IMG/VR virus record: IMGVR_UViG_2660238580_000001
Coordinates: 1 to 37,504 of that record
Reading direction: 5' to 3' (one strand)
Length of the DNA: 37,504 bases
Source of the DNA: a virus
Lineage: Duplodnaviria > Heunggongvirae > Uroviricota > Caudoviricetes
Under the pieces are notes generated by a model that was not told the origin of the DNA, searched no databases, and saw nothing but the letters and a program-made list of their open reading frames with translations. How positions within the stretch are numbered: position 1 is the first letter of the stretch; every line of letters begins with the position of its first letter. Positions 1 through 37,504 of this stretch are shown here, one piece after another. The position numbers and the translations under genes were made by a program.

Positions 1-1254
1 ATGCTGGAACAAATGGGCATTGCCGCGAAGCAAGCCTCGTATAAATTAGCGCAACTCTCCAGCCGCGAAAAAAATCGCGTGCTGGAAAAAATCGCCGATG
101 AACTGGAAGCACAAAGCGAAATCATCCTCAACGCTAACGCCCAGGATGTTGCTGACGCGCGAGCCAATGGCCTTAGCGAAGCGATGCTTGACCGTCTGGC
201 ACTGACGCCCGCACGGCTGAAAGGCATTGCCGACGATGTACGTCAGGTGTGCAACCTCGCCGATCCGGTGGGGCAGGTAATCGATGGCGGCGTACTGGAC
301 AGCGGCCTGCGTCTTGAGCGTCGTCGCGTACCGCTGGGGGTTATTGGCGTGATTTATGAAGCGCGCCCGAACGTGACGGTTGATGTCGCTTCGCTGTGCC
401 TGAAAACCGGTAATGCGGTGATCCTGCGCGGTGGCAAAGAAACGTGTCGCACTAACGCTGCAACGGTGGCGGTGATTCAGGACGCCCTGAAATCCTGCGG
501 CTTACCGGCGGGTGCCGTGCAGGCGATTGATAATCCTGACCGTGCGCTGGTCAGTGAAATGCTGCGTATGGATAAATACATCGACATGCTGATCCCGCGT
601 GGTGGCGCTGGTTTGCATAAACTGTGCCGTGAACAGTCGACAATCCCGGTGATCACAGGTGGTATAGGCGTATGCCATATTTACGTTGATGAAAGTGTAG
701 AGATCGCTGAAGCATTAAAAGTGATCGTCAACGCGAAAACTCAGCGTCCGAGCACATGTAATACGGTTGAAACGTTGCTGGTGAATAAAAACATCGCCGA
801 TAGCTTCCTGCCCGCATTAAGCAAACAAATGGCGGAAAGCGGCGTGACATTACACGCAGATGCAGCTGCACTGGCGCAGTTGCAGGCAGGCCCTGCGAAG
901 GTGGTTGCTGTTAAAGCCGAAGAGTATGACGATGAGTTTCTGTCATTAGATTTGAACGTCAAAATCGTCAGCGATCTTGACGATGCCATCGCCCATATTC
1001 GTGAACACGGCACACAACACTCCGATGCGATCCTGACCCGCGATATGCGCAACGCCCAGCGTTTTGTTAACGAAGTGGATTCGTCCGCTGTTTACGTTAA
1101 CGCCTCTACGCGTTTTACCGACGGCGGCCAGTTTGGTCTGGGTGCGGAAGTGGCGGTAAGCACACAAAAACTCCACGCGCGTGGCCCAATGGGGCTGGAA
1201 GCACTGACCACTTACAAGTGGATCGGCATTGGTGATTACACCATTCGTGCGTAA
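1..1254 (+). CDS. proA: gamma-glutamyl phosphate reductase (host core gene)
   Basis: Full 417-aa ORF from ATG at 1; translation matches my recollection of E. coli ProA end to end ([11 protein letters not shown] ... GDYTIRA); followed by thrW as in the E. coli chromosome. Confidence 0.96.
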
Positions 1255-1368
1255 ATAAAACCGGGTGATGCAAAAGTAGCCATTTGATTCACAAGGCCAT
1301 TGACGCATCGCCCGGTTAGTTTTAACCTTGTCCACCGTGATTCACGTTCGTGAACATGTCCTTTCAGG

Positions 1369-1444
1369 GCCGATATAGCTCAGTTGGTAGAGCAGCGCAT
1401 TCGTAATGCGAAGGTCGTAGGTTCGACTCCTATTATCGGCACCA
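1369..1444 (+). tRNA. thrW: tRNA-Thr (anticodon CGU)
   Basis: 76-nt sequence GCCGATATAGCTCAGTTGGTAGAGCAGCGCATTCGTAATGCG...GGTTCGACTCCTATTATCGGCACCA with D-loop, anticodon loop containing CGT, T-loop GGTTCGA and 3' CCA; sits just downstream of proA. Confidence 0.93.
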
Positions 1445-1458
1445 TTTAAATCAATAAG

Positions 1459-2622
1459 TTACACATCATTTGTACCTTCCTTATTTTTTGACTGGGACAA
1501 ATTTGGGACCGATGGGTTCAGGATCGAGTCTATTTGCCGTGCGTGTTCGGTAAGGTGATTAGGTGCAAGGTGAGCATATCGACGAACCATTTCGATAGAC
1601 TCCCAGCCTCCCATTTCCTGTAACACTGACAACGGGACTCCGGCTTGAACCAGCCAACTTGCCCAGGTGTGTCTCAAGTCGTGAAATCTGAAATCATCAA
1701 TACCAGCCCGTCTCAGCGCCGCTTTCCAGGCTGTGTTTGCGTCATACCGCATCTTCCTTACTGTTGGCGCTTTCGTTCCGTCTGGTTTGGTACAGCTTTC
1801 CTTGTACACAAATACCCAACGGTGATGATTCCCGATTTGTTTTTTCAATACGCGACATGCAGTATCATTCAGCGCAACGCCAATTGCGCGGTTTGATTTA
1901 CTCTCTTCCGGGTTTATCCATGCCACCCGGCGCTGCATATCTATTTGTTGCCATTCAAGGTTGATGATGTTCGAGCGTCTTAAGCCTGTTGCCAGTGCAA
2001 ATTCAACAACAGACTTTAATGGCTCCGGACATTCATCAATCAGCCTTTGTGCTTCATGGGGCTCCAGCCAGCGGATCCGTTTATTCTTTGGTTGAGGCAC
2101 TTTAATAATTGGTGCCTTATCCAGCATTTTCCATTCACGCTCTGCGGCTCTTAGTAGGGCCTTTATAAATGAAAGATGCGTAGCCTTCGTTGCAACGGAC
2201 GCTGGTTTTGGCGTGTATTCTGGAACAGGTTTCCCTTTTTTTCTGCATGCTTCTGCCCTGAGTTTCCAGTTTTCCTCATGACGCCGGTTCGTCATTTTCT
2301 GCATTGCTGAATAAATTTTTGATTCAGTAATGTCTCTTAGTTGCATTCCTGCGAAATGTTGAAGCCAGAATCCGATCCGGCTTTTGTCATCGTCCAGTGA
2401 TTTTTTATGTGCTTTCTCTTCAAGCCACCTGACACACGCTTCCTCGAACGTTATATCAGGTATTTCACCAAGTTTGCTGACCCGCCATGCTTCAGCCTTT
2501 AGCTTGTCATGGAGTTCTGTCGCCTGCCTTTTGTCCTTTGTTCCAAGAGACTGTTTAAATCTTTTACCGTTCGGCAATGTGAAACTGGCGTACCATATTT
2601 CACCTCTGCGGAAGAGTGACAT
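1459..2622 (-). CDS. int: Tyrosine site-specific integrase, P22-like
   Basis: 387-aa ORF; C-terminal catalytic region with HDLRHTWAS ... RYAHL motifs typical of tyrosine recombinases; resembles my recollection of phage P22 Int, which uses thrW as attB. Confidence 0.94.
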
Positions 2623-2849
2623 TTTCTTTCCTCTGTTATGCCATCACCCGCGCTCACCTGGACAGTATGCAGCGGAGACTGAAGAGCCGCAATGCAGGCT
2701 TGTCGTGTTGTGAGGTAAGGAGATTTATTCTTAGTGGGATCTTTGCGTGTTGCCTGAAGACGCCCTGTGCGTATCCAGTTAATGGCAGTCGGTCTGGATA
2801 TCTTGAGAAAATGACAGGCCTCATCGAGTGTGAGGCTGTATGGCTCCAT
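2499..2849 (-). CDS. xis: Excisionase (P22 Xis-like, 116 aa)
   Basis: Internal Met start [33 protein letters not shown] of the 144-aa ORF gives 116 aa; ATG overlaps the stop of the upstream gene; 3' end overlaps int start in another frame. Confidence 0.75.
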
Positions 2850-3154
2850 TATTTCACCTCTTGCTGTGAGATTTTTGAGAAATGGATACCAGCTCGTTGC
2901 TGCCAGACGATCCAACCGAGAGTCATATTCCATGCCATGTATTCGTTATCGCCGTTTTTTGCTCTCCGACGATCTACTAAGTCACCAAAACGCTTTTCCA
3001 TGAATAATTCATAAGCTTCGCGTTCATCTGGTTCTACTTCCAGAGATAGGAGTGCGATTTCATAAGCACGGCGCTCAATATCGTCTCGCACGTCAAGGCT
3101 GCTGATACGCTCTTTAATTTCTTTAATCAGTTCTTTGTCGGTAAAAGTGGTCAT
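2849..3154 (-). CDS. Hypothetical early-left operon protein (101 aa, acidic)
   Basis: ORF with start/stop overlaps to its neighbours (translational coupling); protein-like composition; no family recognised. Confidence 0.5.
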   Translation of the reverse strand: MTTFTDKELIKEIKERISSLDVRDDIERRAYEIALLSLEVEPDEREAYELFMEKRFGDLVDRRRAKNGDNEYMAWNMTLGWIVWQQRAGIHFSKISQQEVK

Positions 3155-3516
3155 TATGCTCCAGCCTCCGGTGCTTTTGGCATTACTGCCCAGTGAGTGA
3201 TATTGACGTTTTCAAGGTCCCCGACCTGAAATGTCCACTGCCATTCTCCGGTTTCTTTTTGTCCCCAGGTGTACCAGAGAGAACGCCAGCCAATTAGCCA
3301 GCCTTCTCCGTTAGCATCGAATAACAAAACACTTTCATTTGCTGGTGGCAGTTCAGTTGACACTGGTATTACTTTGTTTTCCTGTGCTGCACATTTAGCT
3401 TCAAGCGCATCGAATTTACGCACTAGGTATTCAGCATCCGTTTCATTCACTTTCAGATCTCGCGGTACACATCTCCCACGAAGAAACCCTTCCATTTCGA
3501 AAACATTCATGCGCAT
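3154..3516 (-). CDS. Hypothetical phage protein with Trp-rich C-terminal region (possibly DUF551-like)
   Basis: 120-aa ORF, coupled to neighbours; C-terminal GWRSLWYTWGQKETGEWQW is reminiscent of small prophage proteins; family assignment uncertain. Confidence 0.5.
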   Translation of the reverse strand: MRMNVFEMEGFLRGRCVPRDLKVNETDAEYLVRKFDALEAKCAAQENKVIPVSTELPPANESVLLFDANGEGWLIGWRSLWYTWGQKETGEWQWTFQVGDLENVNITHWAVMPKAPEAGA

Positions 3517-4043
3517 TTGCGTAACTCCGATAATTCGTTAAAGCGTTCCATAAACATCCCGTAGGCATGGCCTGGAGCCAGTGGAATCACGTTGAACATC
3601 TCTGTTGCCGGGATACCTTCCAGCACAGGCCAGAAAGAGCCATCATCAAGCCCGAGATCGCGGCGTTCGGTTGCCAGCATAATGAGATCGGCATATTTCA
3701 CTGGCGTGCTCATAACAGGAGGTAACCCGTATTTCTCACGGATTACGGCGTCTATTTTTTCTTCCATCCGTTTATAGTCAGGAAGAAGTCGTTTCAGTGG
3801 TGCGGGGATGTCCTGGCAATATGCTTCTGTTGCATCATGCATTAAAGCTTCAAAAGCAAATTCCTGCGGCACCAGCTGGCTGCAAAGCACCGCATGTTGG
3901 GCGACGCTGTAGAAGTGAGAAAGATGACCGGCAAAGCGGCAGATATTTGAAAGGGAAACCGCGATATCGTTAATAACGATGTCGTCTTTATTTATCTTGT
4001 CATAATAAAAATGCTTCCCGGAAAAAGTTTTAATAAATGACAT
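3507..4043 (-). CDS. HD-domain phosphohydrolase
   Basis: Internal ATG at 4043..4041 preceded by GGAG; H...HD metal-binding signature (NICRFAGH, LMHDATEAY). Confidence 0.7.
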   Translation of the reverse strand: MSFIKTFSGKHFYYDKINKDDIVINDIAVSLSNICRFAGHLSHFYSVAQHAVLCSQLVPQEFAFEALMHDATEAYCQDIPAPLKRLLPDYKRMEEKIDAVIREKYGLPPVMSTPVKYADLIMLATERRDLGLDDGSFWPVLEGIPATEMFNVIPLAPGHAYGMFMERFNELSELRKCA

Positions 4044-4106
4044 TTCGTTCTCCACTTTATATGCGCTGCACCGCGCTGAATTTTGGGAAAAGGAAGCCCT
4101 CACCAT

Positions 4107-4588
4107 CCGGCGATTATTGAGTCAATTACGTTTCAATAGATGCCCCCGCAGGGGCGGTTAGTTTCTCCACAAAACAGAGAAGAACACCTGCGGTGGCAGC
4201 CGCCCGGATGGATTGGGTTATGAGCCCGTCGTCCGGTGATGCTCTTCTCTGTTTTGTAAAAAGGACGGTACCAGCCGGAAGCAAGGGTACAAACTGGTAC
4301 CGCCAGGACTACACACAGCATAAAGTTGTGGTGCCGGGTGCCTCCCGGTGCCTGGCGAAGGTTGCACACCAGGCGGGTGGGTATCCACAGAAGGTCGACT
4401 GTCAGCCTCAACCTTAACCCGCGTGCGCTGAGCCGCATTCACCACAACGCTAAGGATTCTCTCTGGTTGAAAATACTTAGCTGTTATGTGCCTGCTTTTA
4501 GCCACATCAGGCGAGGTGGACCTGGTTATTCCCCAACAACAAGGATTCGGTTAATCTGGTTATCCCCAACAACGCAAAAGGAAAAGAA
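4107..4588. other. GC-rich, highly structured non-coding island (candidate structured RNA or regulatory region)
   Basis: No credible ORF; 15-bp perfect inverted repeat ACAAAACAGAGAAGA (4169-4183 / 4243-4257) around a 59-nt GC-rich loop; further hairpins (GGTACCAG/CTGGTACC at 4267-4274/4294-4301; GCCCC-CGCA-GGGGC at about 4142-4155). Confidence 0.35.
4522..4573 (+). repeat. Two direct repeats CTGGTTAT(T)CCCCAACAAC just upstream of the 4589 ORF
   Basis: Copies at 4522-4540 and 4556-4573, spaced 34 bp, ending 15 nt before the ATG; second copy contains TTATCCCCA (one mismatch to a DnaA box, TTATCCACA). Confidence 0.35.
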
Positions 4589-5023
4589 ATGTCCGGTAAT
4601 ATCTACACGCTGTACAAATCCCACTGTGAAAATGTTGGAAAGTATCGGGGCATTGAAATCAGTGGGGTAGTGTCATCAGTCGAAATAAGCAAAGTCGAAT
4701 CAAGGGCAACATTACTTACTCTTCTGGACCTTGTCTTACATGAGCACCGGAAGAAATTCGGCACTCCCTATAATCAGTTGAATGGGAAAAAGGCTCTGGT
4801 TCACCTTATTCTGATGAAGCATCACTGGATGCCAAAACAGATTAATGAGATGAAATTTGATGAACTTCTTCTTTCAATTCAGGATGAACTCACACTTGAT
4901 AAAATAAGCGTAACCGCCCAGAAATTTTTAGATTATCGAGACTGGAGATCACAAATTCATCACTTTGATGATTTTGACGAAAATGAATGGGATCCTAATT
5001 TGTCTGCACAATATCTAAAGTAA
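4589..5023 (+). CDS. Hypothetical protein (144 aa), AT-rich moron-like gene opposite in orientation to the early-left operon
   Basis: ATG at 4589 preceded by AAGGAAAAG; long ORF in AT-rich DNA; a plus-strand intrinsic terminator lies downstream at 5261-5284. Confidence 0.6.
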   Translation: MSGNIYTLYKSHCENVGKYRGIEISGVVSSVEISKVESRATLLTLLDLVLHEHRKKFGTPYNQLNGKKALVHLILMKHHWMPKQINEMKFDELLLSIQDELTLDKISVTAQKFLDYRDWRSQIHHFDDFDENEWDPNLSAQYLK

Positions 5024-5201
5024 CATCCTGTGATAAAACCGTGATTTCCTGATCCAGTTTTTTTAAGGAGTCTATTATTTCCTGTCGATAAGACAGCACT
5101 TCACGAAGCTGGTTTATAGCTGCCAGCTTCTTTGCCATCCACTCGTAAATTTCCTCATTTGTGTATCCGGGCGCGACGATTTTGGGTTCTGTTTTGTGCA
5201 T
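4995..5201 (-). CDS. Hypothetical small protein (68 aa), first gene downstream of PL-like promoter
   Basis: ATG at 5201..5199 preceded by GAGGAGG at optimal spacing; track ORF 4995..5216 trimmed to this start. Confidence 0.55.
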   Translation of the reverse strand: MHKTEPKIVAPGYTNEEIYEWMAKKLAAINQLREVLSYRQEIIDSLKKLDQEITVLSQDVTLDIVQTN

Positions 5202-5260
5202 TTCACACCTCCTCAAGTTATCAGTTACTTGTTGATGGGGACCAGATTGTTAAAGAGCTA

Positions 5261-5284
5261 AGCGTCCTGTAGGGCGCTTTTTTG
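5261..5284 (+). terminator. Intrinsic terminator (plus-strand specific)
   Basis: AGCGTCCT-gt-AGGGCGCT hairpin followed by TTTTTT; the reverse complement lacks a U-tract. Confidence 0.55.
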
Positions 5285-5359
5285 TTGCTAACGAATCATC
5301 CTGGACTTCATATGCCCCAGGCGGCTACTTCGTGGGCGTTCTGCCTGTTTGTTGTTTCT

Positions 5360-5400
5360 CTTGGGTACATTATGTATCTCAAGGGTACATTGTCAAGTAT
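5360..5400 (-). promoter_or_regulatory. PL-like promoter with OL-type operator repeats
   Basis: On minus strand: -35 TTGACA (5396..5391), 16-bp spacer, -10 CATAAT (5374..5369); two ATGTACCC repeats overlap it, sharing the TGTAC half-site with the cI/cro operators. Confidence 0.5.
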
Positions 5401-5435
5401 AAAAAAACCTGCCGAAGCAGGTTCATAAACATTGA

Positions 5436-6110
5436 TTAGGCTTTGATTTTGTATCTTCTTGGTTTTCCTGAGAAAATCACAGTTCCAATTATAGAGCAAT
5501 TACCGTTGATCTTAATGTAAGGCTCAGGCCAGTTTGGGTTTAACGCTTTGAGATAACGCTGTGTCCCATCTTCTATCAACCTTTTGAAGGTGGTTTCACC
5601 TGTATCGTGCATCAATGCAATAACGTCGTCACCGTGGCAGGCAGGTACTTCAGGATCGACAAAAATCATGTCTCCCGGGCGGTACTCATCAATCATTGAA
5701 TCACCTATCACCCGCAAGATATAAGTCATTTCCCCACAGGGTACAGGGCAGGGATACGTTTCTGCTGTGCTCAAATCAACCTCAGAATATCCAACTTCTT
5801 TCCATGCTCCGGCCTGTACCCATGATATGACAGGGACTAATGTGATTTGTTTATTAGTGATTGAAACATCAGGTTTTTTTGTGATGTTCGTTGTCTGGTG
5901 TTCTTGATCGAGCCATCCGACAGGCAGGTCGAAACATTTTTCGATGTGTCGTGCCATGCTGTCACCGATATTTTTAGTAGCACCATCTCCCATAAACCTG
6001 CTGGTCTGGGTTGGCTCGCGATCAATCATAGTGGCAAAGGAAGAATTCCCGCCAACACCATCTCTCAGTTTTCTGGCGTTAGACCGCCGGATGTCATGGA
6101 TTGTTTTCAT
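5436..6110 (-). CDS. cI-like prophage repressor (HTH plus LexA/S24-type autocleavage domain)
   Basis: 224 aa; N-terminal HTH region and C-terminal S24 peptidase-like domain (GDSM serine motif, conserved Lys near C-terminus); ATG at 6110 has no SD and lies 15 bp from an operator, suggesting a leaderless mRNA as for lambda cI. Confidence 0.88.
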   Translation of the reverse strand: MKTIHDIRRSNARKLRDGVGGNSSFATMIDREPTQTSRFMGDGATKNIGDSMARHIEKCFDLPVGWLDQEHQTTNITKKPDVSITNKQITLVPVISWVQAGAWKEVGYSEVDLSTAETYPCPVPCGEMTYILRVIGDSMIDEYRPGDMIFVDPEVPACHGDDVIALMHDTGETTFKRLIEDGTQRYLKALNPNWPEPYIKINGNCSIIGTVIFSGKPRRYKIKA

Positions 6111-6124
6111 AACGAAATTAAAAC

Positions 6125-6196
6125 CCTTGTACCGTTAAGGTACAAGTATCTTGAAGGTTCATTTCAATCATGTAATATGTACACTGGAGGTACATA
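6125..6196. promoter_or_regulatory. OR-type operator/promoter region between cI and cro
   Basis: Palindrome CTTGTACC-GTTAA-GGTACAAG (6125-6145) and ATGTAC-N7-GTACAT (6176-6194); rightward promoter TTGAAG (6150-6155)-N16-TAATAT (6172-6177). Confidence 0.6.
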
Positions 6197-6200
6197 TCGT

Positions 6201-6401
6201 ATGAAAGCGTATTGGGACTCTTTAACCAAAGAACAGCAGGGCGAGTTGGCCGGAAAAGTTGGCTCAACACCTGGCTACTTACGGCTGGTTTTCAATGGCT
6301 ATAAAAAAGCCAGTTTTGTGCTGGCTAAAAAACTTGAGCAATGCACGTCAGGTGCAATTACGAAATCTGACTTAAGACCGGATATCTATCCGAAAGATTA
6401 G
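6201..6401 (+). CDS. cro: Cro-like HTH regulator (66 aa)
   Basis: ATG at 6201 preceded by GGAGG (6186-6190); small basic HTH protein MKAYWDSLTKEQQGELAGKVGSTPGYLRLVFNG; divergent from the repressor. Confidence 0.8.
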   Translation: MKAYWDSLTKEQQGELAGKVGSTPGYLRLVFNGYKKASFVLAKKLEQCTSGAITKSDLRPDIYPKD

Positions 6402-6432
6402 CAGAACACTTTCAATTTTTAACCACAGAACG

Positions 6433-7002
6433 ATGAGGCTAATCGTGGGTAAGCATCACTGGAAAATAGAAAAACAGCCTGAGTGGTACGTGAAAGCTGT
6501 CAGAAAAACTATCGCGGCGTTGCCGGGTGGTTACGCTGAAGCGGCTGACTGGCTCGATGTAACAGAAAACGCTTTATTCAACCGCCTTCGTGCAGATGGC
6601 GATCAGATTTTCCCGCTGGGATGGGCAATGGTTTTACAGCGTGCTGGTGGCACTCACTTCATTGCTGATGCTGTGGCGCAGTCTGCAAATGGCGTCTTTG
6701 TGTCTCTTCCTGACGTCGAGGATGTGGACAACGCCGATATTAACCAGCGTCTGCTGGAAGTCATTGAACAGATCGGCAGTTATTCAAAACAGATTCGTTC
6801 AGCAATCGAAGACGGTGTAGTGGAACCGCATGAGAAGACAGCAATTAACGACGAGCTGTATCTCTCAATTTCGAAGCTGCAGGAGCATGCAGCACTTGTC
6901 TACAAAATTTTTTGCATTTCAGAAAGTAATGACGCCCGCGAGTGTGCAGCTCCGGGCGTCGTGGCGTCGATTGCTTCTGGTTGTGGAGAAACTAACGCAT
7001 GA
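6433..7002 (+). CDS. cII-like regulatory protein (YdaT / CP76-type)
   Basis: 189-aa ORF immediately after cro, the usual cII position; resembles YdaT-like prophage proteins from memory; family not confirmed. Confidence 0.5.
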
Positions 7003-7337
7003 ACAGTTTAACAACACACTACCGTCGCTCGCAACTGATTGCGCTTCCTGTACCGGGTGGAAAAGCGAAGGTGGAATATTGCTATGCAGTGAATGTACCA
7101 GGTGACAGGGAAATTGTAACCCACAGCTTTGCAGAGTGGGCTGTGGGTGATTTCAACCGGCAGAAGGAGACAGTCCTTTGCGACAAGTTAACCGCTGGTT
7201 CAAAGATCACTACGGAGTACCCGTCAGAGTCATTCGTTGGGAGCCGGAAACACAACGGGTTATCTACCTCCGCGAAGGCTATGAGCATGAGTGCTTCAGC
7301 CCGCTCGAACAGTTTCGTCGTAAATTCAGGGAAATAG
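6999..7337 (+). CDS. Hypothetical protein; reading frame ambiguous (possible frameshift or two overlapping small genes)
   Basis: ATG at 6999 with GGAGA RBS; protein-like to about 7195, then serine-rich; an alternative frame (TTG 7178 after AAGGAGA, to stop at 7357) reads [40 protein letters not shown] and looks more protein-like. Confidence 0.35.
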
Positions 7338-7346
7338 AGGTCGGTC

Positions 7347-8288
7347 ATGAGCACTAAATTAACCGGCTATGTATGGGATGGTTGCGCTGCGTCAGGCATG
7401 AAGTTATCCAGCGTGGCAATTATGGCCCGCCTGGCTGATTTCAGTAATGACGAAGGTGTGTGCTGGCCATCAATTGAAACCATTGCCCGCCAGATTGGCG
7501 CGGGGATGAGTACCGTCAGAACGGCTATCGCACGGCTGGAAGCAGAAGGCTGGTTAACGCGTAAGGCGCGTCGCCAGGGTAACCGCAATGCGTCGAATGT
7601 TTATCAGCTTAACGTTGCGAAGCTTCAGGCAGCGGCATTTTCTCAACTGTCAGATTCTGACCCGTCAAAATCTGACGCATCAAAATCTGACCCGTCAAAA
7701 TTTGATGCGTCGAAATCTGGCAAAAAAGCGGGTTTTCACCCGTCAGAATCTGGCGGGGATCCGTCAGTAAAATCAAAACATGATCCGTCAGATAAAAAAA
7801 CTTCTCGTCCGGACGCTTCGCAACCGGACATGAAGAAGGATGAACAGGATTTTTTAACTCGTCATCCTGATGCGGTTGTATTCAGCTCTAAAAAGCGCCA
7901 GTGGGGAACGCAGGATGATTTGACCTGCGCACAGTGGCTCTGGAAAAAAATCATCGCCCTGTACGAGCAGGCCGCCGAATGTGACGGCGAGGTGGTTCGT
8001 CCCAAAGAACCTAACTGGACAGCCTGGGCAAACGAAATTCGCCTGATGTGTGTGCAGGATGGTCGTACTCACAAACAAATCTGCGAGATGTACAGCCGCG
8101 TCAGCCGCGATCCGTTCTGGTGCCGTAACGTGCTCAGCCCGTCGAAGTTGCGGGAAAAATGGGATGAGCTTTCCCTGCGCTTATCGCCGTCCGTCAGCAC
8201 GCACACAGAAAAACGTGAAGACCCGTACTTCAAAGCCAGTTACGACAACGTGGACTACAGCCAGATCCCGGCAGGATTCAGGGGGTGA
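7347..8288 (+). CDS. Replication initiation protein (N-terminal HTH domain, iteron-encoded linker, C-terminal domain)
   Basis: 313 aa; N-terminal HTH-like region; central low-complexity linker SDSDPSKSDASKSDPSKFDASKSG encoded by DNA iterons, as in lambda O-type initiators. Confidence 0.78.
   Translation: MSTKLTGYVWDGCAASGMKLSSVAIMARLADFSNDEGVCWPSIETIARQIGAGMSTVRTAIARLEAEGWLTRKARRQGNRNASNVYQLNVAKLQAAAFSQLSDSDPSKSDASKSDPSKFDASKSGKKAGFHPSESGGDPSVKSKHDPSDKKTSRPDASQPDMKKDEQDFLTRHPDAVVFSSKKRQWGTQDDLTCAQWLWKKIIALYEQAAECDGEVVRPKEPNWTAWANEIRLMCVQDGRTHKQICEMYSRVSRDPFWCRNVLSPSKLREKWDELSLRLSPSVSTHTEKREDPYFKASYDNVDYSQIPAGFRG
7655..7800. repeat. Iteron array (candidate replication origin) inside the initiator gene
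   Basis: At least five copies of CCGTCA(A/G)AATCTG(A/G)-like repeats, followed by an A-rich stretch (GATAAAAAAA). Confidence 0.6.
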
Positions 8289-8290
8289 TC

Positions 8291-16218: not shown

Positions 16219-16704
16219 ATGGATTGGAATATGTGGTCTGCTATTGGGGCTTGTGGTTCGGCTATCGCGTCTTTATGGGCGTTGTGTTATGCACGCAAGG
16301 CGTTAAACACATGGAATAGACAAGAGCAATTTAAAGTAAAGTTAGAGTTTAAACGAGCTTTACTTGAGCTGGAGGATGCCTTTGAGGCAATGCCCGATAA
16401 TTGGAATTCCACACAATACAGAATAGCTAGAACAAGAGTTGAACAGCAGTATAATGCTGTTGTTCACCGAGTTGATGATGCAGCACAGCTATATTTCAAG
16501 AAAGAAAACCTTAAATCAGCATACCAGAATGCAGTGAGAGCATGGGTTTTATGTGAAGGGGGGATTAGAGATAAAAGTATACATGCTGAATGGAAACAAC
16601 TCAGGACTGATTATAGTCAATATATTATGACTGGTGGAAATAAAAAGTGCTACTTATCAAAAATAGAAAAAATATATTCTAGAATTGTCGTGTTCATAGA
16701 TTGA
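16219..16704 (+). CDS. Hypothetical membrane-anchored protein (moron between lysis and packaging genes)
   Basis: ATG at 16219 after GGAGG; N-terminal hydrophobic helix (WSAIGACGSAIASLWALCYA) then charged helical region; AT-rich. Confidence 0.6.
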   Translation: MDWNMWSAIGACGSAIASLWALCYARKALNTWNRQEQFKVKLEFKRALLELEDAFEAMPDNWNSTQYRIARTRVEQQYNAVVHRVDDAAQLYFKKENLKSAYQNAVRAWVLCEGGIRDKSIHAEWKQLRTDYSQYIMTGGNKKCYLSKIEKIYSRIVVFID

Positions 16705-16750
16705 TTTTTATATGAGAGAGACAAGTACTCTCTCATTATGGATATTTTAC

Positions 16751-17101
16751 ATGCCACCACGAACCCCAAAAGCCTGCCGCGTTCGCGGCTGCCGCAATAC
16801 CACTACTGATCCGTCAGGCTATTGCGAAAACCACAAAAGCGAGGGCTGGAAGCAATACAAGCCAAGACAATCCCGTCATCAGCGCGGTTATGGTTCTAAG
16901 TGGGATGTTATTCGCGTGCGTGTGCTGCAACGTGACAAAGGCCTGTGTCAGTTATGTCTGCGTGCTGGTGTGGTACGTGAGGCGAAAACCGTTGACCACA
17001 TCATTCCTAAAGCGCATGGCGGCACAGATGCCGACAGCAATCTGCAGAGTCTGTGCTGGCCGTGTCATAAGGCGAAGACGGCCCGTGAACGGCTTAAGTG
17101 A
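16751..17101 (+). CDS. HNH endonuclease (terminase-associated)
   Basis: ATG at 16751; HNH/zinc-finger motifs (CRVRGC ... C..H, DHIIPKAHGG ... CWPCHKAK); directly upstream of the small terminase, as in HK97-like cos phages. Confidence 0.85.
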   Translation: MPPRTPKACRVRGCRNTTTDPSGYCENHKSEGWKQYKPRQSRHQRGYGSKWDVIRVRVLQRDKGLCQLCLRAGVVREAKTVDHIIPKAHGGTDADSNLQSLCWPCHKAKTARERLK

Positions 17102-17127
17102 TAATTATTCTCAACAGCCTGAGGGGA

Positions 17128-17187
17128 GGGGCGGGTCAAATCTCTGTGACCTGACGTCTTCCGGACTGCCCGCCCCATCGTTTTTTT
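17128..17187 (+). other. GC-stem hairpin plus T-tract after the HNH gene (terminator and/or cos-region element)
   Basis: GGGGCGGG (17128-17135) pairs with CCCGCCCC (17169-17176) around a 33-nt loop, followed by TTTTTTT (17181-17187); GGGGCGGGTC resembles the start of the lambda cohesive-end sequence. Confidence 0.35.
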
Positions 17188-17226
17188 ATACCCGCGAAAA
17201 ATGAAATTTAACCAGGAGTGCCGCAT

Positions 17227-17721
17227 ATGGCTGGAACGGCGGGGCGTTCCGGGCGTCGCCCCAAGCCAACGGCGCGCAAGGCGCTGTCCGGAAACCCCGG
17301 CAAGCGAGCCCTGAACAAAGATGAACCTGTTTTTACGCCCATCAAAGGTGTTGAGCCACCGGAGTGGTTCGCTGAAGAAGATCTCCCTCTCGCCACGATC
17401 ATGTGGCAACTGACAACCAAAGAACTCTGCGGTCAGGGCCTGCTGTGCGTGACTGACCTGGCGGTACTTGAGCGGTGGTGCGTGGCCTATGAGTTCTGGC
17501 GACGTGCCGTGAAAAATATTGCCAGACAGGGCAACACCATCACCGGTGCAATGGGCGGTATGGTCAAAAATCCGGAGCTGACCGCCAAAAAAGAACAGGA
17601 GTCCGAGATGAGCAGTACGGGGGCAATGCTCGGACTCGACCCCAGCAGCCGCCAGCGTCTGATTGGCCTGGCGGGGAAGAAGAAAGCCACTAACCCGTTT
17701 CTGAAAATCATCGAATCATGA
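17227..17721 (+). CDS. Terminase small subunit
   Basis: ATG at 17227 after AGGAG; basic N-terminus; immediately upstream of and overlapping the large terminase. Confidence 0.8.
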
Positions 17722-19451
17722 GCCGGAAATCTTACCCCAACGTAAATGCTGCCAATCAGTATGCCCGGGATGTCGTGCGCGGAAAGATTGTGGCCTGCCA
17801 GTTTGTGATTCAGGCCTGCCAGCGCCATCTTGATGACCTGATGGCGGAAAAAAGTAAGTCGTTTCGTTACCGCTTCGACAAGGACCTGGCTGAACGGGCC
17901 GCCAAATTTATTCAGCTGTTGCCGCACACCAAGGGTGAGTGGGCATTTAAGAGGATGCCCATCACGCTGGAGCCGTGGCAGCTCTTTGTGATCTGTTGCG
18001 CGTTTGGCTGGGTCAATAAAGGCTCCCGGCTGCGCCGCTTCCGGGAGGTGTATACCGAAATCCCCCGTAAGAACGGCAAATCGGCAATCTCTGCCGGTGT
18101 CGCCCTGTATTGTTTTGCCTGTGATAACGAGTTCGGCGCGGAAGTGTATTCCGGTGCCACGACGGAGAAACAGGCATGGGAAGTCTTTCGTCCGGCAAGA
18201 CTGATGTGTAAACGCACACCCATGCTGACGGAAGCGTTCGGGATTGAGGTTAACGCCTCAAACATGAACCGTCCGGAGGATGGTGCGCGTTTTGAACCGC
18301 TGATCGGTAACCCCGGTGATGGTTCATCACCCCACTGTGCGGTGGTGGATGAATATCACGAGCACGCCACAGATGCGCTTTACACCACGATGCTTACCGG
18401 GATGGGGGCGCGACGTCAGCCACTGATGTGGGCTATCACTACCGCCGGGTACAACATTGAGGGGCCGTGCTACGACAAACGGCGGGAAGTCATCGAGATG
18501 CTCAACGGCTCGGTGCCTAACGATGAACTGTTCGGGATCATCTATACCGTTGATGAAGGTGACGACTGGACCGACCCGCAGGTGCTGGAAAAAGCCAATC
18601 CAAATATTGGCGTGTCGGTTTATCGCGAATTTTTGTTAAGTCAGCAGCAGCGTGCGAAAAATAACGCCCGTCTGGCAAACGTCTTTAAAACAAAACACCT
18701 CAATATCTGGGTGTCGGCGCGTTCGGCGTATTTCAACCTGGTGAGCTGGCAGAGCTGCGAGGATAAATCACTGACCCTTGAGCAGTTCGAGGGGCAGCCG
18801 TGCATTCTGGCCTTTGACCTGGCGCGTAAGCTGGATATGAACAGCATGGCGCGACTTTATACCCGCGAGATTGACGGTAAAACGCATTACTACAGTGTGG
18901 CCCCGCGTTTCTGGGTACCGTATGACACGGTGTACAGCGTCGAGAAAAATGAAGATCGACGGACAGCCGAACGCTTTCAGAAATGGGTGGAAATGGGCGT
19001 TCTGACCGTTACCGATGGTGCGGAGGTGGATTATCGCTACATCCTCGAGGAGGCCAAAGCGGCGAACAAAATCAGCCCGGTCAGTGAGTCACCCATCGAC
19101 CCCTTCGGGGCGACCGGGTTGTCACATGACCTTGCTGATGAAGACCTGAACCCCATCACTATCATTCAGAACTACACCAACATGTCCGACCCGATGAAAG
19201 AGCTGGAAGCGGCAATTGAATCGGGGCGCTTTCATCATGATGGCAATCCCATCATGACCTGGTGTATCGGCAACGTGGTCGGCAAAACCATTCCGGGTAA
19301 CGATGATGTGGTGAAGCCCGTCAAAGAGCAGGCGGAAAACAAAATCGATGGTGCAGTTGCGCTGATTATGGCGGTTGGCAGAGCCATGCTGTACGAGAAA
19401 GAAGACACGCTGTCTGACCACATTGAGTCCTATGGGATCCGCTCGCTTTAA
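17718..19451 (+). CDS. Terminase large subunit
   Basis: 577 aa; ATPase and nuclease domain organisation typical of large terminases; gene order terS-terL-portal. Confidence 0.93.
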
Positions 19452-19462
19452 CTGAGGTAATT

Positions 19463-19645
19463 ATGATCATGCTGATTCTCGCGCCTCTGGTGGGCGTGCT
19501 GGGGGCGCTTTTGCTGGCGTATGGTGCCTGGCTGATTTATCCCCCGGCGGGGTTTGTTGTTGCCGGGGCGTTGTGCCTGTTCTGGTCGTGGCTGGTGGCG
19601 CGATATCTCGACCGTACACAGTCGTCTGTCGGCGGAGGTAAATAG
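19463..19645 (+). CDS. Small hydrophobic protein (60 aa)
   Basis: ATG at 19463 after GAGG; two predicted TM segments; between terminase and portal. Confidence 0.4.
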
Positions 19646-20886
19646 TGTTCTTTTCGGGATTATTTCAACGAAAAAGTGACGCACCGGTGACCACGCCAGC
19701 AGAGCTGGCGGATGCTATCGGGTTGTCCTACGACACCTATACCGGAAAGCAGATCAGCAGCCAGCGGGCCATGCGACTGACGGCGGTTTTTTCCTGTGTC
19801 AGGGTGCTGGCGGAGTCGGTCGGGATGTTGCCCTGCAACCTGTATCACCTGAACGGCAGCCTGAAGCAGAGAGCCACTGGCGAACGTCTGCATAAGCTGA
19901 TCTCCACGCATCCCAATGGCTATATGACGCCGCAGGAGTTCTGGGAGCTGGTGGTCACCTGTCTGTGCCTGCGGGGAAACTTTTACGCCTACAAAGTGAA
20001 AGCATTTGGCGAAGTGGCTGAACTGCTGCCCGTCGATCCCGGCAGTGTGGTACCGAAGCTTAACAGTCGCTGGGAGCCGGTCTATCAGGTCACATTCCCG
20101 GATGGCTCCACGGATGTACTGAGCCAGGAGGATATCTGGCATGTGCGCACGCTGACGCTGGACGGACTGGTGGGGCTGAATCCCATCGCCTATGCCCGCG
20201 AGGCAATATCGCTGGCGGCAGCGACCGAAGAGCACGGGGCCAGACTGTTCAGCAATGGCGCGGTGACGTCGGGTGTGTTGCGTACAGAGCAGACGCTGTC
20301 AGATCAGGCTTATGAGCGCCTGAAGAAAGATTTTGAGGAGCGTCACACCGGGCTTGGCAATGCTCACCGCCCGATGATCCTTGAGATGGGGCTGGACTGG
20401 AAGTCGATGGCGCTGAACGCCGAGGACAGCCAGTTCCTGGAAACCCGCAAGTTTCAGCTTGAAGAAATCTGTCGTCTGTTCCGGGTGCCGTTGCACATGG
20501 TGCAGAACACCGATCGCGCCACCTTCAACAATATCGAAGAGCTGGGGCTGGGATTTATCAACTATTCACTGGTGCCGTATCTGACCCGCATCGAACAGCG
20601 GATCAACACCGGACTGGTACGAAAAAGTAAGCAGGGCGTTTATTACGCCAAATTTAACGCCGGGGCGTTACTGCGCGGGGATATGAAGTCCCGTTTTGAA
20701 GCCTACGCCACCGGGATCAACTGGGGAATTTACTCTCCCAATGACTGCCGCAACCTGGAAGATATGAATCCGCGTCCCGGTGGTGATGTCTATCTCACAC
20801 CGATGAACATGACCACGAAACCCTCCGATGGCAGTAAAGCCGGTAAGCAGAAGGATAACGCCAATGCAGACGAAACAACGTCTTGA
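19645..20886 (+). CDS. Portal protein (HK97 family)
   Basis: 413 aa; position after terL and before the prohead protease; HK97-type portal by gene order and sequence character. Confidence 0.9.
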   Translation: MFFSGLFQRKSDAPVTTPAELADAIGLSYDTYTGKQISSQRAMRLTAVFSCVRVLAESVGMLPCNLYHLNGSLKQRATGERLHKLISTHPNGYMTPQEFWELVVTCLCLRGNFYAYKVKAFGEVAELLPVDPGSVVPKLNSRWEPVYQVTFPDGSTDVLSQEDIWHVRTLTLDGLVGLNPIAYAREAISLAAATEEHGARLFSNGAVTSGVLRTEQTLSDQAYERLKKDFEERHTGLGNAHRPMILEMGLDWKSMALNAEDSQFLETRKFQLEEICRLFRVPLHMVQNTDRATFNNIEELGLGFINYSLVPYLTRIEQRINTGLVRKSKQGVYYAKFNAGALLRGDMKSRFEAYATGINWGIYSPNDCRNLEDMNPRPGGDVYLTPMNMTTKPSDGSKAGKQKDNANADETTS

Positions 20887-21514
20887 TGTACCGCTGAGTC
20901 TGAAATCTGTCAGTGACTCCGGTGAGTTTGAAGGGTATGGCTCCGTCTTTGGTGTAAAGGACAGCCACGATGATGTGGTGATGTCCGGGGCATTTGCTGC
21001 TTCCCTGCGGGCGTGGAGTGACAGAAAAGCGTTACCTGCGCTGCTCTGGCAGCACCGCATGGATGAACCCATCGGTGTTTACACCGAAATGAAGGAAGAC
21101 GATGTCGGGCTTTACGTCAGGGGACGGTTGCTTATTGATGATGATCCCCTCGCAAAACGCGCACATGCACACATGAAGGCCGGTTCGTTAACCGGCCTTT
21201 CTATTGGGTACGTCCTGAAAGACTGGGAATACGACCGGAGCAAAGAAGCCTTTCTGCTGAAAGAAATCGACCTCTGGGAAGTCAGCCTGGTGACGTTCCC
21301 GTCTAACGACGAGGCGCGGATCAGCGACGTCAAGAACGCACTGGCCCGCGGGGAAATCCCCGAACAGAAAAAAATCGAAAGAGTCCTGCGTGATGTCGGA
21401 CTCTCCCGTACCCAGGCCAAAGCATTCATGGCCGGGGGCTATGGCGCACTGTCCCTGCGCGACGCTGAGGATGTGAGCTCTGCACTGAATGCACTGAAAA
21501 ATCTGAACTTCTAA
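20864..21514 (+). CDS. Prohead protease (HK97 family)
   Basis: ATG at 20864 after AAGGA; lies between portal and major capsid; track ORF starts further upstream at 20828. Confidence 0.88.
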   Translation: MQTKQRLDVPLSLKSVSDSGEFEGYGSVFGVKDSHDDVVMSGAFAASLRAWSDRKALPALLWQHRMDEPIGVYTEMKEDDVGLYVRGRLLIDDDPLAKRAHAHMKAGSLTGLSIGYVLKDWEYDRSKEAFLLKEIDLWEVSLVTFPSNDEARISDVKNALARGEIPEQKKIERVLRDVGLSRTQAKAFMAGGYGALSLRDAEDVSSALNALKNLNF

Positions 21515-21528
21515 TCAGGAGAAATACG

Positions 21529-22734
21529 ATGGCGGTAGATATTAAAGATGTCGAACAGGTCGCGCAGGAACTGCAGCAGAAGTTTGACGACTTCAAAGCA
21601 AAGAACGACAAGCGCGTGGATGCGATTGAGCAGGAAAAAGGCAAACTTGCCGGGCAGGTGGAAACCCTGAACGGGAAACTCAGCGAGCTGGAAAATCTCA
21701 AAAGCGACCTTGAAAAAGAGCTGCTTGAGCTGAAACGTCCGGCAGGTGGTGCGCAAAATAAACTGGCCACAGAGCACAAAGAGGCGTTTGTGGGCTTCCT
21801 GCGTAAAGGCCGTGAAGACGGTCTGCGCGATCTGGAGCGCAAGGCATTGCAGGTGGGCACCGATGAAGACGGTGGCTATGCCGTGCCGGAAGCACTGGAT
21901 CGCAACATTCTCACCCTGCTGAAAGATGAAGTGGTGATGCGCCAGGAAGCCACGGTAATCACTGTTGGCGGTTCCGACTACAAAAAACTGGTGAATCTGG
22001 GCGGCACGGCTTCCGGATGGGTTGGCGAGACTGATGCACGTTCCCAGACCGCCACCTCAAAACTGGGACTGATTGAACCTTTCATGGGGGAAATCTACGG
22101 CAACCCGCAGGCTACCCAGAAAATGCTGGACGATGCCTTCTTCAACGTGGAGGCCTGGATCAACAGCGAGCTGGCAACCGAATTTGCCGAACAGGAAGAA
22201 ATTGCCTTTACCTCAGGCGATGGCACCAAGAAGCCGAAAGGGTTCCTGGCGTATGAATCCACTGATGAAACCGATAAGGTCCGGGCGTTCGGCAAACTTC
22301 AGCATATTGTATCCGGCGAAGCGACTGCGGTGACCGCAGACGCCATTATCAAACTGATTTACACGCTGCGTAAGGCACACCGCACTGGCGCGAAGTTCAT
22401 GATGAACAACAACAGCCTGTTTGCCATCCGTCTGCTGAAAGACAGCGAGGGTAACTATCTGTGGCGTCCGGGGCTGGAGCTGGGGCAGCCGTCCTCTCTG
22501 GCGGGTTACGGTATCGCTGAAAACGAACAGATGCCGGATATCGCAGCTGATGCGAAAGCCATTGCATTTGGTAACTTCAAACGGGGTTACACCATCGTTG
22601 ACCGTATCGGCACCCGCATTCTGCGTGACCCGTACACCAATAAACCGTTTGTCGGTTTTTATACCACCAAGCGCACCGGCGGGATGCTGGTCGATTCGCA
22701 GGCCATCAAACTGCTGAAGATTGCAGAGGCGTAA
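21529..22734 (+). CDS. Major capsid protein (HK97 fold) with N-terminal coiled-coil delta domain
   Basis: 401 aa; N-terminal coiled coil (QELQQKFDDFKAKNDKRVDAIEQEKGKLAGQVETLNGKLSELENLKSDLEKELLELK) then capsid body. Confidence 0.93.
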   Translation: MAVDIKDVEQVAQELQQKFDDFKAKNDKRVDAIEQEKGKLAGQVETLNGKLSELENLKSDLEKELLELKRPAGGAQNKLATEHKEAFVGFLRKGREDGLRDLERKALQVGTDEDGGYAVPEALDRNILTLLKDEVVMRQEATVITVGGSDYKKLVNLGGTASGWVGETDARSQTATSKLGLIEPFMGEIYGNPQATQKMLDDAFFNVEAWINSELATEFAEQEEIAFTSGDGTKKPKGFLAYESTDETDKVRAFGKLQHIVSGEATAVTADAIIKLIYTLRKAHRTGAKFMMNNNSLFAIRLLKDSEGNYLWRPGLELGQPSSLAGYGIAENEQMPDIAADAKAIAFGNFKRGYTIVDRIGTRILRDPYTNKPFVGFYTTKRTGGMLVDSQAIKLLKIAEA

Positions 22735-22742
22735 TCATTCAT

Positions 22743-22760
22743 GGGCGCGGAACCGCGCCC
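22743..22760 (+). other. GC hairpin immediately after the capsid gene
   Basis: GGGCGCGG-aa-CCGCGCCC right after the capsid stop; no strong U-tract. Confidence 0.3.
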
Positions 22761-22783
22761 CCTGTTCTGACGGGTGAAGAATC

Positions 22784-22984
22784 ATGATCCTGAAACAAGA
22801 TCTGAAATGGTCACCGGACGGTATGCGTGTTGAGGTCATTCGGGCCGGTGAGTATGACGACGGGGCGCTTCCTGCCCGTGTGCAGGAGATTGCACTTCAG
22901 GCCGGGTTAGCAGAGCGCGGAATCAGTGCAAAAAGCAGTAAAGCGGCAAAAGAGAAAAAAGCCACGACCAGTAAAGAGGGCTGA
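22784..22984 (+). CDS. Hypothetical small head-module protein (66 aa)
   Basis: ORF between capsid and connector genes with a plausible RBS; no family recognised. Confidence 0.4.
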   Translation: MILKQDLKWSPDGMRVEVIRAGEYDDGALPARVQEIALQAGLAERGISAKSSKAAKEKKATTSKEG

Positions 22985-22986
22985 GC

Positions 22987-23310
22987 ATGCTTCTGACAAT
23001 GGAAGAGATTAAAGCCCAACTCCGGCTGGATGAGGATTTCGATACTGATGACCGCCATCTGCAACTGCTGGCCTGTGCGGCACAAAAGCGGACGGAAACG
23101 TATCTGAACCGGACGCTCTATGCACCGGATGAAACCATTCCGGACAGCGATCCGGACGGTCTGCACCTGCCGGATGATATTCGTCTGGGGATGCTGATGC
23201 TTATCAGCCATTTTTACGAAAACCGCTCGTCGGTTACGGAAGTGGAGAAACTCGACATGCCGCAGAGTTTTGGCTGGCTTGTTGGCCCGTACCGGTACTT
23301 TCCGCAATGA
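22987..23310 (+). CDS. Head-tail connector protein (gp6-like)
   Basis: 107 aa, acidic; position immediately after the capsid region. Confidence 0.7.
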   Translation: MLLTMEEIKAQLRLDEDFDTDDRHLQLLACAAQKRTETYLNRTLYAPDETIPDSDPDGLHLPDDIRLGMLMLISHFYENRSSVTEVEKLDMPQSFGWLVGPYRYFPQ

Positions 23311-23717
23311 AAATTCGTCAGGCGCAGACCAGCGCAACCTACATTCTGCCGGACCCCGGCGAACTGAATAAACGCGTCCTGATCCGCCAGCGGGTGGATA
23401 TGCCCGCGGATAACTTTGGCGTGGAGCCTCAATACCCGGTTACGTTCCGGACATGGGCGAAGGTTATCCAGACCAGTGCCACCACCTGGCAGGAAACCGC
23501 GCAGACCGGGGACGCCATCACCCATTACATCACCATTCGTTACCGCCGGGGGATCACCGCTGATTATGAGGTGGTCTGCGGTGACAGTGTGTACCGGGTG
23601 AAACGTCAGCGCGATCTGAACGGGGCGCGGCGCTTTCTGCTGCTGGAGTGTACGGAGCTGGGCGAGTTTACGCAGAGTCACGGAGGCAGCAATGGCGACT
23701 CCCTTTTTTCACGTTGA
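23307..23717 (+). CDS. Head closure / head-tail adaptor protein
   Basis: 136 aa; start overlaps the upstream stop; conserved position in HK97-like head modules. Confidence 0.65.
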   Translation: MKIRQAQTSATYILPDPGELNKRVLIRQRVDMPADNFGVEPQYPVTFRTWAKVIQTSATTWQETAQTGDAITHYITIRYRRGITADYEVVCGDSVYRVKRQRDLNGARRFLLLECTELGEFTQSHGGSNGDSLFSR

Positions 23718-24198
23718 TGTTCAGCAGCCCGCGGAAATGCGCTTTAACCGCGCCCGTGTCCGGCGGGCGTTTATCACGATTGGGCAGCGTCATATGCGTG
23801 ATGCCCGTCGGCTGGTGATGCGCCGTGCGCGGTCGGCACCGGGTGAAAACCCCGGTTATCAGACCGGACGCTTGGCTCGTTCGATTGGTTACATGGTGCC
23901 GAGAGCCAGTAAAAAGCGAGCCGGTTTTATGACACGCATTGCCCCTAACCAGCACAACGGGAAGGGGAACCGGATGATCTCTGGTGACTTCTATCCGGCG
24001 TTTCTGTTTTTTGGTGTCCGGGGAGGAGCAAAACGTCGTCGTAGTCATCATCGTGGTGCATCCGGTGGCAGCGGCTGGCGACTGGCTCCACGTAATAATT
24101 TCATGGTGGAAACTCTTGAAAAGAACCGCAGCTGGACACGCTATTTTCTGGCGCGGGAATTGCGTAAATCACTGAAGCCGGAGCGACGACACAGATGA
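23692..24198 (+). CDS. HK97 gp10-like neck protein
   Basis: 168 aa, basic; conserved position after the head closure gene. Confidence 0.6.
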   Translation: MATPFFHVDVQQPAEMRFNRARVRRAFITIGQRHMRDARRLVMRRARSAPGENPGYQTGRLARSIGYMVPRASKKRAGFMTRIAPNQHNGKGNRMISGDFYPAFLFFGVRGGAKRRRSHHRGASGGSGWRLAPRNNFMVETLEKNRSWTRYFLARELRKSLKPERRHR

Positions 24199-24755
24199 AA
24201 CTGACTCCTGTTATTGCTGCGCTGCGTGCCCGCTGTCCGTATTTTGAAAACCGGGTGGCAGGCGCGGCCCAGTTCAAAAATCTGCCGGAGGTCGGAAAGC
24301 TGAAGCTCCCGGCGGCATATGTGGTACCGGGTGATGACTCTCCGGGAGAAAACAAAAGCCAGACCGACTACTGGCAGGAGCTGAAAGAGGGCTTCTCCGT
24401 GGTTGTCATACTGAGTAACGGGCGTGATGAGCGCGGTCAGTTTGCCTCGTATGATGTGGTGGACGATGTCCGGCAGATGCTCTTTAAGGCTCTGCTGGGC
24501 TGGAACCCGGAAGCGTGTGGTAACCCGATTACCTATGACGGCGGCACGCTGCTGGATCTGAATCGTCATGAGCTGATTTATCAGTTCGATTTTTCGGTCA
24601 TCAGCGAGCTGACCGAAGACGATACCCGCCAGCAGGATGACCTGAACAGTCTGGATGAACTGCGAACGCTGGCGATTGATGTTGATTATCTCGATCCCGG
24701 TAACGGGCCTGACGGCGATATCGAACATCACACCGAAATACCCCTTCCTTCCTGA
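24195..24755 (+). CDS. Tail completion / tail terminator-like protein
   Basis: 186 aa, acidic; between the neck genes and the sheath gene; family not confirmed. Confidence 0.5.
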   Translation: MKLTPVIAALRARCPYFENRVAGAAQFKNLPEVGKLKLPAAYVVPGDDSPGENKSQTDYWQELKEGFSVVVILSNGRDERGQFASYDVVDDVRQMLFKALLGWNPEACGNPITYDGGTLLDLNRHELIYQFDFSVISELTEDDTRQQDDLNSLDELRTLAIDVDYLDPGNGPDGDIEHHTEIPLPS

Positions 24756-24763
24756 GGATCATC

Positions 24764-24934
24764 ATGTTTGTGAAACCTGTTAAAGGGCGGTCAGTGCCTG
24801 ACCCTGCCCACGGCGACCTTTTGCCCGCCGAAGGGCGAAATGTTGATGAGAACAACTACTGGCTGCGCCGTGAAGCAGCGGGTGATATCCGGCGCGTGAA
24901 TAAAAAGGTGAACACCGATGACGATAAGCTTTAA
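24764..24934 (+). CDS. Small protein (56 aa) preceding the sheath gene
   Basis: ATG at 24764 after GAGGA; ORF overlaps the sheath start by 17 nt; below the track length cut-off. Confidence 0.4.
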   Translation: MFVKPVKGRSVPDPAHGDLLPAEGRNVDENNYWLRREAAGDIRRVNKKVNTDDDKL

Positions 24935-26414
24935 CACCATTCCGTCGAATACGCTGGTTCCGCTGTTTTATGCGGAAATGGATAACCAGGCTGCGAATAC
25001 TGCACAGGACAGCGGAGCATCGCTGCTGATTGGTCATGCCAATAACGGTGCAGAGATTGTTGCCAACAGTCTGGTGCTGATGCCGTCGGCAGACTATGCA
25101 CGCCAGATTTGTGGTGCGGGAAGTCAGCTGGCGCGTATGGTCGAGGCTTATCGCCAGACCGACCCGTTTGGTGAGCTGTATGTGATTGCCGTTCCGGAAG
25201 CCACAGGCGCGGCGGCAACGGTTACGCTGACGGTGACCGGGGCGGCAACCGAAACCGGCACGGTGAATGTCTATGTGGGACGTACCCGCGTGCAGGCTCC
25301 GGTGACCAACGGCGATAACGTCACGACGATTGCCAGCAGTATCAAAGATGCCATCAATGCCGTTCCGACTCTGCCGTTTACAGCTTCATCTTCGGCTGGC
25401 GTGGTCACACTGACCGCGCGTCATAAGGGGCTTTGCGGGAATGAAATTCCTGTCAGCCTCAATTACTACGGCTTCGGTGGGGGCGAAGTGCTGCCAGCGG
25501 GCGTACAGATTGCCGTGGCGACGGGGAACGCCGGAACGGGCGCTCCTGTTCTCACCGGCGCGGTGGCTGCAATGGCGGATGAGCCGTTTGATTATATCGG
25601 CCTGCCGTTCAACGACACGGCCTCCGTTAACACGCTGGTGACCGAGATGAACGATACCAGCGGTCGCTGGAGCTATGCGCGTCAGCTGTATGGTCATGTG
25701 TATACGGCAAAGATCGGCACGCTGTCAGAACTGGTGACCGCAGGTGACCAGTTTAACCAGCAGCACATTACCCTGGCGGGGTACGAAAAAGACACCCAGA
25801 CGCCTGCCGACGAGCTGGCGGCAAGCCGTACCGCCCGCGCAGCGGTGTTTATCCGCAACGATCCGGCACGTCCCACGCAGACCGGTGAGCTGGTGGGTAT
25901 GCTGCCTGCGCCGAAGGGGAAACGGTTCACGATGACCGAGCAGCAGACCCTGCTGTCTCATGGCGTGGCAACGGCGTATGTCGAAAGCGGGGTGCTGCGC
26001 ATTCAGCGTGATGTCACCACGTACAGGAAAAATGCTTACGGGATTGCGGATAACAGCTACCTCGACAGCGAGACGCTGCATACCAGTGCGTATGTACTGC
26101 GCAAACTGAAATCCGTCATTACCAGTAAGTACGGGCGTCACAAGCTTGCCAGCGACGGTACCCGCTTTGGTCCCGGTCAGGCGATTGTCACCCCGGCGGT
26201 AATCAAAGGGGAACTGCTGGCAACCTACCGTCAGCTTGAGCGTGCGGGGATCGTGGAAAACTACGAACTGTTTAAGCAGTACCTGGTTGTGGAGCGTGAT
26301 GCCAGCGATCCGAACCGCCTGAACACGCTGTTCCCACCTGACTATGTTAACCAGTTGCGTGTTTTTGCCGTGGTTAACCAGTTCCGTCTTCAGTATTCAG
26401 AGGAGTCTGCATAA
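24918..26414 (+). CDS. Contractile tail sheath protein (Mu gpL-like)
   Basis: 498 aa; immediately followed by a tube protein gene, the canonical sheath-tube pair of myovirus tails. Confidence 0.9.
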   Translation: MTISFNTIPSNTLVPLFYAEMDNQAANTAQDSGASLLIGHANNGAEIVANSLVLMPSADYARQICGAGSQLARMVEAYRQTDPFGELYVIAVPEATGAAATVTLTVTGAATETGTVNVYVGRTRVQAPVTNGDNVTTIASSIKDAINAVPTLPFTASSSAGVVTLTARHKGLCGNEIPVSLNYYGFGGGEVLPAGVQIAVATGNAGTGAPVLTGAVAAMADEPFDYIGLPFNDTASVNTLVTEMNDTSGRWSYARQLYGHVYTAKIGTLSELVTAGDQFNQQHITLAGYEKDTQTPADELAASRTARAAVFIRNDPARPTQTGELVGMLPAPKGKRFTMTEQQTLLSHGVATAYVESGVLRIQRDVTTYRKNAYGIADNSYLDSETLHTSAYVLRKLKSVITSKYGRHKLASDGTRFGPGQAIVTPAVIKGELLATYRQLERAGIVENYELFKQYLVVERDASDPNRLNTLFPPDYVNQLRVFAVVNQFRLQYSEESA

Positions 26415-26770
26415 TGGCCCGTATCGGGGGAACCTGTTATTTCAAAATTGACGGTCAGCAGCTATCGCTGACCGGCGGCATTGAGGTGCCCATGAACAGG
26501 ACGGTCAATGATGACATCATCGGCCTGGACGGTTCAGTGGACCGCAAGGAAACTCACCGTGCGCCTTATGTCAAAGGGACCTTCAAGGTGCCGAAGAATT
26601 TTCCGGTGAGCAAAATCACCTCGTCTGATGAGATGACCATCACTGCCGAGCTGGCGAACGGTCAGGTCTATGTATTGTCGTCCGCCTGGCTGCACGGAGA
26701 AGCGAACCATAATGCCGAAGAAGGCACGGTTGATCTTGAGTTCCACGGTGAAGAAGGGGATTACCAGTAA
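26414..26770 (+). CDS. Tail tube protein (Mu gpM-like)
   Basis: 118 aa directly after the sheath gene. Confidence 0.85.
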   Translation: MARIGGTCYFKIDGQQLSLTGGIEVPMNRTVNDDIIGLDGSVDRKETHRAPYVKGTFKVPKNFPVSKITSSDEMTITAELANGQVYVLSSAWLHGEANHNAEEGTVDLEFHGEEGDYQ

Positions 26771-27039
26771 TGAAAGAGCTTGAGTTAAAGAAACCGATTA
26801 TCGCTCATGGTGAGACACTCTCTGTACTGGAGTTTGATGAACCCACCGGGAAGGATGTCCGCGAGCTGGGGTATCCCTACCAGATGAATCAGGATGAGTC
26901 CGTCAGACTTCTGGCGCATGTGGTGTCGAAATACATTGTGCGGCTGGCGAAAGTGCCGCAAAGCTCTGTCGACCAGATGTCTCCGGCAGACCTGAATGCA
27001 GCGGCGTGGCTTGTGGCTGGTTTTTTCCTCCAGGCCTGA
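26770..27039 (+). CDS. Tail assembly chaperone
   Basis: 89 aa between tube and tape measure genes; 3' end carries a slippery heptamer. Confidence 0.75.
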   Translation: MKELELKKPIIAHGETLSVLEFDEPTGKDVRELGYPYQMNQDESVRLLAHVVSKYIVRLAKVPQSSVDQMSPADLNAAAWLVAGFFLQA

Positions 27040-27188
27040 CGGCTGAATACCTCACTGATCGCTTCTTTGACTGCGCCAGCTACTGGCGCATTAATCCCTT
27101 CGAATTGCTGAATATGCCGATCAGTGAAATTCCCTTGCTGGTCAGTCAGGCAAACAGGATAGAGCAGGAGAAACGCACACATGGCTGA
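26770..27188 (+). CDS. Tail assembly chaperone, -1 frameshift extension product (G-T like)
   Basis: Slippery heptamer T_TTT_TTC at 27021-27027 in the zero frame; the -1 frame stays open to 27188, overlapping the tape measure start. Confidence 0.55.
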
Positions 27189-29013
27189 ATTTGAGCTTAA
27201 GGCGTTGATCACCGGTGTCGACAGGCTTTCTCCCGCGCTGTCGAAAATGCAAAAGAAAATCCGGGGATTTAAACGCCAGGCGGAAGAAGCGTCACAGGGT
27301 GGGTTGGCGCTTGGTGGCGGACTGGCAGCGGGTCTGACGCTTTCCCTGAAATCTTATGCTGATCAGGAAAACGCCGCCACCGGGCTGAAAGTCGCCATGA
27401 TGGATGCGAACGGCGAGGTTGGAAAGAGCTTTCAGGACATCAATAAACTGGCTATTGGCCTGGGTAACCAGCTACCCGGTACAACGGCTGATTTCCAGAA
27501 CATGATGCAGATGCTGGTGCGTCAGGGGATCCCGGCAGAAAACATTCTTGGTGGTGTGGGTAAAGCGACAGCTTATCTTGCGGTACAACTGAAAAAAACA
27601 CCGGAAGCGGCTGCTGAGTTTGCCGCAAAGATGCAGGATGCTACCGGAACGGCCTCAGAAGACATGATGGGGCTGTTCGACACAATTCAGAAGGCGTTTT
27701 ATCTGGGCGTGGACGATACCAACATGCTGTCATTCTTCACTAAAACCAGCTCTGTTCTGAAGATGGTGAATAAGGACGGTCTTCAGGCTGCACAGAGTCT
27801 TGCCCCCATCAGTGTCATGATGGATCAGATGGGGATGAACGGGGAGTCGGCAGGTAATGCCCTGCGAAAAGTTATCCAGTCCGGATTAAGCGTTAAGAAA
27901 ATCAGGGACGTCAATAAAATCATGGCCCGCCAGAAACTCGGGGTACAGCTCGATTTTACTGATGGCAAAGGGAGTTTTGGCGGTCTTGATAACATGTTCA
28001 GGCAACTGGCAAAGCTGCGAAAACTGACCGACGTTAAGCGAACCGGTGTACTTAAGGCAATATTTGGTGATGATGCCGAAACCCTTCAGGTGGTCAATGC
28101 ACTAATCGATAAAGGAAAGGATGGCTACGATCAGATCCAGCAGAAGATGAATAAACAGGCCAGCCTGAATAAACGTGTTCAGGCTCAGCTTGGTACGCTG
28201 TCCAACCTGTGGGAGGCAATGACGGGGACCGCAACTAACGGCCTTGCGGCTATTGGCGGCGCATTTTCTGGTGACGCTAAGAACATCACGCAGTGGCTGG
28301 GGGAGTTGGGGGAGAAATTCACGAAGTTTGCGGATGAAAATCCCCGGGTTATTCGCGGCGTCGTCGGGCTTGCTGCCGGTCTTGCGATTCTGAAACTGGG
28401 ATTGATGGGCGTGGGCAGTGCCATCAGCATTGTCAGCAGGATCATGTCGATGACGCCGATTGGCATGATTGCGACGGCGATAGCCCTGGCTGCGGGATTA
28501 ATTATCACTAACTGGGATGTTGTCGGACCTTATTTCAAGAAGCTCTGGGAAACCATTGGTCCTTATTTTGAGGCTGGCTGGGAACTCCTTAAGAAAGTTT
28601 TTGCCTGGTCGCCGCTGGGGATGGTGATCAATAACTGGGGACCGGTTGTTAAGTGGTTTCAGGATATGTGGGATAAGCTGAAGCCGATTATTGAATGGTT
28701 TACCGACAGTTCCGGTGACACGGTCGATACCATTAACTCGGCGCAGTGGGGCGCGGGTGCTTATGATGCTTATGGGACGGGAATACCGGCACGGGGATAC
28801 ACGCCTTATCCGGCGGTGGATCCGGCTCAGGCAAACAACGCCTCCGATGCCACAGGCTCGAATCCCTTCATGATTAATAAAGCTACCGCGCCAAAAGTTG
28901 ATGGTGAGATCAAGGTATCATTTATAAATATGCCACCAGATATGCGGGTTACGGAAACACGCTCCAGTGGCATTGATATAAATCACGATGTTGGCTATAC
29001 CCGATTTTGGTAG
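27181..29013 (+). CDS. Tail tape measure protein
   Basis: 610 aa; Ala/Gly-rich helical protein with hydrophobic central segments, downstream of the chaperone pair. Confidence 0.9.
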   Translation: MAEFELKALITGVDRLSPALSKMQKKIRGFKRQAEEASQGGLALGGGLAAGLTLSLKSYADQENAATGLKVAMMDANGEVGKSFQDINKLAIGLGNQLPGTTADFQNMMQMLVRQGIPAENILGGVGKATAYLAVQLKKTPEAAAEFAAKMQDATGTASEDMMGLFDTIQKAFYLGVDDTNMLSFFTKTSSVLKMVNKDGLQAAQSLAPISVMMDQMGMNGESAGNALRKVIQSGLSVKKIRDVNKIMARQKLGVQLDFTDGKGSFGGLDNMFRQLAKLRKLTDVKRTGVLKAIFGDDAETLQVVNALIDKGKDGYDQIQQKMNKQASLNKRVQAQLGTLSNLWEAMTGTATNGLAAIGGAFSGDAKNITQWLGELGEKFTKFADENPRVIRGVVGLAAGLAILKLGLMGVGSAISIVSRIMSMTPIGMIATAIALAAGLIITNWDVVGPYFKKLWETIGPYFEAGWELLKKVFAWSPLGMVINNWGPVVKWFQDMWDKLKPIIEWFTDSSGDTVDTINSAQWGAGAYDAYGTGIPARGYTPYPAVDPAQANNASDATGSNPFMINKATAPKVDGEIKVSFINMPPDMRVTETRSSGIDINHDVGYTRFW

Positions 29014-29039
29014 CCAGGATTCCCCTCACATGTATTGCT

Positions 29040-29104
29040 GGTTGTAAGTCATAAATAGAGTGATAGAATTAATGCACATTTAGAAAAATGTTAATAGGCG
29101 AAAA
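29040..29104 (+). promoter_or_regulatory. Candidate sigma70 promoter for the tail-region moron
   Basis: TTGTAA-N16-TAGAAT in the AT-rich gap between the tape measure stop and the moron start codon. Confidence 0.4.
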
Positions 29105-29635
29105 ATGAAAGGCTATATCACAGCAAGTGTAATTCTTGGAGCAGCGGCTATTTTTTCATCTCTCATAATCTCTGGCAACATCTCCTTTAAAGATGAACAT
29201 ATTATTCAGTTATCTGGAGGAGCCATAAAACTTGGTGATGTTTATAAAGAAAATAAATTGATAAGTGCAAAGATTATTTTTCCAGATAATCAGGGTGAAC
29301 AGATTCTTGTTGTCGACGGCAATCCTGAAAACTTTAAGGAGGATTTTCAGGAGAAATTAAATAAAGTAATAAAAACTTTAAATGCGTCAAAGAAAAAAGA
29401 TGAAGAGAAAGTTAGCCTGGATAATTTAAGTGTTATTGAAGAGTCTAAACTAGAGCTCGTTTCTGCGGTGCGTTACTCTGCTCAGTATGTTCCTATGTTT
29501 ACTCTGACGCTGGACAAAAAAGAAATTACCATGCCTAAAAATACGGTAATATTTCCATTTGCCAGCGATGAAACAGCTAAGTATTTAAATGAACAACAGC
29601 AAAAGTATAAAGATTCGTTGTTTCTGACTCGCTAA
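29105..29635 (+). CDS. Hypothetical exported or membrane-anchored protein (moron inside the tail gene cluster)
   Basis: 176 aa; N-terminal signal-peptide-like helix (ITASVILGAAAIFSSLIISG) with no lipobox Cys; very AT-rich; flanked by its own candidate promoter and a strong terminator. Confidence 0.65.
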   Translation: MKGYITASVILGAAAIFSSLIISGNISFKDEHIIQLSGGAIKLGDVYKENKLISAKIIFPDNQGEQILVVDGNPENFKEDFQEKLNKVIKTLNASKKKDEEKVSLDNLSVIEESKLELVSAVRYSAQYVPMFTLTLDKKEITMPKNTVIFPFASDETAKYLNEQQQKYKDSLFLTR

Positions 29636-29653
29636 TTAATAAAATTCATTACA

Positions 29654-29686
29654 AGGCCACCTTCTAATAGGTGGCTTTTTATTTTT
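29654..29686 (+). terminator. Intrinsic terminator after the moron
   Basis: AGGCCACC-ttctaata-GGTGGCTT hairpin followed by TTTTTATTTTT. Confidence 0.7.
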
Positions 29687-29696
29687 CGGAGTGTAT

Positions 29697-31025
29697 ATGA
29701 CGTGGAAAGACAGGCTTCAGGATGCGTCATTTCGAGGTGTGCCGTTTAAGGTTGAAGAAGAAAGTGCGGGAACCGGCCGTCGTGTGGAAACACACGAATA
29801 TCCGAACCGCGACAAACCCTATACCGAAGATCTGGGAAAAGTCACTTTCCGCCCGTCCATCACGGCTTATGTGGTGGGAGATGACTGCTTTGACCAGCGC
29901 GATCGCCTGATTGACGCGCTGAATAAACCCGGTCCCGGCACGCTTGTCCACCCGACATACGGTGAGCTGAAAGTCTGTGTTGACGGGGAAGTTCGGGTCA
30001 GCACATCGAAGAGTGAAGGGCGTATTGTCCGCTTTGACCTGAAGTTTGTCGAAGCGGGAGATCTCTCTTACCCCACATCAGGCGTGGCGACGGCGCAGAC
30101 GCTGATGTCATCCTGTTCTGCACTGGATGACTGCATCAGTGACAGCTTCAGCGGTTTCAGTATCGATGGCGTGGCGGATTTTGTGCAGAACGACGTTATC
30201 GGTAATGCCAGCACAATGCTTGGGTATGTTTCTGATGCGATGAAAGTGGTGGATTCTGCCGTATCGGATGCCGCCAGGCTGTTGCAGGGGGATATCTCGG
30301 TACTTCTGCCGCCACCATCGTCAGGCAAAAATTTCGTTGAGCAGGTGCAGAAAATGTGGCGTACCGGGAAACGCCTTTATGGTAACGCCAGCGACCTGGT
30401 CACCATGATCAAAACGCTTTCCGGTGTCAGCCTCGGCAGCGATCTGCAACCGCGCGGCGTCTGGAAAACGGACAGTAAAACCACCGCCACGGCGACGCAG
30501 CAGCGTAATGTGGTTGCCAGCACTCTTCGTACGACCGCAATCAGCGAAGCGGCGTATGCCGTCACCCGATTGCCTGCGCCAACAACTTCCGCGGTGATGC
30601 AGAATGCCACAGTGGGGCAGTCAACAACACCCGCGCAGAGCACCGGCTGGCCTTCTGTCACGCATCCGGCACTGAACAATGCACCGGCGGTGAAAAACAC
30701 GGTTGACCTGCCAACGTGGGAAGAACTGACCGACATTCGCGACACACTGAATACGGCAATTGATAAGGAGTTGTCCCGTACAACCAGTGATGCGCTGTTT
30801 CTGGCGCTGCGCCGGGTGAAAGCAGATCTGAATGCGGATATCAACACGCGCCTTGAACAGTCTGCACGGATCATTCAGCGCACGCCGGATGAGGTTTTAC
30901 CCGCGCTGGTGCTGGCGGCGACCTGGTTTGATAACGCGGCGCGTGACGCGGACATTATCCGGCGTAATGCCATTACGCATCCCGGCTTTGTGCCGGTGAT
31001 CCCTCTGAAGGTGCCAGTGCAATGA
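29697..31025 (+). CDS. DNA circularization protein (Mu N-like)
   Basis: ATG at 29697 after GGAG (track ORF starts at a GTG at 29691); position after tape measure as in Mu-like tails. Confidence 0.8.
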   Translation: MTWKDRLQDASFRGVPFKVEEESAGTGRRVETHEYPNRDKPYTEDLGKVTFRPSITAYVVGDDCFDQRDRLIDALNKPGPGTLVHPTYGELKVCVDGEVRVSTSKSEGRIVRFDLKFVEAGDLSYPTSGVATAQTLMSSCSALDDCISDSFSGFSIDGVADFVQNDVIGNASTMLGYVSDAMKVVDSAVSDAARLLQGDISVLLPPPSSGKNFVEQVQKMWRTGKRLYGNASDLVTMIKTLSGVSLGSDLQPRGVWKTDSKTTATATQQRNVVASTLRTTAISEAAYAVTRLPAPTTSAVMQNATVGQSTTPAQSTGWPSVTHPALNNAPAVKNTVDLPTWEELTDIRDTLNTAIDKELSRTTSDALFLALRRVKADLNADINTRLEQSARIIQRTPDEVLPALVLAATWFDNAARDADIIRRNAITHPGFVPVIPLKVPVQ

Positions 31026-32101
31026 ACGACAATGTCACGCTACGGGTAAATGGCCGGGAGTGGAATGGCTGGACATCGGTGCGCATCGGTGCCGGTATTG
31101 AACGGCTGGCGCGGGATTTCAGTGTGGAGATCACTTGCCAGTGGCCGGGAGATGAGGGTATCACCACGCTTCAGCCGCGCATTAAAAACGGTTCAAAAGT
31201 GGAAGTGCTGATTGGTGATGAGCTGGTGATCTCCGGCTGGGTGGAGGCGACTCCCGTTCGTTACGATGCCCGTTCGGTCAGCACCGGTATTGCCGGACGT
31301 AGTCTTACGGCTGACCTGATTGACTGTGCAGCCGAACCGACACAGTTTAACGGACGCTCGCTGGTGCAGATTGCGCAGGCGCTTGCTGCGCCTTTCGGCA
31401 TTGAGGTGGTGAACAGCGGTGCGCCGTCGGGTGTTATTCCTGATGTTCAGCCTGATCACGGTGAAACGGTGATTGAGGTAATCAACAAAATACTCGGTCA
31501 GCAGCAGGCGCTGGCTTACGACGACCCGCACGGCAGGCTAGTGATTGGCGGTATTGGCTCAACGCGGGCACATACCGCGCTGGTACTTGGGGAAAACATC
31601 CTTTCCTGTGATACGGAGAAGAGTATCCGGGAGCGGTTTTCTGTTTACCAGGTGGCGGGGCAGCGTGCCGGAAACGACGATGATTTCGGTGAGGCCACCA
31701 CCACCGCGCTGCGGGCCCGCACAGAGGACGCATTTATTGCCCGTTACCGTCCGATGTATATCAGGCAGACAGGGCAGGCCACGGGGGCAGGCTGTATTGC
31801 GCGTGCTGACTTTGAAGCCCGACAACGGGCGGCGCGGACGGATGAAACCACCTATGTGGTGCAGGGCTGGCGACAGGGTAACGGTACGCTGTGGCAGCCC
31901 AACCAGCGGGTGATTGTCTTCGATCCGGTCTGTGGTTTCGACAATACCGAACTGCTTGTCTCGGAAGTCACGTTTACTCAGGACCAGAACGGCACCCTGA
32001 CGGAAATCCGTGTCGGCCCGCCTGATGCTTATCTGCCTGAACCCGAAGCCCCCGGCGCGCGGAAAAAGAAAAAAGCCAGAGTACAGGAGGACCCGTTCTG
32101 A
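31022..32101 (+). CDS. Baseplate hub protein (Mu gp44/P-like)
   Basis: 359 aa; conserved position in the Mu-like baseplate cluster. Confidence 0.8.
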   Translation: MNDNVTLRVNGREWNGWTSVRIGAGIERLARDFSVEITCQWPGDEGITTLQPRIKNGSKVEVLIGDELVISGWVEATPVRYDARSVSTGIAGRSLTADLIDCAAEPTQFNGRSLVQIAQALAAPFGIEVVNSGAPSGVIPDVQPDHGETVIEVINKILGQQQALAYDDPHGRLVIGGIGSTRAHTALVLGENILSCDTEKSIRERFSVYQVAGQRAGNDDDFGEATTTALRARTEDAFIARYRPMYIRQTGQATGAGCIARADFEARQRAARTDETTYVVQGWRQGNGTLWQPNQRVIVFDPVCGFDNTELLVSEVTFTQDQNGTLTEIRVGPPDAYLPEPEAPGARKKKKARVQEDPF

Positions 32102-32649
32102 TGAGGACGATTGAAGCCATGCAGCGACAACTTCTCGGCCTGATTGGGCGGGCAGTGGTGAAAAGCATCAGTGCCGCCACGAAATGTCAGACCGTGGATG
32201 TGTCCCTGATTGCCGGTGAACCCAAAGCCGGGGTTGAACATCTTGAACCCTACGGTTTTACCGCAAGGGCAAACAGCGGTGCGGAAGCGGTGGTGTTGTT
32301 TCCGGATGGCGACCGTTCTCATGCGGTGGTTGTTACGGTGTCGGACCGGCGCTACCGCCTGAAAGGGCTGCAGACGGGTGAGGTGGCTGTCTATGACGAT
32401 CAGGGGCAGTCTGTGACGCTGACCCGGGAGGGGATCGTGGTGGACGGTGCAGGGAAAACGATCACGTTTCGCAATGCACCTGAAGCACGTTTTGAAATGG
32501 ATCTGGAAGTGACCGGACAGGTGAAAGACCTGTGCGACTCCGGCGGCACCACCATGTCAGCGATGCGGCTTGCCTATAACGGGCATCGTCACAGAGAGAA
32601 CGGTCAGGGCAGTAACACCGACAAACCTGATAAAGCGATGGAGGCATGA
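32101..32649 (+). CDS. Baseplate assembly / spike protein (Mu gp45-like)
   Basis: 182 aa; conserved position in the baseplate cluster. Confidence 0.72.
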   Translation: MRTIEAMQRQLLGLIGRAVVKSISAATKCQTVDVSLIAGEPKAGVEHLEPYGFTARANSGAEAVVLFPDGDRSHAVVVTVSDRRYRLKGLQTGEVAVYDDQGQSVTLTREGIVVDGAGKTITFRNAPEARFEMDLEVTGQVKDLCDSGGTTMSAMRLAYNGHRHRENGQGSNTDKPDKAMEA

Positions 32650-33074
32650 TGGAACTGTGGCTGACGGTGAACGGTAAACGCACCTGCGCCAGCGCACCGC
32701 TGGATCCGCTGACCCGCGCCGTGGTGATTTCCCTGTTTACCTGGCGACGGGCGGAGTCTGATGACAATGCCGACGTCCCGATGGGATGGTGGGGGGATAC
32801 CTGGCCTGCGGTACAGAATGACCGTTACGGCTCCCGACTGTGGCTGCTTCAGCGCAGCAAACTGACCAATCAACTGGTGCAGACGGTAAAGGGGTATATC
32901 CGCGAATGCCTGCAATGGATGACTGATGACGGCGTGGTGTCCCGTATTGATCTGGATATCCGCCGCACCGGGATTAATGAGCTGGGTAACAGTATCACCC
33001 TCTGGCGTCGTGACGGACCGGTAATGATTTCTTTTGATGATCTGTGGAGTGCGATAACGCATGGCGGACAGTGA
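32646..33074 (+). CDS. Baseplate protein (Mu gp46-like)
   Basis: 142 aa; conserved position. Confidence 0.72.
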   Translation: MMELWLTVNGKRTCASAPLDPLTRAVVISLFTWRRAESDDNADVPMGWWGDTWPAVQNDRYGSRLWLLQRSKLTNQLVQTVKGYIRECLQWMTDDGVVSRIDLDIRRTGINELGNSITLWRRDGPVMISFDDLWSAITHGGQ

Positions 33075-34119
33075 ATTTCAGCGCCCGACGCTGGCAGAAA
33101 ATATCAGTATGCTCCGTAACGATTTATTCGCCAGGCTGGACGTCAGCGACACGCTCCGGCGCATGGATGAAGACGTGCGGGCAAAGGTGTATGCGGCGGC
33201 ACTGCATACGGTTTACGGTTACATCGATTATCTGGCAATGAACATGCTGCCTGACCTGTGCGATGAGTCCTGGCTGGCGAGACATGCTGCGATGAAACGG
33301 TGTCCGCGCAAGGGGGCCATGGCTGCCAGCGGGTATATGCGCTGGGAAGGTGTCAGCGATGGCCTGAAGGTGACCGCCGGGAGTGTTATTCAGCGCGATG
33401 ACCTGGTTCAGTACACGGCAACTGCCGATGCAACCAGCTCCGGTGGTGTCCTGCGCGTGCCGATCGCCTGCTCAAGTGCAGGCGCGGGCGGTAACGCTGA
33501 CGACGGTACGTCATTAATCCTGGTCACGCCGGTGAATGGTCTGCCGTCTTCCGGCGTGGCAGATACCCTGACAGGTGGATTTGATACTGAAGAGCTGGAA
33601 ACGTGGCGCGCCCGCGTCATTGAGCGGTATTACTGGACGCCTCAGAGCGGGGCTGACGGGGACTATGTTGTCTGGGCTAAAGAAGTTCCCGGCATTACCC
33701 GCGCATGGACATACCGACACTGGATGGGAACGGGGACTGTCGGTGTGATGATTGCCAGCAGCGACCTGATTAACCCCATTCCGGAAGAATCAACGGAAAC
33801 GGCGGCAAGACAACACATTGAGCCACTGGCTCCGGTAGCAGGCTCTGATTTGTATGTATTCAGGCCGGTGGCACATACGGTGGATTTTCATATCCGCGTG
33901 ACGCCGGACACACCAGAAATACGGGCTGCCATTACCGCGGAGTTGCGTTCGTTCCTGCTGCGTGATGGTTATCCGCAGGGAGAACTGAAGGTATCGCGTA
34001 TCAGTGAGGCGATTTCCGGTGCGAACGGGGAATACAGCCATCAGTTGCTTGCACCGGCGGACAATATCTCCATTGCAAAAAATGAACTGGCGGTTCTGGG
34101 GACGATTTCATGGACGTGA
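33061..34119 (+). CDS. Baseplate J-like protein (Mu gp47-like)
   Basis: 352 aa; conserved position and size. Confidence 0.82.
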
Positions 34120-34694
34120 CAAACGATGATTACATCCGTCTGTTGTCGGCACTGCTGCCGCCCGGTCCGGCGTGGTCAGCCAGCGATCCGGCGATTGCCG
34201 GTGCAGCACCGTCATTAACCCGCGTTCATCAGCGTGCGGATGCCCTGATGCGGGAGCTGGATCCGCGCACCACCACCGAACTGATAAACCGCTGGGAGCG
34301 TCTGTGCGGCCTGCCAGATGAATGTATTCCTACAGGGACACAGACCCTTCGCCAGCGTCAGCAACGGCTGGATGCGAAGGTTAACCTGTCGGGTGGCATC
34401 AACGAGGATTTTTATCTTGCACAGCTTGCTGCCCTGGGCAGACCAGATGCTACCATCACGCGATACGACAAAAGCACGTTCACCTGCTCATCGGCCTGTA
34501 CTGACGCTGTGAACGCGCCTGAATGGCGGTATTACTGGCAGGTCAACATGCCAGCCGCCACCAACACCACCTGGATGACATGTGGTGATCCCTGTGATTC
34601 CGCACTGCGCTTCTGGGGGGACACCGTTGTCGAGTGTGTTCTTAACAAACTCTGCCCGTCGCATACCTATGTGATTTTTAAATATCCGGAGTAA
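34110..34694 (+). CDS. Tail protein (Mu gp48-like)
   Basis: 194 aa; conserved position immediately before the tail fibre gene. Confidence 0.72.
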
Positions 34695-34697
34695 TCC

Positions 34698-35354
34698 ATG
34701 CATCGTATAGACACGAAAACCGCGCAGAAGGATAAGTTCGGCGCGGGTAAGAACGGTTTTACCCGTGGTAACCCCCAGACCGGCACGCCTGCCACCGATC
34801 TGGATGATGACTACTTTGACATGTTGCAGGAAGAGCTTTGTGGCGTGGTGGAGGCATCCGGTGCCAGCCTGGAGAAGGGGCGGCATGACCAGCTGCTTAC
34901 CGCGCTTCGTGCGCTGCTGTTAAGCCGCAAGAATCCGTTTGGCGATATCAAATCGGATGGCACGGTGAAAACGGCTCTCGAAAACCTTGGTTTGGGAGAA
35001 GGTTCGGCATTACCCGTTGGCGTGCCTGTTCCGTGGCCTTCCGCTATTGGTCGCTTCGGGTTTTTTGTTTGCGGTGGTGGCTCTTTTTCTTTTGCATCAT
35101 GTTTTGTTCTTGAGTGGGGCTCTCTGGGCGCTCCATTGCTTGCTTTGGGTGTTGTGTTTCTTTTTGGGTTTGCTTTTGGGCGTGGATTTGTTCGTGTTTT
35201 TGTTTTATTAGCGTATCCAGCGGATGGCGTGGTTTTTGGTTATCTTGGCTTTGCTGGTTTTGTTGGGTCCGTTGTTAATTTTCTGTCTGGAGTCGGTCCT
35301 GTTGTCTTTGGCGCTTCATTTTTAGCGTTAGGCTGTTCATTTGGTTTTGTTTAG
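34698..35354 (+). CDS. Tail fibre protein: conserved N-terminal region intact; C-terminal part inside the invertible segment is aberrant (likely non-functional in this orientation)
   Basis: Typical tail-fibre N-terminus (MHRIDTKTAQKDKFGAGKNGF ... PVGVPVPWPSA); after the crossover site at about 35000 the reading frame continues as Gly/Phe/Val/Leu-rich low-complexity sequence. Confidence 0.55.
   Translation: MHRIDTKTAQKDKFGAGKNGFTRGNPQTGTPATDLDDDYFDMLQEELCGVVEASGASLEKGRHDQLLTALRALLLSRKNPFGDIKSDGTVKTALENLGLGEGSALPVGVPVPWPSAIGRFGFFVCGGGSFSFASCFVLEWGSLGAPLLALGVVFLFGFAFGRGFVRVFVLLAYPADGVVFGYLGFAGFVGSVVNFLSGVGPVVFGASFLALGCSFGFV
34975..35000. repeat. gix/hix-like recombination site (left), within the tail fibre gene
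   Basis: CTCTCGAAAACC-TT-GGTTTGGGAGAA, a 26-bp imperfect palindrome resembling Hin/Gin crossover sites; its reverse complement matches the first 14 nt of the right site. Confidence 0.6.
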
Positions 35355-36872
35355 TGGTCTATGAGTTACATAGTTTTTACTTATACCACTGGTGGAAGAA
35401 ATGGTGCTGAATCAGTGAGTTCACCTGATGCCTCCTCTTTGCTTGATGATGCTGTTGAAGTTGATGTGGCATTTTCTTTTGTGTTTTGGGGTTTATCGTG
35501 GATTGGGCCGTTTTGTATCGCTGGTTTATCTGGTTTTCGTGCGTGGTTCTTACTGTTTATAACTATGATGGTGAAACACGGGAATATATTTTCACATCAA
35601 CTGAATATCTTGCTGTGGGTGTCGGCATTCCGGCATGCTCCTGTTTAGATGCTTGTTACTGCTGTTATTGTTGTTATGCAATCTGCCGTTCTGCAGATTT
35701 TAACTTTTTGGTTTGTTTGCCTGGCCGCCGTGGTGCTGGTGTATATTTCCGTTGCGCCGGATATTGAATGGCCTTCGCCTCTGGGGGTTCTTGCCCTGTG
35801 ACTTCCGGCGCTGTGGTGGTGTTTGTTGCCTTCGCTGCGTGGGTTTGTTCGAGCTGGGTGTTCGGTCGTGTGGTTTCTGCTTGCGTCGGCTTCGGCGCGG
35901 CCTGCGCTTTGCGTTGGTTCCTGCTTGTTGCTGCCATTGCTTTCTTCATTCTTGTTTGACTGTGTTTTTCTGCCGGGTGTACTGTGGCGCAGTGCTGTGC
36001 CTCCGTATTTGTCGCTGTTTTGTCTTCCTTTGATTTGTTGACTGGCGTTAACGGGGCGATAGTGGTTGTATTTTCAGGGTATTCACCCGGGGCTGTGATT
36101 TCTTTTGATTCTCCTGTTTCAGTGCTATATACCGTTTCACCACGGTGGTCTGGCACATATACCCATGATTTTATTTCTGCAGTTCGTCAGCTTTCATACG
36201 CCGCTTTGTCTGTTTCCGGGGCCATTGTTTACTGTTCATATAATCGTTGGCCTGATTAATCAATTGCTGCTTCTCCAATTCGGCTGTATTCCTTTGTTTC
36301 TCCTTTGTTGTTGTTGGCATTTCTGTTTCTTGCGTGGGTGGCTTTTCTTTCGTTATTTGGTTTTTTGTTTTCGGTTGTGCTGCGGTCACGTTATTCTCCA
36401 CTTGCTGGTTCCGTGGTCTGGTTTCTTTTGTTCATGAGTCAGCTTGAGTGTAATCCTCTTTCATCTCCAGCGGATAGAAAGAGTTTGTAGTCGCGGAATC
36501 TCTTTCATTGTTTTTTCAGTCCTTCTCGCTAACTTTTTTTGCTGATGCTAAAATTGTTTCGTCGGGTCTAGGCTTTTTTGTTCTGTATGTGATTTTAGTC
36601 GGTTCGGGCCTTTTTGTAGGTATTCCATGATTATGAGAAATTACTGCATGTTGTTTGTTGTTTTGTGAGGTCCGACCGCTCTGCCCTCTGTTTGGGTCTT
36701 CCCTGGGGCGATTGGTTTCTCCATGTTGTTCAGTGCCTTTATTTGTCGGATAAGCCTTTGCCAGTTCCGGGTATTCTTGTGCTTTTTGATCTGCAGTGTT
36801 TGATTTCGGCCGGGTTGTTGTCGGCGTGTCAGGTATCTGATTCGCCCCTGTCCCTACATTCCTTTTAGCCGC
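35001..36872. other. Invertible (G-segment-like) DNA segment with extreme strand-asymmetric base composition
   Basis: Bounded by inverted gix-like sites next to a serine invertase. Hand counts in 60-nt samples (A/C/G/T): 2/11/20/27, 5/6/17/32, 5/6/19/30, 1/18/20/21, 2/9/16/33. Overlapping stop-free ORFs occur on both strands. Confidence 0.6.
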
Positions 36873-36898
36873 TTCTCCCAAACCAACCTTTTAGAAAA
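36873..36898. repeat. gix/hix-like recombination site (right), upstream of the invertase gene
   Basis: TTCTCCCAAACC-AA-CCTTTTAGAAAA; first 14 nt identical to the reverse complement of the left site. Confidence 0.6.
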
Positions 36899-36952
36899 TG
36901 CAGTTATTCGGCTCAGATGGCATGATCCCGGATTTTTACAGGGTTATTTCTC

Positions 36953-37504
36953 ATGCTCATCGGCTATGTACGCGTGTCAACAAATGACCAGAACACTGCA
37001 TTGCAACGAAACGCGCTGGAGTGCGCAGGATGTGAACTGATATTCGAGGATAAGATCAGCGGCAGAACGTCTGACAGGCCGGGCTTGAAGAAAGTACTCA
37101 GGACTCTGTCTGAAGGCGATACGCTGGTGGTCTGGAAACTGGATCGACTCGGTCGCAGCATGCGGCATCTTGTCGTTTTGGTGGAGGAGCTTCGGGAAAA
37201 GGGTATTAACTTTCGCAGCCTGACCGACAGCATAGATACGTCTTCACCAATGGGACGCTTTTTCTTCCATGTCATGGGCGCACTTGCAGAAATGGAAAGG
37301 GAGCTGATAGTCGAACGTACCAGGGCGGGATTGGCTGCGGCTCGTGAAGAAGGGCGAATAGGTGGGCGTCGATCAAAGCTAACTGATGAACAGTGGGCGC
37401 AGGCAGGCAGGTTGATTGCAGCAGGTGAATCACGACAGCGTGTGGCATTAATTTACGATGTTGGGATATCGACGCTATATAAAAAATTTCCGGCAACCAG
37501 GTAA
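36953..37504 (+). CDS. Serine DNA invertase (Pin/Gin/Hin/Cin family)
   Basis: 183 aa; close match to E. coli Pin as I recall it (MLIGYVRVSTNDQNT ... VVWKLDRLGRSMRHLV ... GRIGGRR ... YDVGISTLYK), including the catalytic serine motif and C-terminal HTH. Confidence 0.93.
   Translation: MLIGYVRVSTNDQNTALQRNALECAGCELIFEDKISGRTSDRPGLKKVLRTLSEGDTLVVWKLDRLGRSMRHLVVLVEELREKGINFRSLTDSIDTSSPMGRFFFHVMGALAEMERELIVERTRAGLAAAREEGRIGGRRSKLTDEQWAQAGRLIAAGESRQRVALIYDVGISTLYKKFPATR

Follow-up and report, generated by a model that had tools for sequence, protein, structure and literature searches.

The stretch of DNA analysed here (37,504 nt, referred to as the window) raised the question of whether a prophage beside a tRNA gene, built of modules from several phage types, is a mosaic of its own or a member of a known family, and whether it is still intact. 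Its left end was found to hold the host flank and the integration target:

1-1254, plus strand: proA, host flank (417-aa open reading frame, annotated as proA in the 98-99% identical locus L001)
1369-1444, plus strand: thrW, tRNA-Thr(CGT), integration target (ARAGORN; Rfam tRNA, 71.8 bits)
1399-1446, plus strand: attL core, 48 nt, repeated perfectly at attR

Integration at thrW next to proA had been proposed, with attR expected as a repeat of the thrW 3′ end downstream of the window, and both were confirmed. A perfect 48-nt repeat of the thrW 3′ end, taken as attR, was located 5,948 nt past the window end on the scaffold from which the window derives (E. coli GCA_001030405.1; L002:18755-18802); the prophage therefore runs beyond 37504, the last position of the window, and measures about 42.1 kb. 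The core was identical to the attP of Shigella flexneri phage SfV (NC_003444, the SfV reference used here) at 48/48 positions and to the P22 attP region at 47/48. In all likelihood, the window carries the left 36 kb of this temperate phage genome, which is of the SfV/e14/ST64B kind.

The sequence past proA and thrW is very probably an SfV-like lambdoid myovirus prophage, as 66% of positions 1397-37504 aligned to SfV (blastn) in blocks of 88-98% identity, in agreement with the resemblance first proposed. SfI, SfII and SfV are inducible, contractile-tailed myoviruses; they integrate at thrW beside proA, package from cos, are mosaic with e14 and have head genes of two HK97-family types (PMC3636060, PMC3851460). 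The combination of a P22-type integrase, lambdoid control, an HK97 head and a Mu tail is the published architecture of SfV, SfI, SfII, SfIV and e14. Each type label of the original prediction held, but the joints between modules are inherited group architecture (PMC3636060, PMC3851460), not newly made or peculiar to this prophage, which partly answers to the other outcome considered at the start, modules of one well-known phage type. The prophage is not new and belongs to the well-described SfV/e14 group.

The integration, early and control genes were as follows:

1459-2622, minus strand: tyrosine integrase of the P22/SfV type (PF00589; 387 aa; 98% identical to SfV Int, 90% to P22 Int)
2499-2933, minus strand: excisionase-like HTH_17 protein (96% to SfV Xis, 86% to P22 Xis; PF12728 weak)
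2849-4043, minus strand: early-left genes, homologues of SfV orf28/orf29/orf30 (97-100% identical)
4589-5201: variable early-left cargo, an ECs1072-family gene (4589-5023, plus strand; PGAP name in L001) and a 68-aa ORF (4995-5201, minus strand)
5436-6110, minus strand: cI-type repressor, LexA-like S24 peptidase (PF00717; 100% to SfV cI and e14 YmfK)
6201-6401, plus strand: cro-type repressor (100% to SfV Cro, 98% to e14 YmfT)
6445-7002, plus strand: CII-like regulator, CP76/YmfL (PF06892; 99% to e14 YmfL)
6999-7337, plus strand: YmfM-like protein (97% to e14 YmfM, annotated in K-12 as a cell-division inhibitor)
7347-8288, plus strand: replication initiator, HTH_36, O-like (PF13730)
8285-11955, plus strand: nin-like region with PerC, Dam methylase, LexA-DNA-binding protein, RusA, KilA-N and DUF968/HNH (Pfam; 88-99% to SfV orf40-45)
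11973-12320, plus strand: late antiterminator Q, 115 aa (PF06530; type differs from SfV Q)

The P22 type claimed for the integrase is borne out by these identities. Lambda-type regulation was upheld for the cI, cro, cII-like and Q genes; it is only partly lambda-like because N is lacking. Homologues of N, cIII, kil, erf and abc were not detectable at E<=0.01, as had been noted, but the shortness of the early-left operon, taken to be unusual, is characteristic of the group and is seen again in relatives. The orf28-30 homologues bear the PGAP names YfdT-like, phage protein and YfdR-like HD 5′-deoxynucleotidase in L001, the YfbR-like/HD Pfam match falling under the curated cut-off (24.0 vs 25.9 bits). 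SfV orf31/32 (YfdQ/YfdP) are deleted, and the variable cargo at 4589-5201 is not in SfV and gave no match in Pfam or PADLOC. The replication initiator was 29% identical to the SfV replication protein, a module swap, and 99% identical over 79 aa to the e14 remnant; a tandem repeat within it (7656-7719, 4.3 copies of a 15-nt unit) is read as iteron-like. Q showed no match to the Q proteins of SfV, P22 and HK97.

Downstream, the late region comprised the following:

14664-14685, plus strand: terminator-like hairpin upstream of the holin, candidate tR′ (consensus scan and sequence; putative function)
14838-16153, plus strand: lysis cassette with holin, endolysin, Rz-like i-spanin and overlapping LysC-type o-spanin (PF05106, DUF2570, LysC; GH24 name in L001; 77-96% to SfV S, R and Rz)
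16751-19451, plus strand: packaging genes, HNH endonuclease, cos, small terminase (P27 family) and large terminase (Pfam; 97-99% to SfV)
19463-22984, plus strand: head genes, YmfR-like 60-aa protein, portal, S78 prohead protease, HK97-family major capsid and 66-aa protein (PF04860, PF04586, PF05065)
22987-24755, plus strand: head-tail joining genes, connector, head-closure, neck protein and tail terminator (PF05135, PF05521, PF23840; 61-98% to SfV)
24764-29013, plus strand: contractile tail, DUF2635 (Mu gp38-like), sheath, tube, assembly chaperone and tape measure (Pfam; 98-100% to SfV)
29697-34694, plus strand: Mu-like baseplate, DNA-circulation protein and homologues of gpP, gp45, gp46, gp47 and gp48 (Pfam)

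The cos site lies between 17159 and 17160, where the SfV genome ends (37074 and 1) map contiguously. The HK97-type head was supported by the Pfam families and by 26-36% identity of portal, protease and capsid to HK97. The Mu-type contractile tail was likewise recovered, the sheath being 36% identical to Mu L and the baseplate proteins 30-43% to Mu and 98-100% to SfV.

Comparison of the prophage with SfV, ST64B and e14 matched the integrase, immunity and tail to SfV, the head to ST64B, and the control genes and invertase to e14. With SfV it shares gene order, besides the att core, Int, the identical cI and cro, the nin-like region, terminase with cos, and the tail and baseplate at the identities given above. 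It differs in the replication initiator and Q, in the lack of orf31/32, in three inserted cargo genes or gene pairs, and in the portal, protease and capsid, which represent the other of the two HK97-family types and are 26-28% identical to their SfV counterparts. Moreover, the fibre C-terminus is fixed in SfV and invertible here with a Pin-type invertase, and SfV has gtrA/B/V, whereas the prophage has other low-GC cargo before attR. Salmonella phage ST64B has the same overall architecture. Its nucleotide sequence is about 84% identical along the stretch that runs from the terminase into the sheath gene, and at the protein level the identities are 99% for the portal, 98% for the protease, 96% for the capsid and 92% for TerL. 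However, its tail and baseplate are only 23-85% identical, its integrase, immunity and lysis genes differ, and its invertase is a remnant. When at least 80% coverage of the query was required among complete E. coli genomes (n=5,426), a similar prophage was found in 131 with the left 25 kb as query and in 171 with the right 12.5 kb.

The E. coli K-12 cryptic prophage e14 shares YmfK/T/L/M, the terminase remnant, YmfR and YmfQ (97-100% identical), the fibre N-terminus (98%), the left crossover site (27/27) and PinE (88%). It lies in icd with another integrase and has lost most morphogenesis genes, whereas the present prophage, located at thrW and equipped with a P22-type Int, is full length; e14 resembles a phage of this kind that has suffered deletions. 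That kinship (cI 100%, YmfL 99%, TerL 99% over 378 aa, PinE 88%) lends some weight to the reading that the prophage at thrW is itself defective and grounded like e14, unable to form particles and kept just for its cargo and invertase. The close relative L001 has frameshifts in gp46 and Rz plus an IS3 insertion, so decay does occur in this lineage. We consider this reading improbable, since all structural, lysis, packaging and control genes examined are full length, both att copies are perfect, and the sole unreadable stretch is an assembly artefact (described below) and not a lesion. The listed genes are open frames throughout, the set compared with SfV has no internal stops, and gene lengths differ little from the SfV and ST64B annotations. 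We are thus confident in regarding the window as an ordinary, apparently intact member of the SfV/e14 group of E. coli and Shigella temperate phages, and we infer that it is inducible.

From the invertase to attR, the remaining 6 kb have 32-54% GC (mostly <45%) and no SfV counterpart, and could be a later accretion. Somewhat less probable still is that the thrW-attR interval is a composite of an SfV-like prophage and an unrelated, unpackaged 6-kb island (SRAP, DUF2188 and HEPN-like genes). Apart from the low GC, unlike SfV, this would fit a second integrase-bearing element that stands in tandem after the same att repeat in L001, so thrW does collect tandem elements. On the other hand, just one more att copy (<=3 mismatches) was found in the 7.85 kb downstream, and it lies after the 6 kb; no integrase is among the genes of the 6 kb; the interval fills the exact slot of gtr cargo between fibre genes and attP in SfV and P22; and the total of 42.1 kb is near the 41.5 kb of SfII. 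The single prophage extending to attR is hence favoured. As gtr genes are absent from it, it is not serotype-converting like the named Shigella phages.

The right end of the window holds the predicted Gin-type fibre switch:

34698-34988, plus strand: tail-fibre gene, constant N-terminal part (97% to SfV orf21, 98% to e14 StfP)
34976-35001: left crossover site, pix/gix-like (central TT at 34987-34988; inverted repeat with 36872-36897)
34989-36884: invertible fibre segment, 1,896 nt, two alternative fibre C-termini and two fibre-assembly genes
35045-36828: assembly artefact, position-by-position blend of both segment orientations
36872-36897: right crossover site (central AA at 36885-36886; inverted repeat with the left site)
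36953-37504, plus strand: serine DNA invertase, Pin/Gin family (PF00239 and PF02796)

The invertase (88% identical to e14 PinE, 79% to Mu Gin) directly adjoins the segment, and one crossover site lies within the fibre gene, as in the Mu G segment with Gin, the P1 C segment with Cin and Salmonella Hin. The two fibre C-termini and two assembly genes are likewise in opposite orientation, and the site consensus is common: the 27-nt query 34975-35001 matched the e14 site inside stfP at 27/27 positions and Mu gix at 18/27. The segment is 1.9 kb vs 3 kb in Mu, and its variable parts are unrelated to Mu S/S′. Its content rests on L001 (99.5% identical over 9429-35044 and 100% over 36829-37504), the window itself being unreadable there; the reconstruction gave a 266-aa fibre with a 200-aa Tfa for one orientation and a 213-aa fibre with a 146-aa Tfa for the opposite one.

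Positions 35045-36828 (1.8 kb) are a chimeric consensus and do not represent real DNA. At every position the base matches one of the two orientations of the fibre segment; where it departs from the L001 orientation (689 positions), it is without exception the complement of the mirror base about the crossover-site axis (p+q=71873), with zero third bases, and 1,210 nt follow a rule of taking the alphabetically later base, with 4 exceptions. The AT skew ranged from -0.17 to -0.90, mostly < -0.4 (100-nt windows). A 218-aa ORF made by the blend is the singleton GenBank protein KLX37029.1, and ORFs read in this interval are meaningless. That this A-poor, T/G-rich stretch is real DNA from fibre-diversifying mutation (DGR-type adenine mutagenesis or deaminase hypermutation) is scarcely conceivable and is refuted by the mirror test (chance of 689/689 about (1/3)^689 if the substitutions were unrelated), although receptor-binding regions such as this one are where diversity generators work, and the stretch has 201 A vs 505 expected and replaces A by C, G or T about equally: changes from C to G/T and from G to T are as frequent as those from A, T almost never changes, blocks obey the later-letter rule, no reverse-transcriptase gene is in the Pfam lists, and, in a set of about 15 billion sequences, the protein it encodes stands as a singleton.

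GC content was 52-60% except in islands at about 12.0-14.7 kb (35-42%), 16.0-17.0 kb (42%) and 29.0-30.0 kb (40%), which coincide with stretches absent from SfV (11968-14810, 16123-16741 and 29008-29686). Cargo predicted at the Q-lysis, lysis-terminase and tape measure-circularization joints was accordingly found at all three:

12345-14547, minus strand: cargo 1, two-gene operon absent from SfV (35-37% GC)
16219-16704, plus strand: cargo 2, 161-aa protein absent from SfV (42% GC)
29105-29635, plus strand: cargo 3, 176-aa protein with an N-terminal hydrophobic segment, residues 3-28 (40% GC)

Cargo 2 had no significant match in Pfam or PADLOC, and relatives have other genes at its position (DUF2513, DUF2560). 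Cargo 3, absent from SfV and locus L017, gave no match in Pfam or PADLOC; its protein cluster has 524 members. PADLOC (2023) recognised no cargo within the window, the single hit being a DUF2188 protein beyond the window with a weak PDC-S16 match (E 4e-4).

Cargo 1 comprises a gene for a NA37/YejK-like nucleoid-associated protein (13513-14547; NA37 E=1.5e-68), then a gene overlapping it by 11 nt for a 392-aa protein (12345-13523) that ends in a membrane domain (residues 288-318 and 350-384 are hydrophobic). Type II PANGU, a defence system reported recently, consists of the nucleoid-associated protein Pag2A and the membrane effector Pag2B (bioRxiv 10.64898/2026.04.06.716658). Cargo 1 matches that architecture as described, including the 11-nt overlap, the mildly acidic N-terminal domain of the second protein and occurrence in E. 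coli, and is a candidate type II PANGU-like defence, in which that N-terminal domain may have a DNA-mimic fold; the likeness to PANGU-Ecu is one of architecture, and the pair here is phage cargo between Q and holin. The exact 392-aa protein was indexed in 794 collection blocks and lay between Q and holin in 8/8 contexts shown, one of them a P22-like podovirus.

Taken together, the gene content suggests the following life cycle. The P22/SfV-type tyrosine integrase placed the phage in the thrW 3′ end, duplicating the 48-nt core, and lysogeny would be kept by a cI of SfV/e14 immunity bearing a LexA-type self-cleavage domain, opposed by cro. The Q antiterminator would turn on the late genes; HNH-assisted terminase would cut DNA at cos and pack an HK97-family capsid, which is predicted to join a Mu-like contractile tail, and holin, endolysin and spanins would bring about lysis. 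Low-GC cargo is carried at positions that vary, namely early-left, Q-holin, lysis-terminase, tape measure-DNA circulation and invertase-attR; the pair between Q and holin probably constitutes a type II PANGU-like abortive-infection system. Finally, the Pin/Gin-type serine invertase would flip the 1.9-kb segment between two 26-bp sites, swapping the tail-fibre C-terminus and the assembly chaperone, and host range would therefore presumably change.

The window begins with the ATG of proA (1-1254) and ends with the stop codon of a serine invertase (36953-37504). A single RNA gene was detected by ARAGORN and Rfam, namely thrW, a tRNA-Thr(CGT) at 1369-1444; the Rfam scan of the whole window returned nothing besides it, and all of the sequence 3′ of thrW is phage. 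An exact-protein look-up placed the source in assembly GCA_001030405.1, scaffold KQ087687.1, and precomputed Pfam families were obtained for every called gene. The integrase was found to be 98% identical to that of SfV and 90% to that of P22 over all 387 residues (tblastn). The original prediction had expected attR as a repeat of the thrW 3′ end downstream of the window, and it was found there: positions 1399-1446 recur perfectly at L002:18755-18802 (L002 is the source scaffold, which extends past the window), 5,948 nt past the window end. This 48-nt core matched the SfV attP at 48/48 positions and that of P22 at 47/48, and no second match was observed in the downstream stretch of L002 when up to 3 mismatches were allowed. 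The element thus combines a P22/SfV-type tyrosine integrase with a thrW 3′ end duplicated as a perfect 48-nt attL/attR repeat, and host genes (a LysR fragment and XdhC) lie 3′ of attR in L002. The integrated unit is therefore about 42.1 kb, and the location of attR is one of the three most useful by-products of the analysis.

The gene order (int, xis, early left, cI/cro, replication, nin, Q, lysis, cos, head, tail) was found to be lambdoid and collinear with that of SfV.

Gene map of the prophage in window order (forward strand unless stated)
Integration and early left: tyrosine integrase (reverse), HTH_17 excisionase-like gene (reverse), three small early-left genes (reverse), ECs1072-family gene (forward), 68-aa ORF (reverse)
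Immunity and replication: S24-peptidase repressor (reverse), cro-like HTH gene, CP76/CII-like regulator, YmfM-like gene, HTH_36 replication initiator
Nin-like region and late control: PerC, Dam, LexA-DNA-binding protein, RusA, KilA-N, DUF968, Q
12345-14547, cargo 1: reverse-strand pair, NA37 and a 392-aa protein
Lysis: holin, endolysin, spanins
16219-16704 (forward), cargo 2: 161-aa ORF
Packaging: HNH, small terminase, large terminase
Head and neck: portal, S78 protease, HK97-family capsid, connector, head-closure protein, tail terminator
Tail: DUF2635, sheath, tube, chaperone, tape measure
29105-29635 (forward), cargo 3: 176-aa ORF
Baseplate and fibre switch: DNA-circulation protein, Mu gpP and gp45-48 homologues, fibre gene, invertible segment, invertase

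Every window protein was compared by tblastn with the references SfV, P22, Mu, HK97, e14 and ST64B. The cI and cro products were both 100% identical to those of SfV, and reached 100% and 98% against YmfK and YmfT of e14. The portal, protease and capsid were 96-99% identical to those of ST64B, 26-36% to those of HK97 and at most 28% to those of SfV; they carry PF04860, PF04586 and PF05065, that is, an HK97-family portal, S78 protease and capsid with no separate scaffold gene. This head is joined to the sheath, tube, DNA_circ_N and Mu gp45-48 families (Pfam) of a Mu-like contractile tail and baseplate, of which the tail and baseplate proteins showed 98-100% identity to SfV and 30-43% to Mu. Labels of a P22-type integrase, lambda-type regulation, HK97-type head, Mu-type tail and Gin-type switch had been proposed from the sequence alone, and the identities to the references bore out all of them at the level claimed. 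In a blastn comparison, the ends of the SfV genome aligned contiguously at 17159/17160, between HNH and the P27-family small terminase, with 93-97% identity, which places cos between these two genes.

The early-left operon had also been described as unusually short and as lacking N, cIII, kil and recombination genes. The absence holds at the level of sequence: reverse searches with N, cIII and Kil of P22 and HK97, Erf, Arf, Abc1, Abc2 and Ral of P22 and Erf of HK97 gave no match at E<=0.01 in the window and the 7.85 kb downstream. The operon is indeed short, but it is not unusual within the group: L003, L009 and L010, also prophages of E. coli, have the same abbreviated form. SfV orf31/orf32 (YfdQ/YfdP) are precisely absent at 4144-4155, and SfV orf33 is replaced at 4520-5289 by an opposite-strand ECs1072-family gene together with the 68-aa ORF. 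In the early-right operon, a forward-strand gene at 6999-7337 encodes a 112-aa protein with 97% identity to YmfM of e14, which is annotated as a cell-division inhibitor in K-12, and this protein may supply the kil-like activity that had appeared to be missing. Inside the HTH_36 replication gene, 4.3 copies of the 15-nt repeat TCTGACCCGTCAAAA were observed at 7656-7719, where they encode a linker rich in Ser, Asp, Pro and Lys; by analogy with lambda O, they are likely to be origin iterons. Furthermore, SfV GtrA, GtrB and GtrV found no tblastn match at E<=1 in the window and the 7.85 kb downstream. The phage is therefore not a serotype-converting one, though a member of the wider SfV-like group.

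To blastn, 66% of the prophage part of the window was covered by SfV, in blocks of 88-98% identity separated by the following breaks, the last of which starts precisely where the left crossover site of the fibre switch ends on its inner side.

Breaks in the alignment with SfV
4144-4155: junction, SfV orf31/32 missing
4520-5289: variable early-left cargo
7036-8212: replication genes
11968-14810: Q and cargo 1
16123-16741: cargo 2
19391-22986: head genes
29008-29686: cargo 3
35002 onward: invertible segment and invertase

Cargo had been predicted at three places (Q-lysis, lysis-terminase and tape measure-circularization), each of which coincided with a GC trough (35-42% against 52-60%). In relatives, the same slots hold different genes: SfV carries orf47 and a methyltransferase, not cargo 1, between Q and S; other E. 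coli prophages carry DUF2513 and DUF2560 genes between lysis and HNH, in the slot of cargo 2; and in the e14-like prophage L017 the slot between tape measure and DNA-circulation gene is empty. It is clear from the breaks, the troughs and these exchanges that the module boundaries are real and sharp. The large-scale mosaic itself, on the other hand, had already been published for the SfV-like group (PMC3636060, PMC3851460). SfI, SfII and SfV have been induced as myoviruses with contractile tails that integrate in thrW beside proA and package from cos (PMC3636060), and were described as mosaics related to e14 (PMC3636060, PMC3851460). Their head genes were reported to be dichotomous, those of SfI, SfII, SfIV and e14 against those of SfV, all within the HK97 family (PMC3636060, PMC3851460), and the same dichotomy was visible between the present prophage and SfV. 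Judged from its genes, the element belongs to this SfV-like lambdoid myovirus group, of which inducible virions, isometric-headed and contractile-tailed, have been shown for SfI, SfII and SfV (PMC3636060). A further candidate for virion evidence, vB_EcoM-689R6 (ON470584), was rejected because it is a prophage known by prediction and flanked by icd. Of the 5,426 complete genomes of E. coli surveyed, 131 contained a prophage that covers at least 80% of the left 25 kb, and 171 contained one that covers at least 80% of the right 12.5 kb.

Every remnant retained in e14 of K-12 showed 92-100% protein identity to the phage in the window, except for the integrase and the attachment site. In effect, the element is a cousin of e14 that is full length, integrates at thrW and has the immunity of SfV. 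The recognition of e14 as the remnant of such a phage is the second of the three most useful by-products. Taken together, the observation of a mosaic prophage at thrW was confirmed and its interpretation supported; the element is an ordinary one, a further member of the SfV/e14 group that carries variable cargo of the customary sort.

Cargo 1 consists of two reverse-strand genes of low GC, NA37 (13513-14547) and the 392-aa gene (12345-13523), which overlap by 11 nt (13513-13523) as a bicistronic unit. The first encodes a full-length nucleoid-associated protein of the NA37/YejK family (PF04245, E=1.5e-68, 324/325 profile positions). The second matched no Pfam family; its hydrophobic stretches (residues 288-318 and 350-384) lie within the last ~110 residues, and its N-terminal 265 residues, with a pI of 5.7 and 35 acidic and 29 basic residues, are only mildly acidic. 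The index of the assembly collection lists this exact 392-aa protein in 794 blocks; in 8/8 contexts shown, one of them a P22-like podovirus prophage (L010), it sits between Q and holin. Homologues were found across Enterobacterales and into Betaproteobacteria. In the recently described PANGU defence, a YejK-like protein comes off the nucleoid when this is degraded during infection, and switches on a partner effector (bioRxiv 10.64898/2026.04.06.716658). The type II systems pair the nucleoid protein with an effector anchored in the membrane by its C-terminus, and an E. coli operon was validated against T4; by definition the genes lie <40 bp apart and an acidic DNA-mimic (DMK) domain at the effector N-terminus binds the NAP (bioRxiv 10.64898/2026.04.06.716658). 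Validation by DefensePredictor has likewise been published for a system with a YejK domain (PMC13092281). Cargo 1 shares with type II PANGU the NA37 protein, the operon spacing and a partner with a C-terminal membrane domain, a likeness of architecture, and we regard it as a candidate type II PANGU system and not as an assigned member. PADLOC-DB 2023, which predates the PANGU preprint, gave no match to the pair.

Two hairpins flank this cargo. One, GACGGCCATATTGGCCGTC, lies at 12311-12346 in the 24 nt that separate the stop codon of Q from that of the convergent 392-aa gene; the other, a GC-rich terminator-like hairpin followed by a T-run, lies at 14664-14685, ~150 nt upstream of holin. Together they suggest that PR′/tR′ is located downstream of cargo 1 and does not adjoin Q. 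The idea that late transcription from PR′ might silence the NA37 operon by antisense had been considered and was dropped in view of this suggested placement.

The cargo was screened by PADLOC (ten cargo proteins) and by Pfam. No PADLOC match was obtained for the ten proteins except a weak one of PDC-S16 to a DUF2188 protein outside the window, and Pfam gave only NA37 and a YfbR-like/HD match below the cut-off. Between the spanins and HNH, the forward-strand gene at 16219-16704 (42% GC) encodes a basic 161-aa protein of pI 9.1; its relatives are labelled DUF4760 in some sources, and related prophages have other genes in its slot. The forward-strand gene at 29105-29635 (40% GC), inserted between those for the tape measure and the DNA-circulation protein, encodes a 176-aa protein whose N-terminus bears a hydrophobic anchor. 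Neither SfV nor the e14-like prophage has this gene, and the protein cluster to which its product belongs has 524 members and no family assignment.

Beyond the window, the stretch from the invertase to attR (L002:12808-18802) is 6 kb of cargo, mostly of <45% GC, which encodes a 206-aa protein, the DUF2188 protein, an SOS-response-associated peptidase, a 327-aa membrane-like protein and a 310-aa protein. The last is annotated by PGAP as a HEPN-domain protein in the 99.9% identical region of strain APEC20/16. SfV and P22, in contrast, carry gtr genes in this slot. In APEC20/16 an IS3 insertion was observed in the 6-kb region, and attR is followed by another element in tandem that has an integrase of its own. 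PGAP also annotated a tRNA-Pro in the cargo before attR of this strain (L001:6797-6878; L001 is the APEC20/16 locus), with an 87-nt repeat of 70% identity 2 kb away. ARAGORN found no tRNA in the L002 stretch that is 99.9% identical to this region, and the annotated gene may be a degenerate tRNA-like remnant.

At the right end of the window, the invertase carries the resolvase catalytic domain and C-terminal HTH (PF00239 and PF02796) and showed 88% identity to PinE and 79% to Gin. A pair of 26-bp crossover sites in inverted orientation, each with 2 bp at its core, was located at 34976-35001 and 36872-36897, symmetric about p+q=71873. The left one lies inside the fibre gene, and is identical to the e14 stfP site at 27/27 positions and to Mu gix at 18/27. 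The sequence between them is anomalous. AT skew was about -0.5 to -0.6 per kilobase over 35001-37000, falling to -0.90 in 100-nt windows. The stretch 35045-36828 is strongly A-poor and T/G-rich (A 201, T 771), and its translation is nonsense.

The locus of APEC20/16, the closest complete genome, was used as the reference, being 99.5% identical over 9429-35044 and 100% over 36829-37504. Relative to it, changes ran from A to all three other bases, from C to G or T and from G to T, with 81-114 of each kind, and T was almost unaffected. Such a spectrum is expected if every position took whichever comes later in the alphabet, its own base or an unrelated one. A mirror test, max(S[p], comp(S[q])) about the axis p+q=71873, reproduced 92.5% of positions, against ~56% for any other axis, and this axis is exactly that of the 26-bp inverted repeat. 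Within the 1,896-nt invertible segment (34989-36884), 689 bases differ from the L001 orientation; all 689 are the mirror complement, and third bases number 0. The pure alphabetical-maximum model fits only that 92.5%, whereas a segmentation into three states (L001 orientation, inverted, maximum) leaves 7 mismatches in 1,896 nt, with 1,210 nt assigned to the maximum blend. No mutational process yields such a pattern; the stretch 35045-36828 is a collapsed consensus of both orientations of the invertible segment. Its recognition as an assembly artefact is the third of the most useful by-products.

The blend could also have been introduced by preprocessing in the present analysis, for instance in resolving IUPAC codes. 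This was rejected, since the deposited protein KLX37029.1 has exactly the scrambled translation, and the artefact therefore sits in the deposit. An origin by a DGR or by hypermutation was dismissed on the grounds that C and G are also substituted and all changes are the mirror complement; no reverse transcriptase was present in the Pfam lists of the called genes. The collapsed consensus is most simply explained if both orientations were present in the sequenced culture, which would mean that the invertase is active.

The window's own sequence being scrambled here, alternative fibre C-termini and assembly proteins in opposite orientations were obtained only after reconstruction from L001. The rebuilt segment proved to be a conventional switch with a constant 97-residue fibre N-terminus: one orientation gives a 266-aa fibre followed by a 200-aa assembly protein (Tfa), and the opposite one a 213-aa fibre followed by a 146-aa assembly protein (Tfa). 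The scrambled 218-aa fibre ORF (KLX37029.1 / WP_048228909.1) forms a cluster of one among ~15 billion sequences, and the artefactual ORFs also include WP_187440447.1 (95 aa). KQ087687.1 (GCA_001030405.1) thus holds 1.8 kb of non-existent sequence in its fibre switch, which has already given singleton "proteins" in GenBank and RefSeq. Being an artefact, the stretch should not be mined for genes or composition anomalies, although composition-based scans will go on flagging it. The mirror test offers a simple means of spotting other collapsed invertible segments.

The biological weight of the element is small: it is one more SfV/e14-type prophage, with an architecture in print for >10 years (PMC3636060, PMC3851460). 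Through cargo 1, a prophage common in E. coli carries a candidate PANGU type II system. A wider reading, which we hold only tentatively and consider rather improbable, is that the small low-GC genes found in conserved slots of the morphogenesis and late operons encode uncharacterised superinfection-exclusion or defence functions and that cargo 1 is a type II PANGU system between Q and the late promoter region. The genes concerned are the one for the membrane-anchored 176-aa protein next to the tape measure, the 161-aa gene that follows lysis, and the ECs1072-family gene of the early-left region. If this were true, SfV-like prophages would carry several defence hotspots, analogous to those of P2/P4 and nothing new in kind. 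As a nearly full-length counterpart of e14, the prophage helps to interpret the e14 remnants ymfK-ymfR, stfP/E and pinE.

Follow-up and report, generated by a model that had tools for sequence, protein, structure and literature searches.

What is the function of the gap that separates the first leftward gene of an SfV/SfII-like prophage from a divergent 144-aa gene, and to which strand does its conspicuous secondary structure belong? The window, i.e. the whole analysed stretch of 37,504 nucleotides, carries this prophage at tRNA-Thr (1369–1441, the sole tRNA found in the window by Rfam and by tRNA scans). The PGAP annotation of an identical E. coli locus places the true start of the left, yfdR-like gene at the ATG at 4043, with GGAGAA as its ribosome-binding site, so that the untranslated gap extends from 4044 to 4588. 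At least part of the stretch is present in 2785 of the 5426 complete E. coli genomes searched, about half of them.

The original prediction described the gap as a GC-rich, structured island lying upstream of a “moron” gene. All its stems and repeats were recovered where they had been placed, and the minus-strand RNA fold of 4130–4310 (−83.7 kcal/mol) is better than that of any of 200 shuffled sequences (−55.4 ± 4.6; z = −6.15). The GC content (53–58%) does exceed that of the flanks (41–47%), but the island is a modest one. Likewise, the proposal of a structured RNA, either a leader or an sRNA, was borne out as to its substance but not as to its orientation: the structure signal being on the minus strand, opposite to the 144-aa gene, the interpretation must be turned around, and the stems belong to a leftward transcript rather than to the leader of a moron. 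A retron-like msr/msd, also suggested, finds no reverse transcriptase annotated near the locus (the neighbours in the identical E. coli locus being an integrase, an HTH protein, YfdT, a phage protein, YfdR, an ECs1072-family protein and an XRE repressor), and other conserved RNA modules explain the stems. The region consists of five modules, namely an STnc100/PasD-like domain, a DicF-like linker/terminator, a long hairpin, a GC hairpin and a direct-repeat block, and 4044–4588 is probably the untranslated leader, on the minus strand, of the CI-controlled leftward operon of the prophage. The strand, the folds and their covariation, the family relatedness, the non-coding state, the synteny with dicF and the presence of a deletion joint are all directly supported.

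The first of these modules is a pseudoknotted RNA domain related to STnc100 and PasD (4318–4452, minus strand), indicated by Rfam, by our own model R1 and by covariation. The Rfam STnc100 model (RF02076) matches 4256–4478 (minus strand) over its full length (1–206) with 43.1 bits and an E-value of 3e-6 over the whole window, below its gathering score of 47 bits; the scan at gathering threshold reported only tRNA-Thr, and the link surfaced only in the E-value scan. R1 gives the window 77.3 bits, a score that is not independent because the window sequence is row 1 of the seed alignment, and 73 and 70.6 bits, respectively, to the homologous copies found at the same position in phage ST64B and in the Klebsiella phage Kp4882-1. 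In the minus-strand fold, helix P1 is formed by GUUGUGGUG (4448–4440) and CACCACAAC (4333–4325) and is followed by hairpin P2 (4436–4418); hairpin b/b′ pairs CCUGGUG (4373–4367) with CGCCAGG (4357–4351), and inside its loop the strand a′ CAACCUU (4364–4358) forms a pseudoknot with a, AAGGUUG (4415–4409). The family core CACCGGGAGGCACCCGGCACC (4350–4330) is matched exactly over 21 nt. Helices P1, P2, P3 and P5 align to the STnc100 family and covary, with 96.7% of the cells paired, compensatory changes in 13 of 20 pairs and none of 500 shuffles as good. Because the alignment register shifted, neither the b/b′ hairpin nor the pseudoknot appeared in the MAFFT plus RNAalifold consensus, and a custom per-sequence search with shuffled controls was therefore used; it found the pseudoknot in 36 of 43 diverse units, compared to 3–16 in the shuffles. 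In the close subfamily represented by ST64B, helix b displays C-G → U-A and U·G → C-G changes. A local alternative partner of the pseudoknot strand a (AAGGUU) exists in the window, namely ACCUU at ~4395–4391.

The relationship to STnc100 and PasD thus comprises an identical 21-nt core, the core hairpin with its closing helix UGGUG/CACCA (UGGUG...CACCGGGAGGCACCCGGCACCA), a 5′ hairpin, a common order of the helices, an intrinsic terminator that closes the unit at its 3′ side and is kept as a structure in the homologues, and the location of both on lambdoid prophages. On the other hand, all the C-G pairs of P2 are flipped in the window (GCGG..CGCG-type), the pseudoknot is absent from the Rfam consensus line, no promoter is present at P1 and the unit is found in a repressor-controlled early-left leader, unlike the canonical units that are located between Q or stx2B and holin or nanS-p. 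Indeed, members of the window-type subfamily lie 600–900 nt downstream of a cI-like repressor gene in Kp4882-1 and in three other phages (L045, L091 and L011). PasD and, by relation, STnc100 are described as Hfq-associated prophage sRNAs, the former having been validated by northern blotting (bioRxiv 10.64898/2026.05.13.724894).

This kinship raises the alternative that the locus is an autonomous sRNA gene, an sRNA “moron” having its own constitutive promoter at ~4480–4515 and its own terminator, and expressed in the lysogen independently of pL like canonical STnc100/PasD. Indeed, at least 16 of 45 representative units of the family have a sigma-70-type promoter (e.g., TTGACG-18-TACATT or TTGACT-17-TATTTT) ending 6–10 nt before P1, as well as terminators of their own, and in the window a weak CTGATG-16-CATAAC is found at 4510–4483 (minus strand), which would place a start near 4477, in agreement with the 5′ end of the Rfam model. 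However, a pattern scan detected no promoter at 4480–4515, the candidate −10 is without the conserved final T and differs from one homologue to another (CATAAC, AATAAC, CACAAC, TCGCAG, CATAAA), and a P1-proximal promoter occurs in none of the window-type members; furthermore, the Qin counterpart was shown by primer extension to have no internal promoter (bioRxiv 10.1101/2023.04.14.536235). Autonomous expression is thus an unlikely reading, albeit one with an appreciable chance of being correct, and a dedicated minus-strand promoter for this RNA is unsupported by the pattern scan, by the window-type group and by the variation among homologues, although, as canonical STnc100 units carry promoters of their own, an unrecognised one may be present.

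In the module that follows at 4258–4317 (minus strand), a single-stranded linker, ACUUUAUGCUGUGUGUAGUCCUG, is followed by an intrinsic terminator, as seen in the fold and in the homologues. The stem GGCGGUACCAG...CUGGUACCGUC occupies the 4304–4264 region and is followed by the tail UCCUUUUU (4265–4258). The stem GGTACCAG noticed originally is real and corresponds to this terminator of the minus-strand RNA; the inverted-repeat search yields nine perfect base pairs between CGGTACCAG and CTGGTACCG (4266–4274/4294–4302), and folding gives a 13-bp stem and then a U-run. In ST64B and other phages the sequence of the stem is replaced, with conservation of the hairpin and of CCUUUUUUAC.

Linker and terminator resemble DicF, with which they share UGGCGGUAyCAGUUU...CCUUUUU, the segment UGGCGGUAyCAGUUU being common to the window and to K-12 DicF. 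By Rfam score the linker is not a member of the DicF family (RF00039; gathering score 48 bits), the window reaching 15.7 bits with an E-value of 1.7, as compared to 76.7 bits for K-12 DicF itself. Since this score is not significant alone, the link rests on two intermediates, L183 (29.1 bits) and L221 (28.2 bits), both also sub-threshold, and on synteny. Like DicF, the element belongs to the untranslated portion of a leftward prophage operon under repressor control, with an intrinsic terminator after a structured precursor domain. The same holds for the broader anatomy of the Qin dicBF operon: in both cases a precursor of ~190–220 nt, in which ~135 nt of structured 5′ domain are followed by a short linker and then an intrinsic terminator, is located downstream of the leftward promoter of a cI-like repressor and upstream of the first effector genes. 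Furthermore, the K-12 Qin spacer between dicF and dicB holds a window-type STnc100-like domain (R1 65 bits, Rfam 34.4 bits), a presence previously unremarked in this well-studied spacer. The order of the modules is different, being domain X, DicF, STnc100-like domain and dicB in Qin, and STnc100-like domain, DicF-like terminator and long hairpin in the window. In Qin, termination of the dicBp transcript and the action of RNase III and RNase E yield DicF, no internal promoter being involved (bioRxiv 10.1101/2023.04.14.536235; PMC5069750).

Beyond the terminator, the minus strand encodes a long hairpin with a three-way junction (4160–4265), as indicated by inverted repeat, fold and covariation. 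The 15-bp perfect inverted repeat of the original prediction (4169–4183/4243–4257) was found again by the inverted-repeat search, within arms of 25 nt having 84% complementarity (4169–4193/4233–4257). The main stem (4257–4238/4188–4169) consists of 20 contiguous pairs, including two G·U, and the structure is completed by a variable side hairpin (GCGG..CCGC) and by an apical hairpin, GGGCUCAUAACCC (4227–4215), enclosed by the helix CCGGA/UCCGG. The G·U pairs can form only in minus-strand RNA, and there are compensatory changes: in alignment A3, 94.6% of the cells are paired, nine pairs show a compensatory change, none of 500 shuffles reaches the covariation score and the U·G is kept in 24 of 28 sequences. 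The hairpin recurs in more than 100 phage contigs and matches no Rfam family; the exact apical motif is found in more than 120 IMG/VR stretches (88 unique versions), and among 76 versions collected by an anchor independent of the apex CUCAU is kept in 72.

The 13 nt of this apex are identical to the anticodon stem-loop of tRNA-fMet (sequence compared: PMC8887418), with its three G-C pairs and the loop CUCAUAA containing CAU. The copy is limited to the three-pair stem and the loop, however, the rest of the hairpin not being tRNA-like, and neither Rfam nor ARAGORN finds a tRNA cloverleaf in the region. In other phages the neighbouring slot is occupied by a tRNA-like scaffold, also with a CAU loop; the inserts of this type in L221 and L201 are scored only by the Rfam tRNA model, ARAGORN finding no tRNA in them. 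Leaders that mimic tRNA exist, the thrS operator being an example, and VapC-type anticodon nucleases of Shigella and Salmonella recognise tRNA-fMet. As a speculation that is rather unlikely to hold in full, the hairpin may be an undescribed, widespread element of lambdoid phages lacking N, whose apex mimics the anticodon arm of the initiator tRNA and which would serve either as a decoy for, or a sensor of, factors recognising tRNA-fMet or as a tRNA-style processing signal separating the sRNA from the early-left mRNA. The factors in question could be VapC-type anticodon nucleases, the 30S P site with IF3, or MetRS.

The last structured element before the yfdR-like gene is the short GC hairpin GCCCCUGCGGGGGC (4141–4156, minus strand), which had been predicted as GCCCC-CGCA-GGGGC and was found as TGCCCCCGCAGGGGCG. 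The usual position of this hairpin is immediately before the first leftward gene, where other phages have a hairpin that differs in sequence. Positions 4044–4155 match the spacer between orf30 and orf31 of SfV and positions 4144–4519 match the region upstream of SfV orf32, these two matches overlapping exactly on the hairpin. As read from this overlap, the hairpin marks the joint at which a deletion took out the homologues of orf32 (phrog_204) and orf31 (DUF2303/yfdQ-like), an arrangement common to phages SfII and SKA5.

The likely source of a leftward transcript containing the whole region, as judged from its sequence, is a candidate pL promoter (TTGACA-16-CATAAT, 5369–5396, minus strand), which is overlapped by operators of the ATGTAC..GTACAT type like those found between cI and cro. 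Just downstream of it is an rrn-type boxA, GCUCUUUAACAA (5247–5258, minus strand), the only match in the window, where 0.14 would be expected by chance even allowing one mismatch. On its way from pL to the RNA, a polymerase would meet the convergent 144-aa gene and a weak terminator-like site (4920–4905, minus strand), both of which could reduce read-in.

The anatomy of the region and the precedent of the Qin dicBF operon suggest how such a leader might operate. Upon release of pL (5396–5369) by the CI repressor, the polymerase would move leftward, first across the 144-aa gene in antisense and across the repeat block, and would then transcribe the pseudoknotted STnc100/PasD-type domain (4452–4318) and the short single-stranded linker. 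Most transcripts would end at the intrinsic terminator (stem ~4304–4266, U-run to 4258), releasing an RNA of ~200 nt made of a structured 5′ domain and of a DicF-like 3′ seed and terminator. The transcripts that read through would form the long hairpin with its 20-bp stem and its copy of the initiator-tRNA anticodon stem-loop, pass the small GC hairpin and enter the first gene, which here would be yfdR, the deletion at that hairpin having taken away two genes. Transcription from pL, efficiency of termination, processing by nucleases, Hfq binding and targets in trans are all inferred on this basis.

That the structured RNA, or the hairpin with its tRNA-like apex, might act in cis together with boxA to modify the polymerase and cause read-through, like put of HK022 or a nut site without N, is a further alternative. 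The first leftward proteins are not arginine-rich and no N-like gene is present, neither the 68-aa ORF after pL nor the orf32/Sb37 proteins being arginine-rich, so that an N-like protein was rejected. Also in favour of such a role are the exact rrn-type boxA after pL, a boxA-like UGCUCUUAC ahead of the structured slot in L221 and the several terminators contained in the operon leader, and the authors who described phage LLS, in which part of the long hairpin is found, proposed put-like antitermination for phages without N (PMC12315714). Against this role, no resemblance to the putL/putR of HK022 or to the annotated put-like RNA of HK639 emerged from a reading of these elements, nor is the two-stem arrangement of put found here. 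HK639 has both elements at different places, the put-like RNA being at pL and a separate STnc100-type unit (R1 match at 44806–44930) in the late region. The likeness thus reduces to that of promoter-distal structured RNAs in early operons of lambdoid phages without N; in addition, the canonical units of the family are free-standing promoter–terminator cassettes, and the long hairpin is downstream of the very terminator that would have to be overcome. An antiterminator is therefore considered improbable.

A relation to the “transcription-termination immunity” that Roberts et al. reportedly described for SfV in 2007 was likewise rejected: of the termination-immunity RNAs of the C4, IsrK and P4-CI type, Rfam finds neither C4 (RF01695) nor isrK (RF01394) in the window. 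C4/isrK RNAs do occur in mEp460 and ST64B, in the early-right region, and the SfV record labels orf37, also early-right, as the immunity region; because of these positions, the SfV immunity most likely resides at a locus different from the leader.

The fifth module, a conserved block with two direct repeats (4479–4588), is recognized by its conservation beside divergent genes and lies outside the RNA fold. The direct repeats are confirmed at 4515–4533 and 4549–4567 (79%, 34-nt spacing), and 15 nt separate the end of their common core, CTGGTTAT(T)CCCCAACAAC, from the ATG at 4589; the block also contains a hairpin, GCCUG..CAGGC, and a −10-like GTTAAT (4551–4556, plus strand) facing the 144-aa gene, which is GATAAT in Kp4882-1 and TATAAT in L051. 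In Kp4882-1 the block is ~87% conserved beside a different gene, of 171 aa, and there are altogether 19 unique versions, adjoining at least eight different divergent genes that start 10–25 nt from the second repeat. The block is thus a portable unit that accompanies the 5′ end of any cargo gene inserted divergently and most likely carries the promoter and operator of that gene; here the cargo is the 144-aa gene (phrog_5286, “ECs1072 family”; 4589–5023, plus strand), which is divergent from the RNA and convergent with pL.

The conservation of this block beside many different genes, its position flanking a −10-like element and four one-mismatch DnaA-box matches on the plus strand (4163–4568) could also be taken to mean that the whole region acts as DNA, its repeats and palindromes being protein-binding sites (DnaA boxes, operators or an origin). 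The DnaA-box-like character attributed to the repeats did not survive, as the region contains no exact TTATNCACA, homologues have ATAT, AAAT or AACG in place of TTAT, the variable positions thus falling on the conserved bases of the box, and the 40 one-mismatch boxes of the window are at chance level (28.5 expected). Moreover, CI-type operators (ATGTAC..GTACAT) are absent from the region, and the G·U-type asymmetry and compensatory changes of the palindromes are explained only by RNA pairing. A protein-binding regulatory function is thus possible for 4479–4588 alone, and as an explanation of the region as a whole is very improbable.

The absence of a credible ORF also holds. ORFs of 74–114 aa exist inside the gap, but they match neither Pfam nor PHROG, the substitutions with respect to ST64B are even over the three codon phases (21/22/19) and the indels measure 1, 4, 2, 1, 1, 22, 2, 5, 6 and 2 nt. 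The alignment with ST64B is accordingly negative for a decayed protein-coding gene, a reading suggested by the PGAP “frameshifted hypothetical protein” at ~4126–4445 (minus strand) of the identical E. coli locus and by the SfIV annotation that extends an ORF into the region, but which these even phases, indels not multiples of three and lack of matches, together with covarying RNA helices that fully explain the same DNA, allow to be dismissed almost with certainty.

The reading as RNA therefore corrects the label of frameshifted hypothetical protein that annotation pipelines currently assign to this region. It joins STnc100, PasD and DicF, hitherto separately named families of prophage sRNAs, in a single modular leader system with components reshuffled among phages, and it brings to light a conserved hairpin that matches no Rfam family and carries an exact copy of the initiator-tRNA anticodon loop. 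The leader offers a testable handle on how lambdoid phages lacking N organise and process their early-left transcripts.

The fold, the strand, the family relations and the synteny of the region between 4044 and 4588, the gap that results when the true start of the left-hand gene is placed at 4043, make it probable that this region is the structured leader of a CI-controlled leftward operon, read on the minus strand and consisting of five modules. In the window, proA is followed by tRNA-Thr(CGU) (1369-1441) and by the opening of the prophage with its integrase (1459-2622, minus strand); the annotation of an identical E. coli locus lists int, an HTH/xis-like protein, yfdT, a phage protein, yfdR, a "frameshifted hypothetical protein" pseudogene, an ECs1072-family gene and an XRE (cI-like) repressor. 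The nearest phages are the Shigella serotype-converting SfIV, SfII and SfV and several E. coli phages, Salmonella ST64B being more distant, and 2785 of the 5426 complete E. coli genomes carry the 482-bp finding at least in part.

The stems and repeats of the original prediction were all recovered in place: the 15-bp perfect inverted repeat (4169-4183 with 4243-4257) grows to 25-nt arms, the GGTACCAG stem (4267-4301), perfect over 9 bp, lengthens to 13 bp on folding, positions 4141-4156 form the GCCCC..GGGGC hairpin and the two direct repeats (4522-4540 and 4556-4573) are spaced by 34 nt. The GC content, described as unusually high, is indeed raised, but moderately. The folding energy of 4130-4310 is -83.7 kcal/mol (z = -6.15 against dinucleotide shuffles).

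The first module is an STnc100/PasD-type domain. A permissive Rfam scan yielded a full-length STnc100 match at 4256-4478 on the minus strand (43.1 bits, gathering score 47, E 3e-6 for the whole window), and 4330-4350 (minus) is an exact copy of the 21-nt family core CACCGGGAGGCACCCGGCACC. STnc100 and PasD, prophage sRNAs that associate with Hfq, are related to each other and usually neighbour Q, a holin gene or an esterase gene, or lie directly past stx2B (bioRxiv 10.64898/2026.05.13.724894). Scanning IMG/VR with the core gave more than 120 stretches, reduced to 115 unique 321-nt segments and 45 clusters at 85% identity, which have little in common outside the core. The family alignment comprises four nested helices, namely the closing helix xUGGUG/CACCAx (P1), a 5' hairpin, a three-pair GCR/YGC helix and an invariant CCGGG/CCCGG hairpin; when 61 copies are aligned under the guidance of a model, 96.7% of the cells are paired and 13 of the 20 pairs show compensatory change, a pairing that none of 500 shuffles and no slid register approaches. 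Furthermore, an H-type pseudoknot forms between the loop of the core-abutting hairpin and the strand immediately 3' of the GCR helix (AAGGUUG/CAACCUU and CCUGGUG/CGCCAGG in the window); a per-sequence search found this arrangement in 36 of 43 diverse units vis-à-vis 3-16 in shuffles, with a mean of 11.6 pairs as opposed to 3.4 and with many different sequences at the same position. Our own covariance model, whose seed alignment includes the window, scores the latter at 77 bits and the homologous copies of ST64B and of Klebsiella phage Kp4882-1 at 73 and 70.6 bits, respectively. A weak full-length match to an STnc100-type model (~16 bits) is also seen in the SfV-like orf31-yfdR spacer (SfV, L002, 2608-2724; mEp460, L004, and locus L005, 1608-1724, minus) and may be a decayed copy or due to chance.

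Canonical STnc100 units are free-standing cassettes, located in HK639 and in loci L127 and L094 between Q and the holin gene, past the tR' terminators, and endowed with their own terminator and with a sigma-70 promoter, the -10 of which stops 6-10 nt ahead of P1. Tandem arrays of three to four STnc100-type units ~250 nt apart occur in some viral contigs (L067 4375-5467, L026 368-996, L017 2318-3355). The window subfamily differs in having the G-C pairs of helix P2 flipped (GCGGCUCAGCGCACGCGGG), in being devoid of the P1-proximal promoter and in its position at the head of a leftward operon, 600-900 nt downstream of the cI-like repressor gene (ST64B, Kp4882-1 and loci L045, L091 and L011). That the window domain is, like these cassettes, an autonomous sRNA gene is therefore a possible but unlikely alternative to the leader.

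The promoter of this leader would be a near-consensus TTGACA-16-CATAAT at 5396-5369 (minus), directly past the cI terminator. ATGTAC..GTACAT operators resembling those in the cI-cro interval overlap it and make it the likely pL. The first ORF after it, encoding 68 aa (phrog_1744; 4995-5201, minus), overlaps by ~29 nt the 3' end of the convergent 144-aa gene (4589-5023, plus), so that transcription from pL would run antisense to the latter. Just downstream of the candidate pL, right after a hairpin, is an exact rrn-type boxA GCUCUUUAACAA (5247-5258, minus), the sole match in the window, which may serve Nus-factor-dependent antitermination in a phage having no N gene. That the region is itself a cis-acting antitermination element is an explanation to which we give little credit. 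The early-right region of mEp460 (L004 5652-5840) and of ST64B (L006 5732-5920) contains isrK and C4 antisense RNA matches above the Rfam threshold, probably the counterpart of what the SfV annotation calls the "immunity region" (orf37); neither RNA was found in the window prophage.

On the 3' side of the STnc100-like domain a linker leads to a 13-bp hairpin with tail UCCUUUUU. The sequence of this stem is wholly different in ST64B and many other phages, yet the hairpin and CCUUUUUUAC are retained; this is the signature of a terminator, here a DicF-like one formed by the GGTACCAG stem. Linker and terminator are recognized below threshold by the DicF model of Rfam, with 28-29 bits in the relatives L183 and L221 and 15.7 bits in the window. 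In the K-12 MG1655 Qin prophage (L236), ydfC and dicB are separated by an untranslated stretch made up of a structured domain that GGUUGUGGC/GCUGCAACG closes, then DicF and its terminator, next a window-type STnc100-like pseudoknot domain in the dicF-dicB spacer (L236 2451-2589, NC_000913 ~1649450-1649588, plus) and the dicB start codon. The Qin domain, for which no annotation was found in that spacer, scores 65 bits with our model and 34.4 bits, below threshold, with that of Rfam, and displays a U-A compensatory change within the otherwise invariant core hairpin. Its extended P1 spans the published RNase III cut site yielding the 72-nt DicF. DicF derives from the DicA-repressed dicBp transcript, which has no internal promoter, the 190-nt form arising by termination and RNase III and the 53-nt form by RNase E (bioRxiv 10.1101/2023.04.14.536235; PMC5069750). 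This origin, together with the Qin layout, in which the same kinds of modules occur in a different order, identifies the window region as the SfV-type counterpart of the dicF locus.

The third module, the 15-bp perfect repeat, is a conserved hairpin with a three-way junction. As minus-strand RNA it forms 20 contiguous pairs; two of these are G.U, where the opposite strand would have C.A mismatches, and a G-C pair of its stem is swapped to A-U in ST64B. IMG/VR contains more than 120 further stretches with its apical motif (88 unique versions); a terminator always precedes the motif, and a short GC hairpin always follows it, as does an orf32-like (phrog_204) gene. In an alignment of 28 sequences 94.6% of the cells are paired, nine pairs show compensatory change (C-G 15 and G-C 13 at one position, A-U 24 and G-C 4 at two others) and a U.G pair is retained in 24. 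The apex GGGCUCAUAACCC (4227-4215, minus) is identical, in its three G-C pairs and its CUCAUAA loop, to the stem-loop that carries the anticodon in E. coli initiator tRNA-fMet (tRNA sequence: PMC8887418); GGG-CUCAU..-CCC is kept in 72 of the 76 unique versions collected with an anchor excluding the apex. In some phages (leaders of L221, L201 and L183) the slot held in the window by the STnc100-like domain is occupied by a tRNA-like scaffold that combines acceptor, D and T arms with an expanded anticodon region bearing a CAU loop and that has the same closing stem, GUUGUGG/CCACAAC; these scaffolds score 28-44 bits with the Rfam tRNA model, and ARAGORN finds no tRNA in them. The long hairpin matches no Rfam family and, with its copy of the initiator-tRNA anticodon loop, appears undescribed in the searchable literature.

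The GC hairpin, judging from the alignments, is a deletion joint. Window 4044-4155 aligns to the SfV orf30 (yfdR)-orf31 spacer (L002 2598-2708) and 4144-4519 aligns upstream of SfV orf32 (L002 from 4001 onward), the two matches overlapping precisely on the hairpin, which occurs twice in SfV. Homologues of orf31 (DUF2303) and orf32 (phrog_204) are absent from the window prophage as well as from SfII and SKA5, which share this arrangement (compare PMC3851460).

The fifth module is a ~100-nt block containing the direct repeats, conserved in Klebsiella and other phages with different downstream inserts and always adjoining, at 10-25 nt, the start codon of a divergently oriented gene that varies with the phage (at least eight different genes; here that of the 144-aa phrog_5286 protein). 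A -10-like hexamer facing this gene lies between the repeats (GTTAAT in the window, GATAAT in Kp4882-1, TATAAT in locus L051); no -35 element is evident in the block. The best reading is a portable promoter, operator and 5' untranslated region of the cargo gene. The resemblance of the repeats to DnaA boxes, formerly suggested, fails on both consensus and conservation. A regulatory region acting at the DNA level, considered for the repeat block only, is a very improbable explanation.

That the region is a decayed coding gene, as might be suggested by the RefSeq pseudogene (4126-4445, minus) and by the extended ORFs SfIV_34 and SfIV_35 covering the same RNA region, has a negligible probability; the ORFs within the gap match no family, in keeping with the original view that none is credible, and the alignment proposed as a check on decay gave a negative answer, for the substitutions relative to ST64B are distributed 21/22/19 over the codon phases, without periodicity, and the indels do not keep to multiples of three, so that the region is not a decayed gene despite the PGAP and SfIV annotation. 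These pseudogene and extended-ORF calls are probably spurious.

By analogy with Qin DicF and PasD/STnc100, the leader would be transcribed leftward from pL, its transcript would terminate at 4258-4262 and be processed by RNase III as well as RNase E, and the RNA so released would act in an Hfq-dependent manner. The STnc100-like and DicF-like parts represent new, sub-threshold variants of known families in a new context.

Follow-up and report, generated by a model that had tools for sequence, protein, structure and literature searches.

Why should a temperate phage carry a gene that points against its own early-left operon, and when could such a gene be expressed? The question arises in a virus of the Caudoviricetes (IMG/VR record IMGVR_UViG_2660238580_000001, positions 1 to 37,504, analysed as one stretch and hereafter called the window), where a 144-aa gene on the plus strand lies across the path of leftward transcription from a PL-like promoter. 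Our answer, to which we give a probability of roughly 70%, is that this gene is carried as cargo by an accessory ('moron') transcription unit of the sieB type, which would act in the steps proposed further below.

In the window, a lambdoid prophage of the SfIV/SfV type lies at tRNA-Thr beside proA (Table 1). Its immunity region is 98.7% identical to that of Shigella phage SfIV, with SfV also close, and the arrangement of the cI, cro-like and CII-type genes therefore places leftward early transcription on the minus strand. The preliminary description had read a minus-strand, PL-like promoter with operator repeats into this region, and had it drive transcription through a 68-aa gene and then antisense across the 144-aa gene. 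Each structural element of this reading is present, and the interpretation is essentially supported. The hexamers TTGACA (5396-5391) and CATAAT (5374-5369) are separated by 16 nt, a 19-bp palindrome, ATGTAtCTCAAGGGTACAT, overlaps the promoter at 5372-5390, and the order and strands of the two genes are as described. Palindromes of the same type occur at 6127-6145 and 6177-6195, in the interval between cI and cro, and the window holds five matches to this operator type where 0.9 would be expected by chance, so that PL is most likely controlled by the repressor.

Table 1. Positions in the window of the features discussed in the text.
Feature	Position	Strand	Basis or remark
proA	1-1254		start of window
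tRNA-Thr(CGT)	1369-1444		
Integrase	1459-2622	minus	
STnc100-like prophage sRNA (probable)	4256-4478	minus (PL strand)	Rfam RF02076; DicF-like terminator hairpin at its end, about 4262-4306
Conserved block TGTGCCTGCTTTTAGCCACATCAGGCGAGGTGG	4488-4519	plus	directly 5' of the promoter; also precedes sieB in lambda, P22 and Hafnia and Klebsiella phages
sieB-type promoter, by homology	4527-4557	plus	-10 region GGTTAATCT, weak -35, predicted start about 4564
Inverted repeat, left arm AATCTGGTTATCCCCAACAAC	4553-4573		begins in the -10 region and reaches into the 5' UTR; at the same time the second copy of a direct repeat
144-aa gene, identical to SfIV_36, ECs1072 family	4589-5023	plus	NF033230, PHROG 5286, codon-position test
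68-aa YdfC-like gene, first gene from PL	4995-5201	minus	PHROG 1744; ydfC similarity
Inverted repeat, right arm GTTGATGGGGACCAGATT	5228-5248		just before the terminator
Rho-independent terminator, AAGCGTCC-TGTA-GGGCGCTT then TTTTTGTTGC	5260-5289	plus	hairpin 5260-5279, T-run to 5289
Structured leader RNA of PL, 64 nt	5290-5353	minus	outer helix enclosing two hairpins; covariation
PL promoter, TTGACA-16-CATAAT	5369-5396	minus	consensus scan, 11/12 matches
Terminator-like hairpin, then T-run	5405-5424	minus	directly 3' of cI
CI-type repressor	5436-6110	minus	Peptidase_S24, Pfam PF00717, E 1.5e-26; cI in the SfIV and SfV annotation
cro-like gene	6201-6401	plus	
CII-type gene	6433-7002	plus	

Both strands are coding here, and the two open reading frames converge with an overlap of 29 bp (4995-5023). 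The 68-aa gene has a GGAGG ribosome site 6 nt before its ATG, and its product matches PHROG 1744 (E 1.8e-33) and is 38-39% identical over 66 aa to the annotated ydfC of PPompW and other lambdoid phages (tblastn, E 3e-8). Compared with E. albertii it shows 12 synonymous and 8 non-synonymous changes. On this similarity and on its position in the early-left operon we assign it to the YdfC family. The 144-aa gene is, as had been proposed, well equipped for translation and AT-rich: AAGGA at 4578-4582 stands 6 nt before the ATG, and its GC content is 38.6% against 50.9% for the whole window (the cassette has 39.6% and the noncoding stretch to its left 56.4%). Its plus frame, the one called from the start, is the true coding frame. 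The E. albertii allele, with 78% nucleotide identity, differs 31/15/50 times by codon position, and among the six frames the called one gathers the most synonymous codon changes (34 synonymous, 41 non-synonymous). The same test rules out that the true frame of this gene is on the minus strand, which the preliminary description had named as a ground for refutation.

The encoded protein belongs to the NCBIfam family NF033230, 'ECs1072 family phage-associated protein', which it matches over residues 4-144 with 157.8 bits (E 1.7e-46; curated cutoff 70 bits), and to PHROG 5286 (E 1.5e-90); both families are listed as of 'unknown' function. A profile search of 1.84 billion representatives at 50% identity gave 76 relatives, nearly all of 145-155 aa, and even at 52-56% identity the length of the protein is retained. 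One homologue, 56% identical, is likewise a plus-strand gene among minus-strand early genes, in a RecE-type prophage and with related upstream sequence. Remote relatives of residues 52-144 are found elsewhere in ST64B (sb50) and in Klebsiella phage genomes. In cultures of E. coli O157:H7 Sakai, ECs1072 itself showed a -2.13-fold change in level across growth transitions (PMC2241611).

What would transcribe the 144-aa gene? A scan of the window with a generic sigma-70 consensus found no plus-strand promoter for it, and the promoter that we propose has a poor -35. That promoter was placed by homology, by transferring the features of P22 (BK000583; promoter 29690-29720, start 29727) through an alignment of eight phages, namely P22, lambda, Hafnia Pocitis76, Klebsiella Kp4866-6, the window, PhiR29_1, Klebsiella Kp4882-1 and Salmonella F1055. 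The alignment has 51 invariant columns, and the block of the window is 70% identical to that of P22. Positions 4488-4588 of the window have in common with the sequences upstream of sieB in lambda and P22 the block TGTGCCTGTCTTTTAACCACRTCAGGCTCGGTGG, the -10 region GGATAAACT and two C-rich direct repeats, the copies of which lie at 4515-4533 and 4549-4567 in the window. A ToxIN-like type III toxin-antitoxin system was considered for these repeats and rejected, since there are only two of them, they are promoter and 5' UTR elements common to sieB, and no terminator stands between them and the gene.

The position and orientation of sieB agree with this homology. In lambda, sieB (34482-35036, plus strand) abuts the end of N (35037-35438, minus strand), and in P22, where the sieB promoter and RNA start are annotated, sieB on the plus strand faces gene 24 on the minus strand. 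Upstream blocks of the window type even precede true SieB genes (Pfam PF14163) in Hafnia Pocitis76 and Klebsiella Kp4866-6, and the cargos of P22 and Kp4866-6 match PF14163. Thus the 144-aa gene stands behind a homologue of the sieB promoter and in the place of sieB, and the accessory unit is of the familiar sieB type, its cargo being another one and uncharacterised. P22 sieB is an exclusion gene expressed from the prophage, and sas, an RNA complementary to the beginning of sieB, controls its translation (PMC7067206, PMC12197685). P22 sieB is in this way a direct experimental precedent for what we infer for the 144-aa unit by homology, that it would be expressed in the lysogen and that it and the PL operon would interfere with each other.

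The place of sieB turns out to be a slot with exchangeable content. Promoter and terminator flanks of the window type surround at least ten unrelated cargos, among them a 171-173-aa protein with a coiled coil and a zinc ribbon (PhiR29_1, Kp4882-1 and E. coli strains), a membrane protein of 159-164 aa, a 167-aa protein, a 170-aa protein with a signal sequence, a BssS-family protein (F1055), small proteins in SfV, 118970_sal3 and phiES15, and true SieB in the Hafnia and Klebsiella phages. Of 5,426 complete E. coli genomes, 408 contain the whole cassette of the window type, and 1,123 have the region at least in part, many with both flanks around another cargo. The cassettes occupy one locus only, with a median of one copy per genome. 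Ten other slot cargos gave no match to the PADLOC-DB 2.0 defence models, and the presence of a BssS-family protein indicates that the slot is not limited to defence.

The 144-aa protein is not SieB but a soluble, predicted helical member of a family that is as yet uncharacterised. The structure prediction that the preliminary description had called for yielded an all-helical model (AlphaFold2, pLDDT 78.5) and no significant structural neighbour. No Pfam family matched the protein, PF14163 (SieB) included, and neither it nor the 68-aa protein matched a PADLOC-DB 2.0 defence model at E values up to 1. An exclusion or defence role is consequently argued from position alone. By analogy with sieB, the protein would most likely serve superinfection exclusion, abortive infection or another form of lysogenic conversion, expressed from the prophage. 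One could suppose instead that it is not specific to lysogeny at all but is made constitutively or early in the lytic cycle, for anti-defence, host takeover or an Esc-like self-protection, its orientation being a by-product of acquisition. The lack of any defence-family or fold match would suit such a function, as would the relatives of residues 52-144 at other places in ST64B and the Klebsiella phages. However, the promoter is homologous to that of a sieB gene expressed in the prophage, strong transcription from PL would oppose a gene needed lytically, and the slot is interchangeable with SieB, so that we hold this reading to be unlikely.

The unit ends in a terminator that works on the plus strand only, as had been claimed. 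On that strand an 8-bp stem with one G.U pair is followed by U6 (-12.0 kcal/mol), whereas on the minus strand the G.U pair becomes an A.C mismatch, the U-run is absent and the energy is -7.5 kcal/mol. Natural variation supports this strand specificity: in E. albertii the stem is kept only through a second U.G pair, which would again be an A.C mismatch on the opposite strand. The claim that the 144-aa gene is followed by this terminator needs one correction: the terminator is present, but it lies 237 nt past the stop codon, on the far side of the complete 68-aa gene. It is conserved behind unrelated cargos, in most other cassettes at 30-40 nt or less from the cargo, and it is part of the conserved slot and not of the 144-aa gene in particular.

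Because the unit of the window type encloses the YdfC-like gene, its mRNA necessarily includes a 3' stretch of 237 nt antisense to that gene. This could suggest that the unit is mainly an antisense RNA which silences leaky PL transcripts in the lysogen, as a lock on lysogeny, the open reading frame being secondary. The plus-strand transcript indeed has to traverse the whole 68-aa gene, the 3' stretch is complementary over its whole length to the YdfC-like mRNA, the 3' ends of the two genes overlap, and in P22 the corresponding locus is known to be under antisense control. Such a purpose is nevertheless distinctly improbable, given the clear codon-position pattern of the 144-aa frame and its conservation to 52-56% identity at constant length. 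Moreover, most other cassettes have no minus-strand gene between the cargo and the terminator, and antisense to ydfC is therefore not the general purpose of the unit.

The accessory unit that we favour would work as follows. The 144-aa gene would form an independent plus-strand unit opposing the PL operon, transcribed from a weak promoter at about 4527-4557 with a start near 4564, and translated from the AAGGA site. Its one-way terminator at 5260-5289 would keep the transcript out of PL and from an antisense run into cI. In the lysogen, CI would close PL through the operator at 5372-5390, so that the plus-strand unit would be the sole active transcript and the protein would be made from the prophage. 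Upon induction or infection PL would fire, producing the structured leader RNA; the terminator would not halt leftward transcription, and the YdfC-like gene would be translated. The PL transcript would then run antisense over the 144-aa gene and its promoter, where collision and RNA duplex formation could lower or reshape expression in a manner comparable to sas in P22. The sequence comparisons establish the anatomy of the unit, the homology of its promoter, coding on both strands, a strand-specific terminator and the exchange of cargos; the timing of expression, the interference and the function of the protein are proposed on the strength of the P22 example and of the arrangement of the locus.

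A peculiar feature of the cassette is the inverted repeat that brackets the cargo. The outer seven bases of its arms, AATCTGG and CCAGATT, are conserved, and the inner bases vary by cargo with their complementarity kept (AATCTGGATGACT / AGTCATCCAGATT, GTAACCCTC / GAGGGTTAC and AATCTT... / ...AAGATT). Across 23 distinct arm pairs, pairing holds in 87% of cells, and both sides have changed in 7 of the 14 pairs, which none of 500 shuffles reached. The right arm is absent from P22, lambda, Kp4866-6 and F1055. Counts of G.U pairs (14 versus 8, or 14 versus 20, by the length counted) favour neither strand. With the start near 4564 derived from P22, the outer half of the left arm would fall outside the plus-strand mRNA. 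The repeat may be read as a long-range RNA helix in the PL read-through transcript, as a clamp between the 5' and 3' parts of the mRNA or as a signal for cassette exchange.

The repeat also raises the idea of a mobile or invertible element, in which the arms at 4553-4573 and 5228-5248 would serve as recombination sites for inverting or exchanging the segment, with one promoter then able to read either gene. The repeats do co-vary around the cargos, each end of the window type consists of an arm, a ribosome site and an inward-facing ATG, and G.U counts without strand preference are compatible with a role at the DNA level. Yet none of 5,426 complete E. coli genomes contained the flipped junction, nor did any IMG/VR contig, and an invertible DNA switch (inverton), which requires both orientations, was rejected on that account. 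As regards mobility more generally, the restriction of the cassettes to a single locus at a median of one copy per genome, the absence of a dedicated recombinase adjoining the cassette and of consistent target-site duplications flanking the repeats, and the cargo-dependent inner arm sequences, which speak against one common recombinase site, make the idea very improbable.

Directly behind PL, the leader of the leftward transcript contains a second covarying structure. The element is preserved across 68 phage records that come from Escherichia, Salmonella, Klebsiella, Yersinia, Pectobacterium and others. Its three-helix structure pairs 94.3% of cells over 59 distinct sequences, with 9 of 14 pairs changed on both sides; none of 500 shuffles reached the observed covariation, and controls slid along the sequence were at most 45% paired. 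No Rfam family matched the element. The interval between PL and the cassette contains no N gene, which makes a cis-acting read-through function of the leader attractive as an idea. Membership of the leader in the HK022 put family was not supported, the likeness being one of place and size only: its covariance model did not recover putL or putR of HK022 at E values up to 10, and the window holds no second copy, such as one downstream of PR.

On the other side of the cassette, also on the PL strand, lies an STnc100-like RNA. Positions 4256-4478 score 43.1 bits against RF02076, below the gathering score of 47, and the match (E 1.2e-7) covers the full length of the model; being sub-threshold but full-length at this E value, the sequence is probably a divergent STnc100 relative. 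STnc100 and PasD are treated as prophage sRNAs (bioRxiv 10.64898/2026.05.13.724894). STnc1310 of ST64B is a possible equivalent of the noncoding region left of the cassette. A long structured leader of the plus-strand transcript at 4144-4588 was also considered and dismissed, because the GC-rich region matches STnc100 on the minus strand and ends in a minus-strand terminator hairpin, and the start mapped from P22 is closer to the gene.

A more ambitious view would join several of these elements, namely a modular plug-in sieB slot in SfV-like and related lambdoid prophages, cargo-specific complementary ends, a new ECs1072-family effector of exclusion or abortive infection and a new kind of PL leader that antiterminates independently of protein. 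The fixed weak promoter and the fixed one-way terminator would accept unrelated single-gene cargos. The cargo ends would form a long-range RNA helix, clamping the mRNA or looping the antisense cargo out of the PL transcript for processing, or else they would guide cassette exchange at the DNA level, and the leader RNA would let PL read through the cassette without a protein. That all of this holds jointly is doubtful. Should the two covarying structures prove functional, they would bear on the insulation, processing or exchange of accessory genes in temperate phages and on the way in which phages without N read through.

For the ECs1072 protein family, which is present in about 8% of complete E. 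coli genomes, our preferred reading of a sieB-type accessory unit provides an assigned promoter, a probable expression state and a testable role. It also makes the sieB promoter a common expression platform for at least ten unrelated small proteins in phages of Escherichia, Shigella, Salmonella, Klebsiella, Cronobacter and Hafnia, and turns the cargos of the slot into a short list of candidate genes for new functions in exclusion or lysogenic conversion.

Several known systems resemble parts of this locus. The dicBF operon of Qin (ydfA-ydfB-ydfC-dicF-dicB) likewise places an early-left YdfC-family gene before a processed or terminated sRNA, but in the window an oppositely oriented gene stands between the two, and the sRNA is of the STnc100/PasD lineage and not DicF. 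HK022 put RNA (PMC9378689) is a structured RNA of about 65-70 nt directly behind PL, as is the leader of the window, where no N gene precedes the cassette; put consists of two consecutive stem-loops, whereas the leader has an outer helix around two hairpins. The hotspots of P2 and P4 (Rousset et al. 2022, PMC9122126) and the 'morons' (PMC3594210) are similar in having conserved flanks around many unrelated AT-rich single-gene cargos, in units with their own promoter and terminator. Unlike the P2/P4 hotspots, the locus described here is the sieB slot of lambdoid phages, and its cargos are without a match to catalogued defence families and are bracketed by a covarying inverted repeat.

The closest relatives are the sieB loci themselves. 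Orientation, place next to the first leftward gene (lambda sieB abuts N) and conserved upstream block of lambda sieB are all matched in the window. The cargo is different, and where lambda relies on N and nutL, the window is without N between PL and the cassette and has another leader RNA. From P22 the window differs in its cargo, which has 144 aa against 192 aa for SieB and neither a PF14163 match nor membrane segments. Nor does the 144-aa gene have an evident in-frame internal start of the Esc type. The first PL gene is YdfC-like in the window and the N-type gene 24 in P22, and neither a separate terminator nor a bracketing inverted repeat is present in P22. In its essentials, however, the P22 sieB/esc/sas locus is built in the same way, with a plus-strand gene (expressed from the prophage in P22) inside the PL operon and convergent with the first PL gene; the upstream block, the promoter and the pair of C-rich direct repeats are homologous as well. 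In P22, transcription from PL makes RNA antisense to sieB, and PL of the window points likewise across the 144-aa gene. A prophage-expressed gene opposing the PL operon is a paradigm 30 years old, and the window is an ordinary instance of it.

An inverted repeat brackets the cargo genes of the slot in the window, in the compared loci L003, L004 and L017-L023, and in about 100 IMG/VR loci (L024-L142). The outer 7 bp of its arms are conserved. Further in, the bases vary with the cargo yet are complementary to one another; both partners are altered in 7 of the 14 pairs, which was matched by none of 500 shuffles. All the slot cargos are flanked on both sides by this repeat. An inversion switch acting through it was also checked and is not supported.

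The cargo is not restricted to exclusion genes, since in Salmonella phage F1055 the slot holds a member of the BssS family, which takes its name from a biofilm regulator (PF13991, E 6.5e-17). In ST64B and mEp460 no cargo gene is found between the YfdP-like gene and PL, and the interval, about 700-800 nt long, is a chain of long hairpins having modules in common with the window. In the ST64B transcriptome, the ncRNA STnc1310 is reported to be induced along with repressor-adjacent genes (PMC7067206).

Features and compared segments, with positions in the window or in the named sequence
Feature	Sequence	Position	Strand	Remarks
HD-phosphatase gene	window	3507-4043
Site of segment missing from window	window	4044-4143
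Corresponding segment	SfIV (L001)	1225-2500
Hairpin module	window	4144-4305
Perfect 16-nt inverted repeat	window	4157-4172 and 6981-6996		GTTAGTTTCTCCACAA / TTGTGGAGAAACTAAC
Long hairpin	window	4169-4257		25-nt arms, 84% complementary
STnc100-like prophage sRNA	window	4256-4478	- (PL strand)	43.1 bits (E 1.2e-7), slightly below the gathering score of 47
Cargo-bracketing inverted repeat	window	4553-4573 and 5228-5248
Structured RNA, beginning of PL transcript	window	5290-5353	-	64 nt; covariation
BssS-family cargo	F1055 (L006)	2070-2321
Interval without cargo	mEp460 (L007)	3478-4200
Interval without cargo	ST64B (L009)	2466-3280
YdfC-like gene	E. albertii allele (L017)	1070-1312
About-92-aa relative of residues 52-144	ST64B sb50	36438-36713		also in Klebsiella phages KPP5665-2 and KpF5

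Residues 52-144 of the window's own cargo, the 144-aa protein, have relatives of about 92 aa that are 29-32% identical, and in ST64B, KPP5665-2 and KpF5 these lie at a genome position different from that of the 144-aa gene. Because they are encoded elsewhere, this portion would seem to be a C-terminal domain that also exists alone. In the E. albertii allele of the convergent YdfC-like gene, one additional A in an A-run shifts the final third of the protein and lengthens the overlap with the 144-aa gene; this is due either to an error in the assembly or to a C-terminus under relaxed constraint.

The RNA at the beginning of the PL transcript folds into three helices with strong covariation among 59 distinct sequences (9 of 14 pairs are altered on both sides), and the element is common to many enterobacterial phages. 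It had no match in Rfam, and its covariance model did not match HK022 putL or putR. We consider it a candidate cis-acting read-through element.

Left of the cassette, the window lacks about 1.4 kb present in SfIV and SfV, the segment that encodes the YfdQ-like and YfdP-like proteins (SfIV_33 and orf32), and the HD-phosphatase gene almost directly adjoins the noncoding RNA region. The long hairpin there makes up a distinct module, which by itself is common to Stx2c-converting phages, mEp460, cdtI and others at 94-96% identity. The arms of the perfect 16-nt inverted repeat are 2.8 kb apart and enclose the entire immunity region, one lying left of the sRNA and the other at the end of the CII-type gene; a chance match that long in 3.5 kb is unlikely. 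The STnc100-like sRNA is closed by a DicF-like terminator hairpin and, with the YdfC-like gene upstream of it, gives an order resembling ydfC-dicF of the Qin prophage.

Follow-up and report, generated by a model that had tools for sequence, protein, structure and literature searches.

Two overlapping genes in different reading frames at the ymfM locus of an e14-like prophage, and a ymfM tail that appears to be kept free of stops

Between the cII-like early regulator gene and the O-like replication initiator gene of an Escherichia coli e14/SfII-like lambdoid prophage (the window, i.e. the whole 37,504-nt stretch of DNA analysed here), two open reading frames overlap out of frame over 160 nt, raising the question of whether they are the halves of one frameshifted gene or two genes that share the same DNA. 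The first-pass annotation, made from the letters alone, had entertained both readings. The two reading frames that it described are present: the ATG at 6999 follows a GGAG and opens 112 codons that end at TAG (frame A, ymfM), while the TTG at 7178, 8 nt downstream of an AAGGAG, opens 59 codons that run past the initiator start (frame B, the DUF4222 gene), in the -1 register relative to frame A. The layout is compact throughout (Table 1). The ymfM ATG overlaps the ymfL TGA as ATGA, the ymfM TAG arises from the DUF4222 codons ATA-GAG, and the TAA of DUF4222 (7355-7357) lies 8 nt inside the initiator gene (ATG 7347), the first 11 nt of which double as the final codons and stop of DUF4222. The frame-B TGA upstream of the TTG includes a polymorphic position (7148), where the change is synonymous in ymfM, and iterons lie within the initiator gene at 7656-7719. 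A promoter scan of 6000-8400 found no sigma-70-like site, and hence nothing to suggest that DUF4222 is served by an internal promoter; no Rfam family was detected in 6300-7700, and the PADLOC defence-system models gave no match.

Table 1. Coordinates of the ymfM/DUF4222 locus and its neighbours in the window
Feature	Positions	Strand	Basis or remark
ymfL, cII-like early regulator gene	6433..7002	+	PF06892 Phage_CP76 E=1.3e-13; NF041471 YmfL E=2.7e-50; existing annotation ymfL
Shine-Dalgarno GGAG of ymfM	6985..6988	+	10 nt 5' of ATG; read from sequence
ymfM ORF, frame A, 112 aa	6999..7337	+	99% identity to K-12 e14 b1148; phrog_1170 E=8.5e-70
YmfM conserved N-terminal domain, ~62 aa	6999..7184	+	SNP pattern, dN/dS, homologue alignment, AlphaFold2
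frame-B TGA stop, 27 nt before the DUF4222 TTG, where it closes that frame	7148..7150	+	sequence
Shine-Dalgarno AAGGAG of DUF4222 gene	7164..7169	+	8 nt 5' of TTG; sequence
DUF4222 gene, frame B, 59 aa, TTG start	7178..7357	+	PF13973 E=2.6e-19; RefSeq CDS WP_001250269.1
YmfM C-terminal tail, ~50 aa, Ser/Thr/Ala/Gly-rich	7185..7334	+	+1 frame of the DUF4222 gene
ymfM stop TAG (7335-7337) and 9-nt spacer with GAGG, directly 5' of initiator ATG	7335..7346	+	putative coupling joint
O-like replication initiator gene	7347..8288	+	HTH_36 and related matches; annotated replication protein O

Comparison with homologues, the check that the first-pass annotation had proposed, recovered the same two-frame layout in 53 distinct lineages spread over many genera of enterobacteria, and the locus is accordingly two real overlapping genes in different frames, neither a chance pair of ORFs nor the product of a sequencing error. 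The sequence of the window matches 2684 of 5426 complete E. coli genomes, with 481 records at ≥99% identity; a sequencing error or a pseudogene is ruled out, the allele being widespread, nearly invariant and in the majority.

Substitution patterns revealed which frame is constrained at which point. The first two IMG/VR scans returned near-identical loci only and served for population SNPs rather than for divergence. Among the 69 distinct near-identical alleles, SNPs in 6999-7177 were mostly synonymous in frame A, whereas those in 7178-7337 almost all left the frame-B protein unchanged and altered that of frame A, in line with the earlier remark that frame A ceases to look protein-like near 7195; all three differences between the window and K-12 are likewise silent in frame B and missense in frame A. 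In comparisons of the window with relatives from Klebsiella, Citrobacter, Raoultella and Pantoea, the N-terminal domain (N-domain) of YmfM showed dN/dS of 0.24-0.42 in frame A, while the overlap showed 0.04-0.17 in frame B, where synonymous sites are saturated (pS 0.6-0.85), and omega > 1 in frame A. At about 7178, then, protein-level constraint passes from the frame of ymfM to that of DUF4222. Within the overlap, frame B is strongly constrained in amino-acid sequence and frame A displays only stop avoidance and a compositional bias; on these patterns the N-domain appears to be the sole part of frame A under amino-acid constraint.

Frame B, which had been judged the more protein-like of the two, matched the DUF4222 family PF13973 with 69 bits against a Pfam cut-off (gathering score) of 27 bits, so that the match lies far over the curated threshold and spans essentially the full length (positions 1-52 of the 53 in the profile, matched by residues 1-54 of the ORF read from its TTG). 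The protein is identical to RefSeq WP_001250269.1 and also belongs to phrog_1343. Eight divergent members share 26 invariant residues, and the AlphaFold2 model has a confident fold (pLDDT 84.7), consistent with a predicted small β-barrel protein under strong purifying selection. The PF13973 family as a whole has no known function, and none could be derived from a fold search with the model, which returned only generic SH3/KOW/Tudor-like and DUF1653-like small barrels (E > 0.009); a sequence search for relatives with solved structures returned none. In the subfamily found here an upstream ORF overlaps the gene in its +1 frame and the last six codons coincide with the 5' end of the initiator gene; the 3' end of DUF4222 varies between lineages, overlapping the next gene by 11-92 nt.

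For ymfM, the N-domain could be aligned across 26 divergent homologues and was modelled by AlphaFold2 as three strands and two helices (pLDDT 61-79), while the tail gave pLDDT 34-42 and is predicted to be disordered and free of sequence constraint; the model of the whole protein (pLDDT 56) was too poor for a fold search. Relative to simulated sequences, the tail is richer in small residues (0.53 vs 0.44) and poorer in hydrophobic residues (0.23 vs 0.32), a bias with the same direction in 94% of lineages.

The two genes also occur apart. Stand-alone N-domain proteins of about 60-78 aa exist, one lineage (L222) carries the N-domain gene alone, an Stx2 phage carries DUF4222 without the N-domain, and stand-alone DUF4222 copies are found in other contexts. 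In lineage L234 a 60-aa N-domain gene stops 1 nt before the ATG of DUF4222, so that the pair does not overlap, and in lineage L224 an ANT antirepressor gene lies between the two. Across 54 lineages the DUF4222 start codon was ATG in 46, GTG in five and TTG in three, with a Shine-Dalgarno-like tetramer upstream in 47. Together with the separate start and Shine-Dalgarno sequence of DUF4222 in the window, the non-overlapping and the separated pairs bear out the reading as two genes.

The reading as a single gene would have ribosomes, or an indel or sequencing error, shift by -1 near 7150-7200 to give an N-domain-DUF4222 fusion of about 118 aa, and it draws some support from the fact that the two genes adjoin in nearly all lineages and that fusions do exist. 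A true single fused ORF (P0153, 109 aa, in 47 blocks of the collection) was found only in the related SfV-type lineage of prophages, through the change of a G6 to a G7 tract, and rare fusions (P0030, P0052, P0059 and P0065) occur in e14-type sequences. The e14-type fusions, however, differ in their junctions, which points to independent indels, and by our tally make up only ~2% of cluster members, while the sequence of the window is the majority allele across thousands of genomes. The slippery heptamer X_XXY_YYZ is absent from the window, with only sporadic, non-homologous matches in 7 of the 54 lineages, and no significant RNA structure was detected 3' of the junction, the fold of 7130-7230 being matched or bettered by 33 of 200 shuffles (z = -0.97). 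Furthermore, in six lineages (L217, L188, L219, L196, L198 and L206) frame B is closed by stops 0-6 nt 5' of the DUF4222 start, leaving no room for a conserved shift, and DUF4222 has a start of its own (ATG, GTG or TTG) with a Shine-Dalgarno sequence; in L234 the stop of the N-domain gene comes first and the DUF4222 start after it. Programmed -1 ribosomal frameshifting is exemplified by the lambdoid tail-chaperone genes G/GT, which resemble the present locus in having a downstream -1-frame ORF with an extended overlap; here, unlike in G/GT, there is neither a slippery heptamer nor a stimulatory structure, and the downstream ORF has its own start with in-frame stops right before it. On this comparative evidence the -1 shift appears already largely refuted and is rejected for the e14-type lineage, where we regard it as very improbable. 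Even less credible is the converse reading, in which the annotated 112-aa ymfM alone is real and the DUF4222 frame is no more than a spurious shadow ORF. In its favour, ymfM is the sole gene annotated here in the K-12 reference and in many phage records, but the PGAP-annotated genomes inspected annotate only DUF4222 in its place, and a curated Pfam match over the full length, the low dN/dS and invariant residues given above, a confident predicted fold and stand-alone copies in other contexts all speak against it; the substitution pattern already refutes it, and we give it practically no weight.

A further alternative concerns the tail. The first-pass annotation had dismissed the serine-rich end of frame A as implausible, which holds in so far as its amino-acid sequence is unconstrained but is incomplete, since selection appears to keep the tail free of stops, a feature new here. 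It could instead be argued that only the N-domain and DUF4222 matter and that the open tail is an accident of composition or shared ancestry, as the tail is without amino-acid constraint and predicted to be disordered, there are N-domain proteins of 60-78 aa that lack a tail of this kind, and the chance of an open frame in a given lineage is not tiny (0.27) when the gene's own codons are permuted, the most conservative null, although it falls to 0.073 under synonymous resampling. Frame A is nevertheless open across the overlap in all 53 lineages even though the synonymous sites of frame B are saturated, and the third frame is closed in all of them. The lineages form between 6 and 26 independent sequence clusters, and the statistics depend on the number counted as independent; with only six and the most conservative null, the combined probability is ~4e-4. 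Codon usage is in agreement: at valine codons where GTR would create a frame-A stop, GTT was used 99 times, GTC 44 times and GTR never, whereas the valine codons elsewhere in the DUF4222 gene comprised 14 GTT, 34 GTC and 21 GTR; neither GTR nor CTR/TTR codons occur at risk positions, and the strict risk columns have seen at least 19 independent third-base changes, every one between T and C. Most stand-alone DUF4222 genes, by comparison, carry several stops in the +1 frame (up to five, across most of the ORF), the exception being one closely related group (L226-L229) in which that frame is open except for a single stop near the 3' end. In 46 of 49 lineages exactly 9 nt separate the frame-A stop from the start codon of the replication gene, irrespective of which replication gene follows, and the compositional bias of the tail is consistent between lineages. 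Taken against these observations, an accidental open tail seems unlikely to us, if less so than the two preceding alternatives.

Our preferred reading, to which we assign a probability of about 0.8, is that the locus comprises two separately initiated genes in the early rightward operon of an e14/SfII-like prophage, ymfM encoding a folded domain of about 62 aa followed by an open tail, and DUF4222 being translated from an internal start. The SOS response would remove the cI-like repressor YmfK, and ribosomes would pass by coupling from ymfL to ymfM at the shared ATGA, cross the DUF4222 gene while translating ymfM and terminate on the ribosome-binding site of the initiator; translation of the initiator would thereby be coupled to that of ymfM and an untranslated, polarity-prone gap avoided, while DUF4222 would arise from ribosomes that initiate internally on that mRNA. 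The geometry of coupled junctions is present at both ends of ymfM, in the ATGA and in the conserved spacing to the initiator ATG, and from it we infer coupling as the reason for stop avoidance. Coupling could in principle come from DUF4222 instead, the translation of which extends to the initiator start as well. The regions that might hide the initiator start or the DUF4222 start in RNA structure folded no better than shuffles (z = +1.06 and -0.97, respectively), and a small hairpin pairing the Shine-Dalgarno sequence with the start in the fold (7163-7180) was dropped as the junctions of other lineages were not complementary by eye.

Gene arrangements of this kind have precedents. In lambda Rz/Rz1, the start of one gene lies within the other, in a different frame; the two share an mRNA and have both been retained, with constraint on the sequences of both products. 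The present locus shares the out-of-frame, same-strand overlap and the maintenance of both genes, but differs in that DUF4222 alone is constrained at the amino-acid level and the ymfM part of the overlap shows stop avoidance and compositional bias only. The cII-fil-dhr region of coliphage 186 has the same position and logic, with a CP76-family CII gene followed by two small overlapping genes, fil (75 aa, a cell-division inhibitor) and dhr (66 aa, a host-replication inhibitor), although fil and dhr overlap by only 14 nt, compared with 160 nt here. A relationship between the N-domain and Fil, or between DUF4222 and Dhr, was considered and rejected, no similarity being detectable: none of the 26 N-domain sequences matched the Fil family (PF10893) in Pfam, and hhalign gave probabilities of 0.1% for the first pair and 0.2% for the second.

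The closest characterised relative is ymfM of the K-12 e14 prophage (b1148, annotated as 'cell division inhibitor YmfM'), with 99% nucleotide identity over 6990-7370. It is flanked in the same way, by ymfK, ymfT and ymfL on the upstream side and by an O-like gene on the other, although the K-12 initiator is a truncated chimera (ymfN/oweE). K-12 ymfM has been identified as sfiC, an SOS-inducible, SulA-independent inhibitor of Z-ring formation, and cells expressing the ORF from pBAD24 became filamentous and lost their Z rings (Ansari et al., bioRxiv 10.1101/2020.11.19.390815). In the published K-12 work ymfM figures as a single gene of 112 aa, and the nested DUF4222 ORF goes unmentioned; among the papers searched none names both ymfM and DUF4222, and the only expression evidence found there for either was induction of the ymfM transcript. 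The cloned ymfM ORF includes codons 1-53 of DUF4222 and its Shine-Dalgarno sequence. The published filamentation clones therefore carried both reading frames, SfiC activity is not assignable to one of them, and the SOS-inducible division block mapped to 'ymfM' comes from YmfM, from the DUF4222 product or from both. We also put forward, tentatively and as a scenario with the odds against it, that the block is caused by or requires the DUF4222 barrel made from the internal TTG, that the overlap is a selected device in which translation of the tail feeds the initiator and gates initiation of DUF4222, and that the N-domain and DUF4222 products work as physical partners, an arrangement suggested by the natural G7 fusion allele.

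These findings bear on an experimentally studied K-12 gene, the long-sought sfiC, which is also a tool for making filamentous cells. Half of the annotated YmfM is an out-of-frame reading of a more strongly conserved gene that is omitted from the K-12 reference, and either product may be SfiC. The locus would, in addition, be a clear case in nature of an overlap where selection on one of the frames does no more than hold it open, with a bearing on the origin of overlapping genes and on the choice of frame by annotation pipelines.

Our analysis confirmed that two small early genes of an e14/SfII-type lambdoid prophage, ymfM (frame A) and a DUF4222 gene (frame B), overlap out of frame in a conserved arrangement. 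Both ORFs bear the signals that the first-pass annotation had read, namely an RBS-supported ATG opening a frame to 7337 and a TTG after AAGGAG opening a second frame to 7357, across the initiator start. Of 5426 complete E. coli genomes, 2684 contained a match to the 551 bases around the overlap (at least 99% identity in 481 records), with phages SfII, SfIV and PhiR49 among the close relatives.

Features of the early region and of the two overlapping ORFs (window positions)
Feature	Position	Strand	Remarks
cI repressor, LexA-like	5436-6110	minus	
cro-like gene			between cI repressor and ymfL in gene order
ymfL	6433-7002		matches PF06892 (CII/CP76) and NF041471
The two ORFs, ymfM and DUF4222			between ymfL and initiator
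ymfM Shine-Dalgarno GGAG	6985-6988		upstream of ATG 6999
Frame A, 112 codons	ATG 6999 to TAG 7335-7337		start overlaps ymfL stop as ATGA
DUF4222 Shine-Dalgarno AAGGAG	7164-7169		TTG 7178 lies 8 nt further on
Frame B, 59 codons, -1 register	TTG 7178 to TAA 7355-7357		stop inside initiator gene
O-like replication initiator	7347-8288		

Frame A matched K-12 e14 b1148, a gene whose annotation reads "cell division inhibitor YmfM", at 99% identity, and frame B encodes a full-length DUF4222 (PF13973; 69 bits, cut-off 27; profile positions 1-52 of 53). In K-12 and in many phage records ymfM alone is annotated, the PGAP-annotated genome inspected has the 59-aa DUF4222 CDS alone, and some phage records carry neither gene, or a minus-strand shadow ORF. 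This 90-codon ORF, antisense to the overlap (7082-7354), is most likely an annotation artefact; in phage vB_EcoS-733R5 (L166, 1335-1622) its equivalent is annotated, as a hypothetical protein, instead of either real gene. DUF4222 entries with N-terminal (P0096, 69 aa; P0097, 73 aa) or C-terminal (P0092, 86 aa) extensions look like allele-specific read-through, indels or annotation choices rather than genuinely longer proteins.

The evidence favours two genes over one shifted gene. DUF4222 starts at the same aligned codon in 54 distinct lineages (ATG 46, GTG 5, TTG 3), with an SD-like tetramer within 20 nt in 47 of them, and in L217, L188, L219, L196, L198 and L206 frame B is closed by a stop 0-6 nt before that start. 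A -1 shift, one of the two readings first offered, finds no X_XXY_YYZ heptamer in the window and none conserved elsewhere in the 54 lineages, nor significant RNA structure at the folded ymfM/DUF4222 junction. The genes are also separable: in lineages L234-L238 a 60-aa homologue of the N-domain (the conserved first ~62 aa of YmfM) stops 1 nt before the DUF4222 ATG, so the genes there are adjacent and non-overlapping; an antirepressor gene intervenes in L224; L222 lacks DUF4222, its replication gene coming straight after the N-domain gene (78 aa); and an Stx2 phage has DUF4222 without the N-domain. A single frameshifted gene was therefore rejected for this lineage. Fused or truncated e14-type proteins are rare, each with a different junction, and thus reflect independent indels. 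The N-domain family is small (56 clusters by phmmer against 1.84 billion representative proteins), with short (~59-68 aa) and long (~100-123 aa) members. Four proteins of 1076-1700 aa (P0210, P0227, P0232, P0237) match N-domain residues ~19-50 in 6-13 repeated stretches, either a repeat module that has a similar beta-hairpin motif or a compositional artefact. At window position 7148, in the TGA closing frame B upstream of its start, T varies to A, C or G without altering YmfM.

SfV-type prophages have a G6 tract 12 nt before the DUF4222 start, with no equivalent in the window (phage SfV, L173 ~1135-1145, vs L240-L242 ~1335-1345). In G7 alleles (47 blocks of the collection) N-domain and DUF4222 are fused into one 109-aa ORF (P0153), which could be a natural fusion arguing for their physical partnership, or possibly a slippage-prone switch. 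Frame A has no stop before the next gene in the relatives from SfV, Stx phages and Citrobacter braakii, where it continues 680-1000 nt downstream (L173 1001-1837, SfV orf37; L175 1130-1963; L219), entering the downstream gene, an Ash family member (PF10554) in L240/L242. These ORFs are annotated at 277-278 aa, longer in L219, under names including 'immunity region', 'Rha', 'antirepressor' and 'peptidase'.

The first-pass observation that frame A is protein-like only to about 7195 held up. Across 69 distinct, nearly identical alleles, the variable sites between 6999 and 7177 were mainly frame-A third positions (~18 synonymous, 8 non-synonymous), while 7178-7337 held 16 sites at which the change is silent in frame B but missense in frame A, and only ~2 synonymous in frame A; all three differences between window and K-12 likewise altered the frame-A protein but not that of frame B. 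In comparisons with Klebsiella, Citrobacter, Raoultella, Atlantibacter, Phytobacter and Pantoea relatives, dN/dS was 0.24-0.42 for the first ~60 ymfM codons and 0.04-0.17 for frame B in the overlap, where synonymous sites were saturated (pS 0.6-0.85); omega of frame A there exceeded 1, as is typical of a frame without amino-acid selection. Constraint therefore passes from frame A to frame B at ~7178.

The tail of YmfM (last ~50 aa, encoded across the overlap) is nevertheless more than simply junk. Frame A was open across the entire overlap in 53/53 lineages (26 clusters at 85% identity, 6 at 80%), and the third frame was closed in every one. For a stop to arise in frame A, a frame-B codon ending in TA or TG must be followed by one that starts with A or G; in these places Val was GTT 99, GTC 44, GTA 0 and GTG 0 times, and Leu CTT 35, CTC 38 and others 0, vs GTR in 21/69 Val and CTG in 36/69 Leu codons elsewhere in the gene. 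Under synonymous resampling with neighbouring-gene codon usage, 7.3% of trials per lineage kept frame A open (window: 8.5%); under the most conservative null, permuting each gene's own codons, 27% did. On a neighbour-joining tree, three strict risk columns underwent at least 19 independent third-base changes, all T<->C; the purine share at free four-fold sites was 45%. Stand-alone DUF4222 genes, as natural controls, contained as many as five stops in the +1 frame; a group of close relatives had only a single one, near the 3' end. Small residues were enriched in the tail (0.53 vs 0.44 in stop-free simulations) and hydrophobic ones depleted (0.23 vs 0.32), a bias seen in 94% of lineages. AlphaFold2 gave the tail pLDDT 34-42 and no secondary structure, and residues 10-66 three strands and two helices (pLDDT 61-79). 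L194 (Kosakonia quasisacchari, 71-253) is the sole lineage with the inverse pattern, a premature stop in DUF4222 (45 aa) and frame A open.

The frame-A stop lies exactly 9 nt before the next gene's start in 46/49 lineages, with O-type and DnaD-like replication genes alike, while the DUF4222 end varies (overlap with the next gene 11 to 92 nt). In the window the TAG is made by DUF4222 codons ATA-GAG, its last base being the first of GAGG in the initiator ribosome-binding site. This geometry suggests that ribosomes on ymfM may have to arrive at the initiator start, for translational coupling or polarity avoidance, which would explain why frame A stays open while its sequence drifts; RNA folding of the junctions gave no support for a structure-opening mechanism. 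Within the O-like gene a 15-bp unit (TCTGACCCGTCAAAA) is repeated in tandem 4.3 times (7656-7719); the copies are presumably origin iterons. For K-12, Shinhara et al. 2011 (PMC3175480) describe an abundant cis-antisense small RNA, ECS003 (116 nt by sequencing, ~70 nt on Northern blots), facing the junction of ymfL and ymfM and the ribosome-binding site of ymfM, a position recalling lambda OOP RNA; by homology its counterpart would lie at ~6950-7060 on the minus strand, where scans found no Rfam match or consensus promoter.

DUF4222 is confidently predicted to fold as a small beta-barrel (pLDDT 84.7) resembling KOW, SH3 and Tudor barrels (TM 0.55-0.69, E >0.06) and uncharacterised phage DUF1653 proteins, likenesses that point to no specific function. 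Neither protein has solved-structure relatives by sequence or matches defence-system models. The ymfM "open reading frame" in pBAD24 produced filaments without Z rings, independently of SulA, SlmA and MinC (Ansari et al., bioRxiv 10.1101/2020.11.19.390815); earlier library clones ran from ymfL' through ymfM to ymfN', and ymfM induction, at the mRNA level, comes late during the SOS response. The ymfM ORF holds the SD, TTG and codons 1-53 of DUF4222, the entire Pfam domain, and the phenotype therefore belongs to a construct with both frames. In the literature searched, no paper names both ymfM and DUF4222. The layout in phage 186 is analogous, with cII, fil (division inhibitor) and dhr (host-replication inhibitor) in that order, but there is no detectable homology between fil/dhr and ymfM/DUF4222. 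Three single-base changes, checked in silico, separate frames A and B.

The feature belongs, on good support, among phage overlapping genes, a known kind: DUF4222 is constrained in sequence, and the overlapping part of ymfM only to remain open and non-hydrophobic and to stop at the initiator start. The practical consequences concern E. coli annotation and the identity of SfiC, the SOS-inducible division-inhibition activity mapped to ymfM.

What the first reader, a model, noticed from the sequence alone, without database searches (positions are those of the whole stretch)
7640..7800. Iteron array (candidate origin) embedded in the replication initiator gene
Several copies of a roughly 14-bp repeat (CCGTCAAAATCTGA and variants) followed by an A-rich tract lie inside the 313-aa initiator gene and encode its repetitive linker (DPSKSDASKSDPSKFDASKS). 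This mirrors the lambda O/ori arrangement, yet no separate helicase-loader gene (P or DnaC-like) is evident among the early-right genes.
Basis: partly seen in the sequence, partly recalled or inferred. Interest (0 to 1): 0.35.

Follow-up and report, generated by a model that had tools for sequence, protein, structure and literature searches.

The report
Phage origin inside loader-less initiator gene
The repeats are real and almost certainly the replication origin of an SfII-like temperate phage, lying inside its initiator gene as in phage lambda; the missing helicase loader is probably explained by the initiator's C-terminal tail, which copies the tail of the host protein DnaT.

Summary
Five head-to-tail 15-bp units (7647-7721, core GTCA[A/G]AATCTGAC, each a near-palindrome), a sixth copy (7739-7753) and two GATC-headed repeats (7758-7796) lie in the linker-coding part of the 313-aa initiator gene (7347-8288). 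The motif occurs nowhere else in the 37.5 kb.

In 12 homologues from at least 7 genera, synonymous sites are frozen in the linker (majority-codon fraction 0.89-0.94, against 0.55 in the DNA-binding domain). Yet the linker peptide is less conserved and is predicted disordered. Variant DNA-binding domains carry different 15-bp palindromic repeats at the same place. This is the signature of iterons, as in lambda O and phi80 gp15.

The protein is a mosaic: an HTH_36 winged helix, the linker, a lambda-O/phi80-gp15-type C-domain and a tail.

No P, DnaC or DnaB gene exists in the window. The tail (SQIPAGFRG) matches the invariant C-terminal tail of host DnaT. Across 85 loci, GFR-type tails never have a P gene next door (0/22), while Trp/acidic tails almost always do (45/47). 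In 80/80 viral contigs, a phage DnaC-like gene follows a gene ending in this tail.

Inference: the tail recruits host DnaC-DnaB. The origin is an ordinary kind. The tail link appears to be new.

The parts
7347..8288 (+). Initiator gene (313 aa). It is a mosaic of an HTH_36 winged helix, a disordered linker, a lambda-O/phi80-gp15-type C-domain and a DnaT-like tail.
   Evidence: ORF. PHROG 391 'replication initiation O-like', E 1e-134, full length. Pfam HTH_36 42.9 bits. AF2 domain layout.
7347..7640 (+). N-terminal winged-helix DNA-binding domain (aa 1-98); the presumed iteron reader.
   Evidence: Pfam HTH_36, GntR and HTH_29 hits at aa 23-81. The AF2 model has H54-66 plus a beta wing at 70-88. 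Foldseek best hits are dimeric MarR/ArsR-type wHTH proteins, several of them DNA-bound.
7647..7721 (.). Five contiguous 15-bp iterons: I1 7647-7661, I2 7662-7676, I3 7677-7691, I4 7692-7706, I5 7707-7721. The core is GTCA[A/G]AATCTGAC, and each unit is a 13-bp near-palindrome.
   Evidence: Copy number varies in 15-nt steps among near-identical contigs and proteins. Synonymous sites are frozen.
7722..7727 (.). Short A-tract directly after the array. Such a tract is present after every variant array.
   Evidence: KK/KN codons after every variant array.
7739..7753 (.). Sixth, separated iteron copy (CCCGTCAGAATCTGG).
   Evidence: GTCAGAATCTGG, 0 mismatches. Conserved in homologues.
7758..7800 (.). 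Distal conserved element: two GATC-headed direct repeats (GATCCGTCAGTAAAA 7758-7772 and GATCCGTCAGATAAA 7782-7796) plus A7. It is the least stable 40 bp of the gene and the candidate unwinding and methylation-control element.
   Evidence: Repeat D7. Stability is -49.4 kcal/mol against a window mean of -57.3, sd 4.7. DNA-level conservation holds in 24/24 loci whatever the iteron type, C-domain or tail. Majority-codon fraction is 0.94.
7836..8180 (+). Helical C-terminal domain (aa 164-278), homologous to the C-domains of lambda O and phi80 gp15.
   Evidence: tblastn gives 35.6% identity to lambda-type O proteins, E 1e-18. BLASTP to phi80 gp15 gives 35%, E 6e-24. AF2 pLDDT is 65-89.
8190..8285 (+). 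Disordered C-terminal tail (aa 282-313). The last 9 aa, SQIPAGFRG (8259-8285), match the C-terminus of E. coli DnaT, SQIPPGFRG.
   Evidence: BLASTP 8/9 identical. hhalign of the GFR-tail profile against DnaT gives probability 91-93%, E 1e-6 to 3e-7. The tail is portable between three initiator bodies. It correlates with loader content.
8270..8293 (+). Gene junction GGATTCAGGGGGTGATCATG. It has the same layout as the host dnaT-dnaC junction and the phage tail-dnaC junctions, but here it leads into a yfdN-like gene.
   Evidence: E. coli GGATTCAGAGGGTAACGATG; phage GGATTCAGGGGGTAAGCATG. Window sequence.
8285..8779 (+). YfdN-like gene (MarR_2-like HTH plus PerC domain) in the position that P occupies in lambda. 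It is not a loader and not a constant partner of the initiator.
   Evidence: Pfam PerC and MarR_2. The gene is absent after the homologous initiator in Klebsiella phage 1 LV-2017 and phiNP. It is also found downstream of P in P-containing modules L019, L029 and L079.
8746..9432 (+). Phage Dam (N6-adenine) methyltransferase, recurrently linked to this initiator family. It could act on the two conserved GATC sites of the origin.
   Evidence: Pfam Dam, E 5e-45. Dam-like genes make up 19 of the downstream ORFs across loci and lie directly adjacent in L001 and L002.

Best explanation
The 7647-7800 segment is the replication origin of an SfII/SfIV-like temperate phage integrated at tRNA-Thr next to proA. 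It is embedded in the linker-coding part of the phage's own initiator gene.

Proposed mechanism:
1. (inferred) Dimers of the initiator's N-terminal winged-helix domain bind the five to six 15-bp palindromic iterons.
2. (inferred) The nucleoprotein complex destabilises the adjacent low-stability element, which carries two GATC-headed repeats. That element is common to all specificity variants and may be controlled by Dam methylation.
3. (inferred) The lambda-O-type C-domain and, above all, the flexible C-terminal tail then bring in the replicative helicase.

The phage has no P, DnaC or DnaB gene. The tail reproduces the invariant C-terminal tail of host DnaT, the protein encoded just upstream of dnaC. 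I therefore infer that the tail docks host DnaC (or DnaB-DnaC), so the initiator is self-sufficient.

Shown: the repeats, their uniqueness in the window, DNA-level selection, covariation with the DNA-binding domain, the domain homologies, the absence of a loader gene, and the tail/loader correlations. All binding and loading steps are inferred.

Sub-confidences: origin/iterons about 0.8; tail recruits host DnaC-DnaB about 0.55.
For: (1) Real and unique. TRF finds a period of 15. All 10 motif hits in 37.5 kb lie in 7649-7754, against 1.4 expected.

(2) DNA-level constraint.
- Four genera: at columns with identical amino acids, codons are identical in 8/64 in the N-domain against 23/31 in the linker (Fisher p = 3.7e-9), although linker aa identity is lower.
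- Twelve homologues: majority-codon fraction is 0.55 in the N-domain, 0.89 in the iteron part and 0.94 in the distal element (MWU p = 3e-7 and 8e-6).
- Ser codons are 84% TCA/TCT in the linker, against all six codons in the N-domain.
- The linker is predicted disordered, pLDDT < 40.

(3) Covariation. Other N-domain variants carry other palindromic repeats at the same site:
- GTTCAGAATCTGAAC, TTGACCCGTCAA and GGTGAGGGCTCAC, all 15-nt periodic;
- ATTCACCAGGKGGT, spaced 21-24 nt, in the cdtI/L033-type N-domain.

(4) The module boundary falls right after the linker. phiNP and YeP3 share aa 1-160 with a different C-domain. P0038 has a variant N-domain and linker on the window's C-domain.

(5) Known parallel. 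phi80 gp15 has four annotated gp15-binding sites in the same part of a gene whose C-domain is 35% identical, E 6e-24.

(6) Viable relatives keep the array. PhiR49_1 (host ECOR13), SfII and SfIV are 97-98% identical across it, and 80 IMG/VR contigs differ only by +/-1-2 units.

(7) No loader. Complete relative genomes have none either.

(8) The tail.
- BLASTP 8/9 identical; hhalign E about 1e-6.
- The DnaT tail is invariant at 11 positions in 17 genera.
- GFR tails have a P gene next door in 0/22 loci; Trp/acidic tails in 45/47.
- Two GFR loci are followed by a DnaC-like gene.
- In 80/80 viral contigs with that DnaC-like gene (51% identical to E. coli DnaC), the upstream gene ends in ..PDxxIPxGF[RTK]G. 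These upstream proteins fall into 11 clusters (at least 60% identity) with several apparently unrelated N-terminal bodies. The junction resembles that of host dnaT-dnaC.
Against: - No experiment. Binding of the N-domain to the repeats, origin firing and helicase recruitment are all inferred.
- The AT-rich element is weak compared with lambda's: about 1.7 sd below the mean stability, with 6-7-nt A runs.
- Some database proteins lack most or all units (P0017, P0067, P0020). They may be defective prophages, but this is unknown.
- The segment also folds very stably as a single strand (z = -6.4), so an RNA or ssDNA structure could contribute to the constraint.
- The window's own tail (..NVDYSQIPAGFRG) matches only the last 9 residues of DnaT, not the full RDxNxxSxPD motif.
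- The 80 DnaC-linked loci are related to each other (DnaC-like 70-92% identical), so they are not 80 independent events.
- Part of the tail's last codons doubles as the Shine-Dalgarno sequence of the next gene.
- The 2026 preprimosome paper favours the DnaT N-terminal domain for DnaB/DnaC recruitment, as speculation (PMC13377028).
- A second loader-less class (WxxIW tails, 0/16 with P) shows that other solutions exist.
Confidence: 0.72

Rival explanations
1. The repeats are only a slippage-prone, low-complexity Ser/Asp/Lys linker. The DNA repeat is a by-product of a peptide repeat and has no cis function, and the origin lies elsewhere.
For: The linker is disordered. Copy number varies in 15-nt steps, as expected for any tandem repeat. 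Some homologues have almost no units (P0017, P0067).
Against: - Synonymous sites are far more conserved than in the folded N-domain, while the peptide is less conserved.
- Ser is almost always TCA/TCT.
- Each unit is a palindrome.
- Different DNA-binding domains carry different palindromes at the same place.
- No other repeat cluster or DnaA box exists in the window.
Confidence: 0.06
2. The DNA-level constraint comes from a nucleic-acid structure rather than from initiator binding. Candidates are an mRNA hairpin controlling translation of the initiator, or an ssDNA hairpin acting as a primosome-assembly or priming site.
For: The RNA fold of 7640-7800 is -53.2 kcal/mol, z = -6.4, and 0 of 200 shuffles fold as well. 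Long imperfect inverted repeats are present (I1, I5).
Against: - Strong folding is an automatic consequence of tandem palindromes.
- Gain or loss of units would shift any fixed long-range pairing.
- The conserved positions are the half-sites, not compensating pairs.
- Covariation is with the protein's recognition domain.

This reading is not exclusive of the iteron reading. Covariation statistics were not run because the alignments differ by whole units.
Confidence: 0.08
3. The phage does not use host DnaC through the tail. Helicase loading would instead come from recombination-dependent or PriA-dependent restart, from transcription-generated R-loops, from an unrecognised small phage protein (YmfM-like, DUF4222, YfdN-like), or from the C-domain contacting DnaB directly. 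The tail would then have another role, such as binding ssDNA, PriB or SSB.
For: - The tail's partner has never been identified; the published speculation favours the DnaT NTD (PMC13377028).
- The lambda-O-type C-domain is kept in both P-containing and P-less modules.
- Genes of unknown function sit in the module.
- A second P-less class has no GFR tail.
- O-only lambdoid phages are called 'not yet understood' (PMC12315714).
Against: - YfdN is absent from Klebsiella phage 1 LV-2017 and phiNP, which have the same initiator, and it occurs with P elsewhere.
- The tail is linked to DnaC-like genes in 80/80 contigs, across several apparently unrelated initiator bodies, and in the host operon.
- The tail is mutually exclusive with P: 0/22 against 45/47.
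- Amino acids are conserved with synonymous variation in the tail, so selection acts at the protein level.
Confidence: 0.3
4. The conserved linker DNA is a recombination 'joint' between exchangeable modules. It would be kept similar by frequent homologous exchange rather than by function.
For: The module boundary lies just after the linker. Lambdoid mosaicism is well known (established knowledge).
Against: - Recent exchange would lower both synonymous and non-synonymous differences, yet linker aa identity (0.44-0.83) is below that of the N-domain (0.72-0.89).
- Differences fall at the 2-3-nt spacers between cores, in DNA register rather than codon register.
- The iteron part differs between specificity types, while only the distal element is universal.
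Confidence: 0.04

Closest known systems
Phage lambda O protein / ori-lambda, and phi80 gp15 / ori-phi80
   Same: - The origin lies inside the initiator gene, in the segment coding the linker between an N-terminal origin-binding domain and a C-terminal helicase-recruiting domain.
- The iterons are tandem, each with dyad symmetry, and are followed by an A/T-richer stretch.
- The C-domain is homologous: 35% identity to phi80 gp15, E 6e-24, and 35.6% to lambda-type O.
- phi80's four gp15 sites are annotated at the equivalent place.
   Different: - The N-domain is HTH_36, not Phage_rep_O.
- Units have a 15-bp period and are contiguous (phi80 21 bp; lambda about 20-24 bp, from memory).
- There are at least 5+1 copies, with polymorphic number.
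- The A/T-rich element is weak and is headed by two GATC sites.
- There is no P or gp14 partner.
- The C-terminal tail is DnaT-like instead of the ..NTDW.. tail seen in phi80 gp15 and in other P-linked initiators.
'O-only' lambdoid replication modules (phage LLS and 34 of 314 Enterobacteriales lambdoid phages; Genome Res 2025, PMC12315714)
   Same: A single O-homologue gene, with no helicase or loader gene. LLS's cI and cro are closest to those of mEp460_4F5, a phage that shares this window's replication region.
   Different: That paper states that the type is unstudied and 'not yet understood'. In the passages retrieved it describes neither iterons nor a DnaT-like tail.
E. coli DnaT-DnaC (replication-restart primosome)
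   Same: The last 9 residues are shared, and in relatives the full RDxNxxSxPDxxIPxGFRG motif. The gene junction to the next gene has the same layout. The inferred function is handing DnaB-DnaC to a marked DNA site.
   Different: No DnaT domain (Pfam PF17948) is detected. The globular similarity is statistically weak (hhalign probability 2%). Targeting is by sequence-specific wHTH binding, not through PriA/PriB. 'Primosomal protein I' in several phage records is therefore a misnomer resting on the tail.
Plasmid P1 oriR / E. coli oriC (methylation-sensitive origins) and iteron plasmids
   Same: Iterons bound by a wHTH Rep, next to an unwinding region containing GATC-headed repeats (established knowledge). 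Here there are two conserved GATC repeats and a linked phage Dam gene.
   Different: There are no DnaA boxes anywhere in the window. Only two GATC sites are present. The Pfam RP-C N-domain hit is below its cut-off (17.5 against 24.4 bits). A role for methylation is untested.
Eru replication types of Stx phages (Llarena 2021 PMC8044961; 2022 PMC8951638)
   Same: These are non-lambda replication regions in lambdoid Stx phages, some with HTH proteins next to cI. Stx2c phages carry a different initiator body with the identical tail and the yfdN-dam context.
   Different: [quoted passage not shown] They describe no origin or tail analysis. I did not map the window to a numbered Eru type.

Membership tests
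Lambdoid 'origin inside the initiator gene' module (lambda O/ori, phi80 gp15/ori) | Two-domain initiator: an N-terminal DNA-binding domain and a C-terminal recruiting domain joined by a flexible linker | tested here: met
   AF2 model: wHTH at 1-98, disordered 103-163, helical 164-278. The C-domain is homologous to lambda O and phi80 gp15.
Lambdoid 'origin inside the initiator gene' module (lambda O/ori, phi80 gp15/ori) | Tandem iterons with internal dyad symmetry in the linker-coding DNA, under DNA-level selection | tested here: met
Lambdoid 'origin inside the initiator gene' module (lambda O/ori, phi80 gp15/ori) | A/T-rich unwinding region next to the iterons | tested here: inconclusive
   The least stable 40 bp of the gene lies at 7760-7799, but it is only about 1.7 sd below the mean, with short A runs.
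Lambdoid 'origin inside the initiator gene' module (lambda O/ori, phi80 gp15/ori) | Partner helicase-loader gene (P or gp14) immediately downstream | tested here: not met
   The next gene is PerC/MarR_2. No P-like coding capacity is present in six frames.
Lambdoid 'origin inside the initiator gene' module (lambda O/ori, phi80 gp15/ori) | The segment supports initiator-dependent replication | not testable with these tools
   Needs an origin-cloning or in vitro assay.
Pfam Phage_rep_O (lambda O N-terminal domain) | Profile match above the gathering threshold | tested here: not met
   Not among the Pfam hits at E <= 0.01. BLASTP to phi80 gp15 aligns only the C-domain.
Pfam HTH_36 (PF13730) | Profile match above the gathering threshold | tested here: met
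   42.9 bits against a cut-off of 25, aa 23-70.
PHROG 391 'replication initiation O-like' | Full-length profile match | tested here: met
   E 1.1e-134, residues 1-313 on profile positions 1-298.
DnaT / 'primosomal protein I' (PF17948) | DnaT DNA-binding domain | tested here: not met
   No Pfam hit. hhalign of the O-type C-domain profile against DnaT 92-179 is collinear, but probability is about 2% and E 0.02-0.03.
DnaT / 'primosomal protein I' (PF17948) | Invariant C-terminal tail ..IPxGFRG at the very end of the protein | tested here: met
   BLASTP 8/9 identical. hhalign probability 91-93%. The tail is invariant in 17 DnaT orthologues.
DnaD-like / replisome-organiser initiators | DnaD_N or DnaB_2 profile match above threshold | tested here: not met
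   DnaD_N scores 19.5 bits against a cut-off of 27. There is only PHROG-level resemblance: phrog_2514 E 3e-29, phrog_4880 E 5e-12.
Iteron-plasmid Rep proteins (RP-C / RepA type) | Rep-family profile match | tested here: not met
   RP-C N-terminal domain scores 17.5 bits against a cut-off of 24.4.

The most novel reading that the evidence does not exclude
The flexible, invariant C-terminal tail of DnaT (..RDxNxxSxPDxxIPxGFRG) is the long-sought element that recruits DnaC or DnaB-DnaC. Temperate phages have captured it repeatedly, with or without a dnaC copy, and grafted it onto several apparently unrelated origin-binding proteins.

This would create 'self-sufficient' initiators. It would explain how the O-only lambdoid phages replicate. 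It would also identify the DnaT-DnaC contact that the 2026 preprimosome structures left open.
Probability: 0.45. Interest if true: 0.8.

Novelty: new variant of a known kind. Interest (0 to 1): 0.6.

Why it matters
The origin itself is an ordinary lambdoid arrangement in a new specificity class. It is useful mainly for annotation. These genes are currently labelled 'helix-turn-helix protein', 'GntR regulator', 'primosomal protein I' or 'protein O', and no origin is annotated.

The wider value lies in the loader question.
- A 2025 survey states that about 11% of Enterobacteriales lambdoid phages (34 of 314) have only an O homologue, and that their replication 'is not yet understood' (PMC12315714).
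- A 2026 structural paper states that how DnaT recruits DnaB/DnaC 'remains unknown' (PMC13377028).

Three observations here turn both questions into one simple, directly testable hypothesis, namely tail peptide binds DnaC:
- The tail and a P gene are mutually exclusive.
- A DnaC-like gene and the tail are linked in 80/80 viral contigs, across several apparently unrelated initiator bodies.
- The junction is conserved with the host dnaT-dnaC junction.

The family includes Shigella serotype-converting phages and Stx2c phages, so replication control here also bears on toxin and antigen gene dosage.

Tried and rejected
1. Sequence search against PDB chains found only weak MarR-type hits for the N-domain.
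2. Foldseek of the full model against PDB was dominated by wHTH hits, and nothing informative emerged for the C-domain. I ran no further search on the C-domain alone.
3. NCBIfam gave nothing useful.
4. Rfam found only tRNA-Thr in the window.
5. DnaA boxes: none in the window, so a DnaA-assisted origin is not supported.
6. Overlapping ORFs 7588-7770 (+) and 7609-7776 (-): rejected as genes. The open frames follow mechanically from the repeat, and their lengths and stop counts vary among homologues.
7. YfdN-like protein as a P substitute: rejected. It is absent from Klebsiella phage 1 LV-2017 and phiNP, and present together with P elsewhere.
8. Homology of the whole O-type C-domain to the DnaT C-domain: the alignment is collinear but not significant, so it is left open.
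9. Eru papers: the window could not be assigned to a numbered type from the text.
10. Literature searches for the motif strings and for 'DnaT tail' found nothing relevant. The library lacks most subscription-journal papers, so prior description cannot be excluded.
11. PADLOC on the moron cassette and on YfdN gave no hits.
Full report
**Setting**

The window starts in proA (1-1254), followed by tRNA-Thr(CGU) at 1369-1444 and an integrase on the minus strand at 1459-2622. It is therefore the left part of a prophage. The early-right region is 97-98% identical to plaque-forming Escherichia phages PhiR49_1 and PhiR29_1, to Shigella serotype-converting phages SfII and SfIV, and in part to Stx2c phages.

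Gene order on the + strand:
- cI-like repressor, on the minus strand (5436-6110)
- cro-like gene
- cII-like / YmfL (6433-7002)
- YmfM-like (6999-7337)
- DUF4222 (7178-7357)
- the 313-aa initiator (7347-8288)
- a PerC/MarR_2 'YfdN-like' protein (8285-8779)
- Dam methylase (8746-9432)
- a LexA-DNA-binding-domain protein, RusA, KilA-N, DUF968 and Q

**1. The observation**

Tandem Repeats Finder reports 7656-7719 with period 15 (4.3 copies) or period 30. Laid out in codon register, the units are:
- I1 7647-7661 CTGTCAGATTCTGAC
- I2 7662-7676 CCGTCAAAATCTGAC
- I3 7677-7691 GCATCAAAATCTGAC
- I4 7692-7706 CCGTCAAAATTTGAT
- I5 7707-7721 GCGTCGAAATCTGGC
- then AAAAAA
- a sixth copy CCCGTCAGAATCTGG at 7739-7753
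- two direct repeats headed by GATC: GATCCGTCAGTAAAA at 7758-7772 and GATCCGTCAGATAAA at 7782-7796

Each unit is a near-perfect 13-bp palindrome (GTCAGA-N-TCTGAC). The degenerate motif has 10 hits in 37.5 kb, all in 7649-7754, against 1.4 expected by chance. The A-rich tract is real but short.

**2. Is it a DNA element or just a repetitive peptide?**

The encoded segment (aa 103-163) is predicted disordered, with pLDDT below 40, so little protein-level constraint is expected.

I aligned the gene codon by codon with homologues from Klebsiella (phage 1 LV-2017), Citrobacter (phiNP) and Yersinia (YeP3).
- At columns where all four have the same amino acid, the codon is also identical in 8 of 64 columns of the N-terminal domain, but in 23 of 31 columns of the linker (Fisher p = 3.7e-9).
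- Amino-acid identity is nevertheless lower in the linker.

With 12 homologues from at least 7 genera:
- The majority-codon fraction is 0.55 in the N-domain, 0.89 in the iteron part and 0.94 in the distal GATC element (Mann-Whitney p = 3e-7 and 8e-6).
- Serine uses all six codons in the N-domain, but TCA/TCT in 84% of linker cases.
- Differences between homologues fall in the 2-3-nt spacers between cores, that is in DNA register rather than codon register.

This is the signature of a cis-acting DNA element overprinted on a tolerant coding region.

**3. Covariation with the DNA-binding domain**

Family members whose N-terminal winged helix differs carry different palindromic repeats at exactly the same place.

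| N-domain variant | Repeat |
|---|---|
| Recognition helix ..STVIT.. instead of ..STVRT.. (Rahnella, Klebsiella, E. coli) | GTTCAGAATCTGAAC, a perfect 15-bp palindrome, 15-nt period |
| ..SESTVKSAIAEL.. | TTGACCCGTCAA, 15-nt period |
| A Serratia variant | GGTGAGGGCTCAC, 15-nt period |
| cdtI / L033-type N-domain | ATTCACCAGGKGGT, spaced 21-24 nt |

The unit of exchange is N-domain plus linker:
- phiNP and YeP3 share aa 1-160 with the window protein but have an unrelated C-domain.
- P0038 joins a variant N-domain and linker to a C-domain almost identical to the window's.

Copy number is polymorphic. Among near-identical proteins it runs from 0-1 to about 9 units. Among 80 near-identical IMG/VR contigs, 75 have the window's array length and 5 differ by one or two 15-nt units.

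**4. The distal element**

CGATCCGTCAGTAA-N(9-10)-GATCC[A/G]TCAGATAAAA is conserved at the DNA level in 24 of 24 loci examined, whatever their iteron type, C-domain or tail.

It contains two GATC sites and is the least stable 40 bp of the gene: -49.4 kcal/mol against a window mean of -57.3, sd 4.7. A Dam methylase gene is a recurrent neighbour of these initiators.

I read it as the common unwinding and control element, possibly methylation-sensitive as in oriC and P1 oriR. That comparison rests on established knowledge and is inference here. No DnaA box occurs anywhere in the window.

**5. What the protein is**

- Pfam gives HTH_36 (42.9 bits) and no Phage_rep_O.
- PHROG 391 'replication initiation O-like' matches full length, E 1e-134.
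- The C-terminal domain (aa about 164-278) is homologous to the C-domains of bona fide lambda-type O proteins (35.6% identity, E 1e-18) and of phi80 gp15 (35%, E 6e-24).
- The phi80 record annotates four gp15-binding sites inside gene 15, at codons about 122-147 with 21-nt spacing. That is the equivalent position.
- Foldseek places the N-domain among dimeric MarR/ArsR-type winged helices, several solved on palindromic DNA.

The arrangement is therefore the lambdoid origin-in-initiator module with a swapped specificity domain.

**6. The missing loader**

- None of the early or large late ORFs is a helicase, loader or primase.
- Six-frame tblastn with E. coli DnaC, a phage DnaC-like protein, two P-like proteins and phi80 gp14 finds nothing better than E 0.19.
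- In Klebsiella phage 1 LV-2017 and phiNP, the homologous initiator is followed directly by a methylase. In those two phages no other replication gene is annotated next to it.
- The complete PhiR49_1 genome has no loader annotated.

The literature knows the type but not the mechanism. [quoted passage not shown]

**7. A lead: the C-terminal tail**

The protein ends ...NVDYSQIPAGFRG. E. coli K-12 DnaT ends ...SEPDSQIPPGFRG, so 8 of the last 9 residues are identical and both motifs sit at the extreme C-terminus. Other evidence on the tail:
- A profile of the GFR-type tails aligns to the DnaT tail with hhalign probability 91-93%, E 1e-6 to 3e-7.
- Some family members are closer still..VNHISEPDTEIPPGFRG against DnaT ..VNTVSEPDSQIPPGFRG.
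- In 17 DnaT orthologues the tail is invariant at R161, D162, S167, P169, D170, I173, P174, G176, F177, R178 and G179. Yet it is described as a flexible 20-residue tail (PMC5778457).
- The tail is portable. cdtI phage, PhiR40_1 and the Stx2c phages have a different initiator body with the identical last 24 residues, and again only yfdN and dam downstream. phiNP has a third C-domain with ..DYSLPENSGFRS.

**8. Tail type predicts loader content**

I took 85 loci: 80 from one-genome-per-species contigs, five earlier loci, and the window itself. For each I extracted the initiator's last residues and the next ORFs. P-like genes were recognised with an HMM seeded on two genes that carry Pfam Phage_lambda_P.

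| Initiator tail class | Loci with a P-like gene immediately downstream |
|---|---|
| ..GFR[G/S/T/V/Q] | 0 of 22 |
| Trp/acidic tails (..NTDWI.G.. as in phi80 gp15, ..HWNSPEAWENTL, ..WNxxEEWE..) | 45 of 47 |
| WxxIW tails | 0 of 16 |

The two exceptions in the Trp/acidic class are one locus with P as the second ORF and one frameshifted gene.

Two GFR-class loci are followed instead by a 246-aa IstB/DnaA-ATPase protein, that is a DnaC-like loader.

The reverse test started from that DnaC-like protein, which is 51% identical to E. coli DnaC (E 1e-97). It returned 80 viral contigs.
- In 80 of 80, the gene ending 2 nt (one case 14 nt) before the DnaC-like start codon ends in ..PD[N/T/S]x[V/I]P[P/A/D]GF[R/T/K]G.
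- These upstream proteins form 11 clusters at 60% identity or more. Their N-terminal sequences look like several unrelated architectures, among them a cdtI-like HTH with an O-type C-domain, a lambda-O-like N-domain and a YdaU-like form. I assigned these bodies by eye, not by a family search.
- The junction DNA resembles the host dnaT-dnaC junction: host GGATTCAGAGGGTAACGATG, phage GGATTCAGGGGGTAAGCATG.
- The window has GGATTCAGGGGGTGATCATG at 8270-8293, leading into yfdN instead of dnaC.
- Codons in the tail vary synonymously while the amino acids are kept. Selection is therefore on the peptide, not only on the downstream ribosome-binding site.

GFR-tail loci come from Enterobacteriaceae and Erwiniaceae hosts, apart from two MAG contigs labelled Bacillota and Veillonella that look misbinned.

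**9. Interpretation**

The tail behaves as a portable docking peptide that travels with DnaC-type loaders and is mutually exclusive with P. The simplest reading is that it binds DnaC (or DnaB-DnaC). Phages that kept the tail but lost their own dnaC copy, such as this one, would then use the host's.

[quoted passage not shown] It speculates about the DnaT N-terminal domain, and the words 'tail' and 'C-terminus' do not occur in its text (PMC13377028). As far as this library shows, the tail idea is new. It is inference from comparative genomics, not a demonstrated interaction.

**10. Caveats**

- Nothing here shows binding, unwinding or loading.
- The A/T-rich element is weak.
- The segment folds strongly as a single strand (z = -6.4). 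That follows from tandem palindromes, but it leaves a structural role possible.
- The 80 DnaC-linked contigs are related to one another.
- The window's own tail matches only the distal half of the DnaT motif.
- A second loader-less class (WxxIW tails) must work differently.
- The similarity between the whole O-type C-domain and the DnaT C-domain is collinear but not significant.

**Verdict**

The origin is a new specificity variant of a well-known arrangement. The interesting part is the loader-less design and the DnaT-like tail, which links two questions that recent papers state are open.

Noticed in passing
window 8259-8293; L176-L255; L005 1976-2030: The DnaT-like tail and the 'AGGGGG TRA NN ATG' junction are shared by host dnaT-dnaC, by 80/80 phage initiator/dnaC-like pairs, and by the window's initiator/yfdN pair. 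This suggests repeated capture of the 3' end of dnaT, with or without dnaC, by phages.
   Followed up: yes
window 7758-7796 and 8746-9432; 24 loci: Two GATC sites 24 nt apart are conserved at the DNA level across all initiator variants. A phage Dam gene is a recurrent neighbour. Possible methylation or SeqA control of the origin.
   Followed up: partly
L003, L020-L025, L045-L047, L050-L069: A second class of related initiators (YeP3-like C-domain, tails ..W..IW..) also never has a P gene downstream (0/16) and lacks the GFR tail. How it recruits a helicase is unexplained.
   Followed up: no
window 7836-8180 versus E. coli DnaT residues 92-179: The lambda-O-type C-domain aligns collinearly with the DnaT C-terminal (ssDNA-binding) domain over 86 columns, but without significance (hhalign probability about 2%, E 0.02-0.03). 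Worth a structure-based test.
   Followed up: partly
window 12345-14547 (minus strand): A two-gene cassette lies between Q and the lysis region: a 395-aa protein with hydrophobic C-terminal segments and no family hit, plus a 344-aa NA37/YejK-type nucleoid-associated protein. PhiR49_1 has an OmpD porin gene at this position. No PADLOC hit. Probably a moron of unknown function.
   Followed up: partly
window 4106-4589: A stretch of about 480 nt between the HD-domain gene and the next ORF has only short overlapping ORFs on both strands and no Rfam hit. In PhiR49_1 the yfdQ and yfdP genes follow the HD gene in this region. It may be a deletion scar or an unannotated RNA.
   Followed up: no
window 1-2622: The prophage left end consists of proA, tRNA-Thr(CGU) at 1369-1444, then the integrase. 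This is the thrW-type attachment site that I recall being used by Shigella serotype-converting phages (from memory, not checked here).
   Followed up: partly
L031 (MAG 'Bacillota bacterium'), L038 (MAG 'Veillonella parvula'): Contigs in these MAGs carry initiators with tails identical to those of Escherichia albertii and E. ruysiae prophages (..VNHISEPDTEIPPGFRG). They are probably misbinned enterobacterial prophage contigs.
   Followed up: no
public records: The same protein family is annotated variously as 'DNA replication protein O', 'primosomal protein I', 'GntR family transcriptional regulator', 'ArsR family regulator', 'biotin operon repressor' and 'helix-turn-helix domain-containing protein'. 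The 'primosomal protein' label seems to rest only on the 9-residue tail.
   Followed up: partly
L030, L031, L034, L038: The initiators with the most DnaT-like tail are followed, after a 40-nt gap, by a DUF977 gene. From memory, DUF977 is the family of Rac YdaW, which follows the DnaC-like YdaV, so a dnaC-like gene may have been lost from a Rac-type module. I did not check the Rac locus.
   Followed up: no

What the first reader, a model, noticed from the sequence alone, without database searches (positions are those of the whole stretch)
16219..16704. AT-rich membrane-anchored protein gene between the spanins and the packaging genes
This 162-aa ORF with a strong RBS occupies the second classic lambdoid cargo slot (where lambda carries bor). 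It has one N-terminal transmembrane helix and a charged, helical cytoplasmic region, and its composition differs from the flanking lysis and terminase genes. It is a candidate exclusion or abortive-infection factor.
Basis: partly seen in the sequence, partly recalled or inferred. Interest (0 to 1): 0.45.

Follow-up and report, generated by a model that had tools for sequence, protein, structure and literature searches.

The report
Self-contained prophage cargo gene, membrane protein
This is a real, rare prophage cargo gene for a small inner-membrane protein of unknown function, and its whole family carries its own promoter plus an RNA hairpin that probably keeps it from being translated when the phage's late genes are transcribed through it.

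Summary
An AT-rich ORF (16219-16704, 161 aa, GC 0.38 against about 0.5 in the flanks) lies between the spanin Rz1/LysC and the HNH-terminase genes of an SfV-like prophage. It encodes one N-terminal transmembrane helix and a cytoplasmic four-helix bundle (AlphaFold pLDDT 93).

It belongs to a small Enterobacterales phage family, phrog_6169, of unknown function. No Pfam, PADLOC, NCBIfam or PDB relative was found.

About 40 non-redundant homologues at 18-70 % identity sit in this same slot. Their neighbours span five holin, three endolysin and four terminase families. Sister prophages carry unrelated genes there, so it is cargo, not lysis or packaging machinery.

The new result is regulatory. Family-wide, a -10 hexamer (TAnAAT) is followed at once by a covarying hairpin whose 3' arm is the Shine-Dalgarno sequence, and usually by a terminator after the gene. 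Transcripts from the gene's own promoter would lack the anti-SD arm. Late read-through transcripts would carry it and be translationally silent, as in IS10 fold-back inhibition.

This points to expression in the lysogen. A role in exclusion or abortive infection is plausible but untested.

The parts
16185..16193 (+). Candidate sigma-70 promoter of the cassette. It is an extended -10, TGtTAATAT, with the hexamer TAATAT at 16188-16193. There is no good -35.
   Evidence: Read from the sequence. A -10-like hexamer (at least 5 of 6 matches, A at position 2, T at position 6) lies at the same place in 33 of 41 unique family upstream regions. The figures are 10 of 240 for control gene starts (Fisher 1e-26) and 2 of 36 for AT-rich controls. 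Its first base peaks at -33..-30 from the ATG. A and T of TAnAAT are nearly invariant in the MAFFT alignment. No transcription start site has been mapped.
16181..16223 (+). [quoted passage not shown] Inner stem: 16195-16200 (GCUUCU) pairs with 16207-16212 (GGAGGC), loop 16201-16206. Outer stems: 16187-16193 pairs with 16213-16219, and 16181-16184 pairs with 16220-16223.
   Evidence: strand folding gives dG -15.4 kcal/mol, z -3.80, with 0 of 200 shuffles as stable. P(SD unpaired) is 0.01 in a read-through transcript and 0.81 if transcription starts 7 nt after the hexamer. For family-wide covariation.
16207..16211 (+). Shine-Dalgarno GGAGG, 7 nt before the ATG. It forms the 3' arm of the hairpin.
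16219..16704 (+). CDS of 161 aa (stop TGA at 16702-16704), a phrog_6169 family member. An in-frame TTG at 16216 would add one residue.
16228..16293 (+). Codons for residues 4-25, the N-terminal transmembrane helix (NMWSAIGACGSAIASLWALCYA). It is rich in Gly, Ala, Ser and Cys.
   Evidence: Hydropathy and flanking charge across 29 family members. In the AF2 model it is part of the long helix 3-57.
16294..16398 (+). Codons for residues 26-60, the juxtamembrane helix. It is the most conserved part of the family (A..AL.TW..QE..K.K..FK ... MP; invariant A25, W32, P59).
   Evidence: mean conservation 2.65 bits here against 1.25 bits for residues 61-95.
16707..16742 (+). Hairpin just after the stop codon (core stem 16713-16721 with 16729-16737), followed by a weak U-rich stretch. 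It may be a weak terminator of the cassette.
   Evidence: dG -13.5 kcal/mol, z -4.24. It is not a canonical intrinsic terminator. Homologues have canonical terminators within 110 nt in 28 of 49 unique cases, against 41 of 267 controls.
15899..16153 (+). Left boundary of the slot: the Rz1/LysC o-spanin gene (lipobox LLTGC).
16751..17101 (+). Right boundary of the slot: the HNH endonuclease gene of the packaging module. Similarity to sister prophages resumes at about its start codon.

Best explanation
The locus is a self-contained moron cassette: promoter, leader hairpin, gene and a weak terminator. It sits at the lysis/packaging boundary of an SfV-like prophage at thrW.

Its product is a single-pass inner-membrane protein. 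It has a short acidic N-tail outside, then one long helix that crosses the membrane and continues into a cytoplasmic four-helix bundle. The juxtamembrane part is conserved and the distal bundle is variable.

The gene lies co-directionally inside the late operon, yet it appears built to be expressed only from its own sigma-70 promoter. The -10 hexamer abuts the anti-Shine-Dalgarno arm of a hairpin. A transcript started about 7 nt downstream of the hexamer therefore lacks that arm and has a free ribosome-binding site. Q-antiterminated late transcripts that read through from the lysis genes contain the whole hairpin and are translationally masked. This is the logic of IS10/IS50 fold-back inhibition.

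The protein would then be made in the lysogen and withheld during the phage's own lytic growth. The most likely role is protection of the lysogen against other phages at the inner membrane, by superinfection exclusion or abortive infection.

Shown here:
- Gene reality, family, fold and topology signals.
- Slot conservation and slot polymorphism.
- Conservation of the -10 hexamer.
- Covariation, strand bias and SD occlusion of the hairpin.
- Enrichment of terminators after the gene.

Inferred:
- That the hexamer is an active promoter, and where transcription starts.
- That read-through transcripts are not translated.
- That the gene is expressed in the lysogen.
- The defence function.

My rough confidence by layer: about 0.85 that it is an autonomous cargo cassette and not lysis or packaging machinery; about 0.55 that the hairpin discriminates between promoters; about 0.4 that the function is phage defence or exclusion. 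The overall figure given is for the whole statement.
For: Family and protein:
- phrog_6169, E 1.5e-64.
- 45 representatives in 1.84e9 proteins.
- Conserved motifs.
- AF2 pLDDT 93.4.
- Positive-inside signal in all 29 members examined.

Cargo, not machinery:
- The same slot in sister prophages holds DUF6979, DUF2441 or the 184-aa subfamily.
- Only 36 of 5426 complete E. coli genomes carry a family member.

Slot conservation across unrelated modules:
- Upstream in 40 loci: Phage_lysozyme 14, GH19 10, GH108 3, LysC 12, DUF2570 8, Phage_lysis 7, and five holin families.
- Downstream in 37 loci: Terminase_2 12, Terminase_4 9, DUF1441 7, Nu1 1, and four TerL types.

Promoter:
- A TAnAAT hexamer in 33 of 41 family regions against 10 of 240 controls, p 1e-26.
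- Its position is fixed at -33..-30.

Hairpin:
- The SD is paired upstream in 32 of 40 family regions against 98 of 240 controls (p 4e-6). P(SD paired) is 0.82 against 0.48 (p 1e-11).
- Native 5'/3' halves fold better than chimeras, -6.32 against -4.32 kcal/mol, with 0 of 20000 permutations reaching the native value.
- The sense strand is more stable than the antisense, -6.19 against -4.51, p 5e-5, with 25 G.U pairs.
- A covariance model built from 10 seeds finds 15 sites in 314 kb, all directly upstream of family genes.

Switch:
- P(SD unpaired) is 0.16 (median 0.04) in read-through transcripts and 0.52 with a start 7 nt after the hexamer, p 6e-8.
- In the window the values are 0.01 and 0.81.

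Terminators: 28 of 49 against 41 of 267, p 3e-9.

Defence context:
- Tai systems lie 'predominantly upstream of the packaging module' (PMC11364771).
- A PD-T4-6/Stk2-like kinase lies next to a homologue.
- Two diverged cassettes are stacked in one prophage.
- The gene is mosaic: residues 1-62 have pN 0.02 and residues 63-161 have pN 0.26.
Against: - No transcription start site, expression or phenotype data exist for any member. No paper names the family.
- The -35 region is poor in the window and in most homologues.
- About a third of homologues have a second -10-like element (TGTGATAAT) 15 nt further upstream. If that is the real promoter, it would put the whole hairpin inside the gene's own mRNA.
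- With the assumed start site the SD is only about 50 % open on average, and it stays closed in some members.
- The window's own terminator is not canonical.
- No similarity to any known defence or exclusion protein. The fold is uninformative.
- The strict position next to the lysis cassette could instead reflect a functional link with lysis.
- Protein made in the lysogen would still be in the membrane after induction, so 'incompatible with lytic growth' cannot be absolute.
Confidence: 0.4

Rival explanations
1. Lysis-cassette accessory. The protein is made late from the Q-dependent transcript. It acts at the inner membrane with holin, endolysin or spanin, for example as an antiholin-like timer or a late-acting exclusion factor. 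That would explain why it always follows the spanin genes.
For: - It lies immediately downstream of holin-endolysin-spanin and on the same strand in nearly all of about 40 non-redundant loci.
- When other cargo is present it stays next to the spanin, not next to the terminase (L016).
- The transmembrane segment is rich in Gly, Ala, Ser and Cys and weakly hydrophobic in the window copy. This recalls signal-anchor-release (SAR) domains.
Against: - It accompanies five unrelated holin families and three endolysin families, so a specific partner is unlikely.
- It is absent from most sister prophages with the same lysis genes, which carry unrelated genes in its place.
- It has its own -10 element, an SD-masking hairpin and usually its own terminator. 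That is the opposite of what a late-translated gene needs.
- No match to lysis families in Pfam or PHROGs.
- Most family members have clearly hydrophobic transmembrane segments (mean KD 1.83).
Confidence: 0.12
2. It is still a moron, but the hairpin lies inside the gene's own mRNA because transcription starts upstream of it. The hairpin then works as a constitutive translation throttle or a thermosensor, as in IS200 tnpA or type I toxin mRNAs. It would not discriminate between promoters.
For: - A second, extended -10-like element TGTGATAAT lies 15 nt upstream of the TAnAAT hexamer in about a third of loci.
- Sequestration of the SD within a gene's own 5' UTR is documented for IS200 (PMC4513863).
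- Stems of -6 to -12 kcal/mol with A-rich loops are in the range of RNA thermometers.
- In some members the SD stays paired even in the short transcript.
Against: - The universal feature is a -10 hexamer 0-3 nt from the 5' arm. This includes loci, such as the window, that have no upstream element.
- In L071 and L028 the TGTGATAAT element is itself the hexamer that abuts the hairpin.
- A sigma-70 start about 7 nt downstream cannot include the anti-SD arm.
Confidence: 0.2
3. It is a lysogen-expressed conversion factor unrelated to phage defence. A membrane-anchored cytoplasmic adaptor would alter host physiology, for example envelope stress signalling, protease or transporter activity, or virulence or fitness in the gut.
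For: - The most conserved part is the juxtamembrane helix (W32, Q35, E36, K39, F44, K45). It is conserved across phages of different types, which suggests a conserved host partner rather than a variable phage target.
- Known occupants of this slot include non-defence morons: lambda bor (serum resistance; from general knowledge) and P22 pid (dgo operon derepression; PMC3573128).
- Hosts include APEC, urinary and Salmonella isolates.
Against: - Stacked, diverged paralogues occur in one prophage, and the distal bundle is mosaic and fast-evolving. Both fit an arms race better.
- If the protein were merely beneficial to the host, there would be little reason to mask its translation during late transcription.
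- There is no similarity to any characterised conversion factor.
Confidence: 0.2
4. It is a decaying or non-functional ORF in an AT-rich spacer.
For: It is rare (36 of 5426 E. coli genomes) and has no known domain.
Against: - dN/dS is 0.32.
- Full-length homologues at 18-70 % identity share conserved motifs.
- A confident fold is predicted from 29 sequences.
- The flanking regulatory elements are conserved.
Confidence: 0.02

Closest known systems
Morons of the lysis/packaging junction: lambda bor and P22 pid
   Same: They occupy the same slot, after Rz/Rz1 and before the terminase genes. P22 pid lies at 40357-40998, between Rz1 and gene 3. They show presence/absence polymorphism among related phages and are independent transcription units.
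   Different: bor and pid are transcribed divergently from the late operon (pid: PMC3573128; bor: general knowledge), which by itself avoids late expression. This family is co-directional and seems to solve the same problem with an SD-masking hairpin. The proteins are unrelated: Bor is an outer-membrane lipoprotein and Pid is an 86-aa soluble protein.
HK97 gp15 (moron-encoded superinfection exclusion protein; from general knowledge and 'The moron comes of age', PMC3594210)
   Same: It is a small single-pass inner-membrane protein. It is encoded by a co-directional moron inside the late operon of a lambdoid phage and is expressed from the prophage.
   Different: It sits in a different slot, among the tail genes. 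As far as I recall its C-terminal part is periplasmic. No sequence comparison was run here. Whether its RBS is masked in late transcripts is not known to me.
IS10 / IS50 fold-back inhibition (Davis, Simons & Kleckner 1985; Schulz & Reznikoff 1991; cited from memory, not retrieved by the paper searches)
   Same: Transcripts that enter from outside include a sequence upstream of the element's own start site. That sequence pairs with the ribosome-binding site, so only transcripts from the element's own promoter are translated.
   Different: The context is a phage cargo gene in a late operon rather than a transposase. Here the anti-SD coincides with the promoter's discriminator region. The mechanism is inferred from sequence only.
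IS200 tnpA 5' UTR stem-loop (PMC4513863)
   Same: A stable stem-loop directly sequesters a near-consensus SD and limits 30S binding.
   Different: In IS200 the hairpin is part of the gene's own mRNA, so it acts as a constitutive throttle. Protection from outside transcription is by a terminator.
P22 SieA / SieB
   Same: They are small prophage-expressed inner-membrane proteins with their own promoters.
   Different: No detectable relationship: hhalign probability is 0.6 % and 0.1 %. They lie at different genome positions.
Pfam DUF4760 (the label UniRef gives to near-identical Salmonella proteins)
   Same: UniRef names two cluster members 'DUF4760 domain-containing protein'.
   Different: The Pfam-A copy used here gives no DUF4760 hit for the window protein, four close homologues or any of 29 family members, even at E up to 10.
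[quoted passage not shown]
   Same: They occupy the same hotspot in lambdoid phages (PMC11364771). A PD-T4-6/Stk2-like kinase occupies it next to a family member.
   Different: There is no PADLOC hit. Tai proteins were not compared directly.

Membership tests
phrog_6169 (PHROGs v4, unknown function) | Full-length match to the family HMM | tested here: met
   E 1.5e-64, 218 bits, residues 1-160 against profile positions 5-164 of 165.
Pfam DUF4760 | Match to the Pfam model at or above its gathering score | tested here: not met
   No DUF4760 hit at E up to 10 for the window protein, P0001, P0002, P0003 or P0007, nor at E up to 1 for any of the 29 members of A2. The name appears only in UniRef titles.
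Moron (Hendrix/Juhala sense) | Present in some and absent from other closely related phages at the same site | tested here: met
   565 E. coli genomes match the first 50-70 bp or so of the adjoining HNH gene. Only 9 have this gene. 27 have the 184-aa subfamily. Others hold DUF6979 or DUF2441 genes in the slot.
Moron (Hendrix/Juhala sense) | Base composition unlike the surrounding phage genes | tested here: met
   GC 0.381 and GC3 0.321 against 0.48-0.58 and 0.43-0.66 in the neighbours. The same holds in 10 homologous loci.
Moron (Hendrix/Juhala sense) | Own promoter | tested here: inconclusive
   A conserved -10 hexamer lies at a fixed distance in 33 of 41 family regions against 10 of 240 controls. 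In the window it is TGtTAATAT at 16185-16193. The -35 is poor and no transcription start site data exist.
Moron (Hendrix/Juhala sense) | Factor-independent terminator after the gene | tested here: inconclusive
   In the family, 28 of 49 have one against 41 of 267 controls. The window copy has only a strong hairpin with a weak U tract.
Known anti-phage defence systems (PADLOC-DB 2.0) | HMM match to any of the 5027 models | tested here: not met
   0 families at E up to 10.
P22-type superinfection exclusion (SieA, SieB) | Sequence or profile similarity | tested here: not met
   hhalign of A2 against SieA gives probability 0.6 %, and against SieB 0.1 %.
Superinfection exclusion / abortive infection (functional class) | Reduced plating or injection of other phages, or infection-triggered cell death, when the gene is expressed | not testable with these tools
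   This needs phage challenge and viability assays.
Phage lysis proteins (holin, antiholin, spanin, releasin) | Family match, or requirement for lysis by the carrier phage | tested here: not met
   No lysis family in Pfam, PHROGs or NCBIfam. Sister prophages with the same holin, lysozyme and spanin genes lack it. The requirement for lysis was not tested experimentally.
Fold-back inhibition (IS10/IS50 type) | Sequence upstream of the RBS pairs with the SD | tested here: met
   Window: dG -15.4 kcal/mol, z -3.8. Family: SD pairing, swap test and strand asymmetry.
Fold-back inhibition (IS10/IS50 type) | The gene's own transcript starts downstream of the anti-SD, so only outside transcripts are masked | tested here: inconclusive
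   The geometry supports it. The -10 hexamer abuts the 5' arm, and with a start 7 nt after it P(SD unpaired) rises from 0.16 to 0.52 in the family and from 0.01 to 0.81 in the window. The start site is assumed, not measured.
Single-pass N-out/C-in inner-membrane protein | One hydrophobic helix, acidic N-tail, basic C-flank | tested here: met
   All 29 members fit. Mean KD19 is 1.83, N-tail charge -2.0 and next-25-residue charge +3.8. The AF2 model has helix 3-57. Topology has not been verified experimentally.

The most novel reading that the evidence does not exclude
The phrog_6169 cassette may be a new kind of prophage defence or exclusion module. Its membrane effector would be incompatible with its own phage's lytic cycle. 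It would therefore be wired with a promoter-embedded anti-Shine-Dalgarno switch, so that it is translated only from its own promoter in the lysogen and never from the late operon that runs through it. If so, this would be a general, previously undescribed way for co-directional morons to escape late expression.
Probability: 0.3. Interest if true: 0.7.

Novelty: new variant of a known kind. Interest (0 to 1): 0.5.

Why it matters
Morons are the main route by which temperate phages carry defence and fitness genes. How a cargo gene embedded co-directionally in the most strongly transcribed phage operon is kept off during lytic growth has hardly been addressed.

This family offers a compact test case of about 45 nt with built-in covariation. 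One -10 hexamer and one hairpin would let the same DNA yield a translatable mRNA from the prophage and a silent one from the late transcript.

If confirmed, the finding would do three things:
- Give a sequence signature for finding lysogen-only cargo genes.
- Argue that this membrane protein is harmful to its own phage, as exclusion or abortive-infection factors can be.
- Add an uncharacterised inner-membrane family to the candidates for phage exclusion in E. coli, Salmonella, Shigella, Citrobacter, Yersinia and Enterobacter.

If the hairpin is only a throttle and the protein has no phenotype, the locus is an ordinary hypothetical moron.

Tried and rejected
- Domain searches found nothing beyond phrog_6169: Pfam, NCBIfam and PADLOC on the window protein and on 29 homologues.
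- A PDB sequence search with the family profile found nothing significant; the best E-value was 0.045.
- BFVD gave no hit at E up to 1e-3. The best was a 185-aa protein of mycobacteriophage Redi (E 0.06). By its length this is probably gp32, in the variable region next to the integrase and repressor genes. It has no Pfam domain and no profile similarity to the family, so I kept it only as a weak lead.
- The afdb50 library was not available.
- RNAalifold on the MAFFT alignment of leaders predicted no structure, because the arms are out of register between subfamilies. I replaced it with per-sequence folding, controls, a swap test and a strand test.
- A covariance model built from 10 seeds was specific but too narrow to align divergent members such as the window.
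- Rfam has no family for the leader or for the upstream conserved block.
- The same -10/hairpin design is absent from other occupants of the slot (DUF2441, DUF6979, P22 rha and orf80). It is only loosely present before the L029 kinase gene, so it belongs to this cassette and not to the slot.
- The inverted repeat is unlikely to be a DNA operator. The 3' arm is always the SD, the sequences covary, and G.U pairs make the sense strand more stable.
- The search for related loci with the full alignment failed for lack of conserved columns. A sub-alignment worked.
- Literature searches for DUF4760, protein accessions and phrog_6169 found nothing relevant.
- No homologue was found on plasmids.
Full report
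**1. The observation**

The ORF exists. The ORF listing reports 16216..16704 on the + strand, 162 aa from TTG. The ATG at 16219 gives 161 aa. It is preceded by GGAGG at 16207-16211, and RefSeq uses it as the start in an identical sequence of E. coli APEC20/16.

The gene has GC 0.381 and GC3 0.321. Holin, lysozyme and Rz have GC 0.52, 0.49 and 0.48. HNH, TerS and TerL have 0.55, 0.58 and 0.54.

The window is a prophage integrated at tRNA-Thr next to proA. It has lambdoid early genes, a Q antiterminator, a lambda-family holin, a GH24 lysozyme, Rz and Rz1/LysC, then this gene. After it come HNH, a P27-type small terminase, the large terminase, an HK97-type head and a Mu-like contractile tail. This is the SfV/SfI type.

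**2. It is a real gene of a small, uncharacterised family**

- It matches phrog_6169 ('unknown function') end to end, E 1.5e-64.
- Pfam, NCBIfam and PADLOC give nothing.
- The indexed search of 5.8 billion proteins found four clusters, from Salmonella enterica, E. coli, Shigella and Citrobacter freundii.
- An exhaustive HMMER search of 1.84 billion cluster representatives found 45 at E up to 1e-3 and 27 at E up to 1e-10.
- UniRef titles two near-identical Salmonella proteins 'DUF4760 domain-containing'. The Pfam copy used here gives no such hit for these or for any of 29 family members. I do not file the gene under DUF4760.
- Against a 79 %-identical allele, dN/dS is 0.32. The divergence is mosaic: residues 1-62 have pS 0.20 and pN 0.02, and residues 63-161 have pS 0.53 and pN 0.26.

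**3. The protein**

An alignment of 29 full-length members at 18-67 % identity shows these features in order:
- A hydrophobic helix.
- A strongly conserved juxtamembrane stretch, A..AL.TW..QE..K.K..FK.
- An invariant MP.
- W..CE.LF, a conserved Y, and a hydrophobic C-end (..FVF).

Most members carry about 18 extra acidic N-terminal residues that the window subfamily lacks.

The topology signals agree across all 29 members. Mean hydropathy of the helix is 1.83; the window copy, at 1.45, is the weakest. The N-tail has net charge -2.0. The following 25 residues have +3.8. By the positive-inside rule this gives N-out/C-in.

AlphaFold2 on four sequences was poor (pLDDT 74.7, with one model of five usable). 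On 29 sequences it was confident (pLDDT 93.4, pTM 0.81). It shows one helix from residue 3 to 57 that would cross the membrane and continue into a bundle with helices 64-81, 89-112, 119-138 and 143-155.

**4. Where the family lives**

Every context I could read puts the gene on the same strand, after holin-endolysin-spanin and before the terminase. The flanking modules are unrelated from case to case.

After adding 4 species genomes and 65 IMG/VR contigs, I scanned the neighbours of about 40 non-redundant loci against Pfam.

| Side | Families found (number of proteins) |
|---|---|
| Upstream, endolysins | Phage_lysozyme 14, GH19 10, GH108 3 |
| Upstream, spanins | LysC 12, DUF2570 8, Phage_lysis 7 |
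| Upstream, holins | five families |
| Downstream, small terminases | Terminase_2 12, Terminase_4 9, DUF1441 7, Nu1 1 |
| Downstream, large terminases | four types |

Where further cargo is present, the gene stays next to the spanin (L016).

In the closest relatives of the window prophage the same slot holds unrelated genes:
- A DUF6979 protein in SfI.
- A DUF2441 protein in DA33137.
- The 184-aa subfamily of this same family, 28 % identical, in LD27-1 and in Salmonella phage 118970_sal3.

In 5426 complete E. coli genomes the counts are 248 for the DUF6979 gene, 50 for the DUF2441 gene and 36 for this family (9 plus 27). One strain carries both subfamilies in two prophages. None is on a plasmid.

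The gene is therefore dispensable, exchangeable cargo in a polymorphic slot. This is the slot of lambda bor and P22 pid. It is also one in which defence genes are known to sit (Tai systems, PMC11364771). In locus L029 a PD-T4-6/Stk2-like kinase lies directly upstream of a family member (PADLOC E 5.6e-36).

**5. The cis-regulatory design, the main new result**

I lined up the 41 unique upstream regions on the start codon. They share a fixed arrangement:
- A -10-type hexamer TAnAAT (TACAAT, TATAAT, TAAAAT, TAGAAT, TAATAT) with its first base at -33..-30.
- Then, 0-3 nt later, a 5-9-nt arm complementary to the Shine-Dalgarno sequence.
- An A-rich loop of 5-9 nt.
- The SD itself as the 3' arm.
- The ATG.

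The arms differ between subfamilies and stay complementary: CTCACT/AGTGAG, CACCT/GGGGTG, ATCTCAT/ATGAGGT, GCCC/GGGC, TCCCTT/AAGGGA, CGCTCC/GGAGACG.

The quantitative tests were as follows.

| Test | Family | Comparison | Statistic |
|---|---|---|---|
| -10-like hexamer at -40..-22 | 33 of 41 | 10 of 240 other gene starts in the same loci | Fisher 1e-26 |
| Same, AT-rich controls only | 33 of 41 | 2 of 36 | Fisher 1e-11 |
| SD paired to upstream bases in the MFE fold | 32 of 40 | 98 of 240 | p 4e-6 |
| Mean probability that the SD is paired | 0.82 | 0.48 | p 1e-11 |
| Native 5' and 3' halves against all chimeras | -6.32 kcal/mol | -4.32 kcal/mol | 0 of 20000 permutations |
| Sense strand against antisense strand | -6.19 kcal/mol | -4.51 kcal/mol | p 5e-5 |

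The sense-strand stems contain 25 G.U pairs among 207 pairs. That argues for an RNA structure rather than a DNA operator.

A covariance model built from ten seeds hits 15 sites in 314 kb on both strands, all directly upstream of family genes.

A canonical intrinsic terminator follows the gene within 110 nt in 28 of 49 unique cases, against 41 of 267 controls (p 3e-9).

In the window the elements are:
- TGtTAATAT at 16185-16193.
- Inner stem 16195-16200 with 16207-16212.
- Outer stems that extend over the hexamer and over the start codon.
- Total dG -15.4 kcal/mol, z -3.8.
- A post-gene hairpin at 16707-16742, dG -13.5 kcal/mol, with only a weak U tract.

**6. How it most likely works**

Sigma-70 transcription starts about 7 nt after the -10 hexamer. 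A transcript from this promoter must therefore begin inside or after the anti-SD arm.

I folded a 'read-through' RNA (from -90) and 'own-promoter' RNAs for each member. The probability that the SD is unpaired rises from 0.16 (median 0.04) to 0.52 (Wilcoxon p 6e-8). In the window it rises from 0.01 to 0.81.

The gene lies inside the Q-dependent late operon. The design would therefore give a translatable short-leader mRNA in the lysogen and a masked message in the abundant late transcript. This is the logic of IS10/IS50 fold-back inhibition, which I cite from memory because the library searches did not retrieve those papers.

bor and pid avoid late expression by pointing the other way. This family would achieve the same result while co-directional.

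Several steps here are inference: that the promoter is active, where transcription starts, and that there is an effect on translation.

The main caveats are:
- The -35 region is poor.
- About a third of loci have a second -10-like element, TGTGATAAT, 15 nt upstream. If that is the true promoter, the hairpin would lie inside the gene's own mRNA, like the IS200 tnpA throttle (PMC4513863).
- In some members the SD remains paired in the short RNA.

**7. Function**

Nothing identifies it directly. I commit to this reading: a prophage-expressed inner-membrane factor that protects the lysogen from other phages, by exclusion or abortive infection. My confidence is moderate to low. The reasons are:
- The cassette looks built for expression in the lysogen and for silence during the phage's own lytic growth. 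That makes sense for a protein that would harm that growth.
- The slot hosts defence genes.
- Some prophages stack two diverged cassettes.
- The distal bundle is the variable, mosaic part, while the membrane-proximal part is conserved.

Against this reading:
- There is no similarity to any known defence or exclusion protein.
- The conserved juxtamembrane motif suggests a host partner.
- The constant adjacency to the lysis genes leaves room for a link with lysis.

The lysis-accessory rival is weakened in three ways. The holins and endolysins the gene accompanies are diverse. It is replaceable in sister phages. A late-translated gene would need neither its own promoter, nor a masked SD, nor its own terminator.

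**8. Novelty and verdict**

The kind of element is known: a moron in the lysis/packaging slot that encodes a small membrane protein. The family is catalogued only as an unknown PHROG.

I found no description of the family-wide arrangement of a -10 hexamer abutting an anti-SD arm. I rate the finding a new variant of a known kind, of moderate interest. It is directly testable by 5' end mapping, leader-swap reporters and phage challenge.

Noticed in passing
window 12345-14547 (minus strand): A second AT-rich cargo block (GC 0.33-0.39) lies between the Q antiterminator and the holin. It holds a 343-aa NA37/NdpA-type nucleoid-associated protein (Pfam PF04245, E 1.5e-68), which overlaps a 394-aa protein with C-terminal hydrophobic segments and no Pfam or PADLOC hit. 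It may be a two-gene accessory or defence unit.
   Followed up: partly
window 15628-16062: RefSeq flags the Rz (DUF2570) gene as a frameshifted pseudogene in the identical APEC20/16 sequence. The 144-aa ORF is nevertheless 90 % identical over its full length to an intact homologue in strain BCE049. The pseudogene label looks unwarranted.
   Followed up: partly
L022 1285-1806 and 3447-4001 (Enterobacter sp. kpr-6; same in L062); L020 4001-4519 and 4632-5198: Two diverged family cassettes are stacked in the same slot of one prophage. In L022 each has its own -10 hexamer, hairpin and terminator. In L020 a weak second copy follows in tandem.
   Followed up: partly
L029 1480-3008: A PD-T4-6/Stk2-like Ser/Thr kinase (PADLOC E 5.6e-36) and a neighbouring ORF lie directly upstream of a family member and before the small terminase. 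By elimination among the Pfam hits, the neighbouring ORF is probably the PP2C-type phosphatase.
   Followed up: partly
L007 about 4930-4975; also L022, L037, L070, L071, L079, L080, L032 (absent from the window): A conserved block of about 45 bp, GCATTACAGCAGGCATTCACTGAGTGCCTGTGATAAT, lies upstream of the -10 hexamer in about a third of family loci. It contains an extended -10-like TGTGATAAT. It has no Rfam match and its meaning is unknown.
   Followed up: partly
window 14790-14837: The holin leader contains a CACCUC...GAGGUG hairpin over its own Shine-Dalgarno region (dG -8.6 kcal/mol). This recalls the sdi structure that sets the ratio of the two translational starts of lambda S.
   Followed up: no
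E. coli FT130 (NZ_CP040090) at 2.72 Mb and 3.66 Mb: One strain carries both the 161-aa and the 184-aa subfamily, in two different prophages.
   Followed up: no
window 16751 (HNH start) and homologous loci: The HNH endonuclease gene that follows the slot has no recognisable Shine-Dalgarno sequence. Only an A/U-rich stretch precedes its ATG, both in the window and in L006.
   Followed up: no
window 1369-1441: A tRNA gene (Rfam, 71.8 bits) marks the prophage attachment site. It is annotated as tRNA-Thr next to proA and the integrase in the identical genome.
   Followed up: no

What the first reader, a model, noticed from the sequence alone, without database searches (positions are those of the whole stretch)
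29040..29686. Self-contained moron inside the tail gene cluster encoding an exported or membrane-anchored protein
Between the tape measure and DNA circularization genes sits a very AT-rich 176-aa ORF with its own candidate promoter (TTGTAA-N16-TAGAAT) and a strong intrinsic terminator (29654-29686). The product has a signal-peptide-like N-terminus without a lipobox cysteine. Autonomous expression from the prophage state and an envelope location are typical of superinfection-exclusion or host-interaction factors; tail-region insertions such as cor in phi80-like phages set a precedent.
Basis: partly seen in the sequence, partly recalled or inferred. Interest (0 to 1): 0.55.

Follow-up and report, generated by a model that had tools for sequence, protein, structure and literature searches.

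The report
Exported-protein moron in prophage tail cluster
A small, AT-rich add-on gene sits between two tail genes of an E. coli prophage and encodes an uncharacterised protein exported to the cell envelope; it is probably a lysogen-protecting factor, an ordinary kind of phage cargo whose function is untested.

Summary
A 176-aa ORF (29105-29635, GC 34% against 52-56% in its neighbours) lies between the tape-measure and DNA-circularisation genes of an SfV-like prophage. It has a promoter-like site upstream and a strong terminator downstream.

It is accessory, not structural. SfV and SfII have a near-empty junction there. In E. coli genomes the junction is a cargo hot spot. About 172-175 of 5426 complete genomes carry this cassette. 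Others carry unrelated AT-rich genes: a signal-peptide protein, a lipoprotein, a PH-domain protein and an OB-fold protein whose PHROG family is labelled 'Sie-like'.

Homologues 41-59% identical occupy the same slot in Leclercia, Edwardsiella and metagenomic prophages, and are under purifying selection (dN/dS about 0.08-0.13).

The wider family (77 clusters, about 175 aa) always has an N-terminal hydrophobic segment. A remote homologue in a virulent Pseudomonas phage has a lipoprotein signal instead, so the domain is periplasmic.

No Pfam, NCBIfam, PADLOC or PDB relative was found. Superinfection exclusion, by analogy with HK97 gp15, is the best guess but is only inferred. The promoter is no better than chance statistically, and a terminator is present at this junction whatever the cargo.

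Verdict: a real, ordinary moron carrying an uncharacterised protein family.

The parts
27181..29013 (+). Tail tape-measure gene, left border of the cargo slot
   Evidence: PF10145, E 1.3e-26. Annotated as tape measure in RefSeq.
29014..29104 (+). Upstream intergenic region of the cassette (91 nt), AT-rich
   Evidence: Sequence read. It has 7 variable sites among 73 E. coli copies, none in 29042-29099.
29042..29069 (+). Candidate sigma-70 promoter: TTGTAA, 16-nt spacer, TAGAAT, with TG at 29061-29062 (extended -10)
   Evidence: 9 of 12 positions match, and the number of sites in the region is not above the shuffle expectation. A TTGnnA box aligns in 4 of the 5 other orthologous cassettes compared (L087 has TTAACA; Edwardsiella does not align there). 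Function is untested.
29096..29098 (+). AGG Shine-Dalgarno-like triplet, 6 nt before the ATG
   Evidence: Read directly from the sequence.
29105..29635 (+). 176-aa ORF, an uncharacterised exported protein (WP_000679479.1, PHROG 5485)
   Evidence: Purifying selection: 14 synonymous against 8 nonsynonymous variable sites in E. coli copies, and dN/dS 0.08-0.13 between orthologues.
29105..29176 (+). Codons 1-24: N-terminal export signal. Either a cleavable signal peptide (possible site I-S-G|N) or an uncleaved signal anchor
   Evidence: Hydrophobicity and charge analysis, and no Cys. The segment is conserved across the family. It corresponds to the lipoprotein signal LLTG|C of the ventosus homologue.
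29186..29632 (+). Codons 28-176: predicted periplasmic alpha/beta domain (six strands and two helices)
   Evidence: AlphaFold2 model: pLDDT 73-95 from residue 31 to the C-terminus in 10-residue blocks, except one block at 67. No significant PDB match.
29653..29688 (+). Intrinsic terminator: 10-bp stem, 6-nt loop, U-rich tail
   Evidence: An equivalent terminator is present at this junction in all cargo variants and in empty sites.
29697..31025 (+). DNA circularisation (Mu N-like) tail gene, right border of the slot
   Evidence: PF07157, E 4e-34. RefSeq start as.

Best explanation
This is a moron: a horizontally acquired accessory gene cassette. It sits in a recombination-permissive cargo slot between the tape-measure gene and the DNA-circularisation gene. 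The host is an SfV-like prophage with an HK97-type head, a Mu-type contractile tail and a Q-antiterminated late operon.

The cassette encodes a 176-aa protein of an uncharacterised family. The first 24 or so residues direct export through Sec. The remaining 150 or so residues form an alpha/beta domain in the periplasm. The domain is either released by signal peptidase I or tethered to the inner membrane as an N-in/C-out anchor.

The gene is probably transcribed at a low level in the lysogen from its own weak sigma-70 promoter, with the terminator shielding the downstream tail genes. It is also transcribed within the late operon after induction.

The most likely function is envelope-level protection of the lysogen, that is, superinfection exclusion. 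The protein would interfere with the periplasmic or inner-membrane stage of genome delivery by incoming phages, as HK97 gp15 does.

Shown here: the gene is real, accessory, mobile and under purifying selection, and it carries an export signal. Inferred: the periplasmic location. Analogy only: expression in the lysogen and exclusion activity.

My confidence is about 0.85 for 'moron encoding an exported envelope protein' and about 0.35-0.4 for superinfection exclusion specifically. The single figure of 0.5 is a compromise between the two.
For: Accessory status:
- SfII and SfV have only about 40-60 nt plus a terminator at this junction.
- There is no tblastn match in 50,697 phage records.
- In 5426 complete E. 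coli genomes, about 1090 carry the junction, and 172-175 of those carry this cassette at mostly 98-99.8% identity (97.2% at lowest).
- Other genomes carry unrelated AT-rich cargo: 84 a 164-aa signal-peptide protein, 54 a 225-aa lipoprotein, 54-72 a tRNA_anti-like OB-fold protein and 24-28 a bPH_1 protein.
- The OB-fold cargo matches PHROG 8545, labelled 'superinfection exclusion Sie-like', at E 1e-43.

Foreign composition: GC 0.34 against 0.52-0.56 here. The same pattern holds for homologues in other phages.

Real gene under constraint:
- 14 synonymous and 8 nonsynonymous variable sites among 73 copies.
- dN/dS of 0.08-0.13 between orthologues.
- A stand-alone copy survives in a decayed prophage next to icd in Lelliottia. 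It has low dN (0.10-0.13) but saturated dS against prophage copies, so the nominal dN/dS of 0.03-0.04 is unreliable.

Modular exchange: between two Leclercia prophages, dS is 1.07 for the cassette but 0.29 and 0.20 for the flanking genes.

Export:
- The hydrophobic N-terminus is conserved in 55 of 55 aligned family members.
- The Pseudomonas phage ventosus lipoprotein has the same fold (Foldseek E 1e-6, TM-scores 0.54 and 0.64).
- The family profile also matches it (E 2.5e-5) and it has a lipobox where this protein has its hydrophobic segment.

Expression signals: the promoter-like site, the terminator and a Q antiterminator at 11970-12320.

Precedent: HK97 gp15 is a moron next to the tape-measure gene. 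It is expressed from the prophage, is an inner-membrane protein and blocks genome injection (PMC3594210).
Against: - No functional data of any kind are available.
- The protein matches no known exclusion or defence family in Pfam, NCBIfam or PADLOC.
- The promoter match is at chance level. The scan finds no comparable box upstream of orthologues or of the other cargoes.
- In one distant phage (L101) the homologue follows the tape-measure gene after only 23 nt with a strong ribosome-binding site. That suggests late co-transcription rather than autonomous expression.
- A virulent-phage homologue (ventosus) shows the family is not restricted to lysogens.
- The gene sits beside or near tape-measure genes in three different tail modules. 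That could mean a tail-linked or injection-linked role for the phage itself.
- Gene-wide dN/dS shows no arms-race signature.
Confidence: 0.5

Rival explanations
1. The protein is a lysogenic-conversion factor unrelated to phage exclusion. A periplasmic or membrane protein would change host envelope physiology, for example stress tolerance, colicin or serum resistance, adhesion or colonisation, as lambda Bor and Lom do.
For: The evidence for an exported, accessory gene under purifying selection is the same as for the best explanation. The gene is retained as a stand-alone copy after prophage decay in Lelliottia, which suggests a benefit to the host itself. It is widespread in commensal, animal and clinical E. 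coli.
Against: Nothing links the family to a host pathway. Members ride almost only on phages, prophages and small integrative islands. A virulent phage carries a homologue, which fits phage-phage or phage-envelope biology better. One alternative cargo in the same slot is labelled Sie-like.
Confidence: 0.22
2. The protein acts in the phage's own lytic cycle and is expressed mainly late, with the tail genes. For example, it could protect progeny from abortive adsorption or injection into lysing cells and debris, as T5 Llp does. It could also modulate peptidoglycan or inner-membrane events at lysis or at the next infection.
For: The gene is co-oriented inside the Q-dependent late operon. The L101 homologue is tightly coupled to the tape-measure gene, with a 23-nt gap and an AAGGAG ribosome-binding site. 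There is a homologue in a virulent 97-kb phage. The promoter evidence is weak.
Against: The gene is dispensable. SfV and SfII lack it, as does about 57% of an evenly spaced sample of E. coli prophages with this tail. Its foreign composition and cassette exchange are typical of morons. The stand-alone copy in a decayed prophage is still under constraint.
Confidence: 0.2
3. The protein is a structural or assembly component of the contractile tail, for example one that acts with the tape measure.
For: The position next to the tape-measure gene is conserved in E. coli, Leclercia and Edwardsiella prophages, and in a different myovirus module.
Against: An export signal is incompatible with cytoplasmic tail assembly. 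The gene is absent from plaque-forming relatives that have the same tail genes at 92-94% DNA identity in the adjoining circularisation gene. Unrelated genes replace it in the same slot. Distant members lie in non-tail contexts.
Confidence: 0.03
4. The ORF is spurious or decaying, arising by chance in AT-rich junk DNA.
For: No database function is known, and the sequence is AT-rich.
Against: Full-length homologues were found in 77 clusters (at 50% identity) with conserved motifs. dN/dS is 0.08-0.13. The ORF is intact in 73 of 79 sampled copies, with an excess of synonymous changes. The fold prediction is confident.
Confidence: 0.01

Closest known systems
HK97 gp15 moron (Cumby et al. 2012; reviewed in PMC3594210)
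   Same: It is a small cassette of foreign composition inserted in the tail operon, directly beside the tape-measure gene. It encodes an envelope (inner-membrane) protein. It is expressed from the prophage and blocks genome injection depending on the incoming phage's tail region.
   Different: There is no sequence relationship: the YebO family and every other Pfam family give no hit. gp15 is described as a small inner-membrane protein, whereas this protein has a 150-aa periplasmic domain. gp15 lies upstream of the tape-measure gene of a siphovirus. This gene lies downstream of the tape-measure gene of a contractile Mu-type tail. No function has been tested here.
Lipoprotein exclusion factors: T5 Llp, phi80/N15 Cor, TP-J34 Ltp
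   Same: They are phage-encoded, exported, membrane-tethered proteins that protect the cell at the receptor or injection step. Cor blocks the FhuA receptor (PMC3594210) and Ltp is a lipoprotein involved in superinfection exclusion (PMC3952083, listed). From general knowledge, Ltp is reported to act on the tape measure of the incoming phage. A remote homologue of this family is itself a phage lipoprotein.
   Different: The window protein has no cysteine and so no lipobox. No sequence or fold similarity to these proteins was detected.
Lipoprotein of Pseudomonas phage ventosus (A0A2H4P829; MG018930 51995-52429, minus strand)
   Same: It has the same predicted fold (Foldseek E 1.1e-6, probability 1.00). 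The mature N-terminus carries the family motif (TIIHT..VVNVGEV). The family profile matches it at E 2.5e-5.
   Different: It is 144 aa with a lipobox (LLTGC) instead of the hydrophobic anchor or signal. It lies in the early or middle region of a virulent 97-kb phage, not in a tail slot of a prophage. Its function is also unknown.
Tab of Pseudomonas phage JBD26 (PMC10884400)
   Same: It is a moron inside the late structural operon. [quoted passage not shown]
   Different: Tab is an 83-residue protein that blocks tail assembly inside the infected cell, and it lies between the terminase genes. The window protein is exported and is unrelated in sequence.
P22 SieA and T4 Imm/Sp
   Same: SieA is a membrane-bound protein that blocks genome entry of superinfecting phages (PMC3594210; PMC10883804, listed). 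From general knowledge, T4 Imm and Sp act similarly at the membrane.
   Different: No homology was detected: no Pfam, NCBIfam or PADLOC hit. Their genomic locations also differ.

Membership tests
Moron (Juhala et al. 2000 definition, as summarised in PMC3594210) | Present in one phage but absent from the same position in close relatives | tested here: met
   SfII and SfV junctions are empty. Most E. coli prophages with this tail are empty or carry other cargo.
Moron (Juhala et al. 2000 definition, as summarised in PMC3594210) | Base composition differs from the surrounding genes | tested here: met
   GC 0.343 against 0.515 and 0.562; GC3 0.30 against 0.57 and 0.61.
Moron (Juhala et al. 2000 definition, as summarised in PMC3594210) | Own promoter | tested here: inconclusive
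   The site matches 9 of 12 consensus positions and has an extended -10 TG, but the number of sites is not above shuffles. A -35-like box is partly conserved, and the 73 E. coli copies show no variation in it. The scan does not find it in orthologues.
Moron (Juhala et al. 2000 definition, as summarised in PMC3594210) | Own terminator | tested here: met
   The hairpin folds at -15.6 kcal/mol, z = -3.7, and is followed by a U-tract. Caveat: a terminator is also present at empty junctions.
Moron (Juhala et al. 2000 definition, as summarised in PMC3594210) | Expressed from the repressed prophage | not testable with these tools
   This needs RNA-seq, 5'-RACE or a reporter in a lysogen.
PHROG 5485 (unknown function) | Full-length profile match | tested here: met
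   E 3.8e-108, residues 1-176 of 176. Distant members P0042 and P0072 also match.
HK97 gp15 / YebO family | Sequence similarity to the family | tested here: not met
   No Pfam-A family matches at E <= 0.1. The YebO model is covered only if it is in this Pfam copy, which rests on my own knowledge. No member of the 55-sequence family alignment matches it either.
Bacterial lipoprotein (Cor and Llp type) | Lipobox with an invariant Cys at the end of the signal peptide | tested here: not met
   The protein contains no cysteine.
Sec signal peptide cleaved by signal peptidase I | A positive n-region, a hydrophobic h-region and small residues at positions -3 and -1 | tested here: inconclusive
   K2 is followed by a hydrophobic stretch, and I-S-G|N at residues 22-25 fits the rule. 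The position corresponds to TG|C in the lipoprotein homologue. However, the 26-residue uncharged run (family median 22) fits a signal anchor equally well. SignalP and DeepTMHMM were not available.
Known anti-phage defence systems (PADLOC-DB 2.0) | Match to any defence protein model | tested here: not met
   No family at E <= 1. The alternative cargoes also give no match.
Tail structural or assembly protein of SfV/Mu-type tails | Conserved in all phages that share the tail module, and cytoplasmic | tested here: not met
   The gene is absent from SfV and SfII and has no match in the phage collection. It carries an export signal.

The most novel reading that the evidence does not exclude
The protein founds a previously unrecognised family of exported exclusion proteins, membrane-tethered or periplasmic. 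These would block genome delivery by contractile-tailed (Mu/SfV-type) phages at the tape-measure or inner-membrane step. The junction between the tape-measure and circularisation genes of SfV-like prophages would then be a dedicated hot spot for envelope-acting anti-phage cargo: five or more interchangeable cassettes, each closed by a terminator.
Probability: 0.3. Interest if true: 0.55.

Novelty: new member of a known kind. Interest (0 to 1): 0.35.

Why it matters
If the protein excludes phages, it would add a new and fairly widespread family to the short list of envelope-level exclusion factors. The family has 77 clusters at 50% identity and spans prophages, integrative islands and a virulent phage. 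It would also be one of the few such factors linked to contractile-tailed temperate phages of Enterobacteria.

The more practical result is the slot itself. About 1090 of 5426 complete E. coli genomes carry this junction, and at least five unrelated small cargo genes alternate there. At least three of these carry clear export signals. That makes a compact, easily mined hot spot for testing prophage-encoded envelope functions.

As it stands, the finding is an ordinary moron of unknown function.

Tried and rejected
- Annotation searches of the ORF found nothing informative. Pfam, NCBIfam and PADLOC gave no hit. Pfam on all 55 family members gave only scattered single weak hits.
- tblastn of the ORF and of the Pseudomonas member P0072 against 50,697 phage records found nothing.
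- A profile search against PDB sequences gave only a dextranase at E 0.49, which is noise.
- The AFDB50 Foldseek library was not available.
- Rfam gave only a sub-threshold Phe_leader hit over the terminator hairpin (26 bits against a gathering score of 55). I rejected it as a generic terminator match.
- The search for related loci with two of the sub-family alignments failed because no stretch was conserved enough. The genome-contig scan returned only the Edwardsiella locus.
- A search for the RefSeq protein accession in the paper library found nothing.
- I considered that the short Q ORF (116 aa) had been truncated by the neighbouring AT-rich island. I rejected this because the Pfam Q domain is covered end to end, and the related phage simply carries a different Q-to-holin segment.
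- I considered diversifying selection. Gene-wide dN/dS is low.

Full report
**Observation.** The window holds a 531-nt ORF at 29105-29635 on the + strand (176 aa, ATG start). Upstream is a 610-aa tape-measure gene (27181-29013, PF10145). Downstream is a DNA_circ_N gene (29697-31025, PF07157), followed by Mu gpP-, gp45-, gp46- and J-like baseplate genes. The ORF has GC 0.343 and GC3 0.30. The tape-measure gene has 0.515 and 0.57, and the circularisation gene has 0.562 and 0.61. TTGTAA-N16-TAGAAT lies at 29042-29069 with a TG one base before the -10 hexamer. A 9-of-12 match is no more frequent here than in shuffled sequence: 3 found against 2.7 +/- 1.7 expected. The hairpin at 29653-29678 plus U-tract folds at -15.6 kcal/mol (z = -3.7; 0 of 200 shuffles as stable). 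The N-terminus, MKGYITASVILGAAAIFSSLIISGNISFK, has one positive charge and then a 26-residue uncharged stretch (best 19-residue Kyte-Doolittle mean 2.11). The protein has no cysteine.

**The phage.** The element is an SfV/SfI/SfII-like temperate phage.
- It has an integrase (1459-2622, minus strand), an S24 repressor, a Q antiterminator (11970-12320) and a holin.
- It has an HK97-type capsid, a contractile sheath, a Mu-type baseplate and a Pin-type invertase.
- A 37.7-kb circular record of the same phage exists in strain CX04.

**The gene is accessory, in a cargo hot spot.** In SfII and SfV the tape-measure stop is followed by about 25 nt, a terminator (GTCCCACTCCGGTGGGATTTTTT) and then the circularisation gene. 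No phage record in the 50,697-genome collection encodes the protein.

Counts among 5426 complete E. coli genomes:

| Junction state | Genomes |
|---|---|
| Junction present | about 1090 |
| This cassette, mostly 98-99.8% identity (97.2% at lowest) | 172-175 |
| 164-aa protein with a classical signal peptide (GC 0.31) | 84 |
| 225-aa lipoprotein (LLGGC) | 54 |
| bPH_1 PH-domain protein | 24-28 |
| tRNA_anti-like OB-fold gene on the opposite strand | 54-72 |

- In an evenly spaced sample of the ranking, 28 of 49 junctions were empty.
- The OB-fold cargo matches PHROG 8545, labelled 'superinfection exclusion Sie-like' (E 1.3e-43). That label is a database annotation, not a tested function.
- All variants, including the empty one, end in a stem-loop plus T-run immediately before the circularisation gene. 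The stems differ in sequence. The terminator is therefore a property of the slot rather than of this gene alone.

**Orthologues.**
- Proteins 53-59% identical occupy exactly the same slot in related prophages of Leclercia and in metagenomic contigs. A 41%-identical protein does so in Edwardsiella anguillarum.
- Tube, sheath and gpP are 75-86% identical and the circularisation protein 68-71%, so the cargo has diverged more than these. The tape measure varies more widely, at 35-77%.
- The cargo is AT-rich in each host phage.
- Unsaturated pairs give dN/dS of 0.08-0.13, similar to the circularisation gene (0.16).
- Within E. coli there are 14 synonymous and 8 nonsynonymous variable sites.
- Between two Leclercia prophages the cassette has dS 1.07 while the flanking genes have 0.29 and 0.20. 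This indicates exchange of the cassette independent of its neighbours.
- In Lelliottia amnigena the gene survives alone next to icd, preceded by the last few dozen bases of a tape-measure gene. This is a decayed prophage that kept the gene. The copy has low dN (0.10-0.13) but saturated dS, so its dN/dS is unreliable.

**Wider family.**
- A profile search of 1.84 billion representatives found 77 clusters with E <= 1e-3. Nearly all are 170-195 aa.
- All 55 full-length members aligned have the N-terminal hydrophobic segment. It is followed by a conserved N-[IV]-[IL]-x4-G-x-[VI]-x-L-G-x-[VI]-Y-x-E motif and a Y-x-S-E-x-x-P-x-F-x-L motif.
- Contexts vary. One member lies directly after the tape-measure gene of a different myovirus (L101: 23-nt gap, GC 0.33 against 0.53). 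One lies inside a baseplate cluster beside another signal-peptide ORF (L100). Others lie elsewhere in viral contigs (L102, L103). In Pseudomonas-type genomes they lie in small islands with integrase and resolvase genes.

**Protein.**
- The second AlphaFold2 model (mean pLDDT 76.8; 10-residue blocks from residue 31 to 170 score 73-95, apart from one at 67) shows four strands, a helix, two strands and a C-terminal helix.
- Foldseek against viral models gives one clear hit: 'Lipoprotein [Pseudomonas phage ventosus]' (E 1.1e-6, TM-scores 0.54 and 0.64).
- I located that gene at MG018930 51995-52429 on the minus strand. It is 144 aa with the signal MKRLLFLGITALLLTG|C. Its mature part starts with the family motif. 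The family HMM matches it at E 2.5e-5 among that phage's ORFs.
- Two different export devices on the same domain argue that the domain works in the periplasm.
- The lipobox cleavage point aligns with I-S-G|N (residues 22-25) of the window protein. A signal peptidase I site there is plausible, and an uncleaved signal anchor (N-in, C-out) is equally plausible. I could not run a dedicated predictor.

**Mechanism.**
- Established: a mobile, constrained, exported accessory protein in a slot that collects small, mostly exported cargo.
- Inferred: low-level transcription in the lysogen from the promoter-like site, with the terminator insulating the tail genes, and read-through by Q-modified polymerase after induction.
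- By analogy: superinfection exclusion at the genome-delivery stage. The closest precedent is HK97 gp15. It is the original moron, lies beside the tape-measure gene, is expressed from the prophage, inserts in the inner membrane and blocks injection depending on the incoming tail (PMC3594210).
- Tape-measure-directed prophage defences such as Tab (PMC10884400), and membrane defences that act at injection (PMC13190303), show that this step is a common target.
- Against the analogy: no homology to any known exclusion or defence protein, a chance-level promoter, tight late-operon coupling in L101, and a homologue in a virulent phage.
- I therefore give about 0.85 to 'moron encoding an exported envelope protein' and about 0.35-0.4 to exclusion. 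The main rivals are a host-directed conversion factor (0.22) and a late lytic-cycle accessory role (0.2). A structural tail role (0.03) and a spurious ORF (0.01) are effectively excluded.

**Novelty and score.** The kind of element is well known. The protein family (PHROG 5485) is uncharacterised, and I did not find this junction described as a cargo hot spot in the papers I searched. I rate it a new member of a known kind, with interest 0.35.

**Seen in passing.**
- Window 35045-36828 is not a natural sequence. It is collinear and ungapped with the invertible tail-fibre segment of strain APEC20/16. Every one of its 1788 bases equals either that reference or its inverted copy, and 92.6% equal the alphabetically larger of the two. 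It is therefore a chimeric consensus of both orientations. ORFs called there are artefacts.
- An AT-rich island at 12345-14547 on the minus strand lies between Q and the holin. It carries an NA37 nucleoid-associated-protein homologue and a 395-aa protein with no Pfam or PADLOC match.

Noticed in passing
window 35045-36828: The invertible tail-fibre segment next to the Pin-type invertase (36953-37504) is extremely poor in A (AT skew down to -0.69). It is collinear and ungapped with the same segment of E. coli APEC20/16. All 1788 bases equal either that reference or its reverse-complemented (inverted) copy, and 92.6% equal the alphabetically larger of the two. It is therefore a chimeric consensus of both orientations, an assembly artefact, and the ORFs called there are not real. 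It also implies that both orientations were present in the sequenced culture.
   Followed up: yes
window 12345-14547 (minus strand): A strongly AT-rich island (GC 0.31-0.40) lies between the Q antiterminator (11970-12320) and the holin (14838-15164). It encodes a 344-aa NA37 (YejK-like) nucleoid-associated protein homologue and a 395-aa protein with no Pfam or PADLOC match. This is a second cargo region, in the position where lambdoid phages carry toxins or defence genes. The related circular phage record carries a different segment here.
   Followed up: partly
window 16216-16800: Another AT-rich stretch (GC 0.375-0.417) lies between the lysis genes and the terminase genes. It holds a 162-aa ORF (16216-16704) with no Pfam or PADLOC match and may be a further moron.
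   Followed up: partly
SfII locus L002 2473-2511; SfV locus L003 about 2460-2495: Phages with an empty slot still carry an intrinsic terminator between the tape-measure and circularisation genes, in the middle of the late operon. Its stem closely resembles the terminator behind the PH-domain cargo (L097 1294-1309). This suggests either deletion of a former cargo or a resident terminator upstream of which cargo inserts.
   Followed up: partly
L004 10013-11808, L110 8012-9819 (Leclercia-type prophages): Two extra ORFs (503-520 aa and 94 aa, no Pfam hit) lie between the circularisation gene and the gpP-like baseplate gene. They are absent from the window, so this is a second variable slot in the same tail module.
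   Followed up: no
L090-L093 (6401-6943 and 7001-7534 in L090); L100 5576-5917: Distant family members are paired with another small signal-peptide protein immediately upstream: 180 aa in the Pseudomonas-type islands, next to a resolvase and an Mrr-like nuclease, and 113 aa in the L100 baseplate cluster. This may be a two-gene exported module.
   Followed up: no
NZ_CP081716.1 (L104), 37,667 bp, circular: A record annotated as a plasmid of E. coli CX04 is in fact this phage in circular form. It has a partial dusA and an integrase at the junction, and many frameshifts that may be sequencing errors (my inference). The moron ORF is truncated there (315 nt).
   Followed up: partly
L008 7895-8560 (Lelliottia amnigena, next to icd): A stand-alone copy of the cargo gene, with its terminator and the last bases of a tape-measure gene, lies about 370 nt downstream of icd. 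The rest of the prophage is gone.
   Followed up: partly
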